Notes: generated by a model from the letters alone, not told the origin. Counted from the stretch's first letter, positions 1 to 64,000 are shown. The stretch: 64,000 nt of DNA from Candidatus Poribacteria bacterium (GCA_965242965.1 OZ251518.1:1664001-1728000), one strand, 5' to 3'. Program-made: numbers and translations.

Positions 1-17
1 CGCTTCATTACTTGACT

Positions 18-554
18 GAGGGTTTTTCATAAATCGATGGATTCCGGGTAGGAGAGACCTCCTGGTCTCGATGGCTTCCGGTAGGAGAGACCTCCCGGTC
101 TCGATGCAATAGGGCGGCGCGCCTCCCGGGGCTGCGGCGGCAAAAAGCCCCCTTCATCGTAGGGCGAGGGCCTATCCCTCGCCATGCGTTTGGCTGGCAG
201 ACTGCATCACCCCTGTAGGTCAGGATCGCCAGATCCTGACCCGTTTGTGATCAGGCGATCACAAACTACAGAGAGGGGAGAACGAAAAAAAACGTCTCTT
301 GTTCACTTCAGGTCCTAAAGGACTTAAAACGCCACAGTTTGACGATGGAGCTCGCGGGGGACAGGCCCCCGCGCTACGGGAAAATCAAGCCCCGAGGTCT
401 CTCCTACGGGCAAGAAATCGAGACCGGGAGGTCTCTCCTACCGGGCGGGCGCGCCGCCCTATTGCATCGAGACCTGGTGGTCTCTCCTACGGAGAAGACA
501 TCAAGACCAGGAGGGCTCTCCTATCGGGAAGGCATTGATATATGAAACACCCTC
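18..554. mobile_element. MITE-like element copy 1 (14-bp TIRs, interior of GTAG-hairpin repeats)
   Basis: GAGGGTTTTTCATA at 18-31 and TATGAAACACCCTC at 541-554; flanks ACTTGACT / ACTTGACC (7/8 direct repeat). Confidence 0.8.
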
Positions 555-594
555 ACTTGACCCAACACGAGCCCGTTAGGCGAGGGTTTCAACT

Positions 595-1329
595 CTATCG
601 GCCCGGGACGGTTTTGATTCGCGCCCACGTGACAGCTAGTTTATCTTGCGGCGCAACATCGAACGGAATCGCGCCGATAGCATAGAGAATCGAACGGTGG
701 ATAAGCTCCCAACCGTCATCGGTTACCATGCTCCAGCCGGTTGAGTGGGGCCAGATATTAACGTGGCGTGCTTTCGTTGCGCCTTTCAAGGTTTTCGCGC
801 CTTCTTCGTAAACCGAGAGCGCGACGAAATCGTCCATATCCTCGCGCACAGCGAGGACTTCGATCTCGCCTTCAAAGCCGTTGCACGTCATCAGTTGCGC
901 TGCCGGTTTACTGACGGTAATATCACCCTTGAATCCCTCCGTTATCGGATGCTCGTCGTTGACAATGGTGATTTTGTCACCAGCATCAGAGTTGAAGGTG
1001 CCGTCCGGGGCAAATCCCATGTCATCGTAAGTCCAGGTCTCCGCGTTGACGACAGGGACATTGACATCTTTATACGCATCGAGGATATTCGCGCTAGAGG
1101 TGGATTCCGAAATAAACACGAGATCGATGCCGTTCAGTTTGACGGGATGCTTCTCCAGATGTTCGTGGGCATTGACGACGTAACCCCACTTTTCTAGGTA
1201 TTCTATCAGGAGCGCGTCCTTCGGATCTGGCGCGCCGGAGCCGACAAGCACCAGCGTTTCGCCCTCGGCTACTGCCCAGTGAACGGCGCAAAATAGCACC
1301 AGTAGTGGTAAAAGAAAATAGCGATACAT
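595..1329 (-). CDS. Secreted protein with C-terminal 'DVAPQDKLAVTWARIK' motif
   Basis: ORF 595..1383; likely start MYRYFLLP at 1329 after AAGGAGG RBS; signal-peptide-like N-terminus. Confidence 0.8.
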   Translation of the reverse strand: MYRYFLLPLLVLFCAVHWAVAEGETLVLVGSGAPDPKDALLIEYLEKWGYVVNAHEHLEKHPVKLNGIDLVFISESTSSANILDAYKDVNVPVVNAETWTYDDMGFAPDGTFNSDAGDKITIVNDEHPITEGFKGDITVSKPAAQLMTCNGFEGEIEVLAVREDMDDFVALSVYEEGAKTLKGATKARHVNIWPHSTGWSMVTDDGWELIHRSILYAIGAIPFDVAPQDKLAVTWARIKTVPGR

Positions 1330-1454
1330 CGAAGAATTTTCCTCCTTTTCGGTTAAAATACAGTGACGTGCGCGTTGTTCCAACCAACTGCACGTTCCCG
1401 AAACTTGAAAAATATTCTATAAAAGTTGACAAAAAATGTCAAGAGGAAAAAGAG

Positions 1455-2309
1455 GTGGAACAACCAATCCATGGATTAACTGTCCGCGGTGTTACAAAAG
1501 ATTTTCATCGAACGAAGCGGACAAATCAGGCGGCAAGCCCGCGTTTTTACCAACGGCTACATCAGATTTTTAAGCGGGAGAAAGAGACTATCCGCGCCGT
1601 TGACAACATCTCGCTTGAGGTTGGCATCGGCGAGATTTACGGTATTCTCGGGGCTAACGGCTCTGGAAAATCAACGCTGATTCGCTGTATCTCAACGTTA
1701 CTTCTGCCGGATGCAGGCGACATTCGCGTTTTCGGCGATGACGTTGTTAAGGAGAGCCTGAAGGTGAGACAGGTGATGAACCGCGTTTCCGTTGAGGCTT
1801 CTTTTTTCAAACGGCTGTCTTCTGCCGAAAACCTAATTTACGCCGCGCGCCTCTACGGCATCACTGCAGAGACCGCGGAGAAAAGAGCGCGCGAGATTTT
1901 AGAACGCCTCGGTTTCAATGCGAATCGGATGAACGAAGAGATGGAGAACCTGTCGCGCGGGATGCAGCAGAAAGTGGCGATTGCGCGTGCATTGCTTACT
2001 TCGCCCATGCTTCTGTTGCTTGATGAACCGACAACCGGGTTGGATCCGAAATCCAAACGCGATGTGCAGGCGTTTATTGAGGAAATCCGAAGTGAACGCA
2101 ACGCTGTCATCGTTCTGACAACGCACGATATGGCGGAGGCGGAACGACTGTGCGACAAAATCGCCATTATTGATAAGGGACGCTTTATCGCCGAAGGCAC
2201 TGTCAAGGAACTCATCGCTCAAGTGCCTTCGCAGAACGGCGCACCGGCGACGTTGGAAGAGGTCTTCATCGCGCTCACCGGCAAAGAAATCGGAGACGAG
2301 GAGGAATGA
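1455..2309 (+). CDS. ABC transporter ATP-binding protein (ABC-2/DrrA-like)
   Basis: Walker A GANGSGKS, signature LSRGMQQK, Walker B LLLLDEP; GTG start at 1455 is likely. Confidence 0.92.
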   Translation: MEQPIHGLTVRGVTKDFHRTKRTNQAASPRFYQRLHQIFKREKETIRAVDNISLEVGIGEIYGILGANGSGKSTLIRCISTLLLPDAGDIRVFGDDVVKESLKVRQVMNRVSVEASFFKRLSSAENLIYAARLYGITAETAEKRAREILERLGFNANRMNEEMENLSRGMQQKVAIARALLTSPMLLLLDEPTTGLDPKSKRDVQAFIEEIRSERNAVIVLTTHDMAEAERLCDKIAIIDKGRFIAEGTVKELIAQVPSQNGAPATLEEVFIALTGKEIGDEEE

Positions 2310-2313
2310 ACCG

Positions 2314-3120
2314 ATGCTGAATCTCGTCCGGGAAACCGTCGTTTCCTACGCCTTCATTGAACGCAATTTTAACCTCGTGAAGCGGTATCTGAGCTGGGAA
2401 ATCCTGTTTTTCAGTTACTCTATTGTGAACGCGCTGACTATCGGTTTAATCATGGTAGGACGCGGCACGAGTAAAGATGTGCTTTACCTCCTCATCGGCG
2501 CGCTTATCTGGGGATTCTTCTCCGTTATGATGCGCGAAGTCAGCGATGCAATCACGTGGGAACGATGGGAAGGCACGATAGAATACACCTTCATGGCACC
2601 CATCCACCGCATCACGCATCTTGTCGGTTCCTGCCTATTCGCAATCCTGTATGGGCTCTTGCGGACAGGGCTCATCTTAGCGATACTGCCGCTCTTCTTC
2701 GGTGAGCACATCGACCTAGGACGCGCGAATTGGCTCACGATGGGAGTGATAGTTGCTGTTTCCAGCCTCTCTTTCATTGGGATTGGGCTGATGGCGGCGA
2801 TTTTTCCGCTGCTATCACCGGAAAAGGGACAGGCAGCGACAGGGATTATCCCGTCCGTGCTGCTGTTAGTCTCCGGCATTTATTACGAGATTGAGGTGCT
2901 CCCGGAATGGCTGCAACCGTTTTCGTGGATGTCCCCGGCGACTTACACCCTCAAATCCATTCGTGCGGCGATTCTTGAAAACGCGTCGGTTGCGAGTCAG
3001 GCGGGCAATCTGTTGTTGCTGCTGATTATCGGGATAGTGCTGATTCCGGTCGGCTTTTGCGTCTTCCACCTCGGCGAGAAGTATGCCAAGCGCGTGGGTA
3101 GGTTGAAACGGAGTGGGTAG
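2314..3120 (+). CDS. ABC-2 type permease
   Basis: Several TM segments, ERWEGTIE motif, directly follows the ATPase; ATG at 2314 after GAGGAGG. Confidence 0.9.
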   Translation: MLNLVRETVVSYAFIERNFNLVKRYLSWEILFFSYSIVNALTIGLIMVGRGTSKDVLYLLIGALIWGFFSVMMREVSDAITWERWEGTIEYTFMAPIHRITHLVGSCLFAILYGLLRTGLILAILPLFFGEHIDLGRANWLTMGVIVAVSSLSFIGIGLMAAIFPLLSPEKGQAATGIIPSVLLLVSGIYYEIEVLPEWLQPFSWMSPATYTLKSIRAAILENASVASQAGNLLLLLIIGIVLIPVGFCVFHLGEKYAKRVGRLKRSG

Positions 3121-3168
3121 GTGAAAAAAAAGGGACGTTTCGTTTTCGGTTTTGGCTGCCGTTTCCCC

Positions 3169-3648
3169 GGTAGGAGAGACCTCCTGGTCTCGATGCGAGC
3201 GATGTCCCCGTAGGAGAGACCTCCTGGTCTCGATGCAATAGGGCGGCAGAAAGCCTCTATCATCGTAGGGCGAGGGCCCTCGGATGCCATACGCGCATCC
3301 GAGGGCCCTCGCCATCGCTCGCGCACTCCAACGCTCGCGGGGGACAGGCCCCCGCGCTACGCGAAAAAAACGGCACTTCATCGTAGGGCGAGGGCCTGTC
3401 CCTCGCCATGCATTTTGCTGGCAGACCTCCTCACCCCTGTAGGTCAGGATCGCCTGATCCTGACCCGTTTGTGATCAGGCGATCACAAACTACAGAATGA
3501 GTGTTGCTATAGACATGTAGGACCTAAAGGACCTAAAACGGCATCTTAACGATGGCAATCGCGGGGGACAGGCCCCCGCGCTACGGTAAAATCAAGACCC
3601 GAGGGCTCTCCTACGGTATTGCATCGAGACCAGGAGGGCTCTCCTACC
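3169..3648. repeat. Intergenic cluster of GTAG-hairpin (REP-like) repeats
   Basis: GTAGGAGAGACCTCCTGGTCTCGAT x2, GTAGGGCGAGGGCCTGTCCCTCGCC, GTAGGTCAGGATCGCCTGATCCTGAC and reverse copies ending CTAC. Confidence 0.9.
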
Positions 3649-3706
3649 GAACGCCCTATTAGGCACTATCGCCCGCTATCGTTGCCATAGCGGAAGAAAA
3701 AAATGA

Positions 3707-3735
3707 TTGACAACCGATTCATCATTTGCTAAACT
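3707..3735 (+). promoter_or_regulatory. Putative sigma70 promoter for the dapA-like/aroA operon
   Basis: TTGACA-17-TAAACT upstream of AGGAG RBS. Confidence 0.6.
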
Positions 3736-3771
3736 CTAAAGCACTTAGCCAAACCGACTCAGGAGAGACGA

Positions 3772-4671
3772 ATGAATATCCGCTTTGAAGGAATTTTTAC
3801 TCCCACGATAACACCACTCGATGCAAAAGAACGCATTGATGAACTCGGATTTACCAAGCAAATTAACCGCCTCATCGGCAACGGTGTTCACGGCATCTAT
3901 CTCTTAGGCACTTCCGGTGAATTTACCACGCTGACAAACGCGGAACGCGAACGTGCCATTGACATCGCCGTGAAGGTGGTTAACGGCCGCGTGCCGATTG
4001 TGAGCGGTGTCATGGACACCAGCACGCAGCGCGTCATCCAAAACATTGAGATTGCGCAAGAACTCGGTGTGGATGCAGTCGCCGCGACACCGGGTTACTA
4101 TTATCCCTCCACCGACGACGCAGACCTGATTGAATTTTACGAGGCCATCGCCGCCAGCACCGACTTGCCGGTGCTGATTTACAACATCCCGTCTACCGTC
4201 AAAACGGCGATTAAACCGCAGCTAGTCGCCGAACTCGCCGACCGGTGCGACAACATCATCGGCATGAAGGATAGTTCCGGAGACTGGACTAACTGCCTTA
4301 ACCTTCTGGCACTGCTTGGAGACAGAGACGATTTCTCGCTCCTCCTCGGTTCGCATACCGCTTTGGGGGCGGCACTGTTATTCGGTGCCGATGGCGGGGT
4401 CGTCTCCATATCAAACGTCGCGCCGAAGCAAGCCGTCGCGCTCTATAACGCCGGGAAGGCACGCGATATTGACGAAGTGCATCGATTGCAAAAATGGCTG
4501 CTCCGCCTCAGCAAAATCTACACCTACGGCCAAGGCGTGAGCGGGATGAAGGCGTGCTTGGAAATTCTCGGTGTCTGCCAAGCGCACACGACGAGTCCGC
4601 TGCTGCCGGTGAGCGATGTCGCCAAATCAGAAATTCGGGGGCTGCTCACGGAGTTGGGGATTTCCGAATGA
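3772..4671 (+). CDS. Dihydrodipicolinate synthase (DapA) family aldolase
   Basis: GTSGEF motif, IYNIP, GMKDSSG Schiff-base lysine. Confidence 0.9.
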   Translation: MNIRFEGIFTPTITPLDAKERIDELGFTKQINRLIGNGVHGIYLLGTSGEFTTLTNAERERAIDIAVKVVNGRVPIVSGVMDTSTQRVIQNIEIAQELGVDAVAATPGYYYPSTDDADLIEFYEAIAASTDLPVLIYNIPSTVKTAIKPQLVAELADRCDNIIGMKDSSGDWTNCLNLLALLGDRDDFSLLLGSHTALGAALLFGADGGVVSISNVAPKQAVALYNAGKARDIDEVHRLQKWLLRLSKIYTYGQGVSGMKACLEILGVCQAHTTSPLLPVSDVAKSEIRGLLTELGISE

Positions 4672-5939
4672 TTGAGATTCAACCCCTCCGCAAACCAGTC
4701 GATGCCACGATAGAGGTGCCGGGCTCTAAAAGTTATACCAACCGCGCGTTGTTAGTCGCCGCGCTGGCGAACGGACGCTCAACGTTAACCGGCGCGCTCT
4801 TCAGCGATGACACGCACTATATGTGTAACGCGCTACGAACGCTTGGTGTCCAACTTGAAGCAGAGGAAGCGCAAGCGACTTTCATTGTCAACGGCAACGG
4901 CGGAGACATTCCAGTGGAGAGTGCCACATTGGATATCGGAAACTCCGGCACCACGTCGCGCTCCCTTGTCAGTTACGTATCGCTCGGGCACGGCGAATTT
5001 GTCATTGATGGCGATGAACCGATGCGGCGCAGTCGTCCTATCTCCGATTTATTGGACGCGCTGACGCAAATCGGCGTTGCCGCGCGCTCGCAATTTGATA
5101 ACGGACATCTCCCAGTCATCGTGCAGGCAGATGGACTTGAAGGTGGGAAAACCCGACTGGATGCCAGCAAAAGCAGTCAATTCCTAACATCCCTGCTCCT
5201 CATCGCGCCTTACGCCAAAAATGATATGGAGATTGAGATTGTCGGCACGCTCAAAACGCCTTATATTGACATTACCACGGCTGTCATGGAGGCGTTCGGC
5301 GTAACCGTTGTCCATAACAATTATCGGCATTTCCGCATTGCGGGGCAGCAGTCGTATCAAGCGCGCGAGTATCAGATCGAACCGGATGCCTCCAGTGCCT
5401 CCTACTTTTTCGCCGCCGCTGCGATTAGCGGTGGGCGCGTCAAAGTAAAACATCTGCATCTCGCTTCGGCGCAAGGCGATGTCCAATTCGTGCGCGTCTT
5501 GGAGAAGATGGGATGTCAGGTGAACGCCGATGCCGATGGAATTGAGGTTATCGGGCCGGAACGTTTGCGCGGCATTGACGTGGATATGAACGCACTCTCT
5601 GATACCGCGCTGACCTTGGCGGCCATCGCACCCTTCGCCGATAGCAAAACCGTTATCCGAAACATTGAACATACCCGTTGGCAGGAAACAGACAGGATTC
5701 ACGCGATGGTGACGGAGTTGCGCAAATTAGGTATCCCGGTGGTGGAGCATCGCGACGGTGTAGAGATTATGCCTGCGCCGATTGTTCCATCGGCAATTGA
5801 TACTTACGAAGATCACCGCGTGGCGATGGCATTTTCGCTGATTGGGTTGAAAGTCCCTGGAATTCAGATTTGTAATCCGGGGTGTGTAAGTAAAACGTTT
5901 CCGCATTTTTTTGAGGTGTTGCAGGGATTATACCGTTAA
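4668..5939 (+). CDS. aroA: 3-phosphoshikimate 1-carboxyvinyltransferase (EPSP synthase)
   Basis: PGSKSYTNRAL, GNSGT, SSQFLTSLL, ETDRI, DHRVAMAF motifs; ATGA overlap with the upstream gene. Confidence 0.95.
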   Translation: MIEIQPLRKPVDATIEVPGSKSYTNRALLVAALANGRSTLTGALFSDDTHYMCNALRTLGVQLEAEEAQATFIVNGNGGDIPVESATLDIGNSGTTSRSLVSYVSLGHGEFVIDGDEPMRRSRPISDLLDALTQIGVAARSQFDNGHLPVIVQADGLEGGKTRLDASKSSQFLTSLLLIAPYAKNDMEIEIVGTLKTPYIDITTAVMEAFGVTVVHNNYRHFRIAGQQSYQAREYQIEPDASSASYFFAAAAISGGRVKVKHLHLASAQGDVQFVRVLEKMGCQVNADADGIEVIGPERLRGIDVDMNALSDTALTLAAIAPFADSKTVIRNIEHTRWQETDRIHAMVTELRKLGIPVVEHRDGVEIMPAPIVPSAIDTYEDHRVAMAFSLIGLKVPGIQICNPGCVSKTFPHFFEVLQGLYR

Positions 5940-5976
5940 CCGGAGGATTTCTTAGTCAAAGCACATCCCCTTTTTC

Positions 5977-6513
5977 CGTAGGGCGAGGGCCTGTCCCTCG
6001 CTATGCGTTTGGCTGCCAGACCGCCTCACTCCTGTAGTTCAGGATCGCCTGATCCTGACCCGTTCGGGAGCGGGCGCTCCCGAACTACAGAGGTGGGCCT
6101 TTTCCCGTAGGGCGAGGGCCTGTCCCTCGCCATGCTGCGGTCCACCGGACGATCGCGGGGGAACCCGCTCGGATGCGCGTGTGGCATCCGAGGCCCCCGC
6201 GCTACGATGAAAAACGCCGCCTCTTCACGTAGGGCGAGGGCCTGTCCCTCGCCATCGTTCGCGCTACGAAAAAACACCTATCTTGTTCTCTTAGGTCCGT
6301 AGGACCTTAATGTCTATAGCACTCGGCAACCCGAAGAAATTTAAGGTCCTTTAGGTCCTTAATGTGTTTTGCCATGTCTGCGCGGGTTTTTATTAAGGAC
6401 CTAAAGGACCTTGAAAACGGGATGCCCCGTGCTGCTATAGACATGTAGGACCTAAAGGACCTAAAACGCGACTCTTGACGCTGGACAACGCGGGGGACAG
6501 GCCCCCGCGCTAC
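5977..6513. repeat. Intergenic REP-like cluster including the nested AGGTCC/GGACCT palindrome module
   Basis: Multiple GTAG hairpins; 6290-6470 AGGTCCGTAGGACCTTAATGTCTATAG ... CTATAGACATGTAGGACCTAAAGGACCT. Confidence 0.9.
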
Positions 6514-6560
6514 GGTAACACGAGGGTTTCTTTTATGATTAAAACAAAGGAAATTTTAAA

Positions 6561-9557
6561 ATGATCAAGGAAAATACAGTCACGACGAAAGTTCGTGAAT
6601 TGCTCAGTAAGATGACACACGGCTGGACATTCCGAGAACAGCAGGCGGCGTTCGTAGGTAACCAGCGCACGCCCGACATTATAGCGATGCGGGATGGACG
6701 AGAGACAGTTGCCATTGAGGCGAAGGCGCATAACAAGGACATCGCCGATGCGGTGGCCGAACTCCAAACGGATTACTTCGGGCAGCGTTTAAAACCGCAG
6801 TATCAACGTGTCTCCCCGACGTTAACGGCAGGACTAGCACTGCGATACCCGAAGGCGGTGCAGGACATTGACGACGACGAGCTGGAGCACGCGCTAGTCC
6901 ATACAGATGCGATTGACTACTGCGTGATAACGGCGGACGGCGAGGGCAACTTCCCGAAATCGGGATATGCCACAGGTTCACTGCAGGACATCGCAACGGC
7001 GTTACACATCGGTGCATCGCCGACGAAAAAGATCGCCGAAGTCGCTGAAGTCTACAGCGCGGGCATGGAGGCGTGGTCTAAGGACATCGAACGCTCGATT
7101 CAAGTTCGTCCTGTTATCGGTGACATGCTGGCGGAGATTCTGGGGCAAGAGGCTACCGAAGAAGCTTGTAAAATGGCGTGCATGTTCGTCATCGATGCGT
7201 TCATCTTCCAGAATGCTGTTGCTGGGAAAAACGGCTTCGAGGAAGTGCGGGGACTGGAGCATTATGATGACGACGCGCAGATCGACTACAAAGGTATTAT
7301 CGCTAACTGGGTTCGTATTCTGAAAGTGAACTACGTCCCGATTTTCAACGATGCTGTTGCGATTGTCAAAGTGATGCGCGAGTATGACGTGGCGATGGCG
7401 CGGCGTGTGTTAAAAGGCCTGTTGCAAACGGCGAACGAGATCTGCCACTCCCATCTAGCGCAGGTTCAGGAGATTGGGGGCGAGCTGTTCCAGAAGCTCG
7501 TCGTAGACCGCGATTACGTAAAGGCGCACTATACACTGCCTGAAAGTGCGGCACTGCTGTCTGCACTGGTTTGCCCCGACATTGATGTCGACAACTTGCC
7601 GAAAGTCGCCGACTACGCCTGCGGGACAGGCGCGCTAATTAACGGCGTTTACAAGCGGATTCAGAGTCTCTACGAGCGGAAGACAGGGACGAGTAGTCAG
7701 GAAATTCATCGCGTGATGGTTGAAAACAATCTGGGGGCATCCGATATTTATCCACACACGACGCATCTGACGTTCACGGCGATGGCGGCGACGCATCCGA
7801 CGACAACATTAGGTAAGACCCGGGTCATCACTGCACCCTACGGGATGCTGGACGATGAATCCTACAAAATCGGTTCGCTGGAACTACTGGATACCAAACA
7901 GTTGGATCTGCGGACGATGGGGACGCTGGCGGCGCAGATCATCGGTGACGACGACATCGCAACCGTCGACTACAAGCGGGAATTCCCCGATGACGAGATG
8001 GATATCGTTATCATGAATCCGCCATTCTCGCGGCCGGGCGCAAATAACGGCAGGAGAAATGCCTACAGCACTTTTCAAAGTTCGTCGCACGAAGACGATG
8101 TGCAGGCGGAATTGCAGCGCAGACTGAACAATATGCCTACGCGGTTTTACTCCGCAAAGGCGGGGTTTGCAGCGGCATTCGTCGAAATGGCAGATTGCAA
8201 ACTGAAAGAAGGCGGGTGCGCAGGTTTCATTCTTCCACAAACAATGATGACAGCTCTTAGTTGGAATACTGTTCGTAACCTGTTTGCAACGGAGTATCAT
8301 AATGTGCTCGTGGTAACATTGTCTAGCCATCGCGCATTAGATATGGCATTTTCGCACGATACCGGTATGGCGGAGTGCATGGTTGTTGCGACGAAGGGCG
8401 TGGATGTTACTGCGTCGATTCCGACCGGTCGCGCGCGTTTTGTCTGCCTGAATTCCCGTCCCGATAGTCTCTTATCGGCGGAGATGATTGCAGGCAAAAT
8501 CCGTAGTGCAGATGGTAGTCGTCGGTTAGACGGTGCGCCGAATGGCGGCGATGAACTTTACATCGGTGCGGGCAATTTCGGTAGGATGCTGGATGCGCCC
8601 ATCGGTGAACGTGAGTGGGTTGTCGCCCGTGCGAATTCGCTGTCTCTCCTCCAAACAGCGTATAATCTGAGTGTTGGGCGGTTACATCTACCACAGATGC
8701 GCACGGGGCATTCGGTCCCGATAGCGACGATCGGCGATGTGGGTGTGGTTGGTTATGCACATCAGAAAATAAAATCGCCGAAGACAGGGGCATTTGATAT
8801 GCATCCCCGACAGGCAGCCACACAAGATGGTTACGATGCGCTCTGGCAATCGCATGCGCAGAGCCAACGGGCGATGACAGCACATCCTGATTTCAAAGCC
8901 CAAATTCGTATAGGCAAAGAGAAGTCAGCCGATGATGTTTTGAGACGAACGAGTCGAACACATTTTCACATGAATCCCAAATATAGTTCGTCTTCGATGT
9001 TGGCATCCTATACCGAGAAGCCTGCAATTGGCGTATGCTCATTAACGGATGTCAAATTGGCGAACCCTACCCATGATTCCGTGTGGACGTTATGGGCAAA
9101 TTCAACGCTAGGCTTGCTGTGTCATTGGCTGAATGCTGGTAAACAACAAGAAGGCCGGGCCAGATACAATGATAGCCAAATCCAGAATGTCCCGACGCTT
9201 GACGTTCGCCAGCTTACTGACAATCAGTTGGCGGCGGCAGATCGGATATTCGCTGACTTAAAGGCAGTGCGGATGCTGCCGTATAACGAGTGTGCATGGG
9301 ACGAATGGCGGCACGTTCTGGATGCCCGGCTGCTGTCCGAGGTGCTGGGTATCAGTGACAGAGAGATTCATGAGGCGATGCAGAATCTTCGGGAGATGCT
9401 TTGCGCCGAGCCTACGATTGCTGGCACGAAGAAGTCTACCTGTGATCTTGAAGCAGAACGCGCAAAGTTCGATCTGGGCGGCTGTCCGGTGGCTGATAAG
9501 CAGGCGTTGGATGCGCAGCAAGACCGCCTACGGCAGCGGGGGATTTACCTCCCGTAG
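6561..9557 (+). CDS. Single-polypeptide restriction-modification enzyme (Type IIG-like; nuclease + N6-adenine MTase + TRD)
   Basis: N-terminal PD...EAK (PDIIAMRDGRETVAIEAK), motif I DYACGTG, motif IV NPPF, GFILP; 998 aa. Confidence 0.85.
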   Translation: MIKENTVTTKVRELLSKMTHGWTFREQQAAFVGNQRTPDIIAMRDGRETVAIEAKAHNKDIADAVAELQTDYFGQRLKPQYQRVSPTLTAGLALRYPKAVQDIDDDELEHALVHTDAIDYCVITADGEGNFPKSGYATGSLQDIATALHIGASPTKKIAEVAEVYSAGMEAWSKDIERSIQVRPVIGDMLAEILGQEATEEACKMACMFVIDAFIFQNAVAGKNGFEEVRGLEHYDDDAQIDYKGIIANWVRILKVNYVPIFNDAVAIVKVMREYDVAMARRVLKGLLQTANEICHSHLAQVQEIGGELFQKLVVDRDYVKAHYTLPESAALLSALVCPDIDVDNLPKVADYACGTGALINGVYKRIQSLYERKTGTSSQEIHRVMVENNLGASDIYPHTTHLTFTAMAATHPTTTLGKTRVITAPYGMLDDESYKIGSLELLDTKQLDLRTMGTLAAQIIGDDDIATVDYKREFPDDEMDIVIMNPPFSRPGANNGRRNAYSTFQSSSHEDDVQAELQRRLNNMPTRFYSAKAGFAAAFVEMADCKLKEGGCAGFILPQTMMTALSWNTVRNLFATEYHNVLVVTLSSHRALDMAFSHDTGMAECMVVATKGVDVTASIPTGRARFVCLNSRPDSLLSAEMIAGKIRSADGSRRLDGAPNGGDELYIGAGNFGRMLDAPIGEREWVVARANSLSLLQTAYNLSVGRLHLPQMRTGHSVPIATIGDVGVVGYAHQKIKSPKTGAFDMHPRQAATQDGYDALWQSHAQSQRAMTAHPDFKAQIRIGKEKSADDVLRRTSRTHFHMNPKYSSSSMLASYTEKPAIGVCSLTDVKLANPTHDSVWTLWANSTLGLLCHWLNAGKQQEGRARYNDSQIQNVPTLDVRQLTDNQLAAADRIFADLKAVRMLPYNECAWDEWRHVLDARLLSEVLGISDREIHEAMQNLREMLCAEPTIAGTKKSTCDLEAERAKFDLGGCPVADKQALDAQQDRLRQRGIYLP

Positions 9558-9645
9558 CCGTAGCGCAGATCATCAAAACCTCCGCTTTTTCTTTATGATT
9601 TCTTCCCGAAATCCTCCAGAAATCGTAAAAATAGTATATTTAACT

Positions 9646-10264
9646 GAGGGTGTTTCATAAATCGCTCAACGTCGCGGTGACATGCCCCGCGCTACGATGA
9701 AAAAAAACGCCGCCCCTTTACGTAGGGCGAGGGCCTGTCCCTCGCCATGCTGCGATCGCGGGGGACAGGCCCCCGCGCTACGGTTAAAAACAGTCCCCTT
9801 CATCGTAGGGCTTGGGCCCTCGCATGCCACACGCGCATCCGAGCGGGTTCCCCTCGCCATCGTCCGCGCACTCCAACGATCGCGGGGGACAGGCCCCCGC
9901 ACTACGATGAAAAAACGGTTCTTAGGTCCGTAGGACCTTAATGTCTATAGCACGTGAGGATGCAAAGAACGCTAAGGTCTGTAAGACCTTAGTGTGTTTT
10001 GACGCACTGCGTGGTTTTTATTAAGGACCTAAAGGACCTTGACGTGAGCCGGCACGTTTTTCTATAGACATTAAGGACCTAAAGGACCTAAAACGCCGCT
10101 GCTTGCCGATGGCCAACGCGGGGAACAGGCGGGATAATCGAGACCGGGAGGTCTCTCCTACCGGGAAGAAATCGAGACCAGGAGGTCTCGCCTACGGGGA
10201 CATCACAGGCATTGAGACCAGGAGGTCTCTCCTACGGGTGTGCATCGAAATATGAAACACTCTC
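9646..10264. mobile_element. MITE-like element copy 2
   Basis: GAGGGTGTTTCATA at 9646, TATGAAACACTCTC at 10251-10264; flanks ATTTAACT / AATTAATT (6/8). Confidence 0.75.
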
Positions 10265-10310
10265 AATTAATTTTTTTCGATAAAATTTCGTCAGGAATTC
10301 CACGATAGCC

Positions 10311-10709
10311 TCAGAAGGCATCGTTCACCTCTGTCAATCCCAACTCTGCACTCATCTCTCGCAAGGTTTTCCCGCGCCGCTTTCCTAAAGCCATCAGGCT
10401 TTCGATGCGCTTCAGGTTCCTGGCATACAACTCGCTCAGCAACGCCTGATACTCCGCAAGTTCAACATCGGTGATGGTTTCATCCTCGCATTTGCGCCAC
10501 AACGCCTGATACCGCTGATGCTTTTCGCCCGGCAGACATGAATTTTCGTAGATAGAGGCTAACAGCGCGGTTTCGTCTGGAATGTCCCGCAGCTTCTGCC
10601 ACTCGGCAAACCGTTCGGTAAACTCCCACAATTCGGTGGGAGATAACTGTCTGACGTTATCAAGCAGGCATTCTACCGTTAATTGCCTCGTTCCTTCGTT
10701 GATTGACAT
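10311..10709 (-). CDS. Small helical hypothetical protein (antitoxin-like)
   Basis: ATG at 10709 after AGGAGG; 132 aa; RYQAL..K...E..EYQAL..R pattern resembles small proteins found upstream of HNH nucleases (recollection). Confidence 0.7.
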   Translation of the reverse strand: MSINEGTRQLTVECLLDNVRQLSPTELWEFTERFAEWQKLRDIPDETALLASIYENSCLPGEKHQRYQALWRKCEDETITDVELAEYQALLSELYARNLKRIESLMALGKRRGKTLREMSAELGLTEVNDAF

Positions 10710-10773
10710 CTCTTTCCTCCTATATGGTATTTTGGTTAAATTTCGTGATACCCCGAACGATTCCGTTTCCCCG

Positions 10774-11019
10774 GTAGGAGAGACCTCCTGGTCTCGATGC
10801 ACCACCGTAGCGCGGGGGCCTGTCCCCCGCGATCGTTGGATGCCGCGTGCGCGGACGATGGCGAGGGACAGGCCCTCGCCCTACGATAACACGAACCGTT
10901 ATTTCCCGTAGCGCGGGGGCCTGTCCCCCGCGATCTCCATCGTCCCGATGTGTGTTTCCCCATCTGTAGTTTGTGATCGCCTGATCACAAACAGGTCAGG
11001 ATCAGGCGATCCTGACCTA
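10774..11019. repeat. Intergenic REP-like cluster
   Basis: GTAG hairpins of at least four families. Confidence 0.88.
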
Positions 11020-12450
11020 ATTTATCTCCTTAATGTCAAGTGTTTTTAGCGTGCGGAATTCTCCCAAAACAGCAAGGCCTCCCCCATAAAACAACACCGC
11101 CAACGGAATCAACACCCAAACCGACAGCAACCCTCTCATCAAAACTAAACCCACTCCCATCAAAACCGAAAGGACAACCGCCTTGACAATAAATCCCGTT
11201 TCGGTAAGTTTGGCAAGCCGCTTTGAGATGTAGCCGAACCCGACGATGAGCAGATACGCCTCGCTAATACACATCGCTATCGCCGCACCGACGTGGCTGA
11301 AGCGCGGAATGAGGAACAGATTCAAACCGATGTTCAGCAGTGCCGTTGTCGCCATTAGGAGCGAAAACGCACGGCGTTTATCCGCTGCGCGGAGCACCGT
11401 CAGAACCACAGTCGTTAGGAAGATGAGGCCGCCGGAACCTCCGAGCCATCGCAATGCTGCCGCGATGTTATCTACCGTCTCTGCAGTAAACAACGCTGCG
11501 GTAATCTCGTGGGAGAGGGTTGTAAGCCCCACGGCGAACGGGATGCCGCTCAGCACCATCCATCGCACGCCGAACGTGTATGCCTTCGGGAAATCACCCG
11601 GTGCCTTCTCAAATGCGCGGGAGAGAACGGGAAACATCGCGCCCATCATGAACGCGCCCGGCAGAATTGTGAACGCGTTGACCAGCGTATACGCTAAACC
11701 ATACCACGAATTCGCCTCCACGCCGTCCGGACTCAGTTTTGACAACAGCACCGCGTCGATGCGAAAGTAGACTAGGTTGAAGAGATTGCCGACTGCGAAC
11801 GGCAATGCCTGTCGCATCAGCACTGAGATAATCTGCCAGTTCAACTTAAAACGGAGCGGCGTAAATCGGTAACGGGTTACTGCAACGCTCAATAGCAAAT
11901 TGATGCAACTCGCCGCGAGCATGACTTGACAGATAGTCACCAGTCCATAACCGAGCAAAATCGCGCCGCCGCCGATGAGGACGAAAGCACCGCGTTCTGC
12001 CACCACCGTCAGTGCCTCATATTTCATCTGTTCGTGCGCGCGGAAGACGCAACGATACAGTTGCGCGATAGAATTCGCAATCTCTGCCAACCCTAAAAAA
12101 ACTATCATCTTGACGATGAGCGGGGTGTAGCCGAGTTGCACGCCGCTCATCACCATGATGGCATAAGCGATGAGCGATAGGACTCCGCGCACGAGGAGCG
12201 CGTTGCCGAGAAATTGCCGAGTGCGCGGCAAGTCCAGCGTCATCTCCCGGATGAGCGGGTTTTGAAGTCCCAATTCTGTCAAAATTGCGATGAGGTTCGT
12301 CAGCGCAATCGCGACGAAGTAGCCGCCGAGCGCGCTTTCGGTAAAATACCGCGGCATCAGCCAGATGGTTATCACTAGCGCGCCGAGTCTACCCAGGAGG
12401 TGCGCGCCAAAAAGTGTGGACGTGTTTTGGAATATTTTTGTTGTTCGCAT
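11017..12450 (-). CDS. Polysaccharide flippase (Wzx/MOP family)
   Basis: Many TM helices; N-terminal KIFQNT...G, ELGL, YFRID motifs; start MRTTK at 12450. Confidence 0.88.
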   Translation of the reverse strand: MRTTKIFQNTSTLFGAHLLGRLGALVITIWLMPRYFTESALGGYFVAIALTNLIAILTELGLQNPLIREMTLDLPRTRQFLGNALLVRGVLSLIAYAIMVMSGVQLGYTPLIVKMIVFLGLAEIANSIAQLYRCVFRAHEQMKYEALTVVAERGAFVLIGGGAILLGYGLVTICQVMLAASCINLLLSVAVTRYRFTPLRFKLNWQIISVLMRQALPFAVGNLFNLVYFRIDAVLLSKLSPDGVEANSWYGLAYTLVNAFTILPGAFMMGAMFPVLSRAFEKAPGDFPKAYTFGVRWMVLSGIPFAVGLTTLSHEITAALFTAETVDNIAAALRWLGGSGGLIFLTTVVLTVLRAADKRRAFSLLMATTALLNIGLNLFLIPRFSHVGAAIAMCISEAYLLIVGFGYISKRLAKLTETGFIVKAVVLSVLMGVGLVLMRGLLSVWVLIPLAVLFYGGGLAVLGEFRTLKTLDIKEIN

Positions 12451-12490
12451 CGGTGGCGTGCTTACGCGATGCAATGCACGCAGTTTGTAT

Positions 12491-12710
12491 GAGGGTGTTT
12501 CATATATCGCTCAGCGTCGCGGTGAAACCCGCTCGGATGCGCGTGTGGCATCCGAGGGCCCCGCGCTGCGGTGAAAAAAACGCCGCCCGTTCACGTAGGG
12601 CGAGGGCCTGTCCCTCGCCATGTGTTCGGTTGTCAGAGCACATCACCCCTGTAGAGCAGGAGCACCTGCTCCTGATCCGTTCGGGAGCGGGTGCTCCCGA
12701 ACTACAGAGA
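12491..12710. mobile_element. Truncated MITE-like element (left TIR only)
   Basis: GAGGGTGTTTCATA at 12491 followed by the usual hairpin order; no right TIR before the RM gene end at 12733. Confidence 0.6.
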
Positions 12711-12732
12711 TGGGCCCTGCGATGCTATTTTT

Positions 12733-15700
12733 CTACAAAGGCCATCCCCCATGCCGTGCAATTTCCGACTCGATTTCTGTCATCACCGATAGGGTTTCGC
12801 GCAGGGCTTGGCAGATAGACTGATAGTGCCGAATATCCTCTGGCTGCAAGATGCGTCCCTTCCGAACTTTCAACCAATTTTGAGCGGGTGGATACGCGCC
12901 AATCTGAAATTGCCACACTTCTGGGACGACTCCCTCGAAATACTGATGCCTGTTTATCCAGACCTGGCGCGCCGAATTATCATAGCGAACTTGCCCGACA
13001 ACGTTGCTACCCACCACATCAAAGCGAGGTTCGTTTTTATCAACCGTGTCCTCTGGGGTTAGGATATGGCAATTGACTAATCGTTTGCCAAGTTGACACA
13101 ACCCGCGGAAAAGGTTTGGCTGATGTGTAAACGCAACCCGCGGAAAATCGGTTTTGAGGAATTCGGCGTAGCGTTCCCGATAGGTAGGCGCATAAAGCAC
13201 GGCATAGAGATAGTGTAGGACATCCGCCGCGCCGAAAGTTTCGCGTCCATCGCCACAACCGCATCCGATAAAACGCATGCCGAGGTTTGTCGCGAGTTTT
13301 TCGGCAAATCCTTCCGCAAAGTTCGGCTCAGGTTCTTCGCTACCATCAGGGTAACGGTAGAGCGGAAAAAAGTAATGCTGGTCTGCACAGGCCACCATAG
13401 TGTTAGCGACAAAGGCATGGCACCAAGGGGTTGCTTGTGGATTTTGACGGACGGTGACGAGTCCAATATTTGTCCTGCCAAAGAAGTGCTGCATGACAGG
13501 GACACGCGGACTATTGTGGATGCCCTCGGAGCGGCCTGTCCAATACGTGAATTGGATATCAAAGGCACGGTAACAGACAGGGACAGTGTGCTTTTCCCTA
13601 TCCGGATGGGCGCGTAAATCCTCTTGTATGCGCTGCACCGATGCATTTTTGGACAACTTAAAGCGGCTGCGCGCCTCAGCCTCTGACAGCGCACAAAATC
13701 TATTGACAGTCTGATAGACTTCCTCTCGCGTCCACTGAAATGCCAATCTATTTTTCCCGCTTATGATACCGATGGAGTTAACCGGAAAAATTTCCCTCAT
13801 GCCGAGCCCCTTCTCATATTCTTCCCGGTAAGTTCCCTCTTTGGGAACGAGGAAATAGTTAGGCGACATCGGAGAAAGTTCACGCCACTTCGTGGTGTGG
13901 ATATCGTTTTCCGATAACCAGTCTGTTTTGCTGGCGCGGTTCCCCCAAAGATCTGCGTAAAATACGCGGCAAGGCCCTTTCGCGTTTCCTTCCTTCTTGA
14001 CAAAGAAACCGATTGCAACGCCTTGCTGGATGTCAAACACGTTCTCGTCTTTCCCACCGTCGGGAGTTCTCTCTTTTTTTCGGAGATTCCCGTGTAGATT
14101 GAGCAGGTAGATTTCGTCAAACGCGTTCAGCAAACTTTCCCGCATCCCCTTGAAGGTGAGGTTATCAAGGTAGCCGTGGTTGGTAATGCAACCGAGCACG
14201 CCATAACCTGTCCGTTCAATATGCCACTGCGCGAACCTGAAAAATTTGACGTAGTCGTCATTGAGCATTTTCGGGTTTCTCTCGTTGAGCGGCTGTCCAT
14301 CGACTTGGAAGTAGTTCGCTGTCGCAATGTCGCTACCGTCGGAGCCGCGCAGCAAGTTATGAATCCAATCGCTTTTGTTTGCGGAGTTGACAGCGTAAGG
14401 CGGGTTGCCGAGGATTACCATCAGTTGATACAACTTCTTAATCTTGATGGCGGCATCGCCTTCCTTCGCGATAGGGTTTTCTTCCGCGAGATAGAGTTGC
14501 AAGTCACGTTCATCCAGCGTATTGGTGAGGTAAACGTGCAGCCGTTCGTCTTCCGTAAAGTGGTATCCCATTCCGGCGAGGTGCTGCGTTAAACTGAGGT
14601 GACACATCGCATACGGTGCCACCATCAGTTCAAAACCGAATAGGCGCGGCAAGAGATGTTTCCGAACGTAATCAGGCCAGGTTTCCGGCGAATTACCTCG
14701 CGAGGTTATGTAGACATTATGCACCTTATCAACGACGTGCCGCAGGAAAGTGCCGGTGCCGGTAGCCGGATCGAGAATTGTTACCCGCGGTTGCGTTCGC
14801 GCTGCGCCGCTGTGTTGCGCGACGGTTTCGGTATCGGCGAGCCCATCGGGAATGCCGAAATCTCTCTGCAAAATCTGGTGAACGCTGCGCACAATGTAAG
14901 AGACAACAGCATCCGGCGTGTAGTATACCCCGCGCAACTTCTTTTCGTTCGGATTATACGCCTTTAAGAACGTCTCATAAAAATGGATAATGGCATCGCC
15001 TTGGGAGACATCCTTCAGGAGGGTGTGGATATCGAGTTCCTCAAGGAATGCCACCAAGTCGTCTACAATCCAGTTCAGGTCTGCGTCAAGCAGGATTTCT
15101 TGTGAAAGCAGGTTTGCATCTTCCTGAAGTCCCTTATCGGCACGCGTGAAAATCGCGTGCAGGAACGGGCTCGTTTTCAGGAAACCTTTCACTGCACTCT
15201 CACGTGTAAACGGCCCGGTTTTGTGTTCGGCGCGGGCGGCAAACAGGCCATACGTCATCGTTTGTGCTATCATGTCCGCGAATTGTGACGGAGATAACCC
15301 TTCAACCAGATGCTCTTTAAACGCCGCGAAGAGTTCGCCGAGTTTTGAGGCATTATCGTTTTCTAGGATACGGCTTATCCCGTAGCGAAGGAGAAGTGCC
15401 TTCTGACTCAGCCGTTCCGCCAAGTCTTCCGGGCTAATTACGACGACAGGTTGATAGCCGTAGATGAAGGCGTTCAGCAAATCACTGATGTCGGATGCGT
15501 TGTCCGGCAAATACTGGATATGCCGATGCGAGATGTCACCAAGCCGAACGCTTTGATGCTTTTCGCTCTGACGATACAGGCGGAATTCGAGATAATCTGT
15601 CAGAATCAGATTCTCTAACCCGTTGCGATATCTTTGGAGCTGCTCCGTTTCCTCAACGCTGTCAAGGTTGGCACCGATATTCTTCGCCTCAATGTAGCCG

Positions 15701-15912
15701 ACCGGCTGCTGATTCTTGAGAATGAGCATGTCCGGTGCGTTGCGGCCGAGATGCGTCGGTTCGTTGATTACCGTATACGCATCGGATTTCAGAAAATCGG
15801 TGAGTAATCGCTCAAGATTTGAGCGATACGTATGTTCGGTTGCGCGGCCGCTGTGCCATTTCTGCTCTATTTCTCTGAGATACGCCTTAAACAAGGTAGT
15901 TTCCCTCCTCAA
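12733..15912 (-). CDS. Single-polypeptide restriction-modification enzyme (Type IIG, type ISP-like C-terminal TRD)
   Basis: PD..IEAK nuclease motif, GVYYTP, DPATGTG, GNPPY, RYAEFLKTDFPRV; start may be TTG at 15894 after GAGGAGG. Confidence 0.9.
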   Translation of the reverse strand: MRRETTLFKAYLREIEQKWHSGRATEHTYRSNLERLLTDFLKSDAYTVINEPTHLGRNAPDMLILKNQQPVGYIEAKNIGANLDSVEETEQLQRYRNGLENLILTDYLEFRLYRQSEKHQSVRLGDISHRHIQYLPDNASDISDLLNAFIYGYQPVVVISPEDLAERLSQKALLLRYGISRILENDNASKLGELFAAFKEHLVEGLSPSQFADMIAQTMTYGLFAARAEHKTGPFTRESAVKGFLKTSPFLHAIFTRADKGLQEDANLLSQEILLDADLNWIVDDLVAFLEELDIHTLLKDVSQGDAIIHFYETFLKAYNPNEKKLRGVYYTPDAVVSYIVRSVHQILQRDFGIPDGLADTETVAQHSGAARTQPRVTILDPATGTGTFLRHVVDKVHNVYITSRGNSPETWPDYVRKHLLPRLFGFELMVAPYAMCHLSLTQHLAGMGYHFTEDERLHVYLTNTLDERDLQLYLAEENPIAKEGDAAIKIKKLYQLMVILGNPPYAVNSANKSDWIHNLLRGSDGSDIATANYFQVDGQPLNERNPKMLNDDYVKFFRFAQWHIERTGYGVLGCITNHGYLDNLTFKGMRESLLNAFDEIYLLNLHGNLRKKERTPDGGKDENVFDIQQGVAIGFFVKKEGNAKGPCRVFYADLWGNRASKTDWLSENDIHTTKWRELSPMSPNYFLVPKEGTYREEYEKGLGMREIFPVNSIGIISGKNRLAFQWTREEVYQTVNRFCALSEAEARSRFKLSKNASVQRIQEDLRAHPDREKHTVPVCYRAFDIQFTYWTGRSEGIHNSPRVPVMQHFFGRTNIGLVTVRQNPQATPWCHAFVANTMVACADQHYFFPLYRYPDGSEEPEPNFAEGFAEKLATNLGMRFIGCGCGDGRETFGAADVLHYLYAVLYAPTYRERYAEFLKTDFPRVAFTHQPNLFRGLCQLGKRLVNCHILTPEDTVDKNEPRFDVVGSNVVGQVRYDNSARQVWINRHQYFEGVVPEVWQFQIGAYPPAQNWLKVRKGRILQPEDIRHYQSICQALRETLSVMTEIESEIARHGGWPL

Positions 15913-16685
15913 TAGAGCCCTATTCTAACATAGTTCGGCACTAAAGTCCAATAGTTATCGCCATCGCCATTTTGCAAGCGTTGCGCGCCGAGATGCGCGA
16001 CTGTCGCCCCGCGAGGCGCATTGAAGATCGCATCGGCGAAGCGGATTTCTTCACCGAGTGCTGTCTGCACCGCGTCCGCGTATCTCTCAAGTCCATCGCC
16101 GACGAAGGTGCATTGCAGTAGGCGTGCCCTCCTGTTCTCGCCTTCCGGTAGGAGAGACCTCCCGGTCTCGTTTCTTTCGGGTAGGAGAGACCTCCCGGTC
16201 TCGACTCCCCCCGGTAGGAGAGACCTCCTGGTCTCGATTTCCGCAAGAACTGCCTCAATCGGTAAACACCAATCATCGGTGAGGCGTTGCCATTCGTCAC
16301 CACCGCGGAAGATAGCACCGTAACTCTCATTCCGCCGCGCGTCAAGGATAGGACAGATGAGCCCTTCAGTCCAGCGCAGATTGTAGGCGATTGCCTCCAG
16401 CGTTGAAACGCCGATGATGGGTTTGTCAAGCGCGTAACAGAGGGATTTGATTGTTGCAATGCCGATGCGGATGCCGGTGAATGAACCGGGGCCGATGCCG
16501 ACAGCGCCTCCATCTAATTCTTCAGCCGTGATGTCGCCCCATTTCAGGACGGTGTCAATCGCCGGCATGAGTCGGGAAGAGTGCGCCTTCACGATATTGA
16601 GCGTATGTTCGGCGACGAGGGATTCGCCATCAATTAAGGCGACGCTTCCGATGGGGGTTGATGTGTCAATACCTAAGATTTTCAT
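15909..16685 (-). CDS. tsaB: tRNA threonylcarbamoyladenosine biosynthesis protein TsaB, with in-frame repeat insertion
   Basis: ILGIDTS, HS..LMP, GPGSFTGIRIG, DARR, LVPNYVR. Confidence 0.93.
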   Translation of the reverse strand: MKILGIDTSTPIGSVALIDGESLVAEHTLNIVKAHSSRLMPAIDTVLKWGDITAEELDGGAVGIGPGSFTGIRIGIATIKSLCYALDKPIIGVSTLEAIAYNLRWTEGLICPILDARRNESYGAIFRGGDEWQRLTDDWCLPIEAVLAEIETRRSLLPGGVETGRSLLPERNETGRSLLPEGENRRARLLQCTFVGDGLERYADAVQTALGEEIRFADAIFNAPRGATVAHLGAQRLQNGDGDNYWTLVPNYVRIGLY

Positions 16686-17674
16686 TCCAATTCAACCAAT
16701 AGTTCTGAATCGTAATTCAGCCTTTGCTCCTGTTCTTGTAGAATTGCTTTTGGCGTGACAGAGGCTTGCACGTCATCGGAAAGTATGACAGGCAAAATTT
16801 TGTCCAACGCCGCTTGCAGTTCGCCGGTAAACGGGCGGCACGGAATAGAGAGTTCGTTAAGCACCTGCTCAAATCGCTGATACCCGTTGTCTGCCTGAAG
16901 TTCCACCCAGAGGATGTTATCCGCGTCCATCTGGGTTTTGTTTGCTTCAGAGAGTTTATTGGCAACCAGCACACGGCTTCCGCGCGCGTAGACCGCGTCT
17001 GCACTTTCGGGATTGCCTCTGCCCATGAGTTTCACTTCGCAGCGATGCCGCGTTCCAGTATCATCAAGCAGATAAAAATCCGCTTCACGCAATGAATCTG
17101 GAATCTCGCCCTGGTCGAAGAATTTCCTAGGCACTTGGAAAAGGGCACAAAGCGTTGCCATCAAAGGTTTTTCGACTTGCTTCCCCGCGGTGCTCCACAA
17201 GCCGCCGCGAAGTGCAGAACGTTTGACTGCCAGCGTGTTGATGACAACCAAACTCTCGTTAAGAGTCAAGTCAACGCTTACGTGACGCAGTTTTATGGTT
17301 AATGTTACGTCAACGTCGTCCTGCCCTGTGAGGCTGTTAATCGCGTCGTAGAGAGCATCGTAGTGTTCCAACGATGCCTCTAGCACGATTTTCTTGCTCG
17401 CCGAATTATACATGTTGGAGATAGTTTTCATGTTCATGCCCGAATGAATGGCTACCTCCTCCTTGGTCAGGGACTCATTGCAGAGGAGTTCCTTTCTATA
17501 CCAATCGGCGGTTACGGCTTCATTATCCAACTTCGCGTGCGCAATGCGTTTGAAAAAATCCACAACGTATTGCAAGAACTCGGCATCGATTAGGGTAATG
17601 ACTTCCGACCGGTAATCTTCACCCGCGATGAGTTTGCGAATGATATTCTTGATGACGGATCCGGTAACAGTCAC
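16682..17674 (-). CDS. CfrBI-family Type II restriction endonuclease
   Basis: INTLAVKR..LRGGLWSTAGK.VEKPLM and CEVKLMGRGNPESAD motifs; coupled to the MTase by a GTGA overlap. Confidence 0.85.
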   Translation of the reverse strand: MTVTGSVIKNIIRKLIAGEDYRSEVITLIDAEFLQYVVDFFKRIAHAKLDNEAVTADWYRKELLCNESLTKEEVAIHSGMNMKTISNMYNSASKKIVLEASLEHYDALYDAINSLTGQDDVDVTLTIKLRHVSVDLTLNESLVVINTLAVKRSALRGGLWSTAGKQVEKPLMATLCALFQVPRKFFDQGEIPDSLREADFYLLDDTGTRHRCEVKLMGRGNPESADAVYARGSRVLVANKLSEANKTQMDADNILWVELQADNGYQRFEQVLNELSIPCRPFTGELQAALDKILPVILSDDVQASVTPKAILQEQEQRLNYDSELLVELE

Positions 17675-19074
17675 GGTTTGTGATTCCTCCGTTCTTCAGT
17701 TTTAAGTTCTGCCAAGGACAGGCTCCTTGGCGGCTGTTCGGGTGAAAAGAGGGACACGTCAAGCTGTTGCATCGCGCGCGCCACGTATTCTTCCTCTTTT
17801 TCACAGAGGAGAAAATACCTTTCAAGTGCCATCGCTGCTTGTCCAACGGTGCCGCTTCCCCCAAACGGGTCGAACACCAAGTCGCCTTTGAAGGAATAGA
17901 ATTGGATGACGCGCGCCGCCAACTCAACCGGAAAGACAGCCGGATGCACTTTGTCCGATGAGGGATTGATGTGCCAGACATTTGTCTTTTCATAATCCCC
18001 TACGATTCGGCTGGCCTCAATGGTTTCCTCGTCATATTGACGCATGTTCCAATCGAGCAGCTTGTTCGTTTTCTTCCGATAAACCATAACCGATTCGGTG
18101 ACAGAATTCGCCTTGTAACCGAGCGGTTTGCGGTGTTGAAAGAAACCTCCGTTCCGGTTCTTCGCGGCGTAATCCGGTTTCACCCAAGTGATGTCATCAA
18201 TAAACTCCCACCCGATTTCGGTGAGGCGCGGGTGGATGTCGTAAGGGATGGCATACCGCGTGCTCGCATGCGCACGACTGATACGCGGCACGATGACAGG
18301 GGACGTATTCAATACGAAGAACCGTCCCTCTTTCGTAATCCGATGCGTCTCCGCGAAGACAGTTACGAGAAATTCAAGATACGCCTCGTAACTCTCGAAA
18401 ATCGTGTAATCGCGCGCATTGTAGTAGGGCGGCGACGTGAAGGTGAGATGCACCGACGCAGTCGGGATTGCTCGCAAAACTTCACTCACATCCGCACAGA
18501 CAACCACGTTTTTCAGGAAATCGGGACTGAGGGGATGCGGCTGCCGTTGCGCGTTATCCTCAATCCCGCCGCCGGGTGTCAACGCCTGCTTGACGTGTTC
18601 GCGGAGCAATTCGTTCGGGTGTTCGCGCAACGGCGTTAAGCACCGCTGAACTTCCGGATGTTCCTTGAAGCAGAGCAAGCCGCGCACCGCCTGCAGGATA
18701 ATCTTCGGATCTGCGTCTGTCAGGAACTGTTTCAGCACCGGAATCGCCTTCTCGGTTTTGAGCCTGCCGATTGCCGAGACTCCCTCGCGGCGCGCCAGCG
18801 TATTTTTCTCGGCACGCGCGAACGCTGACATCGCCTCTAGGAACGTTTCGTCTTTCAGTTTCCCAACGTTTTTCACGGCGAGACAGCGAATCTTCGGGTT
18901 TGAATGCGCGAACAACGGCAGAAAAACCTCTCCATCAAACCCTTTTGGCAATCTGCCCAGGTTTTCGAGGGTGAAGAGGAGTGTCTGCTCCGGTGTGTTC
19001 GTCGCGAGCACGCGCGCGAAAAATGGCGCGTTCGCCCGCAATTTTTCGTTCTCAATCTGCAATTTCGTTATCAT
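17671..19074 (-). CDS. N4-C/N6-A (beta class) DNA methyltransferase with N-terminal HEAT-like repeats
   Basis: TSPPY before DPFGGSG; HPAVFP; N-terminal helical repeats (IRCLAVKNVGKL, ARREGVSAIGRL, ILQAVRGL). Confidence 0.9.
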   Translation of the reverse strand: MITKLQIENEKLRANAPFFARVLATNTPEQTLLFTLENLGRLPKGFDGEVFLPLFAHSNPKIRCLAVKNVGKLKDETFLEAMSAFARAEKNTLARREGVSAIGRLKTEKAIPVLKQFLTDADPKIILQAVRGLLCFKEHPEVQRCLTPLREHPNELLREHVKQALTPGGGIEDNAQRQPHPLSPDFLKNVVVCADVSEVLRAIPTASVHLTFTSPPYYNARDYTIFESYEAYLEFLVTVFAETHRITKEGRFFVLNTSPVIVPRISRAHASTRYAIPYDIHPRLTEIGWEFIDDITWVKPDYAAKNRNGGFFQHRKPLGYKANSVTESVMVYRKKTNKLLDWNMRQYDEETIEASRIVGDYEKTNVWHINPSSDKVHPAVFPVELAARVIQFYSFKGDLVFDPFGGSGTVGQAAMALERYFLLCEKEEEYVARAMQQLDVSLFSPEQPPRSLSLAELKTEERRNHKP

Positions 19075-19129
19075 TTTAGACCTTTTTGTCGATTTTTTGA
19101 CAATTTTTCGCAAAAAAGTGCAATTTAAT

Positions 19130-19158
19130 TTGCATTTTGCTCAAAATTGTGGTATAAT
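19130..19158 (+). promoter_or_regulatory. sigma70 promoter of tRNA-Ala
   Basis: TTGCAT-17-TATAAT with TG extension. Confidence 0.7.
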
Positions 19159-19181
19159 TAAAACAATCACATCAATAATGT

Positions 19182-19254
<73 letters not shown>

Positions 19255-19327
19255 CTTCTTCTTTTTGCGCCTTCCTTATCGCCTTCCCATTTTCCAAAGT
19301 CCCGCTAAAAAAACGCTTCCTCTTCAC

Positions 19328-19560
19328 GTAGGGCGAGGGCCCTCGGATGCCACACGCGCATCCGAGCGGTTTTCCCTCGCCATGCGTTTTGGTGTCAGCC
19401 CGCATCCCCCCTGTAAGTCAGGATCGCCTGATCCTGACCCGTTCGGGAGCGGGCGCTCCCGAACTACAGAGGTGGGCCCGATGCCTACCGGTAGGAGAGA
19501 CCTCCTGGTCTCGATTAAGCGGCCACGTGTGAGAGCGCGCGGTTTGAAACCGCGTCTACG
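19328..19560. repeat. REP-like cluster downstream of the tRNA
   Basis: GTAG hairpins plus GCGCGGTTTGAAACCGCG palindrome. Confidence 0.85.
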
Positions 19561-19585
19561 GTGTTTTTTCTGCGTCCATTTTAAT

Positions 19586-19880
19586 GAGGGTGTTTCATAA
19601 ATCGCCCAACGTCGCGGGGGACAGGCCCCCGCGCTACGATGAAAAAACGCCTCCCCTTTACGTAGGGCGAGGGCCTGTCCCTCGCCATGCGTTTTGGAGT
19701 CAGACTGCATCACCCCCGTAGGTCAGGATCGCCTGATCCTGACCCGTTCGGGTGCAGGCGCTCCCGAACTACAGAGGTGGGCCCGATGCCTTACGGTAGG
19801 AGGGACATCCTTGTCCCGATACGGAAAATCAAGACCAGGAGGTCTCTCCTACCGAACACATTGAAATATGAAACATCCTC
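19586..19880. mobile_element. MITE-like element copy 3
   Basis: TIRs at 19586 and 19867-19880; flanks ATTTTAAT / GTTTTAAT (7/8). Confidence 0.8.
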
Positions 19881-20066
19881 GTTTTAATAGGTTAACATAT
19901 CATATCAAAATTGTCAAGAAAAATCCGCTGATAAACAGAGGCATTCTGTCATCCAAAAACTGAAACGTCCTAATAATTCTTGCTTGAAAAAATGAAATAG
20001 GGTAAAATACGAATAAACGAAAAGGCTTCTTGCTTTAACCTGCGGACATGTGATAGTATAAATCTC

Positions 20067-21068
20067 GTGAACTTAAAAACGCTTTTTGCACAACTTCAAG
20101 GCAAACGGATTACCATTATCGGGGATATCATCGTTGACGCATATCTCTGGGGGGATGTCAACCGAATTTCTCCGGAGGCACCGGTGCCGGTGTTTGACAT
20201 CACTTCGGAGGCGACGGGCTGCGGCGGCGCGGCGAACGTCGCACAGAATGTCGTCAGTGTAGGTGGGAGAGCAGAACTCGTCGGGGTTATCGGGAAGGAC
20301 AGCGCGGGGGAGAAGCTGCGCCGGATGCTCGCTGAGCCGCAAATCGGCGCCACCGGCATCTACACCGACGCGCAGCGGCCTACCAGCACGAAAACCCGCG
20401 CTATCGTCAATGAGAATGGGAAAACGAAAAACGGACAGGGACACCATCTGCTCCGCATTGATAAAGAGGCGAAGCATGCAATTTCCCCAAAGTTGCGGCA
20501 ACACCTGCTGGATGCTGTCACCTCGCGCTTTGCGGAAACGGACGCGATTGTGTTCGCCGATTACGATAAAGGCGTTGTCAGTCCCGAGCTCATCCGCGCT
20601 GTCGTCAAGCAGGCATCGCCGTTAGGCATCCCGATTATCGCTGATCCGAAGCAAAAGAACTTCTGGCACTACACCGGTGTGACCGCCATCACTCCGAATC
20701 AGAAGGAAGCCGGGAGTGCTGTCAAGAAGAAAATGCGCGATGAAGCGTGTCTCGCCGCCGCAGGCAAGGAGATTTTAGAACGGCTCTCCATCTCTGCTGT
20801 CCTGATGACGCGCGATGAGAACGGGATGACGCTCTTCCAACGCAATCGGGTGGAACACCTGCCACCGCAATCGGGCGCGGTTGTTGATGTAACCGGCGCG
20901 GGCGACACGGTAACCGCTGTCTTCGCGCTTGCACTCAGCTGCAAACAGTGCGCCGATATGCGAAGTGCCGCCGAGTTATCGAACCTTGCCGCCGGCATCG
21001 TCGTCGGGAAAATGGGGTGCGCTACCGTCACGCCGACAGAATTACGAGAGGCAATTGAATCGCGATGA
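20067..21068 (+). CDS. rfaE1: D-glycero-D-manno-heptose-7-phosphate kinase (HldE/RfaE kinase domain only)
   Basis: RISPEAPVPV, GGAANVA, DYDKG, DVTGAGDT. Confidence 0.9.
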   Translation: MNLKTLFAQLQGKRITIIGDIIVDAYLWGDVNRISPEAPVPVFDITSEATGCGGAANVAQNVVSVGGRAELVGVIGKDSAGEKLRRMLAEPQIGATGIYTDAQRPTSTKTRAIVNENGKTKNGQGHHLLRIDKEAKHAISPKLRQHLLDAVTSRFAETDAIVFADYDKGVVSPELIRAVVKQASPLGIPIIADPKQKNFWHYTGVTAITPNQKEAGSAVKKKMRDEACLAAAGKEILERLSISAVLMTRDENGMTLFQRNRVEHLPPQSGAVVDVTGAGDTVTAVFALALSCKQCADMRSAAELSNLAAGIVVGKMGCATVTPTELREAIESR

Positions 21069-21658
21069 AAACAATTTTCTTGGATAGAGACGGCGTTATC
21101 AACAAAACATCGGAAGAATCCCCCTTCGTCCAAAATCCGCCAAACTACGGCTACGTCCGAACGTGGGAAGGGTTTGATTTTCTGCCGAACTCGCGGAAAG
21201 CCATCAGAAACTTGACACAAAATGGGTATCGTGTTATTGTGGTTACCAATCAGGCTGGCATCGGGAGAGGGCTCTATACTGAAGATGCCCTGAACGATAT
21301 CCACCGTCGGATGTGTGCTGAGGTTGCGGCGGCTGGCGGGAAGATTCACGCTGTCTACTATTGTCCGCATCACCCGGACGATGGATGCGAGTGCCGTAAA
21401 CCGAAGCCGGGGATGTTGCACCGCGCCGCCCGCGAACACGGTATTGATGTATCAAAAACATATTTCATTGGCGATTCACTGGGAGATATTGAGGCAGGAC
21501 ACAGCGCGGGTGCCTCAACGATACTTGTCTTAACCGGGCATGGCCGCGAGAGTTACCGGCGTTATATCCATTCCGAGAACGCAGATGAGAAACCCGACAA
21601 AATCTTTACGAACCTCTACGCAGCAGTATGTTGGCTAACGGAAACCGGCGAACGATGA
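21065..21658 (+). CDS. gmhB: D,D-heptose 1,7-bisphosphate phosphatase
   Basis: FLDRDGVIN, TNQAGI, CPHHP...C.CRKPKPGM. Confidence 0.92.
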   Translation: MKTIFLDRDGVINKTSEESPFVQNPPNYGYVRTWEGFDFLPNSRKAIRNLTQNGYRVIVVTNQAGIGRGLYTEDALNDIHRRMCAEVAAAGGKIHAVYYCPHHPDDGCECRKPKPGMLHRAAREHGIDVSKTYFIGDSLGDIEAGHSAGASTILVLTGHGRESYRRYIHSENADEKPDKIFTNLYAAVCWLTETGER

Positions 21659-22962
21659 AAAACACGCTTCTTCAGAAAATTGAAACCCGCACCGCTCACG
21701 CCGGTGTCATCGGACTCGGCTATGTCGGATTGCCGCTCACGGTGGCCATCGCGAGTGCCGGCTTCCGCGTCACGGGCATTGACATCTGCGAGGAAAAAGT
21801 CGCGCGGCTGCAACGCGGCACCTCTGATGTCCCTGGTGTCCCCGAAGAACGCCTCGCCGATTTCATCCGTTCTGGACGCATTCAGGTGACAACGGATTAT
21901 GCGGTGCTTCGGGAACTAGATACCGTCAATATCTGTGTGCCAACGCCGCTGAACGAGAACCGAACGCCGGACATGCAGTTCATCAACGCCGCCGTTCATC
22001 AGATTGCGCAGTCCTTGCATCGCGAGCAGCTCATCCTGCTAGAGAGCACCACTTACCCCGGCACCACCGAAGAAATCGTGTTACCGACGCTTGGGACGAA
22101 AGCGCAAGTGGGACGCGATTTTTACCTTGCCTACTCACCCGAACGCATCGAGCCGGGAAACAGCACCTACTTCATGGAGAACACCCCTAAGATTATCGGT
22201 GGTATTACGCCGCAATGCACTAAAATCGCGACGGCGTTCTATGCGCAGTTTATTCATAAAACGCACACCGTCTCCTCACCCCGCGCCGCCGAGATGGTAA
22301 AATTGTTAGAGAATACCTTCCGGAGTGTCAACATCGGGCTCATCAACGAAATGGCACTCATCTGCGATAAAATGGGGTTGGATGTGTGGGAAATTGTTGA
22401 TGCCGCCGCAACGAAACCGTTCGGGTTTATGCCGTTTTATCCTGGGCCCGGCTCTGGCGGACATTGCATTCCCGTAGACGCGCAGTATCTCTCTTGGAAG
22501 GCGCGCGCCTATCATCATCACGCACGTTTTATTGAACTCGCCAGTGACATTAACGGTGCCATGCCGAAATATGTGCTGGATAAAATCGTCCACGCGCTCA
22601 ACCTCCAACGGAAACCGCTCAACGGCTCAAAACTCCTCATCTTGGGAATTGCTTACAAAAAAGAGGTAGGCGACATCCGAGAATCCCCTGCAATTGAAGT
22701 TATTCGGTTAATTCTTGACAAAAAAGCGGATTTCGTGTATCATGATCCTTACGTATCCAATTTTGTGTTGGATGCGCGCGAAACCTATCATTCTCAACCG
22801 CTAACCCCCGCGCTTGTAGCGAATGCAGACGGTGTGGTAATTCTCACAGACCACGGTGGCATCGATTACGAGTGCGTGGTGCGCCACGCGCAAGTCGTGG
22901 TGGATACGCGCAACGCGACGCGCGGCATCCAACACGGCCGCGAGAAAATTATCAAAATTTAA
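21655..22962 (+). CDS. Nucleotide-sugar dehydrogenase (UDP-N-acetylhexosamine 6-dehydrogenase-like)
   Basis: GLGYVGLP, CVPTP, ESTTYPGTT, KLLENTFR, GGHCIPVD. Confidence 0.9.
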   Translation: MKNTLLQKIETRTAHAGVIGLGYVGLPLTVAIASAGFRVTGIDICEEKVARLQRGTSDVPGVPEERLADFIRSGRIQVTTDYAVLRELDTVNICVPTPLNENRTPDMQFINAAVHQIAQSLHREQLILLESTTYPGTTEEIVLPTLGTKAQVGRDFYLAYSPERIEPGNSTYFMENTPKIIGGITPQCTKIATAFYAQFIHKTHTVSSPRAAEMVKLLENTFRSVNIGLINEMALICDKMGLDVWEIVDAAATKPFGFMPFYPGPGSGGHCIPVDAQYLSWKARAYHHHARFIELASDINGAMPKYVLDKIVHALNLQRKPLNGSKLLILGIAYKKEVGDIRESPAIEVIRLILDKKADFVYHDPYVSNFVLDARETYHSQPLTPALVANADGVVILTDHGGIDYECVVRHAQVVVDTRNATRGIQHGREKIIKI

Positions 22963-22988
22963 CGCCTCCCCTTTGGAGGAAACGAACA

Positions 22989-24542
22989 ATGTCAAAGTTG
23001 AACCCGAAATTGCAAATACGGCGGGACCAGCTCGCATGGCTCCTCGGCATGCTTTTGGACGAACGCGCCGTTTTCCAACTGGTAACCCTCTCCGGACTCG
23101 TGCCAGATCTGGACAAACTCTGCTCATTATCGAAGCGAAAATTGTTGGACAACTTAACCGATGCCTTCTTTGTGGAGGCCACCGTTGAAGAAACAACCTG
23201 CGAATTCTTTGCGGAACAAGCCGAGGCGGCGATAGCCCGCGTCGGATACATGGAGGTAGCCGAAATCGAGATGTTTTTTGATACCTCCGAGACCCTCATC
23301 GAGGCAGGGGAATTTGCCGAAGTCGTCTGGGCCCTGTTAACCGACGAACGGACAGCTGTCGCCACCCACGGCTATAGCCTCCTGCATGCCTCACACGCCG
23401 AAGAGTCCGCGCGTTCCGCAGACCGGGCGGCACTCGAAAATCAACTCGCCGCCGAAGAAATCGAAAAAATCCGAGTCGAATACGCCTACAACCTCGAAAT
23501 CGCGCAACAGGAGTTTGACAACCAGACCCGGGAGATGGAGCTCCTCCGACGTAAACGGGCTGAACTGCAGGGGCAGTATACGTCACTTGAGAAGAAGCAC
23601 AAGCAACAAGAGCAACACGTCGCGTTCCTGCTTGCCGAAAACAAGGCGCTGCGGGACAAAGACGAAAGTTATGAAGAAGAACGGAAGCGGTTGAAGATGC
23701 TTGAGCAGGAGAACAACATCTTCCGCGAACGCGAAGAGCAGTATGCCGCCATGAACGAGGAACTGCAGCAGCTCAGGCACGAAAACGAGAGCCTCATCGC
23801 CGCGCACGCTAACACGGCCGTCCGACTCAAGGAATACGAACGGATTAAGGCGGTAAAAGAAACCTTCGGCGTGGATTTGACGTTAGTAGAAGAAGCCGTT
23901 TACAAAGGCAATCAGGGACTGGAGGAACTGCAAACCAGCCTTGACGAGCATTTCAAAGCGTTGCAAAGAAATCAGGAGACCACGCGCAGCACGCTAACAC
24001 GGATTCGCGACACGCTCACCTATTTGGATACGCCGCCGGACCCTGAGGGCAAGCACGCACTCACACCCCAACAGCCGCGCGTCGGCGTGTTCGTGGATGT
24101 CCAGAATATGTTCTATGCCGCGAAGGACCGGTTTGCTCGACGCGTTGACTATATCAAGCTACTCGACCTGATAGTCGGGCCCCGGCACCTAGAGGCGGCG
24201 TATGCCTACGTGGTGCAGATACCGGAGATTAACCAGTCCAGTTTCCTGTCGCTGCTGGAGCATAACGGATACACAATCAAGAGCAAGGATTTGCGACTGC
24301 GCGGCGACGGTTCAGCGAAAGGCGATTGGGATGTCGGCATCGCCGTTGATGTCGTCTCCATGCTCGGCACACTGGACGTTGTCATCCTCGCGAGTGGCGA
24401 TGGGGATTTTTGCCCGCTCGCGGAACTCATCAAACAGCAGGACAAACGGGTGGAGGTGGTGGCGTTTGAACACAATACCTCCATGGATTTACAACACATC
24501 GCAGACCAGTTCTTCCCCATCGGAAACGAACTGTTGATTTAA
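22989..24542 (+). CDS. NYN (LabA-like PIN) domain protein with a long coiled coil
   Basis: C-terminal VFVDVQN, KGDWDVGIAVD, LASGDGDF.PL; central E/Q/K-rich heptads; GGAGG RBS. Confidence 0.88.
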   Translation: MSKLNPKLQIRRDQLAWLLGMLLDERAVFQLVTLSGLVPDLDKLCSLSKRKLLDNLTDAFFVEATVEETTCEFFAEQAEAAIARVGYMEVAEIEMFFDTSETLIEAGEFAEVVWALLTDERTAVATHGYSLLHASHAEESARSADRAALENQLAAEEIEKIRVEYAYNLEIAQQEFDNQTREMELLRRKRAELQGQYTSLEKKHKQQEQHVAFLLAENKALRDKDESYEEERKRLKMLEQENNIFREREEQYAAMNEELQQLRHENESLIAAHANTAVRLKEYERIKAVKETFGVDLTLVEEAVYKGNQGLEELQTSLDEHFKALQRNQETTRSTLTRIRDTLTYLDTPPDPEGKHALTPQQPRVGVFVDVQNMFYAAKDRFARRVDYIKLLDLIVGPRHLEAAYAYVVQIPEINQSSFLSLLEHNGYTIKSKDLRLRGDGSAKGDWDVGIAVDVVSMLGTLDVVILASGDGDFCPLAELIKQQDKRVEVVAFEHNTSMDLQHIADQFFPIGNELLI

Positions 24543-24544
24543 TT

Positions 24545-24840
24545 GAGGGTGTTTCATAAATCGCTCAGCGTCGCGGTGATATGCCCCGCGCTACGGTAAA
24601 AAAAACGCTGCCCCTTCACGTAGGGCGAGGGCCCTCGCATGCCACACGCGCATGCGAGTGGGTTTCCCTCGCCATGCGTTTGGCTGGCAGAGCGCATCAC
24701 CCCTGTAGTTCAGGATCGCCTGATCCTGACCCGTTCGGGAGCAGGCGCTCCCGAACTACAGAAGTGGGCCCGATGCATTCCGGTATTCGCCCGCCCTCCA
24801 AGGCGGGATAGATTCCGAAACGGGGTTATGAAACACCCGC
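24545..24840. mobile_element. MITE-like element copy 4
   Basis: TIRs at 24545 and 24827-24840; perfect 8-bp flanking repeat ATTTAATT. Confidence 0.88.
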
Positions 24841-24997
24841 ATTTAATTGAGGTGGCGGTAGGCACGCCTGCCGCCACCGTAACTTCAATCGCAAAAGATT
24901 TACGCAGAAGCGATTGCCGTAGGCGCGGTTTCAAACCGCACCTATCCGGGCGAAAACATTGAATGGCGTAAGTCTTGTAGCAAAGGATAATTTATTG

Positions 24998-25972
24998 ATG
25001 TATACCTTCATCATCATGTCATCGGGCGGTAAATCCTTCCGCCAGCATCCGATTGGCCCGTGGCACCTATTGCTATTCGCGCTGGTTGGCATCCTCGCCA
25101 TTGTCGGGACAGTCGGCGGGATAGGCTATGGGCTCCACGAAAAAAACAGAGCCATCGCGGCTGAAAAACAACGCCAAAATTCATTGGAGAAGATCGAACG
25201 TTTGGAGCAGGAGAAACTCATCGTTGAAACCGAACTTGAAAACGTTGAAGCGGAGATGAACGAGATCCGCGATATGGCCGTGAAGGTCAAGCAGGGATTA
25301 GGGCTCTTCGGGCAAGGCGGCGGCACTTATGAACCGACACCCGACACCCAAACCGAGGCAGGACTTTGGCAACCGGCAAACGCAAACGGCGCGGCCACGG
25401 ATACCGAAACCCACAACGGAAATTCCGAAACGCAAACCATCACGCTGTCCATCCTGAGACAGGAAGTTCAGCCGCTTTACGATTACGTCGTGGAACACCA
25501 AGAACAGGCGAACGGGTATCCTTCGATTCTGCCGGTGCAACTAGAGCAGGGAAATGGAAAGGAGAAGCTAGTTTTCTGGTATTCTTCGCCGTTTGGACAG
25601 CGCATTCATCCCTTAACGAAAAAGCGCGAATTTCACAAAGGATTAGACATCAAAACCCGTCCCGGTGTCCCTGTCATCGCCGCCGCTGATGGCACCGTCA
25701 CCAAAGTGAAACGCGAGGTGTATCTCGGCAAGATGGTAGAGATTAACCATACCGCGCAACGCCTGAAAACCTTGTATGCGCATTTGCAGGGTTACGCCGA
25801 CGGCCTCAAGGCAGGACAGCAGGTGAAACGCGGGCAGGTTATCGGTTATGTCGGGAATACGGGACGCAGCACCGGCGCGCATCTCCACTACGGTGTTTAC
25901 GATTCTCGCCAACGCAAATGGGTGAACCCAATTGGCTATATTCTTGACCAGGAACCAGTTTTCAAGCGATAG
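24998..25972 (+). CDS. M23 family metallopeptidase with N-terminal TM and coiled coil
   Basis: HKGLD, YAHL, GRSTGAHLHY. Confidence 0.9.
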   Translation: MYTFIIMSSGGKSFRQHPIGPWHLLLFALVGILAIVGTVGGIGYGLHEKNRAIAAEKQRQNSLEKIERLEQEKLIVETELENVEAEMNEIRDMAVKVKQGLGLFGQGGGTYEPTPDTQTEAGLWQPANANGAATDTETHNGNSETQTITLSILRQEVQPLYDYVVEHQEQANGYPSILPVQLEQGNGKEKLVFWYSSPFGQRIHPLTKKREFHKGLDIKTRPGVPVIAAADGTVTKVKREVYLGKMVEINHTAQRLKTLYAHLQGYADGLKAGQQVKRGQVIGYVGNTGRSTGAHLHYGVYDSRQRKWVNPIGYILDQEPVFKR

Positions 25973-27482
25973 TGGCATAATTTCGGCGTTGTTTATCTCG
26001 CTACCCGGATGCTTGCTCATTTTTCTCGTGAGCGTGGGTATTGCCTTCGCACAATGGCGCACCGCGCCCCATCGAGACCAGGAGGTCTCGCCTACCGGAA
26101 GGTTGCATCGAGACCGGGAGGTCTCGCCTACGGGGACATCAGTCGTCTTCGCACAAGGGGCACAATGGCGCGCCGAGCCCACTGAAAACCTGCCGCTTTG
26201 CACCGCGAAGAACGAACAACACTTCCCAGTCCTCATCACCGATGGCGCGGACGGCGCAATCGTCGCTTGGAGTGATGCACGCAGCGCGAACCGTGACATC
26301 TACGCACAGCGAGTGAACACAAACGGTGAGATGCTCTGGAACCCTGATGGCATCCCTGTTTGCGATACCCCCGCGGCGCAAAGTTGGCCCCTGATCGTCG
26401 AAGATGGAGACGATGGGGCGATTATCGTGTGGGGAGATACGCGCTACGGCAACCAAGACATCTACGCGCAACGCATTGACGCAAACGGCGCGAAGATATG
26501 GCAACCCGAAGGCATCTCTGTCTGCACCGAACCGTCCTTACAAGACGGCCTCCAAGCCATCGCCGATGGCGAAGGCGGCGTGATTGTCACATGGGAGGAC
26601 TGGCGAAACGGCAATCAAGATGTCTATGCACAGAAAATTGACGGTGCGGGGAAACCTGTCTGGCAGGAAAACGGCGTGCCTGCCTACAAAGGTGCTGGAG
26701 ACCAGTACGACCCGGTTTTAATCGCCGATGGCGAAGGCGGCGCGATTTTCGCATGGTGGGACATCAGCACGCCGGATTGGAATATCTTCGCGCAACGTCT
26801 GTCTGCAAATGGCACATCGATGTGGGGAGAAGCACTTCCTATTTGCACAGCGATGGGGAATCAGGGAGGCCCGGCTGTCGTTAGCGATGAAAACGGCGGT
26901 GCGTTCTTCACCTGGTCAGATTATCGCAACGATCCGAATTTCTACACGAGTGCGCAGTTGTATGCGCAGCATGTCAACGCCGATGGCATTGCACTTTGGG
27001 AGCAGGATGGGATTCCTATCAGTGCGTTGGCTGTCAATCAGCAACAGCCTGCCTGTATTCCTGATGGCGCGGGCGGCTTCATCGTCGTTTGGTGGGATGA
27101 GCGCGATATCTTCGCCGACATCTATGCGCAACGGATGAACGCCGCTGGAGAAGTGCTGTGGGCAAAAGCGGGAGTCCCTGTTTGCACCGGTGCCGGTGTC
27201 CAGCGTGAGCCGCAGCTTGTCTCTGCTGGTGATGGCGGCGCGATTGCCTACTGGCTTGATTACCGCGAAGACTTCGGCGATACAACGGAGGATGCCATTT
27301 ATGCGCAACGCCTCAGTCCGAACGGCGAGGCGTTGTGGGAGAAAGATGGCGTGCCAGTCTGCACCGCGAAGAGAGAGCAAATCTCACCGCAGGCGGTTGC
27401 AGCTGGTGTGGGGAAGGCCATCATCGTTTGGAGTGATGCGCGTGGTGAGGATTATGATATTTATGTGCATCGGGTGCCGTGA
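25932..27482 (+). CDS. Secreted 8-repeat (probable beta-propeller) protein; start uncertain
   Basis: Eight ~55-aa repeats Q..P....DG.GGA...W.D.R....DIYAQR....G...W...G.PVC; signal-like segment ending AFA. Confidence 0.8.
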   Translation: MAIFLTRNQFSSDSGIISALFISLPGCLLIFLVSVGIAFAQWRTAPHRDQEVSPTGRLHRDREVSPTGTSVVFAQGAQWRAEPTENLPLCTAKNEQHFPVLITDGADGAIVAWSDARSANRDIYAQRVNTNGEMLWNPDGIPVCDTPAAQSWPLIVEDGDDGAIIVWGDTRYGNQDIYAQRIDANGAKIWQPEGISVCTEPSLQDGLQAIADGEGGVIVTWEDWRNGNQDVYAQKIDGAGKPVWQENGVPAYKGAGDQYDPVLIADGEGGAIFAWWDISTPDWNIFAQRLSANGTSMWGEALPICTAMGNQGGPAVVSDENGGAFFTWSDYRNDPNFYTSAQLYAQHVNADGIALWEQDGIPISALAVNQQQPACIPDGAGGFIVVWWDERDIFADIYAQRMNAAGEVLWAKAGVPVCTGAGVQREPQLVSAGDGGAIAYWLDYREDFGDTTEDAIYAQRLSPNGEALWEKDGVPVCTAKREQISPQAVAAGVGKAIIVWSDARGEDYDIYVHRVP

Positions 27483-27501
27483 AACCTATTTTTCCTGTAT
27501 C

Positions 27502-28370
27502 GTAGCGCGGGGGCCTGTCCCCCGCGTTGTCCAGCGTCAAGATGCAGTCTTAGGTCCTTTAGGACCTACATGTCTATAGAAAAACGTGTCGTACCGTTTT
27601 TAAGGTCCTTTAGGTCCTTAATAAAAAAGCGCGGCCCTGGTAAAATCTATTAAGGACCTAAAGGACCTTAGGGCTCTTCGTGGGTGTGCGTGCTATAGAC
27701 ATTAAGGTCCTACGGACCTAAATAGTTATCCATTGCAAAATCAGTTTCGTCGTCGCGAGGGGTATAATCCTGAAAATCGTGGAAATCTTGAAAATCCTGC
27801 TTCAGCGCGTTGGCATGGCGCGGGACAGGCCCGCGCCCTACGGTGCGGGGGAGCGATTTGAGAATGTGCTATAGACATTCAGGTCCTACGGCCCTAAAGA
27901 GCAGGTTTTTACAAAAGCGGTTTCGTCGTCGCGCGGGCCCTAATCCTGAAAATCTTGTGAATCTTGTAAATCCTGCTTCAGCGCGTTGGCATGGCGAGGG
28001 ACAGGCCCCCGCCCTACGGTAAGTGGGCGCGATTTGGATCTCTGGCGAGGGCCAGGTTATCGCCCGATGGGTGCGCTCCTACATTAAGGTCTTACAGACC
28101 TTATGTATTGCCAGTTCTGACGTGCTATAGACATGTAGGTCCTACGGACCTAAAGAGCCGTCCATTGCAAAATCAGTTTCGTCGCCGCGCGGGGTATAAT
28201 CGTGAAAATCGTGGAAATCGTGAAAATCCTGCTTCAGAGCGTTGGCATGGCGCGGGACAGGCCCGCGCCCTACGGTAAGGGCGCGCGATTTGAGTCTGGC
28301 GCGGGACAGGCCCGCGCCCTACGGTGCGCGCGGGCGCGATTTGTCTGACGCGGGACAGGCCCGCGCCAAA
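27502..28370. repeat. Large intergenic repeat mosaic (GTAG hairpins, GGACCT modules, 9-bp AATC(C/G/T)TG arrays)
   Basis: Three related units at about 27700, 27870 and 28125, each with CTATAGACAT..AGGTCCTACGG, AATCCTGAAAATC.. and a hairpin ending CTAC. Confidence 0.88.
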
Positions 28371-28376
28371 CGGTTA

Positions 28377-30314
28377 TCAGTTCGACAATTCAGCCAACCG
28401 AGTCAAATGCCAATTCGCATCCTCCAATGCCTCATAGACGACACCGCCTTCAACGTTGGCAGGCATCGGAAGGCCCAGCAGATAGCAAAGCGTCGGCGCG
28501 ACATCGACGACGCGAACTTGCCGCTGTAAAGTAACCCCTGCCCGAACGCCAGCACCCGATAGGATAAACGTTGAATGCTGCCCACCAATGCCGAAACTGA
28601 CAGAAGGCAACTGCTTCCCATGCGCTCCATCAAATTCTGGCAGCAGCGCGTAGACAACGTCTCCGACGAGCTCGCCGTGTAAATTGAGCATCTCCGCGTC
28701 CGCGCGCGTCACGGCTAAGGTGAAGGGATGTCTGCCGGTTTCTGCATCTTGATAAGCGTGGAGCGCGGCGATAATTTCACGTTGCGTCGCCTCATAGGCT
28801 TCCGGTACGACGATACCGTTCGGTTCGCGGCCGGCTAAATTGATGAAGATATGCACCAGCCCAACGTTGACAGCGCGGGTTTTGCTCCAGTCGATTTCCC
28901 CGTTCTCAGTGCGGACGATGAACCCTGTCTCCTCTAATACCTTCTCAATATCGACAGCGCGAAATTGGTTCGGCGTGCCACCGTGGTCGGAACAGACGAG
29001 GATGACGGTGTCTTCATCGGCAAGTTGCATCAACCTGCCTATCATCCTATCGACGGATTCATACGTGCGGCGCAAACCTTCACGACACCGGTGGATGGTT
29101 TCCGAGGCGGCACCACTGAGCTCATCCGCTTGGCTGAGGAAAAAATGACTGGCGTAGTCGGGCGCATGCGTCTCTACCATCAGCACATTCCACTCGTCGT
29201 CGTTTTTGGCGAGGTGCGTCGCCACATCGGCGAGGCGTTGGTGGTGATACTCCAGCAGCTCAAAATAGGTGTCGTCATCAAGCTGCCCGAGCGCGTCGCG
29301 CGCCGGATTCTGAAGGAACGAACCGATTTCTTCGTCGATTGTCGTTGCGACGGCTGAAGGTACCGTGTATCCTTCGCGGGGCCAGATCTGCGGCACGAAC
29401 AACTCAAACGCGTCAGCGTTCGGTGTCAGCGTGACCAGTTTCATCCGAACGTAGCCTTCCACTTCTGCGCCGTCAATTTCAAATGCGTCTAGCCACCAGT
29501 CGCTCCACTCTCCCACGCCGAGTTCCGCAACGACATCGTCACCGGAACGGGTTCGGCAGATGCGAATCGTGTCGTATCCGTTCTCGCCATCGGCGTAGAT
29601 GAGGCCGTAAAACGGCTTCGGTGTCCCGGTTTTACCGCGGTTCATATTCTCTCTGCCTCGCGCCAGCGGTTGGATGGTTAACTCAACTTCCAGCGCGGGT
29701 TCTTGTGAATCTGGCAGTGCATTCCATTTGTCCGCTTCAATAGGCTGAAGCGTCACAGGATCGATGTGCCGAATTTTCTGCAGCGCGCTCGGGTCTAACG
29801 TTTCCGGGTCGCGTTGGCCGCCAATGGGACGTGGTGCCCACTTCCCGGCGACGAAAAGGTGATACCCGGCAATCTGATGGTGATTGGATACACCGGGTCC
29901 CGTGCCTTCCACCTGAATCCCCGTTGTGACGGTAGGCGGCCAGGACATCTCCCATTTTACCAAAATCGGTTTACCACCGGCGCGTTCAACGAGATTCCAC
30001 AGGTATTCGGATTGACAGAGGCTGGTGTTGATACCCCACACCGTCTTGTCGAGTTGTTCGCCGAGGGCACGAATGTTAAAATCCATCACTTTGTGCGTGC
30101 CGGGCCATGAGCCGGTGGAGAGTGCAGTCCAGCCGGGTGGTGTGAGCGTCGGGAATACGCCTATCATCGGGCGATACACGCCGGTGTTGAGGAGGTGTCC
30201 CATATTCGGCGCGTGTCCCCAGTCAATAGAATTTTTGACGAGTTCCATGCTTGCCCCGTCCATGCCGATGATAATGGCGCGTTTCGCGGGTGCAAGGTGT
30301 GTCTGTCTTTTCAT
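28377..30314 (-). CDS. Alkaline phosphatase superfamily / nucleotide pyrophosphatase-phosphodiesterase protein
   Basis: IIGMDG, PTLTPPGW..L.TG, CSDHG, VDVAPT. Confidence 0.88.
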   Translation of the reverse strand: MKRQTHLAPAKRAIIIGMDGASMELVKNSIDWGHAPNMGHLLNTGVYRPMIGVFPTLTPPGWTALSTGSWPGTHKVMDFNIRALGEQLDKTVWGINTSLCQSEYLWNLVERAGGKPILVKWEMSWPPTVTTGIQVEGTGPGVSNHHQIAGYHLFVAGKWAPRPIGGQRDPETLDPSALQKIRHIDPVTLQPIEADKWNALPDSQEPALEVELTIQPLARGRENMNRGKTGTPKPFYGLIYADGENGYDTIRICRTRSGDDVVAELGVGEWSDWWLDAFEIDGAEVEGYVRMKLVTLTPNADAFELFVPQIWPREGYTVPSAVATTIDEEIGSFLQNPARDALGQLDDDTYFELLEYHHQRLADVATHLAKNDDEWNVLMVETHAPDYASHFFLSQADELSGAASETIHRCREGLRRTYESVDRMIGRLMQLADEDTVILVCSDHGGTPNQFRAVDIEKVLEETGFIVRTENGEIDWSKTRAVNVGLVHIFINLAGREPNGIVVPEAYEATQREIIAALHAYQDAETGRHPFTLAVTRADAEMLNLHGELVGDVVYALLPEFDGAHGKQLPSVSFGIGGQHSTFILSGAGVRAGVTLQRQVRVVDVAPTLCYLLGLPMPANVEGGVVYEALEDANWHLTRLAELSN

Positions 30315-30342
30315 GTTTTCTCCTTGTATGCCACATTAACCT

Positions 30343-30660
30343 GGGGGTGTTTCATATATCAATGCCTTCCCCGTAGGAGAGCCCTCCCGGTCTCGATTTC
30401 TCCGCCCGGTCTCGATGCAAGCGATGTCCCCGTAAGAGAGACTTGTGAAAAAATGTCACAGTACCGTAGCGCGGGGGCCCTCGGATGCCACACGCGCCTC
30501 CGAGCGGGTTTCCTCCGCGAATTTCCGGTAGACCGAAGCACGGCGAGGGACAGGCCCTCGCCCTACGCAGAAGGGGGCGTTTTTCGACCAAGAAACCCTC
30601 CCGTTACCGTAGCGCGGGGGCCTGTCCCCCGCGACGTTGAGCGATTTATGAAACACCCTC
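30343..30660. mobile_element. MITE-like element copy 5 (reverse orientation, flanks do not match)
   Basis: GGGGGTGTTTCATA at 30343, TATGAAACACCCTC at 30647-30660; flanks ATTAACCT vs AGATAAAT. Confidence 0.7.
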
Positions 30661-30667
30661 AGATAAA

Positions 30668-31642
30668 TTAAATTGTCGCGCGGGTTTGCGCGATGTTTCG
30701 ATAGGCACGCACATCGTCGTTTGGTGTGAGACGCAGTGCCTCATCGTAATCGCGCGTTGCTTCAGCATACTGGTGCATAGCGAAGTTTGCGTGCGCGCGT
30801 CCCACATAAGCATCAGCATAATCCGGTTTTCGTGCGAGTGCCGCGTCGTAATCGCGAATTGCATCGGCATAGGCATGCATCTGAAACTTCGTCACGGCGC
30901 GGTTGAAATAGCCTTCCACCCGGTCTGGTTGCAGATGGATGGCCTGGTTGTAATCCTGAATCGCGGCCCCGTGGTCCCCCAAGGCGTAATGGATACTCCC
31001 GCGGTTGCAATAAGCCTCCGCATAATCTGGTTTCAGGCGGAGAGCCGTGTCGTAAGCCGAAATGGCTTGTTCTCCCAGTCCCTTTTCCCACAGGAAGCCT
31101 CCAAGGCCGAAAAAGGCATTAATAGCTACCTCTTCTTCTGTTGGGACGTAAATGTGCCGCTTATTTGCCCCAGTCCTTTCAAGAATTTCTTGGATAATCG
31201 GGTCTTGTTCGCGGAGTTCCGGCCAGAGGTCCCTCATTTTGGGGAAGTTTTTATCCTCATAATTCCGAATAAAATCCCCGACACATGCTTCTGCGGCGGC
31301 CAAGGGATGCGTTTCATCCTCACCGATGCTCCAGCATAAGTCGTCTATTAAGGCAGAGAGTTGTTCGTATTCAGCCTCCGTTACCGTGACGCAGAGGAGC
31401 TCGGCGTTCCGACTCACGAGTTCGGTTAATAGCTCTTGGAGGCTTAGCAGCCACGGAATCGAATCTTCCGGGAAAAGGACTGCCTCAGGACTCTGATTCT
31501 CTTCCGGTAGGTTGAGCCGCTGTGGAACAAAGGCATCCGATAAACTTACGCCGGATGAAATGGAAAGCATAGGTAAAGGCAACACATTTTGCGTTGCTTG
31601 ACTAGGGGTTAACACCGTTTTTATCTCCTCCTCTTGAGCCAA
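30668..31642 (-). CDS. TPR-repeat protein with a HigA-N-terminal-like helical segment; start uncertain
   Basis: C-terminal TPRs (AYCNRG...GD...AIQDYNQAI.L.P); middle segment EYEQL...IGEDETHPL...YED. Confidence 0.8.
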   Translation of the reverse strand: MAQEEEIKTVLTPSQATQNVLPLPMLSISSGVSLSDAFVPQRLNLPEENQSPEAVLFPEDSIPWLLSLQELLTELVSRNAELLCVTVTEAEYEQLSALIDDLCWSIGEDETHPLAAAEACVGDFIRNYEDKNFPKMRDLWPELREQDPIIQEILERTGANKRHIYVPTEEEVAINAFFGLGGFLWEKGLGEQAISAYDTALRLKPDYAEAYCNRGSIHYALGDHGAAIQDYNQAIHLQPDRVEGYFNRAVTKFQMHAYADAIRDYDAALARKPDYADAYVGRAHANFAMHQYAEATRDYDEALRLTPNDDVRAYRNIAQTRATI

Positions 31643-31689
31643 GACTCGTATTCGGGATACGTGAAGACCTTGTAAATGATAACCTTCGG

Positions 31690-33381
31690 CTACCTACCGC
31701 CGGAGAAGAGTCCTCTCCCGATGCCGAACGCCGCATTCAATTCTTCCAAAGTATAGGTATTGATGACATCCTCTTTTGTCAACCAACCGCGGCGCGCCAC
31801 ATTGATGCCGAAATGACGATTCTCTAGGTGCGAAATCGCGTGCGCATCCGTATTGACTGCCAACTGCACTCCCGCACGCTTCGCCTGATGGACAAATTCG
31901 GGCCCCAAATCCAAACGACTCGGTGAACCGTTGATTTCCAAAACCGTTCCGTTTTCTGCGGCGGCCGCGATGATTTCCTCAAGATTAAGGGCATACATCG
32001 GGCGTTTGCCGAGCAACCTGCCGGTAGGATGCCCGATAATATGGACGAAGGGGTTCTCAATTGCGCGAACGATGCGCCGCGTCATTCGCTCCTCCGAAAG
32101 CGTGAAGTGACTGTGAACGCTGGCCACGACGATATCCAGTTTCTCCAAAATCGCCTCCGGAAAATCGAGGTATCCATATTCACGGATATCCACCTCAGAA
32201 CCTGCAAGCACCGCGATGCCTTCGATTTCCGCATCCAGTTCGCGAATCTGCTCAATCTGGTGCAACAACCGCCCCCTATCTAATCCGTTGGCGATGGAGG
32301 AGGAGACAGAATGATCGGTGATGGCGATGTATTCAAACCCCGCCGCTTTCGCCGCTTCTATCATGTCTCGGAGGGTGTTTCTGCCGTCACTCCAGTCGGT
32401 GTGCGCGTGAAGATCACCGCGTAAATCGCTGAATGCCACGAGGCGCGGTAAGGTGCCTTCCGCCGCCGCGGTAATCGATTCTGCACCGCCTCGGAGTTCC
32501 GGTGGAATGTAGGACAAACCCATTTTTTCATAGATGGATTCCTCTGTATCGGCGGTAGGCGGATATGGCAACGTCTGGAGCGCGGTGAGATGTTCCTCGG
32601 TGGCGGTGGTGCGAAAGCGCGTCGCCTCGTATTCGGCAGCGGTGCAGAGATGGAGCGTTCCCAAAAAATCGCGTTCAACGCGGAAATGGATTTGGTTGGC
32701 ATCCTCGTCCGAAACCGAAGCGTTTTCTCCAAGGCGTGTCAATAGCGATTGTCGGACAGTCCCGATTTCTCCATCGGCTTGGACAACGCAATCGAGGCCG
32801 CGGCAAATCTCTTCGCGACGGCGCAGCCCTCCGGTGAATTCGTGGCGTTGGATGCCAGCGTTTTTGAGCATATCTGCAACCCGTTCCGCCATTTTGAGTG
32901 CCTCCCGCAGCGGGCGCGTCCCCTGTTGTTCTGCGTGAAACTTCAGGCTTTCGGCAATGAGTTTCAGGGTTCTCTTGCCAATACCCTTCATTCTTCGGAG
33001 TTGTCCGCTTTCCAGTGCTTCCCCGAGGTCAGCGAGATTTCGGATGCCGAGTTCGTAATAGAATCTGCCGGCGGTTTTCACGCCGATGCCGCGGATTTTC
33101 AACAAATCCAACACTTCTTTCCCCATTTCGGCGGTGAGTTCATCGTAGACTTTGCAGCGTCCGGTTTCAATCATTTCTACCGTTTTGTCTTCAATGGCTT
33201 TGCCGATGCCGGGGCGGGCGCGGAATTCTGCCAGTGTGTGCATCTCAGCGAGTTCACGGGGTAAACTGTCGATGATATCGGCGGCGCGTTCGTAAATGCG
33301 CGCGCGGAATGCATCGTCACCGCGGATTTGCAAAAGTGTGCCGATGGCTCTGAAGATGGCACTGATGTCACTATTTTTCAT
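31690..33381 (-). CDS. polX: DNA polymerase X / PHP-domain protein (polymerase site apparently degenerate)
   Basis: HhH motifs (PGIG, RGIG, KGIG), YIPPELR, PHP motifs HAHTDWSDG, TDH, GHPTGR, NTDAH. Confidence 0.92.
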   Translation of the reverse strand: MKNSDISAIFRAIGTLLQIRGDDAFRARIYERAADIIDSLPRELAEMHTLAEFRARPGIGKAIEDKTVEMIETGRCKVYDELTAEMGKEVLDLLKIRGIGVKTAGRFYYELGIRNLADLGEALESGQLRRMKGIGKRTLKLIAESLKFHAEQQGTRPLREALKMAERVADMLKNAGIQRHEFTGGLRRREEICRGLDCVVQADGEIGTVRQSLLTRLGENASVSDEDANQIHFRVERDFLGTLHLCTAAEYEATRFRTTATEEHLTALQTLPYPPTADTEESIYEKMGLSYIPPELRGGAESITAAAEGTLPRLVAFSDLRGDLHAHTDWSDGRNTLRDMIEAAKAAGFEYIAITDHSVSSSIANGLDRGRLLHQIEQIRELDAEIEGIAVLAGSEVDIREYGYLDFPEAILEKLDIVVASVHSHFTLSEERMTRRIVRAIENPFVHIIGHPTGRLLGKRPMYALNLEEIIAAAAENGTVLEINGSPSRLDLGPEFVHQAKRAGVQLAVNTDAHAISHLENRHFGINVARRGWLTKEDVINTYTLEELNAAFGIGRGLFSGGR

Positions 33382-33399
33382 TTTTTCTCCTAATAAAGC

Positions 33400-33679
33400 G
33401 AGGGTGTTTCCTAAATCGCTCAACGTCGCGGGGGACAGGCCCCCGCGCTACGGTGAAAAAAACGCCTCTCCTTCACGTAGGGCGAGGGCCCTCGGATGCC
33501 ACACGCGCATCCGAGCGGGTTCCCCTCGCCATGCGTTTGGCTGGCAGACTGCATCACCTTTGTAGGTCAGGATCGCCTGATCCTGACCCGTTCGGGAGCA
33601 GGTGCTCCCGAACTACAGAGGCGGGCATCGCTCGTATTGAGACCGGGAGGGCGCGCCAACGGAGTTATGAAATACCCTC
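33400..33679. mobile_element. MITE-like element copy 6
   Basis: TIRs at 33400 and 33666-33679; flanks AATAAAGC / AATAAAGT (7/8). Confidence 0.82.
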
Positions 33680-33767
33680 AATAAAGTAGGGGAGCCATCC
33701 CTGTCTCGGTTTTCAACATGTCGGGACAAGGATGTCCCTCCTACCGAAGAGGAGGTTGCGCGCCTAT

Positions 33768-34622
33768 TTATCGACGTGTTAATTTTCGGTGTGCGAAAAG
33801 CCCGGCAATGATGCCCACTGTTATGCCACCCACAACGATGGCAATAGGTTGATAAATGGGTAGAAAATGCATCGCGCCGAGTTGATATTTGAACATAAGA
33901 AACAAGCCGTAAAAAATGCCGAGTCCACCCCCCGTTCCGAGCGCGCCAAGGAAAATCCCATGCGTAAGTAACGGCAAGAGGTGATACCTAGGGAACGCGC
34001 CGAGGAGCTCCATGAGCGCGAGTTCCTCGTGACGCGCAGTCATCGTCTTGCCAACGGTGTAACGGATAATCAACCAGCAGACAGCGACAGCGATGGCGAT
34101 GCCTGCGAACGTTATCCGCTCCGCCTCGCGCAACAAATCGTTCAACACGCCTTGTCCCTTCAGCATGACATCCTCAATCTCGTCATACGCTTTAATCTCC
34201 AAAGCGATTTTTTCTAAGTCGTGCTGCGATAAAATTCCTTCGTCAATGTAAATTTCAAGGGAGGCTTGAAAAGGGATGACACCGGGAAAAGCCTCTTTAA
34301 TGAGTTTGCCTAACGCCTTAAATTCAGTTTCGCCGCGCGCCAATTCTTCCGCCTTGGAGACGTAATGCACAGCGATAATGCGATTGTCCTTCTCAATTTG
34401 GCTGACAAACGCGCGTCCTTTCGGTTCGTTTACGGTATCCTTGAGAAATGCGACGAGTGTTGGCTCGTCTTGGGCTAATGCCAGCTGCCGTGCGATGAAA
34501 GTGTGGTTGAGCAATAAGAGCGTGAGCAGCACTGTTGTCAACGCGATGCTGAGGAGACTCGTCACATTTGCGATGCCGGTGTGCCGGATATGAGAGAAGG
34601 CGTTTTCCAGATGATAGCGCAT
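33768..34622 (-). CDS. ftsX: Cell division permease FtsX-like protein
   Basis: TM1, periplasmic domain (YVSK.E), R.EEL.LM.LLGA, three C-terminal TMs; follows ftsE. Confidence 0.8.
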   Translation of the reverse strand: MRYHLENAFSHIRHTGIANVTSLLSIALTTVLLTLLLLNHTFIARQLALAQDEPTLVAFLKDTVNEPKGRAFVSQIEKDNRIIAVHYVSKAEELARGETEFKALGKLIKEAFPGVIPFQASLEIYIDEGILSQHDLEKIALEIKAYDEIEDVMLKGQGVLNDLLREAERITFAGIAIAVAVCWLIIRYTVGKTMTARHEELALMELLGAFPRYHLLPLLTHGIFLGALGTGGGLGIFYGLFLMFKYQLGAMHFLPIYQPIAIVVGGITVGIIAGLFAHRKLTRR

Positions 34623-34680
34623 GTTTTGTCGTAGGTTGTTACGCAAGGCACAACAGAAGAAATGCTGAACCTATACAAAA

Positions 34681-35328
34681 TCAACGAATACTGCCGTCTC
34701 TCAGTTCAATGATTCGCTTATTGCATTTTTGCGCGAGCTGTTTGTCGTTCGTTGCGACGAAGATAGTCATGCCTTGGAAGTTCAGGGCATCCAAGAGTGT
34801 CATCATCTCAAGCGAGAGACGTGCGTCTAAATCCCCTGTCGGCGCATCGGCGAGCAGTAACAGCGGCCGGTTGATAACGGCGCGCGCGATAGCCAGCCGC
34901 TGCCGTTCGTTACCGGATATGTCTGCAGGACGCGCGTCTTTGTGGTGTGCAAGCCCCATCTGATGGAGGAGTTTGTTGACATTTTCTCGCAGCGTCGCCG
35001 GCTTCGCGCCTATCAGTTTCTGCGGAAGGGCCAGATTTTGCTGAACGGTTTTGTGCGGCACAAACTTGAAGTCCTGAAAAACAAGCCCGATTTTCTGACG
35101 AAAATACGGAAGACTCAGCCGCGTCAATTCCGACAGTTGTTGCCCGAGAACGCTCATGTCACCGGACATCGGCATCAAATCTCGATATAACAGCCGGAGT
35201 AACGTTGTCTTCCCGGCACCACTCGGGCCGACGAGAAAGGCGAACTCGCCGCGTTCTACGCGAAAACTCACCTTCTCAAGCACACTGAGCTCACCATAAC
35301 TGAAACTGACTTGGTGGACTTGAATCAT
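34681..35328 (-). CDS. ftsE: Cell division ATP-binding protein FtsE-like
   Basis: GPSGAGKTT, IGLVFQDF; atypical ISGNE signature and LLADAP Walker B. Confidence 0.82.
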   Translation of the reverse strand: MIQVHQVSFSYGELSVLEKVSFRVERGEFAFLVGPSGAGKTTLLRLLYRDLMPMSGDMSVLGQQLSELTRLSLPYFRQKIGLVFQDFKFVPHKTVQQNLALPQKLIGAKPATLRENVNKLLHQMGLAHHKDARPADISGNERQRLAIARAVINRPLLLLADAPTGDLDARLSLEMMTLLDALNFQGMTIFVATNDKQLAQKCNKRIIELRDGSIR

Positions 35329-35410
35329 TTTCCCTCTGGCATTACGCAGAATGTTTCAGGCAAGCGCGGTTTCAAACCGCGCCTACCGGAGCGGTGTTGC
35401 ATGCCTGCTC

Positions 35411-37705
35411 CTATTCGTTGGTATAGCCACACTCTTTTGAGTTGCAGGCGATGTGCGTCGTCACCTCTTGGCTCCCCCTCACCTTTCGAGTTTTCTCAAG
35501 GAGAAACGGCGCGCCGCAGTCAGGACAGGGATTCGGCACCGGTTTATCCCACGTCGAAAATTCGCACTTGGGATAGTTGCTGCAGCCGTAGAAGATTTTG
35601 CCACGGCGCGTGCGGCGTTCACCGAGGTAGCCGTCGCAGTCTTTCTCCGGGCAATCGATGCCCATCGGGAGCGGCTTCGCGTTTTTGCACTTCGGATACC
35701 CGCTACACGATAAAAACTTGGCACCCGCGCGGCTCATTTTGATTACCATCGGTGCCCCGCACTTTTCGCACTTCCTATCGGTGGGTTCCGGTTCGGCGGA
35801 CACGATATCATCGCCGTTCAAACGTTTGATGTTCTGGCATTCCGGATAGTTTGCACAGCCGAGGAACCGTCCGTAACGTCCCCACTTGACAATCATCTTG
35901 CCGCCGCACTTCTCGCACGTCTCCTCCGACTCAGTCTCCATCGCCTTGCGCGCCTCATACATTTTATCGGGTGCTTCTTTCAGTGCGGTTTGGAACGGCG
36001 GATAGAACTCGCTTAACGTCCGCACCCATTCCACCTTGCCATCAGCAACGGTATCCAATTGCTCCTCCATCTTCGCCGTGAATTCCACATCAACGATGTT
36101 CGGAAAGCCGTGGATGAGGAGTTGATTGACAAGTCTTCCGATGTCTGTCGGTAGCAAGCGTCCCCTGTCCTTCTCCGCATAGCCTCTGTCTTGGATAGTA
36201 GAGAGGATTGTCGCGTAGGTGCTTGGGCGGCCGATTTCCTTCGCCTCTAACGCCTTGACGAGCGTGGCCTCGTTGTAACGGGGCGGCGGTTGCGTGAAGT
36301 GTTGCTTCGGCTCCAATTTGTGAAGCGCAAGCCGTTCCCCCTCTTTAACAGCGGGCAGCGTGGTATCTTCCTCCGAATCGCTATCGCTGTCTGTCGGGAC
36401 ATCGTCTTGTCCCTCCATATAGATAGTGCGGAAACCCTTAAACTTGATAACGGAACCAGTCGCCCGGAAGAGATACTGCCCGGCTTTGATGTCAATAGTT
36501 GTTGCATCAAGCACAGCAGGTTTCATCTGGCACGCGATGAACCGCTTCCAGATGAGTTCGTAGAGGCGATATTGTTCATCGCTGAGATACGGCTCCACTT
36601 CTGCGGGTGTGCGCAACGGAACACTCGGCCGCACTGCTTCGTGCGCGTCTTGCGCGCCCTTTTTGCTCCGATACTGCACCGCGCGCGCCGGCAGATATTC
36701 CGCGCCGTAAGTGGTTTTGATGAACGCGCGCGCTGAGGTGAGCGCATCTTGTGCGAGGCGCGTGGAATCTGTGCGCATATAGGTGATGAGCCCTACCGAA
36801 CCTTCACTGCCGAGCTCCACCCCTTCATAGAGTTGCTGCGCGATGCGCATCGTCCTTTTCGCCGTAAATCGGAGTTTTCGGGATGCCTCCTGCTGCAAAC
36901 TACTCGTAATAAAGGGTGGCACAGGACGTTGTTTCCGCTCCTTTTTCACCACCTTTTCGACGATGTAGGTTTGCGTCTCTGCATCGGCGGCGAGTTCCTT
37001 CGCCCTGGCCTCATCAATGAGAAAGCCGTAGTTGTTAATCTGCCCCTTCTCTTTCCCGATGCGGTGCAGTTTGGCAAGGAAGCGCGAGCGCGACGACGGG
37101 CCCGCAGTTGGTGATAACGTCGCAGTGAGCGTCCAATATTCCTGTGGTTTGAACGCCTCGATTTCTGCTTCGCGCGTGCAGATGAGACGCACGGCAACAG
37201 ATTGCACCCGGCCGGCACTCAACCCCGGTTTGACGCTCCGCCACAGAATAGGGCTAATCTGGTATCCGACGAGTCTATCCAAGACACGCCGGGCTTGTTG
37301 TGCATCAACGAGTGCCATGTTAATCTGCCCTGGATGCTGAATCGCCTCCAAGATAGCACCTTTCGTAACCTCGTTATACACGATGCGATAGATAGGTTTC
37401 TTCGCCTTTTTGAGCTCCTCAGCGAGGTGCCAACAAATGGCTTCACCCTCCCGGTCCGGGTCCGCGGCGAGGTAGATGGTATCCACCTTCTTCGCTGATT
37501 CTGTCAGTGCCTTGATAACCTTTCCCTTGCCGCGGATGAGGACATACTTGGGGGCGAAGGCGTTCTCAATATCAACACCGAGCTCCTTTTTCGGCAAATC
37601 GCGGATATGCCCGACGGAGGATTCAACGAGGTAATCCCTACCCAGAATCTTTTTGATGGTTTTCGCTTTCGCCGGCGATTCCACAACGACGAGTGATTTC
37701 GGCAT
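35411..37705 (-). CDS. topA: DNA topoisomerase I
   Basis: VESPAKAK, DPDREGE, SAGRVQS, ITYMRTDS, C-terminal Zn ribbons. Confidence 0.97.
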   Translation of the reverse strand: MPKSLVVVESPAKAKTIKKILGRDYLVESSVGHIRDLPKKELGVDIENAFAPKYVLIRGKGKVIKALTESAKKVDTIYLAADPDREGEAICWHLAEELKKAKKPIYRIVYNEVTKGAILEAIQHPGQINMALVDAQQARRVLDRLVGYQISPILWRSVKPGLSAGRVQSVAVRLICTREAEIEAFKPQEYWTLTATLSPTAGPSSRSRFLAKLHRIGKEKGQINNYGFLIDEARAKELAADAETQTYIVEKVVKKERKQRPVPPFITSSLQQEASRKLRFTAKRTMRIAQQLYEGVELGSEGSVGLITYMRTDSTRLAQDALTSARAFIKTTYGAEYLPARAVQYRSKKGAQDAHEAVRPSVPLRTPAEVEPYLSDEQYRLYELIWKRFIACQMKPAVLDATTIDIKAGQYLFRATGSVIKFKGFRTIYMEGQDDVPTDSDSDSEEDTTLPAVKEGERLALHKLEPKQHFTQPPPRYNEATLVKALEAKEIGRPSTYATILSTIQDRGYAEKDRGRLLPTDIGRLVNQLLIHGFPNIVDVEFTAKMEEQLDTVADGKVEWVRTLSEFYPPFQTALKEAPDKMYEARKAMETESEETCEKCGGKMIVKWGRYGRFLGCANYPECQNIKRLNGDDIVSAEPEPTDRKCEKCGAPMVIKMSRAGAKFLSCSGYPKCKNAKPLPMGIDCPEKDCDGYLGERRTRRGKIFYGCSNYPKCEFSTWDKPVPNPCPDCGAPFLLEKTRKVRGSQEVTTHIACNSKECGYTNE

Positions 37706-37769
37706 GTTCTATTCCTATTTTGCTTTTTTGAAATATTAACGCTTATTTTTCATTAAAGACTACAAAAAA

Positions 37770-38543
37770 TCAGCCCGCGAATTCAATCAAATCTGTCACC
37801 ATGTGCCGCATTTCCGCGCGATGAACGATGGCATCGATGAATCCGTGTTCCAATAACGACTCGGCTTTCTGAAAGTCTTCGGGAAGTTCTTCGCGTAGAC
37901 TCGCGACGGCTAGCGGGCCTGCGAATCCAATGCGCGCACCGGGTTCGGCGATAATCACATCTCCGAGGGAGGTGTAACTCGCCGTCGCGCCGCCAAACGT
38001 CGGATCGGTGACGACAGAGATGTAAAAAACCCCCTCTTTGGCGTATGTCGCACACGCAGCCGCTGTCTTCGCCATTTGCATCAATGCCAGCGTGCCTTCC
38101 TGCATCCGCATCCCGCCGCTCACGGAGACAATCACCAGCGGCAGCCTGTTTTCAAGGGCACGTTCGATGCATCGCGTCACCTTTTCGCCGATGACAGAAC
38201 CGCACGTTCCGCCGATAAACCCGACATCCCCGATGGCAATGGCAGTCGGATATCCGCCGATAGTGGCGATACCGGAGAGCATCTCAGACCTGAGCCCTGT
38301 TTTCGCAATGTCTCGCGCTAGTTTTTGCGGATATTCCGGGAATTCCAACGAATCAATGGAATATAAATCCGCGTCGTGTTCCTTAAAACTGCCCGCGTCA
38401 ATGAGGAGCTCAAGCCGTTCGTGAGCCGTCAGATAGTGGTGATGTCCGCAGTTATCGCACACTTTCAGATTTTTAACGAATGTTTCCGCATCGTTCTCCG
38501 CGTTGCAATTTCTGCAGACAACTGTTTTGATAGGTTCGCGCAT
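37770..38543 (-). CDS. accD: Acetyl-CoA carboxylase carboxyltransferase beta subunit
   Basis: Zn finger CRNC..CDNC, SGGMRMQEG, PTFGG.TAS, IGFAGP. Confidence 0.92.
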   Translation of the reverse strand: MREPIKTVVCRNCNAENDAETFVKNLKVCDNCGHHHYLTAHERLELLIDAGSFKEHDADLYSIDSLEFPEYPQKLARDIAKTGLRSEMLSGIATIGGYPTAIAIGDVGFIGGTCGSVIGEKVTRCIERALENRLPLVIVSVSGGMRMQEGTLALMQMAKTAAACATYAKEGVFYISVVTDPTFGGATASYTSLGDVIIAEPGARIGFAGPLAVASLREELPEDFQKAESLLEHGFIDAIVHRAEMRHMVTDLIEFAG

Positions 38544-38561
38544 ATTTTTATCAATTATACT

Positions 38562-38796
38562 GAGGGTGTTTCATATATCAATACCTTACGATAAAAAACG
38601 CTATCCCTTACCGTAGGGCGAGGGCCTGTCCCTCGCCAGCGTCCGCGCGCCAGGCCTGTAAGTCAAGATCGCCTAATCTTGACCCGTTTGTGATCAGGCG
38701 ATCACAAACTACAGACAGGGAAACACACATCAGGACGATGGACAACGCGGGGACAGACCCCCGCCCTACGGGAAAATCGAGATATGAAACACCCTC
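38562..38796. mobile_element. MITE-like element copy 7, inserted in the accD promoter
   Basis: Perfect TIRs at 38562 and 38783-38796; perfect 9-bp flanking repeat AATTATACT. Confidence 0.88.
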
Positions 38797-38797
38797 A

Positions 38798-38827
38798 ATT
38801 ATACTCTTCGGTGTGAGAATTTGTCAA
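38798..38827 (-). promoter_or_regulatory. Original sigma70 promoter of accD
   Basis: Minus strand TTGACA-18-TATAAT. Confidence 0.7.
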
Positions 38828-39033
38828 GCAAATTAGTTTTTCCCTTCTGTCGTTTGCAATTGCCGGAAGGTTCGGAAACTCTTGTCCTACAAGGCGGGGC
38901 ACGCCTCTGTAGTTCGGGAGCGCCTGCTCCCGAAACGGGCATAGGAGCTCTTGTCCTACAGGACGGAACACATTGGTAGAGTTTAGATGATAAGGGCGGA
39001 TAGAAACATCCGCCCTGACAACTTCTGAACCGT

Positions 39034-39807
39034 TTACCGGGACGTTTTGATGCGGCCCCAGGTAGTTGAGAGTTTACCTCTCGGGTCAACAGCGAGAGCC
39101 TCTTTCGCACCTTGTTCCATGAAGGTGTTAATATCATCTTCGCTGAGGGCGCGGTTCCAAAGGCGCACCTCATCAATAATGCCGGCGAAGATATAGTTCT
39201 CGCGTTCGCAATCCTGTCCGATGCGCCACGGGTCTTCGTTAGCACCGAGTTTTCCCGGCACCGCATCATCGACCACGGCATCGCCATCAATATAGATGAC
39301 TCCCTCTTTACCATCGTTGGTAAAAGCGACATGCACCCACTTTTCGGTATCCGGCAAATCGGTGGCGATGTCGGCGCGGCCGCCTTCGGTTTCAAAACGG
39401 AGTTTGAAAGTGCCGGCTTCGCTGAAAAGCCCGTATTGCACGCGGCCGCCGCATCCGCCGTGGACAGATTTGCCGACAATTTGGCGCGTGCCGTTCCAAT
39501 GTTCGGCGTTAATCCACGCCATGAACGTGCATTCGTCGACGTTCAGTTTCGGGGTGCTTTCAACGGTAACGAACGTGCCGCTGCCCTCACCGCCGAATTC
39601 AAGTGCCTTTTCAAACTTGCCGTCCACCCAGACAGGGCTCTCGATTTCGCCATCGTGCCCGTTGCCGCTAAGGTCTTCGGCGACAGCACCTTTGCCTTCA
39701 TCGTAGGCGTGGTAGAGGACAAGCCCGTCCGTAAATTCCTCCGCCGTTGTGAACGGAGACATCGCCAGAAATAGCGCGATGCAAACACAGATAACCAGTT
39801 TCATCAT
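39034..39807 (-). CDS. Secreted LamG/concanavalin-like domain protein with C-terminal 'AVDPRGKLSTTWGRIK' motif
   Basis: Signal peptide, DLSGNGHDG, WVHVAFT, FAGIIDEVRLWNRALS; AAGGAGG RBS. Confidence 0.9.
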   Translation of the reverse strand: MMKLVICVCIALFLAMSPFTTAEEFTDGLVLYHAYDEGKGAVAEDLSGNGHDGEIESPVWVDGKFEKALEFGGEGSGTFVTVESTPKLNVDECTFMAWINAEHWNGTRQIVGKSVHGGCGGRVQYGLFSEAGTFKLRFETEGGRADIATDLPDTEKWVHVAFTNDGKEGVIYIDGDAVVDDAVPGKLGANEDPWRIGQDCERENYIFAGIIDEVRLWNRALSEDDINTFMEQGAKEALAVDPRGKLSTTWGRIKTSR

Positions 39808-39888
39808 GAGAATTTCCTCCTTATGAGTTAAAGATGAGAAAATTCTATCACTTTTCGTAAAATCTGTCAAGCGGAAATTTTGTCCAGA

Positions 39889-40443
39889 TTAACGAACTTC
39901 TGATGAATCGGTTCTGAGTTTATCCTTAAAATCCTTTGTGAACTTCCGCATTTTCGGATGAATCACAAACTGGCAATACGGCTGATAGGGATTGTTCAGG
40001 AAATAGTTGTGGTGGTAATCCTCCGCCGGATAGAAGGTTGCCGCCGCCGTTATCTCGGTGACGATGGGCGCGTCCCAGGTATCGGAGTTATCCATTTCGC
40101 TCTTGGACTGCTCGGCGATGTGCCGTTGTGCCTCATCGTGGTAGAAAATCGCTGAGCGATACTGCGTCCCGTGGTCTGCCCCTTGCTGGTTTAATGTCGT
40201 CGGATCATGTGTGTGCCAGAAAACGTCTAGCAATTCCGCGAAGGTGATAACACTCGGGCCGAAGCGGATCTGGACGACTTCCGCATGTCCTGTCATCCCC
40301 GTGCAAATCTCTTGATAAGTCGGGTTGTCGGTGGTGCCGCCGGTGTAGCCGGAGACAACTTCGTGAACGCCTTCTAGTTGCTGAAAAACTGCCTCAACGC
40401 ACCAAAAACAGCCTGCGCCAAAGGTTGCGGTTGCTAATTGCAT
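39889..40443 (-). CDS. msrA: Peptide-methionine (S)-S-oxide reductase
   Basis: GCFWC, GHAEVV, QYRSAIF, AEDYH. Confidence 0.96.
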   Translation of the reverse strand: MQLATATFGAGCFWCVEAVFQQLEGVHEVVSGYTGGTTDNPTYQEICTGMTGHAEVVQIRFGPSVITFAELLDVFWHTHDPTTLNQQGADHGTQYRSAIFYHDEAQRHIAEQSKSEMDNSDTWDAPIVTEITAAATFYPAEDYHHNYFLNNPYQPYCQFVIHPKMRKFTKDFKDKLRTDSSEVR

Positions 40444-40588
40444 TTTTCTTTTTGCGGTTATCGCACGGTGGCGAATGCCGCGCCTCCTTGAATTTGGTTT
40501 GCAAAAATCAGGAAACTCTGGTATGCTATTTCAAAATGATAACATGTCCAATAAAACAATGTCAAATAAAATTGAAAATCAAAACCGT

Positions 40589-41063
40589 GTAGGAGAGACC
40601 TCCTGGTCTCGATTTCCCGGTAGGAGAGACCTCCTGGTCTTGATGCAATTTGTCCCTTGTCCCTCGCTACGGTGAAAAAACGATCCCCTCTCCGTAGGGC
40701 GAGGGCCTGTCCCTCGCCGTGCCCAGACCTTGGAAAAAACCGTAGTTCGGGTGCGCCTGCACTCGAACGGGTCAAGAGCGGGCGCTCTTGCCCTACAGAG
40801 TGGGGTGCCCCGTCTTACCGTAGGGCTTGGGCCCTCGCATGCCACACGCGCATGCGAGAGGGTTCCCCTCGCCGTGCCCAGACTCCTTGAATTTGGTTTG
40901 CAAAAATCAGGAAATTCTGGTATACTAGGGGAAATCGAGACCAGGAGGTCTCTCCTACCGCACCCTCTTGGTAGGAGGGACAGCCTTGTCCCGATTACGG
41001 TATTGCATCGAGACCAGGAGGTCTCTCCTACCGGGAAATCGAGACCAGGAGGTCTCTCCTACT
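40589..41063. repeat. Intergenic REP-like cluster
   Basis: More than ten GTAG hairpins in both orientations. Confidence 0.88.
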
Positions 41064-41070
41064 GATTCTT

Positions 41071-41781
41071 ATGAAATACCGATTTTGGGTACCGAGGTTT
41101 CTCCTCCTATTTTTGCTTTTATGTGTGTCGGCGTGTCATTCGCCAACGCGCCAAGCGAAGATGCTTGTCGCGCAGCTAGGTGACACGAATGCGGAACGCC
41201 GTGCGCAAGCCGCCAAGGCACTCGTGACGATGGGCCCCGCCGCGATTGACGCGCTCGTCTGGGGAATCTCTCAGGAAAATCCGCCGCGGATTCGGGAGAA
41301 GGCGGTCTGGACGTTGAGCGATATTGCAACGCCTTCTGCTCGTGTCGTGCCTGCGCTAATCTCCGTGCTGTCCGATCCGGACGAGAACGTGCGCGTCGCC
41401 GGTTCGATCGCGCTACCGCAACTTGGAGAACCTGCCGTGCCGTTCCTGCTTGAGGCATTGGCTGCAGAATCAATAGAGACTCGGCTTCATGTGGCGTATG
41501 CCCTCGGCGAGATAGGCAAGCAGCTTGATGGCGAGTCGCCCCTACCCGACATTGTCAGTGCCCTGATTGATTCTCTCACCGATCCGGAGTGGAACGTCCG
41601 CAGGCTTGTGGTTCGCGCGCTTGCCACTATCGGCGCGCCAGCCGTTCCCGCGCTCACGGAGGCACTCAACGGAGTGGACAAGGAGCTTCGCGGGATGGCA
41701 GAACGCGCTTTGAACGACATCGGGACACCTGCAGCGCGCCAAGCAATTGAGGCGGCGAAGAAACGTTCCGCGGCAGAGTAA
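41071..41781 (+). CDS. HEAT-repeat lipoprotein
   Basis: Lipobox-like VSAC after a hydrophobic stretch; HEAT repeats (L.DPD.NVR, L.DPEWNVR). Confidence 0.85.
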   Translation: MKYRFWVPRFLLLFLLLCVSACHSPTRQAKMLVAQLGDTNAERRAQAAKALVTMGPAAIDALVWGISQENPPRIREKAVWTLSDIATPSARVVPALISVLSDPDENVRVAGSIALPQLGEPAVPFLLEALAAESIETRLHVAYALGEIGKQLDGESPLPDIVSALIDSLTDPEWNVRRLVVRALATIGAPAVPALTEALNGVDKELRGMAERALNDIGTPAARQAIEAAKKRSAAE

Positions 41782-41788
41782 CGCAGTG

Positions 41789-42724
41789 CTACAAAAACAT
41801 CGGCTTCGGGCTGTCTGGCTTCAGGCATTCATCCCAATAAGTGGCAGCATACTGCTGCACTGCCTCCGGCTGTTTGGCTTCAGCGAGATAAGCCGCGATC
41901 CAGTCCAGCAGGCGTTGGCGGAGCGGTAACAAGATTTCGCCATCCTCATAAGCCATCGCGATGAAATCTGCGTAGGTGTGCATGTTAATCTGAAAATCAA
42001 TTCGCCGATGGAGCGTCAGATTCACCATCAACCCGAGGGTGAGGTATTCAATCGGATTCGCGATGGAGCTCAGCGGCGGCGTGAGTTTCAAGATGTTATC
42101 CAACGGCAAAGCCTTGACATACCGCAGCCGATTCTCAATCCCGCTCAATTGCCTGTTGATGATTTCTGTGTCTGTCAGGCGAAAGAGCGGTTGCGCTGGA
42201 AACGCCTCACGTATCGTCACCTGCGAGGTGCGAATGGTGGTGTGATATATCGTGACAGCCTCCAAAAAATCTTGTTCGGCCGCGTTGTAAATCCGAATCT
42301 CTGAAGTGCCTGGCGGTTCACCCGGAATAGGGGGAAGAATCGTGCCTTTTTCCAAGAGTTTGTGTGCCCTGTCCAACAATTCGCGGGTCAGCGTGTTCCC
42401 AATCTGGAAAAATTTGACAGCGCGATTCCTGAGTATCAACCGCACTGCCTTGTCAAGATTCCCTTGGCTGCCGTATTCAAGTCCCAGGCTTGTGAGCGTG
42501 AACGCGTTTTGAACGTGTCTCCGGAGTTGCGATTCATCGGCAAGATCATTCGTCTTCATCAGGATGAGTTTGTGCGCAATCGCGGCGATGTTCTGGTAGA
42601 GCGCGTCCGCTTCCTCCGTAGAGAATTTTCCCTGCGCGTCGCCGTGTGCGAGTGCTTGCGCGAGGAACAGATGCTCGCTGAGCGTTGGCACGGCGACGAG
42701 TGCTGCCCTATTCGTCGTCATCAT
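41789..42724 (-). CDS. Hypothetical protein resembling the C-terminal part of DUF6178-family proteins
   Basis: SLGLEY...G....A...I......FFQIG.TL pattern; ATG at 42724 overlaps the upstream gene. Confidence 0.65.
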   Translation of the reverse strand: MMTTNRAALVAVPTLSEHLFLAQALAHGDAQGKFSTEEADALYQNIAAIAHKLILMKTNDLADESQLRRHVQNAFTLTSLGLEYGSQGNLDKAVRLILRNRAVKFFQIGNTLTRELLDRAHKLLEKGTILPPIPGEPPGTSEIRIYNAAEQDFLEAVTIYHTTIRTSQVTIREAFPAQPLFRLTDTEIINRQLSGIENRLRYVKALPLDNILKLTPPLSSIANPIEYLTLGLMVNLTLHRRIDFQINMHTYADFIAMAYEDGEILLPLRQRLLDWIAAYLAEAKQPEAVQQYAATYWDECLKPDSPKPMFL

Positions 42725-43529
42725 AATAGTAGTAGGAATCCTCCTCCTCGTCTTCCCGAAGGTCAAGGGCATCCAAATCTACCCCCTGGCTCAGGTCTGC
42801 CTCGGTGACATCGATGCCCGCTTCTCTGTCGCGTTCTACCACCCGTTCGTCTCTGGCTGCTTGGGCATCGGCTTCGGAGACGGCATGGAAATCCTCAATA
42901 TTGCCTTCTTCGCCAATGGCAGAGATTTCGCGAAGCAATTGCGCGAAGATATCGGCATCTGCCTCCCAGACGGCATCGACAACGGCGCGAGCGCGTTCAT
43001 CGGCATAGTTAATCGCGGGGGAACCCGGGTCTAAGAGTCCGGCTTCCAGGAACATCGCGCCGAAACCATCGCTTAAGCTGACTCTGTCATTGAGCAATTG
43101 CGCGATGAGCCGAACGTCTATCTCGGACAATAACCGCCCCAGGTCATCCCGTTCGCATTCGGAGAGTTCAAATAGCCAGAGTTCAAGTGAATTCTCGTCT
43201 AATTTTCCATCGCGCCAGATTGCCGTGTCCATGAGTCTCTCGAACTGTTCATTCGAGAGACAGGGTAGCAACCCGGCCGCGAGCCCCGTGCCGAGCATCG
43301 TGTCGAGGACCTGGAGCACCTCCTCTGCCGGGCTTTCTTGGATGAGTTCCGTGCAATCCGGCACGAGATAATAGAGTTGTTCCCGCTCCTTCGGGTCGCG
43401 AGTGGCGCGAATAATCTCAAGTTGCTGCTGTTTGCCGTAACTTTGGAACAGCTGTTCTGCTTCGCGCGTCGGCAATGTCAGCAGTTTGCCGCTTTCAACG
43501 TGCGGGACTATCGTCTTTGGATTATTCAT
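42708..43529 (-). CDS. Acidic hypothetical protein resembling the N-terminal part of DUF6178-family proteins
   Basis: S.EQF..L.D...W.DG.LD......WL pattern; GGAGG RBS. Confidence 0.7.
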   Translation of the reverse strand: MNNPKTIVPHVESGKLLTLPTREAEQLFQSYGKQQQLEIIRATRDPKEREQLYYLVPDCTELIQESPAEEVLQVLDTMLGTGLAAGLLPCLSNEQFERLMDTAIWRDGKLDENSLELWLFELSECERDDLGRLLSEIDVRLIAQLLNDRVSLSDGFGAMFLEAGLLDPGSPAINYADERARAVVDAVWEADADIFAQLLREISAIGEEGNIEDFHAVSEADAQAARDERVVERDREAGIDVTEADLSQGVDLDALDLREDEEEDSYYYYDDDE

Positions 43530-43618
43530 GAGCAAACCCCTCCATTAGTTAATTGGTGTGGTCCCCTTGATTTTTCGGGCGGCAACCATAGACAGCCGCC
43601 CTGACACATCCGTGGAAT

Positions 43619-44383
43619 TTAGAAACTCGTCCTGACGAAGTTGAGGTTTTTCTCCGCCGACGCAACCGGTGCATCTTTCCCTGGTGTTTCAAGCACGAAC
43701 CAACTGTCATAACCGATGGCATGCACCGCATCAAAAACAGCGGGGAAATCGACATCGCCTTCGCCTGCGTGGTTGCCGCCGGTGTCTTTAATGTGCATCT
43801 GCGTAATCGCGCTCCCCAACTCTCGGATTTCGGCGGGGGCATCGTAGCCGAATCCGGTCGCGTTGCCCATGTCGTAATAGACACCGACAGCCGAGGAGCC
43901 AACGCCATCAATAATCTGGAGGTGCTGCTCGGCACTCAGCGTGGATTCAAGCGCGAGCGATACGCCCTGTTTTTCGGCGGTTTCCGCGGCGGCTTTCAAA
44001 CCGTCAAGGAAGCGCGGGGCAGCGATGTGCTCCGCCTGAATCTGGCCGTTTCCAAAAAAGGGCACAAGGATAACCTTCGCGCCCAATTGCGGGCAAGTTT
44101 CTGCCAGATATTGCAGTTTCGCAATCCCTTCGCTCCGCGTGCTATCGGTGGGATGCATGAACGAATAGGCGGTGAATCCACCCGGCGACAGCGACGATAC
44201 CTCAATGCCAGCGGCATCGGCAAGGCTGTTCACTTTATCAATGCCGTCCGCTTGCCAGAGGGGGTGTTCGCGGTAGTTGACTCCCATGCACAACTCAATG
44301 CCGTCAAATCCGATGTCTTTCGCTTTCTGAAACGAGTCTTCAAAGGCAACGGGCAACATCCCGTCTCGAATACCGACTTTCAT
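43619..44383 (-). CDS. Sugar phosphate isomerase/epimerase (xylose isomerase-like TIM barrel)
   Basis: GFDGIEL, LALE, YYDMGN, HIKD, VLE. Confidence 0.9.
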   Translation of the reverse strand: MKVGIRDGMLPVAFEDSFQKAKDIGFDGIELCMGVNYREHPLWQADGIDKVNSLADAAGIEVSSLSPGGFTAYSFMHPTDSTRSEGIAKLQYLAETCPQLGAKVILVPFFGNGQIQAEHIAAPRFLDGLKAAAETAEKQGVSLALESTLSAEQHLQIIDGVGSSAVGVYYDMGNATGFGYDAPAEIRELGSAITQMHIKDTGGNHAGEGDVDFPAVFDAVHAIGYDSWFVLETPGKDAPVASAEKNLNFVRTSF

Positions 44384-44481
44384 ATCTTTCTCCTTTGCAA
44401 ACATTTCTGTTAACATTGCATTATACCACAAATTTAAGGCGATTGCAAATTTTGACAGACTCCCCGCTCAATGTCTTCCCT

Positions 44482-44724
44482 GTAGGAGGGACATCCTTGT
44501 CCCGATTACGGTATTGCATCGAGACCGGGAGGTCTCCCCTACGCGTCTGGGTAGGAGGGACATCCTTGTCCCGATTACGGTATTGCATCGAGACCGGGAG
44601 GTCTCCCCTACGCGTCTGGGTAGGAGGGACATCCTTGTCCCGATTTGGCTATTGCATCGAGACCGGGAGGTCTCTCCTACGGTGGCATCGCTTGTATTGA
44701 GACACCGATTTATGAAACACCCTC
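44482..44724. repeat. Three tandem 69-bp REP doublets followed by a lone right TIR
   Basis: GTAGGAGGGACATCCTTGTCCCGAT...ATCGAGACCGGGAGGTCTC.CCTAC at 44482, 44551, 44620; TATGAAACACCCTC at 44711-44724. Confidence 0.88.
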
Positions 44725-44856
44725 AGGGTAATCTTAAGGATACCACACCTTGTCTCGAAATGCAAATCTTTTTTCGAGCTCGGCGCAGTGCATAGAACAG
44801 CACATCTTCGCGCAAAGGCTCGCCTACCGGGGCGAACGGCATCGCGCTGATCTGAC

Positions 44857-45570
44857 TTATGCGCGTCCGTAAACCGGGATAGCGGCACCATTAATCACCG
44901 CCGCATCGTCAGAGGTAAGAAAACATATCACCTTAGCGATGTCAGCAGGAGATACCCAGCGTTTGTAATCTTCGTCCGGCATCGATTCGCGGTTCGCTGG
45001 CGTATCGATAACGCTCGGCATGATGGCGTTGACGTTCACACCGGCATCCATCACTTCGGCGGCGAGCGATTCAGTCAGCGTTCGGACACCGCCTTTAGAG
45101 ACGCAATAGGCACTCATCCCCGCCTCGCCTTTTAAACCTGCACGTGCGGAGACGTTGACAATTTTGCCAGAACCGCGCGCCGTCATCTCCGGAAGTGCCG
45201 CCTTGCAACAGAGGAAAACGGATTTGAGGTTGAGATTCATCATGAAATCCCATCTGTCCGCTTCAAGTTCTGTCGCCGGAATGCCGCCGACGAAACCGCC
45301 GACGATGTTTACCAGAATGTCCAGCTCCCCGACGCTAGCGTGGAAATCTTGGATGCATTTCTGCACTTCGGATTCTTCGGTGACATTTGCGAACAAGAAG
45401 GGAACCTTGTCGCTGATGTCGGGATTGAACTGCTTGAAGCGTTCCACCTCGTTTTCAAAGAGGTATGTGACAGCGACGTTGTCGCCTTGCGCGATGTAGG
45501 CTTTCGTGACAGCACTGCCTAAGATGCCGGTGCCGCCAGTGATTAGAATGTTGCGAGTTTGTGTAGGCAT
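44857..45570 (-). CDS. SDR family oxidoreductase
   Basis: TGGTGILG, YCVSK, NAIMPS.IDT. Confidence 0.93.
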   Translation of the reverse strand: MPTQTRNILITGGTGILGSAVTKAYIAQGDNVAVTYLFENEVERFKQFNPDISDKVPFLFANVTEESEVQKCIQDFHASVGELDILVNIVGGFVGGIPATELEADRWDFMMNLNLKSVFLCCKAALPEMTARGSGKIVNVSARAGLKGEAGMSAYCVSKGGVRTLTESLAAEVMDAGVNVNAIMPSVIDTPANRESMPDEDYKRWVSPADIAKVICFLTSDDAAVINGAAIPVYGRA

Positions 45571-45652
45571 ATCTAAAATTCCTCCTTTTCAAAATGATAA
45601 CATATCCAATAAGACGATGTCAAATGCAATTGAAAATTGAAACCTGTCTGTT

Positions 45653-46098
45653 CCCGCGCTACGATAAAAAACGGCCCGGGTTGCCGTAGGGCGAGGGCCT
45701 GTCCCTCGCCGTGCCTAGACCTTGGAAAAGACCGTCGTTCGGGAGCACCCGCTCCCGAACGGGTTGACGGTAAAAAAAACGGCCCGTATTCCCGTAGGGC
45801 GAGGGCCTGTCCCTCGCCATGCAACGATCGCGGGGGACAGGCCCCCGCGCTACGGGAAACAACGGCACTCGTTCTCTTCAGGTCCTTTAGGTCCTGAATG
45901 TCTATAGCACGTGCGGCTGCGAAGAACGCTAAGGTCCTTTAGGTCCTTAATAGCCTTTGAGATGCCGCGTGTTTTTTATTAAGGACCTAAAGGACCTTGC
46001 CGTGGGACCGGCACGTTTTTCTATAGACATGTAGGTCCTAAAGGACCTAAGAGGCCATCTTGCCGACAGGCATCGCGGGGGACAGGCCCCCGCGCTAC
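45653..46098. repeat. Intergenic REP-like cluster with GGACCT nested palindrome
   Basis: Same modules as 5977-6513 and 9646-10264. Confidence 0.88.
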
Positions 46099-46139
46099 GG
46101 TAAAAAAAAACGGCCTCCCTTCTCCAAAAAAAATAAAAT

Positions 46140-46168
46140 TTGACATTTTCCCACATTTATGATACAAT
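46140..46168 (+). promoter_or_regulatory. Putative sigma70 promoter
   Basis: TTGACA-17-TACAAT. Confidence 0.6.
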
Positions 46169-46278
46169 TAAAACATAATGCTGAATAGGCTGCGCGCGAC
46201 ACAACCGCAAACCCAAACCGCACGTTACCCAAAAACCGGGCATCGCGCAACGATAACGCATAGGAAACAACGACTCTG

Positions 46279-47769
46279 ATGATACGCAACATCCTCCGAA
46301 AATTCACCCGCGAAGACGGCATCTTCCTCGCATGCTTCATAGCCGTTATCGGCGGCATCATCCTCTTCAAAGCCTACAAACAGGCAGACGGATTTATCAC
46401 CGTTGCACATGACCATCCTGAACGGTTTGTCAACGGCGAAAATGTCCTCATCAAACGCGTCCACGAAGAACATTGGGACATATTCTATGACTTTGGCCCC
46501 TCCTGCCCTGCCAGCCTCAAAACCGAAGAAAACTACCGGGTCCTCCGCGAAAACCTTGAAAGGGGAATCAGGACTTGGCTAGCACCACTACGGGAAATCA
46601 CCGACAGACCTATCGTCGATAAATTTGTCTTCTACACGGAGAATGAGGAGAAGGAGGAGGGGAATGAGAATGTTAGACATGAGGTTCATGTATTGTTCAA
46701 GTGTGAAGGGGGGCGATCAGTCGCTAGTCGGGAAAGTAGATCAATAAGCATGAAAACAACTAATCTAGACATAGTGGAGGCACTATTTACACCCTCTCTT
46801 CGCTATAGAATAAGCACCCTTCTACACGAGTTGGGTCATGCCTTTGATCTGGCTGACACCTATGTTGGGAATCCAAGTGTTTCTCCTCCCAACACTGGAA
46901 GTTACAGCAGCACAATCGGTCGTCAACCTCGGTCGACTATGTCAAGTGGAGTGACGTGCGGAGATCAAGGTCCGGATCAGTGGACTCTTTGTCTTGATGA
47001 CATACGCGCAATCCAATGGCTCTACCGTTACCACTGGGAAGGACTCGACCCAACCAATTGCCCCCCTGAATTTGAATACGAGGAACTAACTTGGGAGGGG
47101 AAGACAGTTGGAGGATGTGTCCTTAAGCAACCGCTTATCGTAGAACTTCGGCAAGGACATCTATGGCGCGCGAAGCAGATACTCTTTAGCGACAAAAACC
47201 TCAAAATCAACGATCAGGATGAGCATGGGCTAACCGCACTTCACTATATTGCAAGGTTGTATCCTGAACTCCACTGGGCAGATATTCGGGGTGGTATTTT
47301 AAATCAAATCCTCAAACACCCCGGTATCGACATCAACGTTACCAACAAGTGGCGTAATACTCCATTGCATACGGCTGCGTGGGTAGGAAACGCGGGTATG
47401 GTTTCTGATTTTCTGTTTATTCATACCGAACTTGTCCGAGAAGGAATTATGCTTAATGCTCAAAACGATTATGGCATGACTGCGTTACACTACGCGGCTA
47501 AGTCTGGACGAAATGATTGTGCTATGATTCTGTTGATGCGCACAGACATCAAACCCAACATCAAGGATAACCGTGGCAACACCCCTCTCCACGAAGCCGC
47601 CAAGAACGGACGAACCGAGATAGTCACAATGTTGCTCGCGCATCAGGACATCAACCCCAATCTCCGCAATGCAGCCGGTTTCACACCGTTGCAGCTAGCC
47701 ATGCAGGGAGGCGCAGTATCAGACGCAGACAGTGATGCCAGTTTCCAAGCGGATTACCCAGAATTCTGA
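46279..47769 (+). CDS. Membrane-anchored zinc metalloprotease + ankyrin-repeat protein
   Basis: N-terminal TM; HELGHAFDL.D zincin motif; ankyrin repeats (GLTALH, NTPLH.AA, GMTALHYAA, GNTPLHEAA, GFTPL). Confidence 0.88.
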   Translation: MIRNILRKFTREDGIFLACFIAVIGGIILFKAYKQADGFITVAHDHPERFVNGENVLIKRVHEEHWDIFYDFGPSCPASLKTEENYRVLRENLERGIRTWLAPLREITDRPIVDKFVFYTENEEKEEGNENVRHEVHVLFKCEGGRSVASRESRSISMKTTNLDIVEALFTPSLRYRISTLLHELGHAFDLADTYVGNPSVSPPNTGSYSSTIGRQPRSTMSSGVTCGDQGPDQWTLCLDDIRAIQWLYRYHWEGLDPTNCPPEFEYEELTWEGKTVGGCVLKQPLIVELRQGHLWRAKQILFSDKNLKINDQDEHGLTALHYIARLYPELHWADIRGGILNQILKHPGIDINVTNKWRNTPLHTAAWVGNAGMVSDFLFIHTELVREGIMLNAQNDYGMTALHYAAKSGRNDCAMILLMRTDIKPNIKDNRGNTPLHEAAKNGRTEIVTMLLAHQDINPNLRNAAGFTPLQLAMQGGAVSDADSDASFQADYPEF

Positions 47770-48051
47770 TCTTCGTTATCGGAGGAAAATCGGCAGCACT
47801 TGAGTTCGCGTCTCTCCCCTGCAGCGTTGCAGCAGGCACACGTTGAGATCGCCGCATTGCTCCGCGCGCATCCCGGAATTATCCTCCCCGATGCCTCGGA
47901 TGTCAACGGTGATGGTGTCGTCAACATCTTGGATCTCGTGCGGGTCTCCAATGCATTCGGTCAGCGCGGACAGATACCAGAAGATGTCAACGGCGATGGT
48001 GTCGTGAACGTTCAGGATTTAGTGTGGGTATCCGGTGCGTTTGGGCAGTAG
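47770..48051 (+). pseudogene. In-frame continuation after TGA encoding a type I dockerin-like duplicated repeat
   Basis: DVNGDGVVNILDLVRV / DVNGDGVVNVQDLVWV; same frame as the upstream gene, separated by a single TGA. Confidence 0.7.
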
Positions 48052-48385
48052 GGCCCAACGCTCGCGGGGCCCAGAGACCGTAGTTCGGGAGCGCCTGCTC
48101 CCGAACGGGTCAAGAGCAGGCGCTCTTGACCTACAGAGGGGGAGGCCCCGGGTTACCGTAGGGCGAGGGCCTGTCCCTCGCCATGCCCGGACCCTATAAA
48201 AGACCGTAGTTCGGGAGCACCCGCTCCCGAACGGGTCAAGATCAGGCGATCTTGACCTACAGAAGGGGGGCAACGCTCGCGGGGGACAGGCCCCCGCGCT
48301 ACGGTGTAAGCGGCATTTCTCGCAGCAATCGCGGGGGACAGGCCCCCGCGCTACGGGGCATCGAGACGCAGGAGGGCTCTCCTAC
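48048..48385. repeat. Intergenic REP-like cluster
   Basis: GTAGTTCGGGAGC..GCTCCCGAA doublets x2 and other hairpins. Confidence 0.88.
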
Positions 48386-48483
48386 CTGGCTCCGGAACAG
48401 AAATCAATTGTCCTTGCATAAAAACGCGAAAGATGGTAATCTATTTGTGTAGACGCAATTCCGCAGTCAATCAGGAGAAACAT

Positions 48484-49863
48484 GTGAAAATCACAATTAT
48501 CGGGACAGGCTACGTCGGTTTGACAACGGCGGTTGTCCTCGCCTACCTGAACCACCAGGTCGCGGCGGTTGATAAAGATACCCACAAACTTAAACTGTTA
48601 CACGAAGGGAAAAGCCCCATCCATGAGCCCGGCATCCAAAGGCTTCTTGACGAGGTAGGACAGACTATCCGTTTCACGCCGAGCGTCGCCGATGTTGTTC
48701 CGGCGGCGGAGCTCATCTTAATTGCTGTCGGAACACCGCCGAAAAAGAACGGGGAAGCAGATACGCGGCACGTCGAACAAGCGGCGAGAGAAGTCGCGCA
48801 GGTCTGCCATCCACATCGGCATTATACGCTTGTAGTCAAATCGACGGTGCCTATCGGCACGAATCGGCGCGTCGCTGAAGTTGTTGAGGAGGTGTTTGCT
48901 GCGCGCGGGATTCAGGGAAACGTTGCTGTCGCGTCGAACCCGGAGTTTTTGCAGGAAGGTTTGGCGTTGCAAGGCGCGTTCTACCCAGACCGGATTGTCG
49001 TCGGCGCGCACTGCGATGATGCTATTGATGCGTTACGTCGCCTCTATCAGCCGGTGCTTGAACAGACGTTCGACCCGCCGAGCATGTTCCCGCGCCCCGA
49101 GGCATATCATCTTCCGCCGATGATGACGACAGACCCGAGCAGCGCGGAGATGCTCAAATACGCCGCGAACACGTTCCTCGCGCTGAAGATCAGTTTTATC
49201 AACGAAATCGCTGGACTTTGCGAGAAGGTCGGCGCAGATGTGACAGAAGTCGCACGCGGTATAGGACTTGACGCGCGCATCGGGCATCGGTTCCTGCAGG
49301 CGGGCCTCGGTTGGGGCGGCAGTTGCTACCCGAAGGATACGGCGGCGTTGTTAGGTGTCGCGGCACAATCAGCCTATGAAATGCCGATTACGGAAGCCGC
49401 CCGCGCCGTGAATTTTCGGCAACGCGAAGTCATCGTTGAAAAGTTGCGCGATGCGTTTAAAACGTTCGGTGGCGAGGGGAACGCGATGCAGGGGAAAACC
49501 GTTGGGATTCTTGGGCTCGCCTTTAAGCCGAACACCGATGACGTTCGTTCGGCACCGGCGTTAGATATTATCCGCTGTCTCGTTGCGGAGGGAGTAAGCG
49601 TTCGCGCGCACGATCCGATTGCGATGCAGAATGCAGAGAGTGCTCTGGAGGGAACGACGGTGGATTTTCAGGAAGATGTGTATCGTCTCGCCTCTGGGGC
49701 AGATGCGCTGGTGCTGGTCACCGAATGGGATGCTTACCACCGGCTGGAGTTGCGCAGGCTGGCGAAGCAGATGCGGACTCCGATTTTGATTGATGGCCGC
49801 AATGTGTATTCGCCGCAAGAGGCGCGCGATGCAGGATTTCATTATGTCGGCGTGGGCCGGTAG
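48484..49863 (+). CDS. ugd: UDP-glucose 6-dehydrogenase
   Basis: GTGYVGL, AVGTP, KSTVP, SNPEFL, KYAAN, GGSCYPKD; GTG start after AGGAG. Confidence 0.92.
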   Translation: MKITIIGTGYVGLTTAVVLAYLNHQVAAVDKDTHKLKLLHEGKSPIHEPGIQRLLDEVGQTIRFTPSVADVVPAAELILIAVGTPPKKNGEADTRHVEQAAREVAQVCHPHRHYTLVVKSTVPIGTNRRVAEVVEEVFAARGIQGNVAVASNPEFLQEGLALQGAFYPDRIVVGAHCDDAIDALRRLYQPVLEQTFDPPSMFPRPEAYHLPPMMTTDPSSAEMLKYAANTFLALKISFINEIAGLCEKVGADVTEVARGIGLDARIGHRFLQAGLGWGGSCYPKDTAALLGVAAQSAYEMPITEAARAVNFRQREVIVEKLRDAFKTFGGEGNAMQGKTVGILGLAFKPNTDDVRSAPALDIIRCLVAEGVSVRAHDPIAMQNAESALEGTTVDFQEDVYRLASGADALVLVTEWDAYHRLELRRLAKQMRTPILIDGRNVYSPQEARDAGFHYVGVGR

Positions 49864-49962
49864 ATGGGACATCCTTGTCCCGATGTGGATAGGCCATTGA
49901 GATCGGGAGAGATAGAAAATTGAGACCAGGAGGTCTCTCCTACCGGGCCCGAACAGTTAACA

Positions 49963-50260
49963 CAGGGTGTTTCATAAATCGCCTAACGTCGCGGGGGACA
50001 GGCCCCCGCGCTACGACGAAAAAAACGCTGCCCCTTCACGTAGGGCGAGGGCCCTCGGATGCCACACGCGCATCCGAGCGGGTTTCCCTCGCCATGCGGT
50101 TGGCTAGCAAACTGCATAACCCTTGTAGGTCAGGATCGCCTGATCCTGACCCGTTCGGGATCAGGCGATCCCGAACTACAGAGGTGGGCCCAATGCCATC
50201 CGGTATTCGCCCTCCCTCCAAGGCTGGATAAATACCGAAACAGAGTTATGAAACACCCTC
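49963..50260. mobile_element. MITE-like element copy 8
   Basis: CAGGGTGTTTCATA at 49963, TATGAAACACCCTC at 50247-50260; perfect 8-bp flanking repeat AGTTAACA. Confidence 0.88.
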
Positions 50261-50283
50261 AGTTAACAAAGAGGAAAACAGCC

Positions 50284-50865
50284 ATGATTCAACAACCGCA
50301 ACCTTTTGATGCACAGTGGCCGCGATATTGCCCACAGAGACCTTTTCCGCCGTATCGGCATATTCCGGGTGTAACGCCGCATCCTATTCGGGATCCGCTT
50401 GGACATAGTTATGAACCAGTTGAGGAGACCTCGGTTCACGGTTCTTCCGATGCCCTGCTTCCACCGGAGAAGTGGCGGGAAAACGAGGAGTATCTCTACG
50501 GCGTGGATCTCTATAACTTTGCGTATTGGTGGGAGGCGCACGAGGCGTGGGAGGGGCTGTGGCATCAAGCGGAGGATACGTATCGGCTTTTCCTGCAAGG
50601 GTTGATTCAGATTTCGGCGGCGCATATCAAGTATCATTCACGGATGTTGCGTCCTTTGCGGACGCTCTCCACTGCTGGCCGCGAGAAGTTGCGGCAGGTT
50701 GTGTATGAGTCTTCCGGCACGCGCGGTGTCTATATGGGAGTAGACCTGTCTGAATTTTTGGAGAATGCCGATGCGTTTTTCGCGCCGTTCTTTGCGGATG
50801 TTGTCACAGAAGATACCTATCGGGAGGCCGCCGTGAGGGCTCCGCTGATTTCGCTTAAGTTCTAA
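50284..50865 (+). CDS. DUF309 domain protein
   Basis: G..LYN...WWEAHEAWE.LW, FLQGLIQ..AA. Confidence 0.85.
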   Translation: MIQQPQPFDAQWPRYCPQRPFPPYRHIPGVTPHPIRDPLGHSYEPVEETSVHGSSDALLPPEKWRENEEYLYGVDLYNFAYWWEAHEAWEGLWHQAEDTYRLFLQGLIQISAAHIKYHSRMLRPLRTLSTAGREKLRQVVYESSGTRGVYMGVDLSEFLENADAFFAPFFADVVTEDTYREAAVRAPLISLKF

Positions 50866-50872
50866 GTGCGTA

Positions 50873-51519
50873 TCGGGACAAGGATGTCCCTCCTACCCGA
50901 AATGATGCAATACCGTAGGAGAGACCTCCTGGTCTCGATTTCATCGTAGGGCGAGGGCCTGTCCCTCGCCATCGTTCGCGCGCCAGTCTCTGTAGGTCAG
51001 GATCGCCTGATCCTGACCTGTTTGTGATCAGGCGATCAAAAACTACAGAGGGGGAAACACGCATCGTGACGATGGAGCTCGCGGGGGAAACCCGCTCGCA
51101 TGCGCGGATGGCATCCGAGGGCCCCCGCGCTACGGGCGGAGAAAAGCCCCTTTCATCGTAGGGCGAGGGCCTGTCCCTCGCCATCGTTCGTGCGCCAGTC
51201 TCTGTAGGTCAGGATCGCCTGATCCTGACCTGTTTGTGATCAGGCGATCAAAAACTACAGATGGGCAACACACATCGGGACGATGGAGATCGCGGGGGAC
51301 AGGCCCCCGCGCTACGGGCGGAGAAAAGCCCCTTTCATCGTAGGGCGAGGGCCTGTCCCTCGCCATCGTGCTTGCACGCGCATTCCAACGATCGCGGGGG
51401 ACAGGCCCCCGCGCTACGATAAAAAAAACGGTTCTTGAGCCATCGCGGGGGACAGGCCCCCGCGCTACGGGAAAATTGAGACCCGGCGGCAGCCATCGAG
51501 ACCGGGAGGTCTCTCCTAC
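50873..51519. repeat. Intergenic REP-like cluster with ~212-bp tandem duplication
   Basis: TTTCATCGTAGGGCGAGGG... unit starts near 50939, 51151 and 51333. Confidence 0.88.
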
Positions 51520-51525
51520 GGGGAG

Positions 51526-51813
51526 GTGAGTATGGTATCCTTTTTTCCCTTCTTCATTTTTGTGGTGGTTTGCCTCTTCATCGTCGCGCTGTTGGTGGTT
51601 GCGTTTAAGATAGGCGCGCACTTCGGCAGGAGCGATGTTGATGAATTCCGCGCGGCGCGGTGCATGCAATGTCAAACGCGGCGGAAACCGGTGAAGACAG
51701 GCACCGTCCGAAACCTCGTTGAATTTGAGATGCGATGTCCACGTTGTGGGCACATTTCGTGGGATGTTCCACCGAAGACGAATTTGTCCACGCGCCCGAC
51801 AGAACGCGATTAA
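51526..51813 (+). CDS. Small membrane protein with a CxxC...CxxC zinc ribbon
   Basis: Hydrophobic N-terminus, CMQC and CPRC; GGAGGTG RBS (ATG at 51532 possible). Confidence 0.6.
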   Translation: MSMVSFFPFFIFVVVCLFIVALLVVAFKIGAHFGRSDVDEFRAARCMQCQTRRKPVKTGTVRNLVEFEMRCPRCGHISWDVPPKTNLSTRPTERD

Positions 51814-52871
51814 ACCTCCCCATCCCAATAACTGAGACTCTCATCTTTCCGATAGATTTTCCCGACGACATAAGGCAGCACCTTGTTAGAGTCGGGGTAT
51901 TCACTCACATCATAGGGAATAGTTGTGCCGAGGATGAACAACGTCACAGGCGCATCGGTTTCGTTGATGAATTTGTGCGCGCCGATTGCCCCCGGTGGAA
52001 ACGCGATGAAGTCTCCCTGTCGCACGCTGACATCACCGCGCGGCGTTTTGAGGGTGCACGTGCCCTCCATCACATAACACATTTCCTCGCCGAAGTTGTG
52101 GAAATGCATCGGGAAACTCATCTTGCCCGGCTGTAGACGAATTATCCGATACCCCAGATTTTTGCTGCCGATAAGCGCATCGATGTCTTTATCCTCAAAA
52201 TCATAAGGCGACGGTGCGTTTTTCTGCGCCCATGCTATTTCATCAATGTGGATGCGGTTGATATAGATGTCGCGTCGCGCTTGCAGGCAGTCAATGAGGC
52301 GTTGCCGCCCATCTCTGAAGATGGAGTGGCCATCTCCGACAAGAACGGCGTTGAAGTGGAGTGCCAGGATTTTGCGGAGTTCCAGCGCGGCTTTCGGCGC
52401 GTTCTCCAACTTTTCATCTGCCAATAGCGTCAGCGCGCCCATCGGTTCGCCGACAACCAAATCGCCGAAGAGGACGGCCCGCTTACCGGGAAAATAGAGG
52501 GCGATTTCGCCGGGGCTCTTTCCGTGCTGCAGATGCACGGCGTGTAGCCCCTGCACAATCTCTTCGCCATCGCAAATCGTTCGCGCGGGTGTGACGTTGA
52601 GCGCATCGGCATCCGCTTCATGCACGATTATCTCGGCACCGGTGAGTTCCTGAAAGGCGGCGGCTTCGCGTTCGTGGTCCCGGTTAGTTAGGACAATCCA
52701 CTTCGCGCCGCCGAGTTCAGCGAGCTGCGCTTCGTCGGGACTGCTCATTGGAACCGGATCGATGAGGATGTTTCCTTTCTCCTGCAACCACAGATGTCCG
52801 TTAAAGTCAATCTGCCGTTCTTCACTGAAGGCAGACCAGGTGTAGATGTCTTCAAAAATCAAGCGTTTCAT
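51810..52871 (-). CDS. MBL-fold domain fused to a cupin domain
   Basis: LIDP, LTNRDHER, GD, VGDG; C-terminal H.H...EE..YV.EG and PG...AH cupin motifs. Confidence 0.85.
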   Translation of the reverse strand: MKRLIFEDIYTWSAFSEERQIDFNGHLWLQEKGNILIDPVPMSSPDEAQLAELGGAKWIVLTNRDHEREAAAFQELTGAEIIVHEADADALNVTPARTICDGEEIVQGLHAVHLQHGKSPGEIALYFPGKRAVLFGDLVVGEPMGALTLLADEKLENAPKAALELRKILALHFNAVLVGDGHSIFRDGRQRLIDCLQARRDIYINRIHIDEIAWAQKNAPSPYDFEDKDIDALIGSKNLGYRIIRLQPGKMSFPMHFHNFGEEMCYVMEGTCTLKTPRGDVSVRQGDFIAFPPGAIGAHKFINETDAPVTLFILGTTIPYDVSEYPDSNKVLPYVVGKIYRKDESLSYWDGEV

Positions 52872-52965
52872 GTGTGTTGATTTTCCCGTTTTTTGTTGGG
52901 TAGGCGCGTGTTGTGAGGGCGCGTAAGGCTTCGCGATTTGAAACCGCGCCTACCGGTGATGGGTA

Positions 52966-53496
52966 TCAGGGTTGCGCTTCCTTTGAAACGAACCCGTAAA
53001 CCTCAATTTCGTGGGCGTAGGCTCTACCGAGTTGGATTTGCGGCACCATCGCGTTGAGACGTTCGGAGAATTTTCGTGCCCTATGCTTATCGTCAGCAGT
53101 GCCGCTGATATAGACGCGAAGTGCCTCCGTGACGACACTCATCCGCATCTCAATTGCCTGCCCGCGGTTATTTTTGACTTGCTGGATCGCCTGCCACCGT
53201 CCATTGCCTTGGAGTTTTTGATACACCATTGCATCCCGAATGTTCGTGCCGCGGATAACGATACGGTGGATAGGCTTCCGAGTCGGCAGCGTGATGTGAA
53301 TCCACCTTCCATCGGCATACCCTCTGGTTTTCAGATCGCCGTCTATCATGCCCGGGTCGGTGCAGGTTACGCCTTCCGTGATGGCGTAGTTTGTCCATTC
53401 TTGCGGTTCGATGAGGGCGCGGAGTGCCTGGGATTGGCATCCGGAGAATGGGATAATCGCGCAGAGTGATAAGAGAATGATAAGGTAATGTCGCAT
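52966..53496 (-). CDS. Putative lipoprotein with a discoidin/galactose-binding-like domain
   Basis: MRHYLIILL...FSGC lipobox; IDGD..T, EIEVYG. Confidence 0.75.
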   Translation of the reverse strand: MRHYLIILLSLCAIIPFSGCQSQALRALIEPQEWTNYAITEGVTCTDPGMIDGDLKTRGYADGRWIHITLPTRKPIHRIVIRGTNIRDAMVYQKLQGNGRWQAIQQVKNNRGQAIEMRMSVVTEALRVYISGTADDKHRARKFSERLNAMVPQIQLGRAYAHEIEVYGFVSKEAQP

Positions 53497-53567
53497 GGGT
53501 TTTTCCTTGCGAGGGACAGGCCCTCGCGCTGCGGGTTCCGGGGCATCGCGAGGGACAGGCCCTCGCG

Positions 53568-54452
53568 CTACGGGTTCCGAGGCGGCGTTTCTTGTTTTGT
53601 ATACGCCTGCACTAAGTCGCCTTTGCGGAAGCCGGGGACGGCGGTGGCGCACTCCTGTGCTAAGCGTTCATAATCGATGCGCATGAGCCGCGCTAAGACA
53701 TGAGGATTTTTCGCCTTCAGCAATAGCCATTGCTTATTCCGTTCGCACTGCTTTTCGTCGGTCTCCTTGCGGGAGTAATCTTGCCATCCTTGGCACGGCA
53801 CGGCGAAATCAAAGGCGTTTCGGAAGACCTTCAGCGCGGCAGGCGTGTTGTTATACTGCCACATCTGGAAATCCGGGTGCGCGATAGGCAACGGTTGATG
53901 GAGCCGCATGTCGGGATACGCGTTCGCTTCGCCCCGGGTCCAGATTTGGAATTCTGTGTTCACGGCGTAAGGTTTGTCATTGCCGAGTTGAAACGCTTCC
54001 CTCGGCAGTGCCAATTTGCTGATGAACCGCATGCTGGAGTCAAGTTGCTTATGCACCGTCCACTTCCTGAAAATGACTGGCACGATGAAGGCGACGGTAT
54101 CCGCCAAATAGGCGGCGTGATTGAAGAACGCTATCGCCAATTTCCCGCGTTTGCCAAACGGCGGGTTGCCGATGATGGCAGTTTCTGTTGGTGCTACATC
54201 GGTCGCGCTTACTGACAACGGCATTGGGAAACCGGTCACTTTAAAAAAATCTTGTGCGATGACCCCTTCGCATTTGGGTTCAATGTCCATGCCTAATCTG
54301 CGTTGTGGCGGCAAGAGGTTGTAAAACGCGCCGGTGCCAGCGGAAGGTTCAAGAAAAAATAGGTTATCCACTGCGAAGATTTCAGTGAAATGCTTCCAAC
54401 AAGCGGCGGCGATTTCTTTTTTTGTGTAAAATTGGTCCAATGCGTTTTGCAT
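53568..54452 (-). CDS. Orphan SAM-dependent DNA adenine methyltransferase-like protein
   Basis: DQFYT, EPSAGTG, GNPPFG, AFIVP. Confidence 0.82.
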   Translation of the reverse strand: MQNALDQFYTKKEIAAACWKHFTEIFAVDNLFFLEPSAGTGAFYNLLPPQRRLGMDIEPKCEGVIAQDFFKVTGFPMPLSVSATDVAPTETAIIGNPPFGKRGKLAIAFFNHAAYLADTVAFIVPVIFRKWTVHKQLDSSMRFISKLALPREAFQLGNDKPYAVNTEFQIWTRGEANAYPDMRLHQPLPIAHPDFQMWQYNNTPAALKVFRNAFDFAVPCQGWQDYSRKETDEKQCERNKQWLLLKAKNPHVLARLMRIDYERLAQECATAVPGFRKGDLVQAYTKQETPPRNP

Positions 54453-54518
54453 AGTGATTAAAGTATAGCAAAGTTTGAGGTGTGATGTCAAGGTTTTTTC
54501 GTTAACGCCGTTTTTCCC

Positions 54519-55032
54519 GTAGCGCGGGGGCCTGTCCCCCGCGATCCTTCATTTGTAGTTCGGGATCGCCTGATCCCGAACAGGTCAAGATCAGGCGATC
54601 TTGACCTACAGGGACGAAACAAACCTATCCTCAACCGAGGCGAGAACGCCGCGTGGAACGTAGCGCGGGGGCCTGTCCCCCGCGATCTCACCGACGAAAC
54701 GAAAAACGCCCGCAGTCCGGAGGCCACGGACGTTTGCTGCTAAGACCTAGGCATGGCGAGGGACAGGCCCTCGCCCTACGGTAAGACGTGCCGTTTTTTT
54801 CCCGTAGCGCGGGGGGCTGTCCCCCGCGAGTGTTCGATCCACACGAAAAACGTCGCTTGGAACGTAGCGCGGGGGCCTGTCCCCCGCGATCTCCCCGCCG
54901 AAATGAAAAACGCCCGCAGCCCAGAGACCACGGTCGTTTGCTGCCAAGACCGAGGCACGGCGAGGGACAGGCCCTCGCCCTACGGTGAAGGGATGGCGTT
55001 TTTTCATCGTAGGGCGGGGGCCTGTCCCCCGC
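54519..55032. repeat. Intergenic REP-like cluster with internal duplication
   Basis: TGGAACGTAGCGCGGGGG...GAAAAACGCCCGCAG unit at about 54654 and 54858. Confidence 0.88.
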
Positions 55033-55122
55033 GTTCCAACTAAAACGCATTGCATTCTTGCTTTAAAATCGCTTCTATGGTATCATCGACACAAATTAGG
55101 AATGTGGATACGGAGAAACCGA

Positions 55123-56163
55123 ATGTATAAAAGCGCGATTTTGGGGTGCAGAGGACGTGCAAGAGGACACGCCCGCGCCTATGAACACGTCAAAGGCGGA
55201 AAATTGGCAGCGATTTGTGATATGAATGAAGAGCTGCTCAACGGCTTCGGTGATGAGTTCGGGATAGATGCCCGATACACCGATCTTGACGAGATGCTCA
55301 CAAAGGAGAAACCAGACCTGTTGCATATCGTGACTGCGCCGGTGCTGCGCGGGTCGAACGAACGCATCCGATACCCGCTGATGCATCAGGCATCCGAGCA
55401 CGGGGTGCCGGCGGCGATTGTCGAAAAACCGATTGCGGTGGAGAGTGAGGATTGGCGGCAGATTTCTGAGCTCTCGCAGCAGACAAAAACGAAGTTCGTC
55501 GTGAATACGCAACTCAATTTCCATCCGCAGAACCTTGCGTTGAAACGCGATGTAGCGGAAGGGAAGATCGGCGCGATTAAGTTTATTGAGGCGAGCGCGC
55601 GGAATCCGCCTGTCGATCAGGCACCGCACGTGTTGCAATTGGTGTCGTCTTACATTGACAACTCGCGTCCGGTGAGAGTGCATGGACAGATTTCGGGTGC
55701 CGGGCAGTTGGATGGCGCGCAGCCATCGCCGGCAAATGCGACAGCGTTGGTGACTTACGCGAACGGCGTGCAAGCCTCCGTCGCTTTCGGGCCGGAAATG
55801 GCACCGCGCGTGTTGCCGGATACCGGGAATAATCGGCATAAGCGGGTCTGCGTATTTGGACAACACGGGTTTGTCCACTGGCGGTTCGAGAGTTGGGAAC
55901 GCAACACCCCCGAAGGCGGGTATGAAGGCGGAGACCTGAGTTACGGCGCGCAGGATGTCATCGCGCAGGGCGGCCTCACCGATGCAGTGTTTGAATGGCT
56001 GGACGATGAGAGTCGGGTGCATCCGACGCACTTGCCGCAGTCCCTGGCGGAATTCAATCTGCTGTTGGGGATTTATTATAGCGGGTTGACGAATACCGTA
56101 GTCGATTTGCCGTTCGATCCGCCAGATGGGATGATGGCGATGTTCCGGGCCTCCTTATCGTAG
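55123..56163 (+). CDS. Gfo/Idh/MocA family oxidoreductase
   Basis: AILGC, AICD, EKPD, VEKPIA. Confidence 0.88.
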   Translation: MYKSAILGCRGRARGHARAYEHVKGGKLAAICDMNEELLNGFGDEFGIDARYTDLDEMLTKEKPDLLHIVTAPVLRGSNERIRYPLMHQASEHGVPAAIVEKPIAVESEDWRQISELSQQTKTKFVVNTQLNFHPQNLALKRDVAEGKIGAIKFIEASARNPPVDQAPHVLQLVSSYIDNSRPVRVHGQISGAGQLDGAQPSPANATALVTYANGVQASVAFGPEMAPRVLPDTGNNRHKRVCVFGQHGFVHWRFESWERNTPEGGYEGGDLSYGAQDVIAQGGLTDAVFEWLDDESRVHPTHLPQSLAEFNLLLGIYYSGLTNTVVDLPFDPPDGMMAMFRASLS

Positions 56164-56450
56164 GGCGAGGGCCTGTCCCTCGCCGTGCCTCGATCGGGAG
56201 GGAGATGGCGTTGGTTGGCGTGCGTTTTTTTGCGCGGGTCGAGCGATCGCGGGGGACAGGCCCCCGCGCTACGGTTGGTGAGGCCGTCTCCATTTATCGT
56301 AGGGCGAGGGCCTGTCCCTCGTCATGCCAGGTTCGCGGGGGACAGGCCCCCGCGCTACGGGCCACGGCGCGCGTTATCGTAGGGCGAGGGCCTGTCCCTC
56401 GCCATCGTTCGCGGCCGCGGACACTCGCGGGGGACAGGCCCCCGCGCTAC
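56160..56450. repeat. Three REP doublets (GGCGAGGG hairpin facing CGCGGGGG hairpin)
   Basis: GTAGGGCGAGGGCCTGTCCCTCG ... CGCGGGGGACAGGCCCCCGCGCTAC x3. Confidence 0.9.
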
Positions 56451-56487
56451 GGGCCAAAGATATATCTGTCCAGCGGAATTAAAAAAC

Positions 56488-58479
56488 ATGCTCACATTTA
56501 AACAACTCATCGCTTATGGATTCGGAGAAGAGGAAGCGAAGGCAGTGAACGCGCTTTTGGCAGAGAAAGATGCAGCGGCGTGTTGGCGCGAACTTTCACG
56601 CAATATCTTGTCACCAAGACATCCGTTCGCCATCCATCAACTGCTTTATGAGACGGTGTATGCAGCGTGGCATGCCGAAACGCAAGGCCCGCCACCGGCT
56701 TGGTTTCCTTATGAAACGGATATTGCGCATGCCAACATTACGCAGTTAATGGAGAAGTTGGAGATAGAAACCTATCGCGAATTTCATGCATGGAGTGTGA
56801 GCAACCGTGCCGCGTTTTGGGAGACGATGATCGAAACATTGGGGGTTCATGTTCCTTCCCTAAAGGTGGAGATTGCGGGTAGAAACCTGAATATCACAAA
56901 GCGCTGCTATAACATCGTTGAGAGTTGTTTCAGCGCGCCTGACGATGCCGTCGCGATTATCGCGCGGAGCGAAACGGATGCAACGCTGAAAAAAATTACC
57001 TATCGCGAGTTAGAATCTCTAACGAACCGCGTTGCGAATGGACTCGTGGCACTCGGCATTGAACCGGGGGATGCGGTGGCGGTTGATATGCCGATGCACG
57101 CAGAATCGGTCGCAATTTATTTGGGCATCGTGAAGGCGGGGTGCGCGGTAGTATCCATCGCCGATAGTTTCGCGCCAGCCGAAATTGCGACGCGGCTTCG
57201 CATCGGCAACGCGAAGGCGGTTTTTACGCAGGACGCTATTTATCGGGATGGGAAACGGCTGCCGTTATATGAGAAGATTGTTGCCGCGGAAGCACCGAAG
57301 GCGGTTGTGTTGTCTGCACCAAAAGCGGGATTAGCGGATAGGGACGATGTGACGTGGGAGGATTTTCTAAGCGACTGCGAGACGTTTACAGCCGTGCCGT
57401 GTCATCCCGAAACGCATACGAATATCCTCTTTTCCTCTGGCACGACAGGGGAGCCGAAGGCAATTCCGTGGACGCATACCACGCCGATTAAATGCGCTGC
57501 CGATGCTTTCCTCCATCACGATATTCATCCCAACGATGTCCTCGCCTGGCCGACAAACCTTGGCTGGATGATGGGACCGTGGCTTATCTACGCGAGTCTT
57601 ATCAATCGGGGCACTATTGCGCTGTATGACGGCGTGCCAACCGGGCGCGATTTCGGCATTTTCGTGCAGGATGCCAAGGTAAATCTGCTCGGTGTGGTGC
57701 CGACGCTCGTGCGCGCATGGAAAAATAGTGAGTGCATGAAGGGACTAGACTGGAGCGCGATTCGGGTTTTTAGTTCGACCGGGGAGTGTTCTAATCCAAT
57801 GGAGATGCTGTTTTTGATGTCGCTCGCAGGGTATCGGCCCGTGATTGAATACTGCGGTGGTACAGAAATCGGAGGCGCGTATGTGACAGGGACGCGCGTG
57901 CAACCAGCTGCGCCATCAACGTTTACCACACCCGCGCTCGGTTTGGATTTTGTGCTTTGCGATGAAGAGGGGAATTTTGCCGATAACGGCGAGGTTTTTA
58001 TCGTCCCGCCATCGCTGGGATTGTCGGGGAGTTTGGTGAACGCCGAACATGACGCTGTTTACTTTTCGGGAACGCCGCAGCCGAATTTGCGTCGGCACGG
58101 GGATGCGCTAGAACGGCTGGCGAACGGGTATTATCGCATTCATGGGCGCGTTGACGATACGATGAATCTGAGCGGGATTAAGGTGAGTTCCGCGGAAATT
58201 GAGGAAGTCCTGAACGGCGTTGATGGAATTCGGGAGACAGCGGCGGTGGCAGTATCGCCGAGGGATGGAGGACCGAGTCGATTGGTAATTTATGTTGTGC
58301 CTCTCGATGCGATTTCCATCCCGGAAAGTCACGCAGCGTTGCAGACTGCATTGCGTCAGCGGCTGAATCCGTTGTTTCGGATTGATGAGATTGTTGTCGT
58401 TGATGCATTGCCGCGCACTGCATCGAATAAGGTGATGCGGCGATTGCTGCGGGAGCAAAAAGCCGGTAGTGAACCGTAG
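56488..58479 (+). CDS. AMP-dependent acyl-CoA synthetase (acetyl-CoA synthetase-like)
   Basis: FSSGTTGEPK, GWMMGPW, YCGGTEIGG, GRVDD, LPRTASNK. Confidence 0.92.
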   Translation: MLTFKQLIAYGFGEEEAKAVNALLAEKDAAACWRELSRNILSPRHPFAIHQLLYETVYAAWHAETQGPPPAWFPYETDIAHANITQLMEKLEIETYREFHAWSVSNRAAFWETMIETLGVHVPSLKVEIAGRNLNITKRCYNIVESCFSAPDDAVAIIARSETDATLKKITYRELESLTNRVANGLVALGIEPGDAVAVDMPMHAESVAIYLGIVKAGCAVVSIADSFAPAEIATRLRIGNAKAVFTQDAIYRDGKRLPLYEKIVAAEAPKAVVLSAPKAGLADRDDVTWEDFLSDCETFTAVPCHPETHTNILFSSGTTGEPKAIPWTHTTPIKCAADAFLHHDIHPNDVLAWPTNLGWMMGPWLIYASLINRGTIALYDGVPTGRDFGIFVQDAKVNLLGVVPTLVRAWKNSECMKGLDWSAIRVFSSTGECSNPMEMLFLMSLAGYRPVIEYCGGTEIGGAYVTGTRVQPAAPSTFTTPALGLDFVLCDEEGNFADNGEVFIVPPSLGLSGSLVNAEHDAVYFSGTPQPNLRRHGDALERLANGYYRIHGRVDDTMNLSGIKVSSAEIEEVLNGVDGIRETAAVAVSPRDGGPSRLVIYVVPLDAISIPESHAALQTALRQRLNPLFRIDEIVVVDALPRTASNKVMRRLLREQKAGSEP

Positions 58480-58509
58480 GGCGCGGGTGATTTTTTGTGC
58501 TCGGGCAGT

Positions 58510-59123
58510 CGCGAGGGACAGGCCCTCGCGCTACGGTAAGCAGCACGTTTTTTCACTGTAGCGCGGGGGCCCTCGGATGCCATACGCGCATCCGAGCGGG
58601 TTTCCCCCGCGATCGTTCTCCCACTCCATCTGTAGTTCGGGAGCACCCGCTCCCGACCGGGCAAGAGCAGGCGCTCTTGCCCTACAGATAGGGGCCGCCT
58701 CCTACTCCCGTGTCTGCTTAAGAGTCTTCGCATTGCAAGGTGCTATAGACATTAAGGTCCTACGGACCTAAAGAGACGTTTTATCGCGATAAACCTCCTA
58801 ATCTTGCAAATCCGGAGCAGGATTCACAAGATTATCACGATTTACCAGGATTAGGAGCAGGATTATCACGATTATCACGATTATCAAGATTATAGATTCT
58901 GATTCACCAACCCCCCGTGGCCTGCCAAAACCACGCCGGCGCACCAGAAACCTAATCCTGTGAAATCCTGGAAATCGTGAAAATCCTGCTCAAAATCGTG
59001 AAAATCCTGCTCGTTTCTTGCTCTAGGCGATTGGACGATTGCGAGGGACAGGCCCTCGCGCTACGATGTGTGGGAGATTTTTGCTGTGGTCGGACGATCG
59101 CGAGGGACAGGCCCTCGCGCTAC
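58510..59123. repeat. Repeat mosaic including inverted 9-bp-period arrays
   Basis: CA(G/C/A)GATT... array at 58818-58898 facing AATC(C/G)TG array at 58954-59012. Confidence 0.85.
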
Positions 59124-59181
59124 GGTGCGAGGGGATTTTCGGGACGCGCGGGATTTTCTGTTAAAAAATTCACAAAAAAAT

Positions 59182-59210
59182 TTGACAAACTAGGATTTTT
59201 GTGGTATAAT
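59182..59210 (+). promoter_or_regulatory. Perfect-consensus sigma70 promoter
   Basis: TTGACA-17-TATAAT with TG extension. Confidence 0.8.
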
Positions 59211-59602
59211 TCTTATTGATTGAAAAATGGGTGACACGGCAATCCGAAATCTCTCAAAAGGCGGCAACTATGCAAAACGCACGTATCCATCGTAACATCG
59301 AAAAGGCGATACCTCTCCGTAGTGCATCGCGTTGCGCCTTCGCGCCCTCACAGGCGATCGGTTGTTTTGACAATCGGTTAGGACGATTTACCCCCCCTTA
59401 TCACGTAGGTTAAGTATAGTTTCACAAGGTAACGTTCGATATTCATCGTCGTTTTGCCTTCAATCCCGCGCGAGCTCTGTCTCGTTGCGGGCTATTTCTG
59501 TTGCACAAGACAGGCGCGATTTCTTGTCTGCGCGGTTTCAAACCGCGCCTTTGCGCCTATTTTCTTTAACTGCTCGCCAGAGTGCGAGAAAGGAGATTTT
59601 TG

Positions 59603-60004
59603 ATGAAAAATAGTTTTCGCGTTTTCGCGTTAATGCTGGTTGCGTTATTCGCCATTGCCTTCGTCGGTTGCGGCGGAGACGATGAAGATGAAGCAGTGGA
59701 GGAACTCACCGGAAGGTATACGGCTACTGAGGTGAGTGTTGAAGGAGGCGGAACTTCTGTTGTTGTCCGTCCTCCAGACCTCTTTGGCCAACTTACCCTC
59801 GGTAGTAAAGGTGGCCCCTGGTCTCTAACTCTTTTGTTCCCCGAGTCTGATCGGATTGACGAATCCGGCACCACTTGGATTGCCAATGGAACAGATTTAT
59901 GGCTGGACGAAGAACCTAGCCCTTACACATGGGATGGAACGTATCTCATATTTTCTAATACCGCAGATGGAGTGACGTTGCGTATTAAGTGGCAGAAAAC
60001 TTAA
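59603..60004 (+). CDS. Small lipoprotein (lipocalin-like beta barrel possible)
   Basis: MKNSFR-hydrophobic-FVGC lipobox, acidic linker, LTGRY; AAGGAG RBS. Confidence 0.82.
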   Translation: MKNSFRVFALMLVALFAIAFVGCGGDDEDEAVEELTGRYTATEVSVEGGGTSVVVRPPDLFGQLTLGSKGGPWSLTLLFPESDRIDESGTTWIANGTDLWLDEEPSPYTWDGTYLIFSNTADGVTLRIKWQKT

Positions 60005-60064
60005 CGCCACGTTCATCCGCAACTGGGGGCTGCAGGATTGCTCAAACCGTGTCACCTTTTCACC

Positions 60065-60892
60065 GTAGGGCAGGGGCCTGTCCCTCGTGAGTCTAAAGGT
60101 TCCGTATCGCGGGGGGCTGTCTCCCGCGAAGGACCTGTTCCTCGTGAACCTAAAGGTTCCGTAGCGCGGGGGCCTGTCTCCCGCGATCGTTGCGTGGCGA
60201 GGGACAGGCCCTCGCCCTACGGTAAGTGGCCCGTTTTTTCACCGTAGCGCGGGGGCCTGTCTCCCGCGATCGTTCTCCCCCCCCTATCTGTAGTTCGGGA
60301 GTGCCTCCCGAACAGGCAACGGTCATCGGCACGTTTTTTGCCCGTATCGCGGGGGCCCTCGGATGCCACACGCGCATCCGAGCGGGTTTCCCCCGCGATC
60401 GCAGCATGGCGAGGGACAGGCCCTCGCCCTACGGTAAGTGGCCCGTTTTTCACCGTAGCGCGGGGGCCTGTCCCCCGCGATCGTTCTCCCCCCCTATCTG
60501 TAGTTCGGGAGTGCCTCCCGAACAGGCAACGGTCATCGGCACGTTTTTCCCCGTAGCGCGGGGGCCCTCGGATGCCACACGCGCATCCGAGTGGGTTTCC
60601 CCCGCGATCGTTGCTTGGCGAGGGACAGGCCCTCGCCCTACGGTAAGTGGCCCGTTTTTCACCGTAGCGCGGGGGCCTGTCCCCCGCGATCGTTCTCCCA
60701 CTCCATCTGTAGTTCGGGAGCACCTGCTCCCGAACGGGCAAGAGCAGGTGCTCTTGCCCTACAGATAGGGGCCGCATCCTACTCCCGGGTCTGCTTAAGA
60801 GTCTTCGCATTGCAAGGTGCTATAGACATTAAGGTCTTCCAGACCTAAAGAGACGTTTTATCGCGATAAAACCCCCCTAATCTTGCAAATCC
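60065..60892. repeat. Intergenic REP mosaic with ~210-bp tandem units
   Basis: GGCGAGGGACAGGCCCTCGCCCTACGGTAAGTGGCCCG at about 60196, 60408 and 60617. Confidence 0.9.
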
Positions 60893-60902
60893 TGCTCATT
60901 TC

Positions 60903-60931
60903 TTGACAATTTTCGTGAACGATGCTATATT
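60903..60931 (+). promoter_or_regulatory. Putative sigma70 promoter
   Basis: TTGACA-17-TATATT with TG extension. Confidence 0.65.
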
Positions 60932-60962
60932 ATTAATAATTCAGAATTGTCAGGAGAGTCAC

Positions 60963-62180
60963 ATGGCAGAAAAGCAGTTTAAGGTGCGGGCAGCGCATTG
61001 TGATTATCGGGCGACAGAAGAAGAAATTTATCAGACGCTGCGCCGAGTTACCGATCCGTTGACACGCGCCTGGAAACCCATTGAAACCGCCAACAAGATT
61101 GTCATCAAACTGAATATGATGAAGCCGCACGAGCGGATTATCTATTACGAAGGCAGACGACGAGAATTAGTAGATGACGCGGTGTGCCGCGCAGTGTTTC
61201 GGCTGCTGAGGGAGCATACGCGCGCGCAAATTGTCGCCACCGATACGAATCCGTATACGCACGGGCATCGGATGCCCCCCGGTTTCAACTATCAGCATCA
61301 CCTCAAGGAATTCGGGGTGGAGTTTGTCGATTCTAACCTGCCGCCGTTCAAGGTTTACGATGTCCCCGATGGCGGTTCCATGTTCGATCGTTACACGCTG
61401 AGTGCCTGTTTTGACGATGCCGATGCTGTCGTCTCTGTGGCGAAAATGAAAAATCATGCGTTCATGGGCATCACGTTATGCACCAAGAATCTGTTCGGGT
61501 TGCCGCCGATGTTGCTGCCAGAAGGCAGGACGCGGAGTTATTATCACCACCTGATCCGGCTGTCTTATGTCCTGCCAGATCTGGCGTTGATAACGAAGCC
61601 GTGCCTCAATATCATTGACGCACTCACCGGACAGTGGGGACGCGAATGGGGCGGCGAAGGGAGAATCTGTAACGCACTCATCGCAGGAGACCATCCCATT
61701 GCAACCGATACCGTCGGAATGCATCTGATGGGACATGACCCGGGCTCAGATTGGCCGACACCGCCTTTCAAGCGGGACAGGAATCATATCCTCATCGCCG
61801 CACAGCGCGGATATGGGACGGTAAACCTTAACGAAATTGATTGGACGAGCGAGGTTACCGCGCCGCTGGCAGAGTTTGATTCGGTGGAGACAGATAGCCC
61901 GGAGACGGTTGCGAATTGGCGGCGGACGACGTGTGAGCAGGGGTTGGTTTATCTGGAAAACCAGAAACCGCTGATCGACCGGTATCGCGGGAATTTCATT
62001 TATTTGCAGGACGGTGAGGTAGTCTGGAGCGGTCCGGACCCGGCGCATCTCGGCAGTCGTCGGCAGTTGAGCGGCGCGAAGAAAGATAGCGCGCTGTGGT
62101 TGAAGCTGGTCGACCCGGAAGAGCACGAGGGTGAACGGTTCGGCGCGTATGAGGAATGTTTGAAAGATTTTGCCGCGTAG
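60963..62180 (+). CDS. DUF362 domain protein with a C-terminal extension
   Basis: IVIKLN, KMKNH..MGITLC.KNLFG, NIIDAL, IATD; AGGAG RBS. Confidence 0.85.
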   Translation: MAEKQFKVRAAHCDYRATEEEIYQTLRRVTDPLTRAWKPIETANKIVIKLNMMKPHERIIYYEGRRRELVDDAVCRAVFRLLREHTRAQIVATDTNPYTHGHRMPPGFNYQHHLKEFGVEFVDSNLPPFKVYDVPDGGSMFDRYTLSACFDDADAVVSVAKMKNHAFMGITLCTKNLFGLPPMLLPEGRTRSYYHHLIRLSYVLPDLALITKPCLNIIDALTGQWGREWGGEGRICNALIAGDHPIATDTVGMHLMGHDPGSDWPTPPFKRDRNHILIAAQRGYGTVNLNEIDWTSEVTAPLAEFDSVETDSPETVANWRRTTCEQGLVYLENQKPLIDRYRGNFIYLQDGEVVWSGPDPAHLGSRRQLSGAKKDSALWLKLVDPEEHEGERFGAYEECLKDFAA

Positions 62181-62363
62181 GAGGGAAGCCCGGTAGGAGA
62201 GCCCTCCGGCGCACGATGGCCCAGTAGGAGAGACCTCCTGGTCTCGATGCATCCGACTTGCCCTCTCTGTAGTTTGCGATCGCCTGATCGCAAACAGGTC
62301 TCGATGCGTTCCCTGTAGGCGAGACCTCCTGGTCTCGATGCATCCTTATAGGAGGGAAATAAA

Positions 62364-63119
62364 ATGCATATCACCGAAGCCCAGAAAACAGAATTGGATG
62401 AGCAGGGGTGCATCGTGATACCCGATGTGCTTTCTGCTGAGGAGATCGAGATGTATCGCGCCGATTTGCTGCGACTCGCCGCGGCAGAACGGCGCGAAGG
62501 CACCGCACGTCGGCATACCGATAACCACGGACAACACGTGCGATGGTTGGTGAATAAAGGTGAGATTTACGAGCGGCTCGTTGCGCATCCGAAGGTAATG
62601 CCGTTTTTTGAATACCTGCTCGGTGAGGATTATACGCTAAGCACGCTTACCTCCAATATCATTGAGCCCGGCGCGCCGGATGGCGGTTACCATGTAGATA
62701 GCGTGCTAGGCACGATGCCGGAGCCGCTGCCCAGTTTTCCAGTCGTGGCGAATAGCCTCTGGCTGCTAGACGATTTCACGCCGGTGAACGGTGGAACGCG
62801 GTATGTGCCGGGGATACATCGGCAAGGCGTGAAGCCACCGCAAGGCACCACGCATCATCCGGATGAAGTGCGTGTGACTGCGCCGAAGGGTTCAGTGTTT
62901 CTGTTTAACGGTGCCATTTGGCATTCTGCCGGCGCGAATAAGACTGAGCGCGAGCGGATTGCGTTAATCTGTTTCTGTTGCCGTTCATTTATCAAGCCGA
63001 TGTTTGATTTCGTGCATTATTTGGAGCCGGAGGTAGTTGCGCGGGCCACGCCGACGATGCGTCGGATTTATGGGTTTGATTCGCAGCCGAATCCGCCGGA
63101 TAGGGTGGGGGTTTCGTAA
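62364..63119 (+). CDS. Phytanoyl-CoA dioxygenase (PhyH) family protein
   Basis: HVD facial triad, LDDFT..NGGT..VPG.H, WHSAG.N. Confidence 0.92.
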   Translation: MHITEAQKTELDEQGCIVIPDVLSAEEIEMYRADLLRLAAAERREGTARRHTDNHGQHVRWLVNKGEIYERLVAHPKVMPFFEYLLGEDYTLSTLTSNIIEPGAPDGGYHVDSVLGTMPEPLPSFPVVANSLWLLDDFTPVNGGTRYVPGIHRQGVKPPQGTTHHPDEVRVTAPKGSVFLFNGAIWHSAGANKTERERIALICFCCRSFIKPMFDFVHYLEPEVVARATPTMRRIYGFDSQPNPPDRVGVS

Positions 63120-63433
63120 ATTTCTATTTCCTCTGGGCATCGAGACCGGGATGTCTCTCCTACGGCTGTCGGGGTAGGCGGGACATCCTTGTCCCGATAC
63201 GGTGCGCCTCGAGACCGGGATGTCTCTCCTACTGAATTGCATCGAGACCAGGAGGTCTCTCCTACTGGGCCGAACTGAATTTGACATTTTGGCGAAAGTT
63301 GTGGTAAATTAATGAAAACCGGACGGATAGAGACATCCACTCTGAGGCTCGGTTAATGGCGTGGGACAGGCCCTCGCCCTACGGTGAAGTGGATATTTCG
63401 GGAGCAGACAGAAGATAGCGAGAGTATACCGCA

Positions 63434-64000
63434 ATGTCAATGTTTGATGGATACACCACCGATGGATTTTACGATGAGATGTTTGCACCAGATGGCAGCC
63501 CGCTGCCCGCTGCGCAGATGTTGATGGAGCGCATCGAACAAATGCCCGATGGCGAGCTGCTGCGTCGACAGATTGCCGCAGAGCGAGCGCTGCTGCAACT
63601 GGGGATTACCTTCAATGTCTACGCAGATGAGCAAGGCGTTGAAAAGATTTTTCCCTTCGATCTCATCCCGCGCATCATCGATGCAAACGAGTGGGAGTGG
63701 ATGGAACGCGGGCTGAAGCAGCGCATCCGTGCACTCAATCTCTTCATTGATGATGTCTACCATGAACAGAAGATTCTGAAGGACGGCGTAGTGCCAGCGG
63801 AGGTAGTGCTGTCGTCTAATCGCTACCTTGAACCGTGCATCGGTTTGGAACCGCCTCGCGGCATTTGGTGCCATATCACCGGGACAGACCTGGTGCGGGA
63901 CAGCGATGGACAGTATTATGTGTTAGAAGATAATCTCGGCTGTCCATCTGGTGTCTCCTACGTGTTGGAGAATCGAAATCTCATGAAGCGCACGTTCCCG
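63434..64000 (+). CDS. Circularly permuted type 2 ATP-grasp protein (5' part; runs off the window)
   Basis: Translated by eye: MSMFDGY...FYDEMF, GITFNVY, FPFDLIPRII, VLEDN..PSGVSYVLENR; absent from the ORF track because no stop is in the window. Confidence 0.88.
   Translation, partial: MSMFDGYTTDGFYDEMFAPDGSPLPAAQMLMERIEQMPDGELLRRQIAAERALLQLGITFNVYADEQGVEKIFPFDLIPRIIDANEWEWMERGLKQRIRALNLFIDDVYHEQKILKDGVVPAEVVLSSNRYLEPCIGLEPPRGIWCHITGTDLVRDSDGQYYVLEDNLGCPSGVSYVLENRNLMKRTFP

Follow-up and report, generated by a model that had tools for sequence, protein, structure and literature searches.

The closest described systems are the IS-derived MITEs of bacteria, among them Correia/NEMIS, RUP and Nezha, which are named in the available text of PMC3733652, and MITEAba12. 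These are short, non-coding elements that carry the TIRs of an autonomous insertion sequence (IS), make target duplications (TSDs) of fixed length and are moved to many copies by a transposase acting in trans. The available text of PMC3733652 also mentions TIR families of moderate abundance, and Di Nocera et al. 2013, in its accessible part, reports long TIRs on either side of RAYT-like genes. REP/REPIN–RAYT systems (Nunvar 2010, PMC2817692; Bertels and Rainey) are presented, in the available portions of those sources, as thousands of GTAG-headed, GC-rich palindromes, with inverted doublets of short spacer and one RAYT flanked by REP arrays, in Gammaproteobacteria. BIMEs, as far as the accessible text of PMC3184786 and PMC2817692 goes, combine REPs of alternating orientation into mosaics that vary in unit number and are a source of intergenic polymorphism; they are not known to have TIRs or target duplication. 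Finally, the minisatellite MITE of Porphyromonas gingivalis (PMC4596501) and the clam element DTC84 (PMC3879986) are TIR-bounded and non-autonomous with a variable repeat core, which in the available part of either source is tandem and specific to the element.

The window, by which we mean the whole 64-kb stretch of Candidatus Poribacteria DNA analysed here, contains elements that are, very probably, high-copy non-autonomous DDE transposons with the ends of an IS and an interior built of REPs, orphaned in this genome. They resemble MITEs in having TIRs at both ends, a TSD of fixed length, small size without a transposase, a matching IS and empty sites, and their surroundings resemble a REP/REPIN–RAYT system in having high-copy GTAG palindromes, a RAYT flanked by REPs and inverted doublets with short spacers. 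Unlike the IS-derived MITEs, their interior consists of RAYT-linked REP hairpins and doublets, not of the remnant of an IS deletion, and about 300 two-ended and 400 one-ended copies reside in a genome without the IS. As far as the sources cited above allow comparison, they depart from REP/REPIN–RAYT systems in host (Poribacteria), in the number of stem types per RAYT (at least five) and in having about 15% of the hairpins inside DDE-type TIR shells with target duplications; from BIMEs in that transposon ends frame the mosaic; and from the P. gingivalis and clam elements in that the core is made of genome-wide, independently mobile REPs.

With up to two mismatches, the 14-bp TIR query GAGGGTGTTTCATA matches the window 18 times, against a mean of 0.36 in 100 dinucleotide-preserving shuffles, none of which reaches 18; conservation of the TIR runs to 17 bp. 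The matches form eight pairs, whose ends each have at most one mismatch, and two solo ends at 12491 (+) and 44711 (-). These positions agree with a preliminary description of the window, and so do its range of lengths (235-619 bp for the two-ended elements) and its tally of flank matches (two at 8/8, one at 9/9, three at 7/8, one at 6/8, one unmatched). The elements are as follows.

18..554, unstranded: two-ended element, 537 bp; flanks 7/8 (ACTTGACT / ACTTGACC); interior of GTAGGAGAGACC-type REP arrays and hairpins of GGCGAGGG, GTCAGGA and TTTGTGA types
9646..10264, plus strand: two-ended element, 619 bp, A-type end on the left; flanks 6/8; REPs inside; at about 9912-10099 a copy of a separate 188-bp repeat is nested in it
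12491..12717, plus strand: one-ended copy with an A-type TIR and the canonical interior up to the fourth REP; last ~70 bp and second TIR missing
19586..19880, plus strand: two-ended element, 295 bp, left part canonical, right end variant; flanks 7/8
24545..24840, plus strand: canonical element, 296 bp; exact 8-bp TSD ATTTAATT
30343..30660, minus strand: two-ended element, 318 bp, A-type end on the right; no TSD match
33400..33679, plus strand: canonical element, 280 bp; flanks 7/8 (AATAAAGC / AATAAAGT)
38562..38796, unstranded: two-ended element, 235 bp; exact 9-bp TSD AATTATACT
44476..44724, minus strand: one-ended copy of three tandem ~61-bp REP doublets (GTAGGAGGGACA... / ...GGTCTCCCCTAC) followed by a TIR; second TIR absent
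49963..50260, plus strand: canonical element, 298 bp; exact 8-bp TSD AGTTAACA

GTAG-headed hairpins are present in the interiors, as had been noted. The interiors had also been called different assortments of such hairpins, which does not apply to four of the eight elements (19586, 24545, 33400 and 49963), in which we find one common canonical architecture. At 24545 the left TSD copy includes the TAA stop of ORF 22872..24542.

The preliminary description had taken TIR plus TSD as the mark of a DDE-type non-autonomous transposon and proposed to check it by pairing TIRs and tabulating TSDs genome-wide, by looking for empty sites where the target is present once, and by searching for RAYT genes and for a transposase gene with the same TIR. 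In the window's own genome (G000) there are 1026 TIR ends with up to two mismatches, 530 of them exact; adjacent +/- pairs within 3 kb number 314, and 397 ends are unpaired. Taking the 298 pairs shorter than 1 kb as the two-ended set for TSD statistics, 64 have exact 8-bp and 26 exact 9-bp flank repeats. These 90 stand far above the control, in which left and right flanks paired at random give 0.37 exact 8-bp and 0.025 exact 9-bp matches. A+T makes up 82% of the TSDs and 46% of the genome; the TSD consensus is A(.86) N T(.81) T(.84) A(.86) A(.73) N T(.78). Exact TSDs accompany 28 of 80 heterotypic A-C pairs and 0 of 17 homotypic ones. The median element is 386 bp long, and the longer TSD-flanked pairs contain no transposase ORF. 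Since 144 of the 298 adjacent pairs show no match whatever between their flanks, and 397 ends have no partner, many TIR pairs may be adjacent fragments instead of single insertions.

Empty sites were found in two genomes of the same genus (G001 and G002) and in contigs of two metagenome runs (X5 and X1). The site of element 24545 is empty, with a single target copy, in both genomes, and the X5 and X1 contigs, 97-98% identical to the window, span it without the element. Two further G000 elements, at 2581050 and 5508247, have cleanly empty counterparts in G002, and a third, at 1736429, approximately so; the G002 interval orthologous to 33400..33679 has no element, and that orthologous to 30343..30660 is only ~33 bp long. 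The burst of the family is specific to one lineage: TIR matches number 277+295 in G000 and 24+30 in the next highest of 112 family genomes, and G002 has only 1 in either whole-genome scan. Canonical copies average only 86% identity to one another (maximum 96%; none of 1596 pairs at 97% or above), which suggests from sequence divergence that the burst is old. That age is in tension with an empty 24545 site in lineages 97-98% identical to the window. Several diverged masters, rapid change in the hairpins, or precise loss could each reconcile the two.

The autonomous partner lives elsewhere, in the genomes of sister sponge symbionts. In a Poribacteria relative (G022), 7+6 TIR matches lie at a spacing of ~1.1 kb. 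One such IS (locus L001, 102..1208, 1107 bp) has 17-bp TIRs, the TSD AGATAATT and a 353-aa ORF, and its 17-bp TIR sequence, GAGGGTGTTTCATAAAT, is that of the MITEs. The transposase is a single DDE ORF of 332-353 aa matching Pfam DDE_Tnp_1_3; the 353-aa ORF scores 39.1 bits with PF13612 (cut-off 27) and 26.7 bits with PF01609 (cut-off 23), above the gathering scores of Pfam DDE domains and in keeping with a DDE transposase of the IS4/IS5-like superfamily. The intact 1107-bp IS is present in other genera of the same family. Among the 29 full-length copies in the Poribacteria loci we fetched, exact TSDs are 8 bp in 12 and 9 bp in 2, of the type A-TTAA-T. In another genus (L118-L120), short TIR pairs are plain internal-deletion derivatives of the IS. 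Its length of ~1.1 kb, single DDE ORF and DDE_Tnp_1_3 match recall the IS982 family, but with its best NCBIfam match (NF033520) at 54.9 bits, far under the 130-bit cut-off, we leave it outside that family. The protein is labelled hypothetical in NCBI records.

The search for a transposase gene with the same TIR thus succeeded in other Candidatus Poribacteria genomes and yielded only fragments in the window's own. There, the transposase query finds nothing better than E 1.2e-5 over 52 aa, PF13612 has 0 matches and PF01609 none above cut-off, and the IS survives as seven remnants of its left end, ~130 bp long at 70-75% identity. No transposase able to move the elements is encoded in this assembly (94.66% complete, 2 contigs), and none was found in G001 or G002. 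The family is orphaned in G000, since only IS fragments remain and the transposase is no longer encoded there. The TSD statistics, the empty sites and the autonomous IS of related genomes, alike in TIR, TSD length and target, are our grounds for upholding the DDE-type shell. From this identity of TIR, TSD and target we infer that the elements were mobilised in trans by the transposase of the 1107-bp IS, which would have placed them in AT-rich, palindrome-like targets of 8 or 9 bp (A-N-T-T-A-A-N-T) and duplicated these.

What, then, of the interior? It does not derive from the IS; its building blocks are GTAG-headed REP hairpins and REPIN-like doublets that belong to this genome itself. Fifty-seven copies (227-304 bp), 20 of them with exact TSDs, align end to end, and in their 266-bp consensus the positions of the four REPs are fixed; because copies at different sites hold the four REPs at the same positions, the REPs travelled with the element. 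A four-REP master of ~266 bp arose before the burst and was amplified as a unit; other subfamilies have the A-type end in common and different opposite ends. Of the 298 architectures, 219 are singletons, an overcount, as the criterion demanded one BLAST segment over 92% of both elements. The alternative, that REPs or REPINs landed preferentially in each MITE after its insertion and were never carried by the shell, is unlikely. It draws on the diversity of the interiors: 67 of the 90 exact-TSD elements have a unique architecture, a 198-bp copy in G001 (L121) is without exactly the CGCGGGGG/GGCGAGGG REP doublet, and at two orthologous sites occupied in both G000 and G001 the interiors and end types differ. 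It does not account for four REPs at the same consensus positions in 57 copies, 20 of which have exact and distinct TSDs, or for the commonest continuations past the A-type end (188 G000 elements have one), which start the first REP of that same doublet. For our own reading, the missing doublet of L121, set beside those continuations in G000, counts as a sign of nesting, although the gap in L121 could be a deletion instead of marking a doublet inserted in the canonical copies.

On our reading of an amplified master, diversity would have come later. Homology breakpoints cluster just past REP edges (48 at consensus 100-104, 34 at 185-194), where, after insertion, doublets may have been gained or lost, stretches duplicated in tandem or deleted, and sequence exchanged between copies; one-ended copies would be products of deletion. 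The differing interiors at orthologous occupied sites bear out the internal remodelling proposed at the outset.

The REPs themselves form a far larger population. Perfect-stem GTAG hairpins number 6151 in the genome, where control heads give 27-235, except TAGG with 1405, which overlaps GTAGG. Inverted doublets number 1122, most often with a spacer of 25 nt, and the GTCAGGA/TTCGGGA pair is also inverted. The search for RAYT genes turned up one, the only one in the genome (G000:C1:3147526-3147930; 120.5 bits with NF047646, for which the cut-off is 80), with GTAGTTCGGGAGC-type REP arrays on both sides. Their GTAG heads, and the presence of one of their types on either side of the RAYT, justify the early view of the interior hairpins as REP-like. 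At least five stem types share this RAYT, which is physically linked to a single one (TTCGGGAGC) and not to the CGCGGGGG and GGCGAGGG types; for these two commonest types the RAYT link would hold through the shared GTAG head alone. This RAYT-linked population, of more than 6000 copies, is the source of the interior.

In the preliminary description it is the shell that spreads REP arrays, and here we part company with it. In its strong form, with the DDE shell as the main spreader and REPs outside as decayed elements, the idea is very unlikely. REPs are indeed enriched in and near the shells, with 945 hairpins in the 2.1% of the genome that TIR pairs cover and 1941 of the 6151 within 300 bp of a TIR match; the 397 one-ended copies show that shells decay; and G000 exceeds G002 about 5-fold in REP density and every relative at least 10-fold in TIR count. 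Yet 5206 of the hairpins lie outside two-ended elements. Only 119 of the 1122 doublets lie within 60 nt of a TIR; upstream of the other 1003 the consensus is CGATCG, not the AACGTCG found subterminally in the MITEs. In a 400-kb sample of G002, a genome with a single TIR match, there are 97 GTAG hairpins, and some of their types, CGCGGGG and GGCGAGG among them, are shared with G000. RAYT-family genes occur in 31 of 41 relatives' genomes at E<=1e-5 (22 above cut-off) with few or no TIRs. Because only 945 of the 6151 hairpins (about 15%) are inside elements and G002 has REPs despite its one TIR match, the shell is a minor vehicle of REP spread and does not drive it. The MITE interior was built from a REP population that is older and larger than the family and independent of it.

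It is highly improbable that the TIR-bounded elements are moved not by a DDE transposase but by a RAYT/TIRYT-type tyrosine (HUH/Y1) enzyme. In favour of this idea, no related transposase other than the RAYT is still intact in the genome, and PMC3733652, in its available text, reports that some RAYT genes are flanked by TIRs unrelated to GTAG repeats. Against it, IS200/IS605-type enzymes make no 8/9-bp target duplications according to the accessible part of PMC2817692, a DDE IS that agrees in TSD lengths and target has the identical 17-bp TIR at its ends, and REPs, not this TIR, flank the RAYT.

Not every member of the family is small. G000:C1:54311-57212 and 188873-192792 (2902 bp and 3920 bp) lie between exact 8-bp TSDs, and their sites are cleanly empty in G001. 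Within these two are genes for one ankyrin-repeat protein and one Type ISP-like methyltransferase; Pfam finds no transposase in their two large ORFs. The family is mostly MITEs, with at least two gene-carrying cassettes. Mobile insertion cassettes (MICs, such as MIC231 of Bacillus cereus) have IS-type TIRs around passenger genes, lack a transposase and are moved in trans, a description that we take the two large elements to fit. In contrast to MICs, the same ends here frame REP arrays, in hundreds of copies, as well as genes, in a few.

The 14-mer GAGGGTGTTTCATA occurs 18 times in the window with up to two mismatches, against a shuffle mean of 0.36 and with none of 100 shuffles reaching 18. 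All 18 matches fall in the eight pairs of terminal inverted repeats (TIRs) and the two solo ends, at 12491 and 44711, that the preliminary description had listed, and its length range (235-619 bp) and flank tally were both reproduced: three exact repeats (ATTTAATT, AGTTAACA and AATTATACT), three pairs of flanks matching at 7/8, another at 6/8 and a last one without a match. The window occupies C1:1664001-1728000, and the whole assembly (5.70 Mb in two contigs, 54% G+C) holds 1026 such matches, 530 of them exact, which resolve into 314 neighbouring +/- pairs within 3 kb and 397 ends without a partner. Degenerate inward partners (three or four mismatches) for these solo ends number 127, against 122 in a wrong-side control, which is chance level. 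Among the 298 pairs shorter than 1 kb, the flanks repeat exactly over 8 bp in 64 and over 9 bp in 26, where random re-pairing of flanks gives 0.37 and 0.025; tolerating one mismatch raises these to 100 and 43, with 4.1 and 0.6 at random. The genome-wide pairing and flank table that had been proposed as a check thus lies far above random. Exact target site duplications (TSDs) are 82% A+T, compared with 46% for the genome, and have the palindrome-like consensus A-N-T-T-A-A-N-T. In 144 of the 298 pairs the two flanks have no match, which means that many of the pairs have decayed or did not arise as one insertion. On every test we applied, the shell is a MITE.

Hairpins of the GTAG type, with a perfect stem of 7 bp or more, occur 6151 times in the genome, and control tetranucleotides 27 to 235 times; TAGG (1405), which overlaps GTAGG, is an exception. 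The main stems are CGCGGGG (1750), GGCGAGG (1519), TTCGGGA (492), CGCGAGG (392), TTTGTGA (259) and GTCAGGA (245). A search for RAYT genes, also proposed at the outset, returned a single one (C1:3147526-3147930; 120.5 bits to NF047646, cut-off 80) with GTAGTTCGGGAGC-type REP arrays on both sides. The second Y1 match in the genome is part of a decayed IS200/IS605 element that also has a TnpB gene. Judged by sequence, the hairpins behave as REPs of a RAYT system on each criterion tested, and the anatomy originally put forward, a MITE shell around REPs, is borne out. At C1:3124157-3125627 (locus L013, 267..1737), an IS200/IS605-type element retains an intact 408-aa TnpB-like ORF and a Y1 remnant with two TGA stops.

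The accompanying idea, that the shell drives the spread of the REPs, finds no support in their distribution. Only 945 of the 6151 hairpins lie inside the 298 two-ended elements (2.1% of the genome), and 1941 are no more than 300 bp away from a TIR match; in the window, 23 of 104 hairpins are within the eight elements. Inverted, REPIN-like doublets of CGCGGGGG and GGCGAGGG number 1122, with a modal spacer of 25 nt, and 119 of them have a TIR within 60 nt. When one canonical element was used as a BLAST query, its first REP module found some 2200 copies and its ends only 150-260. The same-genus genome G002 has one TIR match in either whole-genome scan, yet 97 GTAG hairpins in a 400-kb sample (514 in a comparable stretch of the genome under study, G000), and its RAYT gene is flanked by another REP type. 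RAYT-family matches occur in 31 of 41 relatives, above the cut-off in 22. The hairpin distribution, the hairpins of G002 and the spread of RAYT among relatives together argue that the REPs are an independent, older system. REP families turn over fast between species within one genus.

What moved the shell? The preliminary description had called for a transposase gene bounded by the same TIR, and the answer is divided: relatives have a DDE-type insertion sequence of this kind, but G000 holds none intact. In the scan of 41 relatives, a same-family genome (G022) has TIR pairs about 1.1 kb apart. The reference copy of the insertion sequence is as follows.

Reference copy of the partner insertion sequence
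Locus L001, 102..1208 (1107 bp): perfect 17-bp TIRs GAGGGTGTTTCATAAAT, TSD AGATAATT, one 353-aa ORF

This ORF matches Pfam DDE_Tnp_1_3 at 39.1 bits (cut-off 27) and DDE_Tnp_1 at 26.7 bits (cut-off 23); its top NCBIfam match, IS982, scores 54.9 bits, well under the 130-bit cut-off, and by these profile scores the element is IS982-like and unclassified as to family. The transposase is annotated as hypothetical in public records. The insertion sequence is widespread in Poribacteria (79 loci retrieved), with a few remoter relatives in Chloroflexota. Its 29 full-length copies among the retrieved loci have exact TSDs of 8 bp in 12 cases and 9 bp in two, of the A-TTAA-T kind, so the MITE matches it in TIR, TSD length and target. 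In three loci of another genus (L118-L120), short TIR pairs are plain internal-deletion derivatives of the insertion sequence and are REP-free.

Queried with this transposase, G000 yields fragments only (the best 52 aa, E 1.2e-5), and the same query finds no transposase in the same-genus genomes G001 and G002. Profile searches of G000 gave no match to PF13612 and none above cut-off to PF01609, and no transposase was found inside its long TIR pairs. What it keeps are seven remnants of the left end of the insertion sequence, about 130 bp long and 70-75% identical. The family is orphaned in the G000 assembly. A self-BLAST of G000 for repeats of insertion-sequence size gave 34 matches of at least 600 bp, merging into 31 intervals of 589-6425 bp. 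The TIR is present in 72 of 112 family genomes, with 277+295 matches in G000 and 24+30 in the runner-up; at about 700 loci, G000 exceeds any of 111 related genomes at least tenfold. The burst is thus one restricted to a single lineage.

Fifty-seven elements, 227-304 bp long, can be aligned over their full length to a 266-bp consensus with the following order of parts.

Layout of the 266-bp consensus
A-type end
REP of the CGCGGGGG type, reversed
A-rich spacer
REP of the GGCGAGGG type
REP of the GTCAGGA type
REP of the TTCGGGA type, reversed
C-type end

Exact TSDs at differing sites bound 20 of the 57, so the REPs travelled with the element; a master copy was amplified as a unit. Mean pairwise identity among these copies is 0.863 and the maximum 0.96. 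A 198-bp element in G001 (L121) shares both ends and the second REP pair but not the first doublet, and the commonest sequence after the A-type end, among the 188 G000 elements that have one, is the start of the first REP of that doublet. Both observations fit a course in which a REP doublet would have nested into a proto-MITE ahead of the burst. The L121 gap may instead be a deletion.

Nesting apart, the ends themselves are not all alike. Combinations include A-C (80), A-B2 (31) and A-B (9), and exact TSDs flank 28 of the 80 A-C pairs but none of 17 homotypic pairs, which suggests that a true element joins one A-type end to a variable end on the other side. Their interiors vary as well: a strict one-segment criterion, which overcounts, leaves 219 of the 298 elements without a full-length partner, including 67 of the 90 that have exact TSDs. 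Copies beginning at the A end tend to lose their homology to the consensus just past REP edges (48 at positions 100-104, 34 at 185-194 and 46 at 45-64). The internal remodelling first proposed from the window alone holds up at two sites where G000 and G001 each have an element: lengths are 482 versus 864 bp and 455 versus 265 bp, and the interiors, even the subterminal types, differ; one of the two lacks a TIR and flank in G000. Of the solo ends in the window, 12491 is a canonical copy cut about 70 bp short of its far end, and 44711 is a TIR beside three tandem REP doublets of about 61 bp. At two orthologous MITE sites (C1:3012236-3012760 against locus L004, 306-1210; and L004, 3100-3410), we also noted flanking direct repeats of 15-20 bp, not 8-9 bp; in G000 a copy of the opposite flank replaces the outer 11 bp of one TIR.

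Syntenic regions of G001 and G002 served for the comparison of empty sites. At element 24545-24840, each has one uninterrupted ATTTAATC in place of the ATTTAATT-element-ATTTAATT of G000; this is the single-copy target that had been sought. The same site is bridged without the element by metagenome contigs from two different studies (X5 record 16, about 97% identical to the window, and X1 record 1, about 98%). In the 400-kb G002 sample, both flanks were matched for 24 G000 elements, with a clean single-copy target in three.

Clean empty sites in the G002 sample
Window 24545
G000 2581050, with ACTTAACA
G000 5508247, with AGTTATTT

Element 1736429 has an approximately clean empty site in G002, and the remaining matched sites fall in intergenic stretches whose divergence prevents a reading. 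Five window elements are absent from the syntenic G001 contig. An old burst is suggested by the 86% mean identity of copies and by the loss of the transposase, in tension with a 24545 site that is empty in 97-98% identical lineages and with the five elements absent from G001. The conflict could come from several diverged masters, from fast hairpin change, from precise loss or from a transposase encoded on an unbinned replicon. The insertion at 24545 hit the stop codon of ORF 22872..24542; the left TSD copy (24537-24544) includes its TAA, and the duplication keeps the stop.

Two longer elements have the same ends and carry genes.

Gene-carrying elements with the same ends in G000
C1:54311-57212 (locus L122, 1501-4402), 2902 bp, TSD ATTTAAGT: 588-aa protein with ankyrin repeats and a dockerin domain
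C1:188873-192792 (locus L123, 1501-5420), 3920 bp, TSD AATAAATT: 1023-aa Type ISP-like methyltransferase/specificity protein

G001 has a clean empty site for each of the two, and G002 has one for the 2902-bp element as well. We accept them because of these empty sites and not on TSD statistics, since long TIR combinations (1-15 kb) have exact TSDs in three of 723 cases against 1.1 expected, which is not significant alone. We take them to resemble mobile insertion cassettes. As shells carrying ankyrin-repeat and restriction-modification-type genes between the same TIRs, they offer a testable mechanism of gene movement in sponge symbionts. The Type ISP-like methyltransferase gene has many copies, 65-81% identical, in G001 and G002.

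A fuller coupling of the two systems, unrelated to each other and both non-autonomous, can be sketched, though we hold it to be rather unlikely as a whole. Doublets dependent on the tyrosine enzyme RAYT would have nested into the DDE-dependent MITE and ridden its burst; REP hairpins would have boosted the success of the MITE; RAYT/REP cutting and recombination at GTAG edges would diversify the copies and leave one-ended ones; the roughly 700 loci would be the outcome; and the shell would also have moved genes for host interaction (ankyrin repeats) and defence (the Type ISP-like methyltransferase). Were this so, the MITE shell would give eukaryote-like proteins a means of spreading within sponge symbionts.

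Against the gathering thresholds of Rfam, the window yields one tRNA only; the hairpins and the MITE match no curated family, the possibility of an existing entry having been raised beforehand. In the open-access literature searched, neither a MITE made up of REPs nor REPs in Poribacteria turned up, and a word-level check of a 2024 review of prokaryotic MITEs finds RAYT, BIME and IS982 unmentioned and REP in journal names only. Here, then, is a documented bacterial MITE with a REP/REPIN body, complete with empty sites and an identified parent insertion sequence, in which two classes of miniature mobile DNA that are usually handled apart are physically nested and co-amplified. Very dense GTAG-REP/RAYT systems, at about 1100 hairpins per Mb, now reach Poribacteria.

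Several smaller observations accompany these results. A hairpin of about 31 nt (CTCGGATGCC…GCATCCGAG…) occupies the loop in CGCGGGGG-type as well as GGCGAGGG-type REPs, at window 24630-24670, 33490-33530 and 49990-50090 and at about 860 places genome-wide; it looks like a loop insertion common to two REP families. In G001 (locus L096 on C137, about 16030-16420 and 19330-19800 of the joined region), tandem GTAG REPs, GTAGGCGCGGTTT…AACCGCG with a period of about 70 bp, unlike those of G000, occupy the places of G000 MITEs. A separate interspersed repeat of about 188 bp (window 9912-10099, partly also in 18-554) has inverted ends (…AATGTCTATAGC … CTATAGACATT…) and AGGTCC-N3-GGACCT hairpins; by BLAST, G000 contains 286 near-full-length copies of it, 66 within TIR pairs. 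This repeat is possibly another small mobile element, one that has nested in some of the MITEs. The tRNA gene (window 19182-19254; RF00005, 63.8 bits) lies 330 bp upstream of element 19586. Contigs from X1, X5, X8 and X10, sponge or related metagenomes, accumulate on 24542-24943 and 26016-26149. Those of X8 and X10 stop at the edges of the 24545 element, which has no bearing on occupancy there and illustrates how MITE and REP repeats fragment short-read assemblies.
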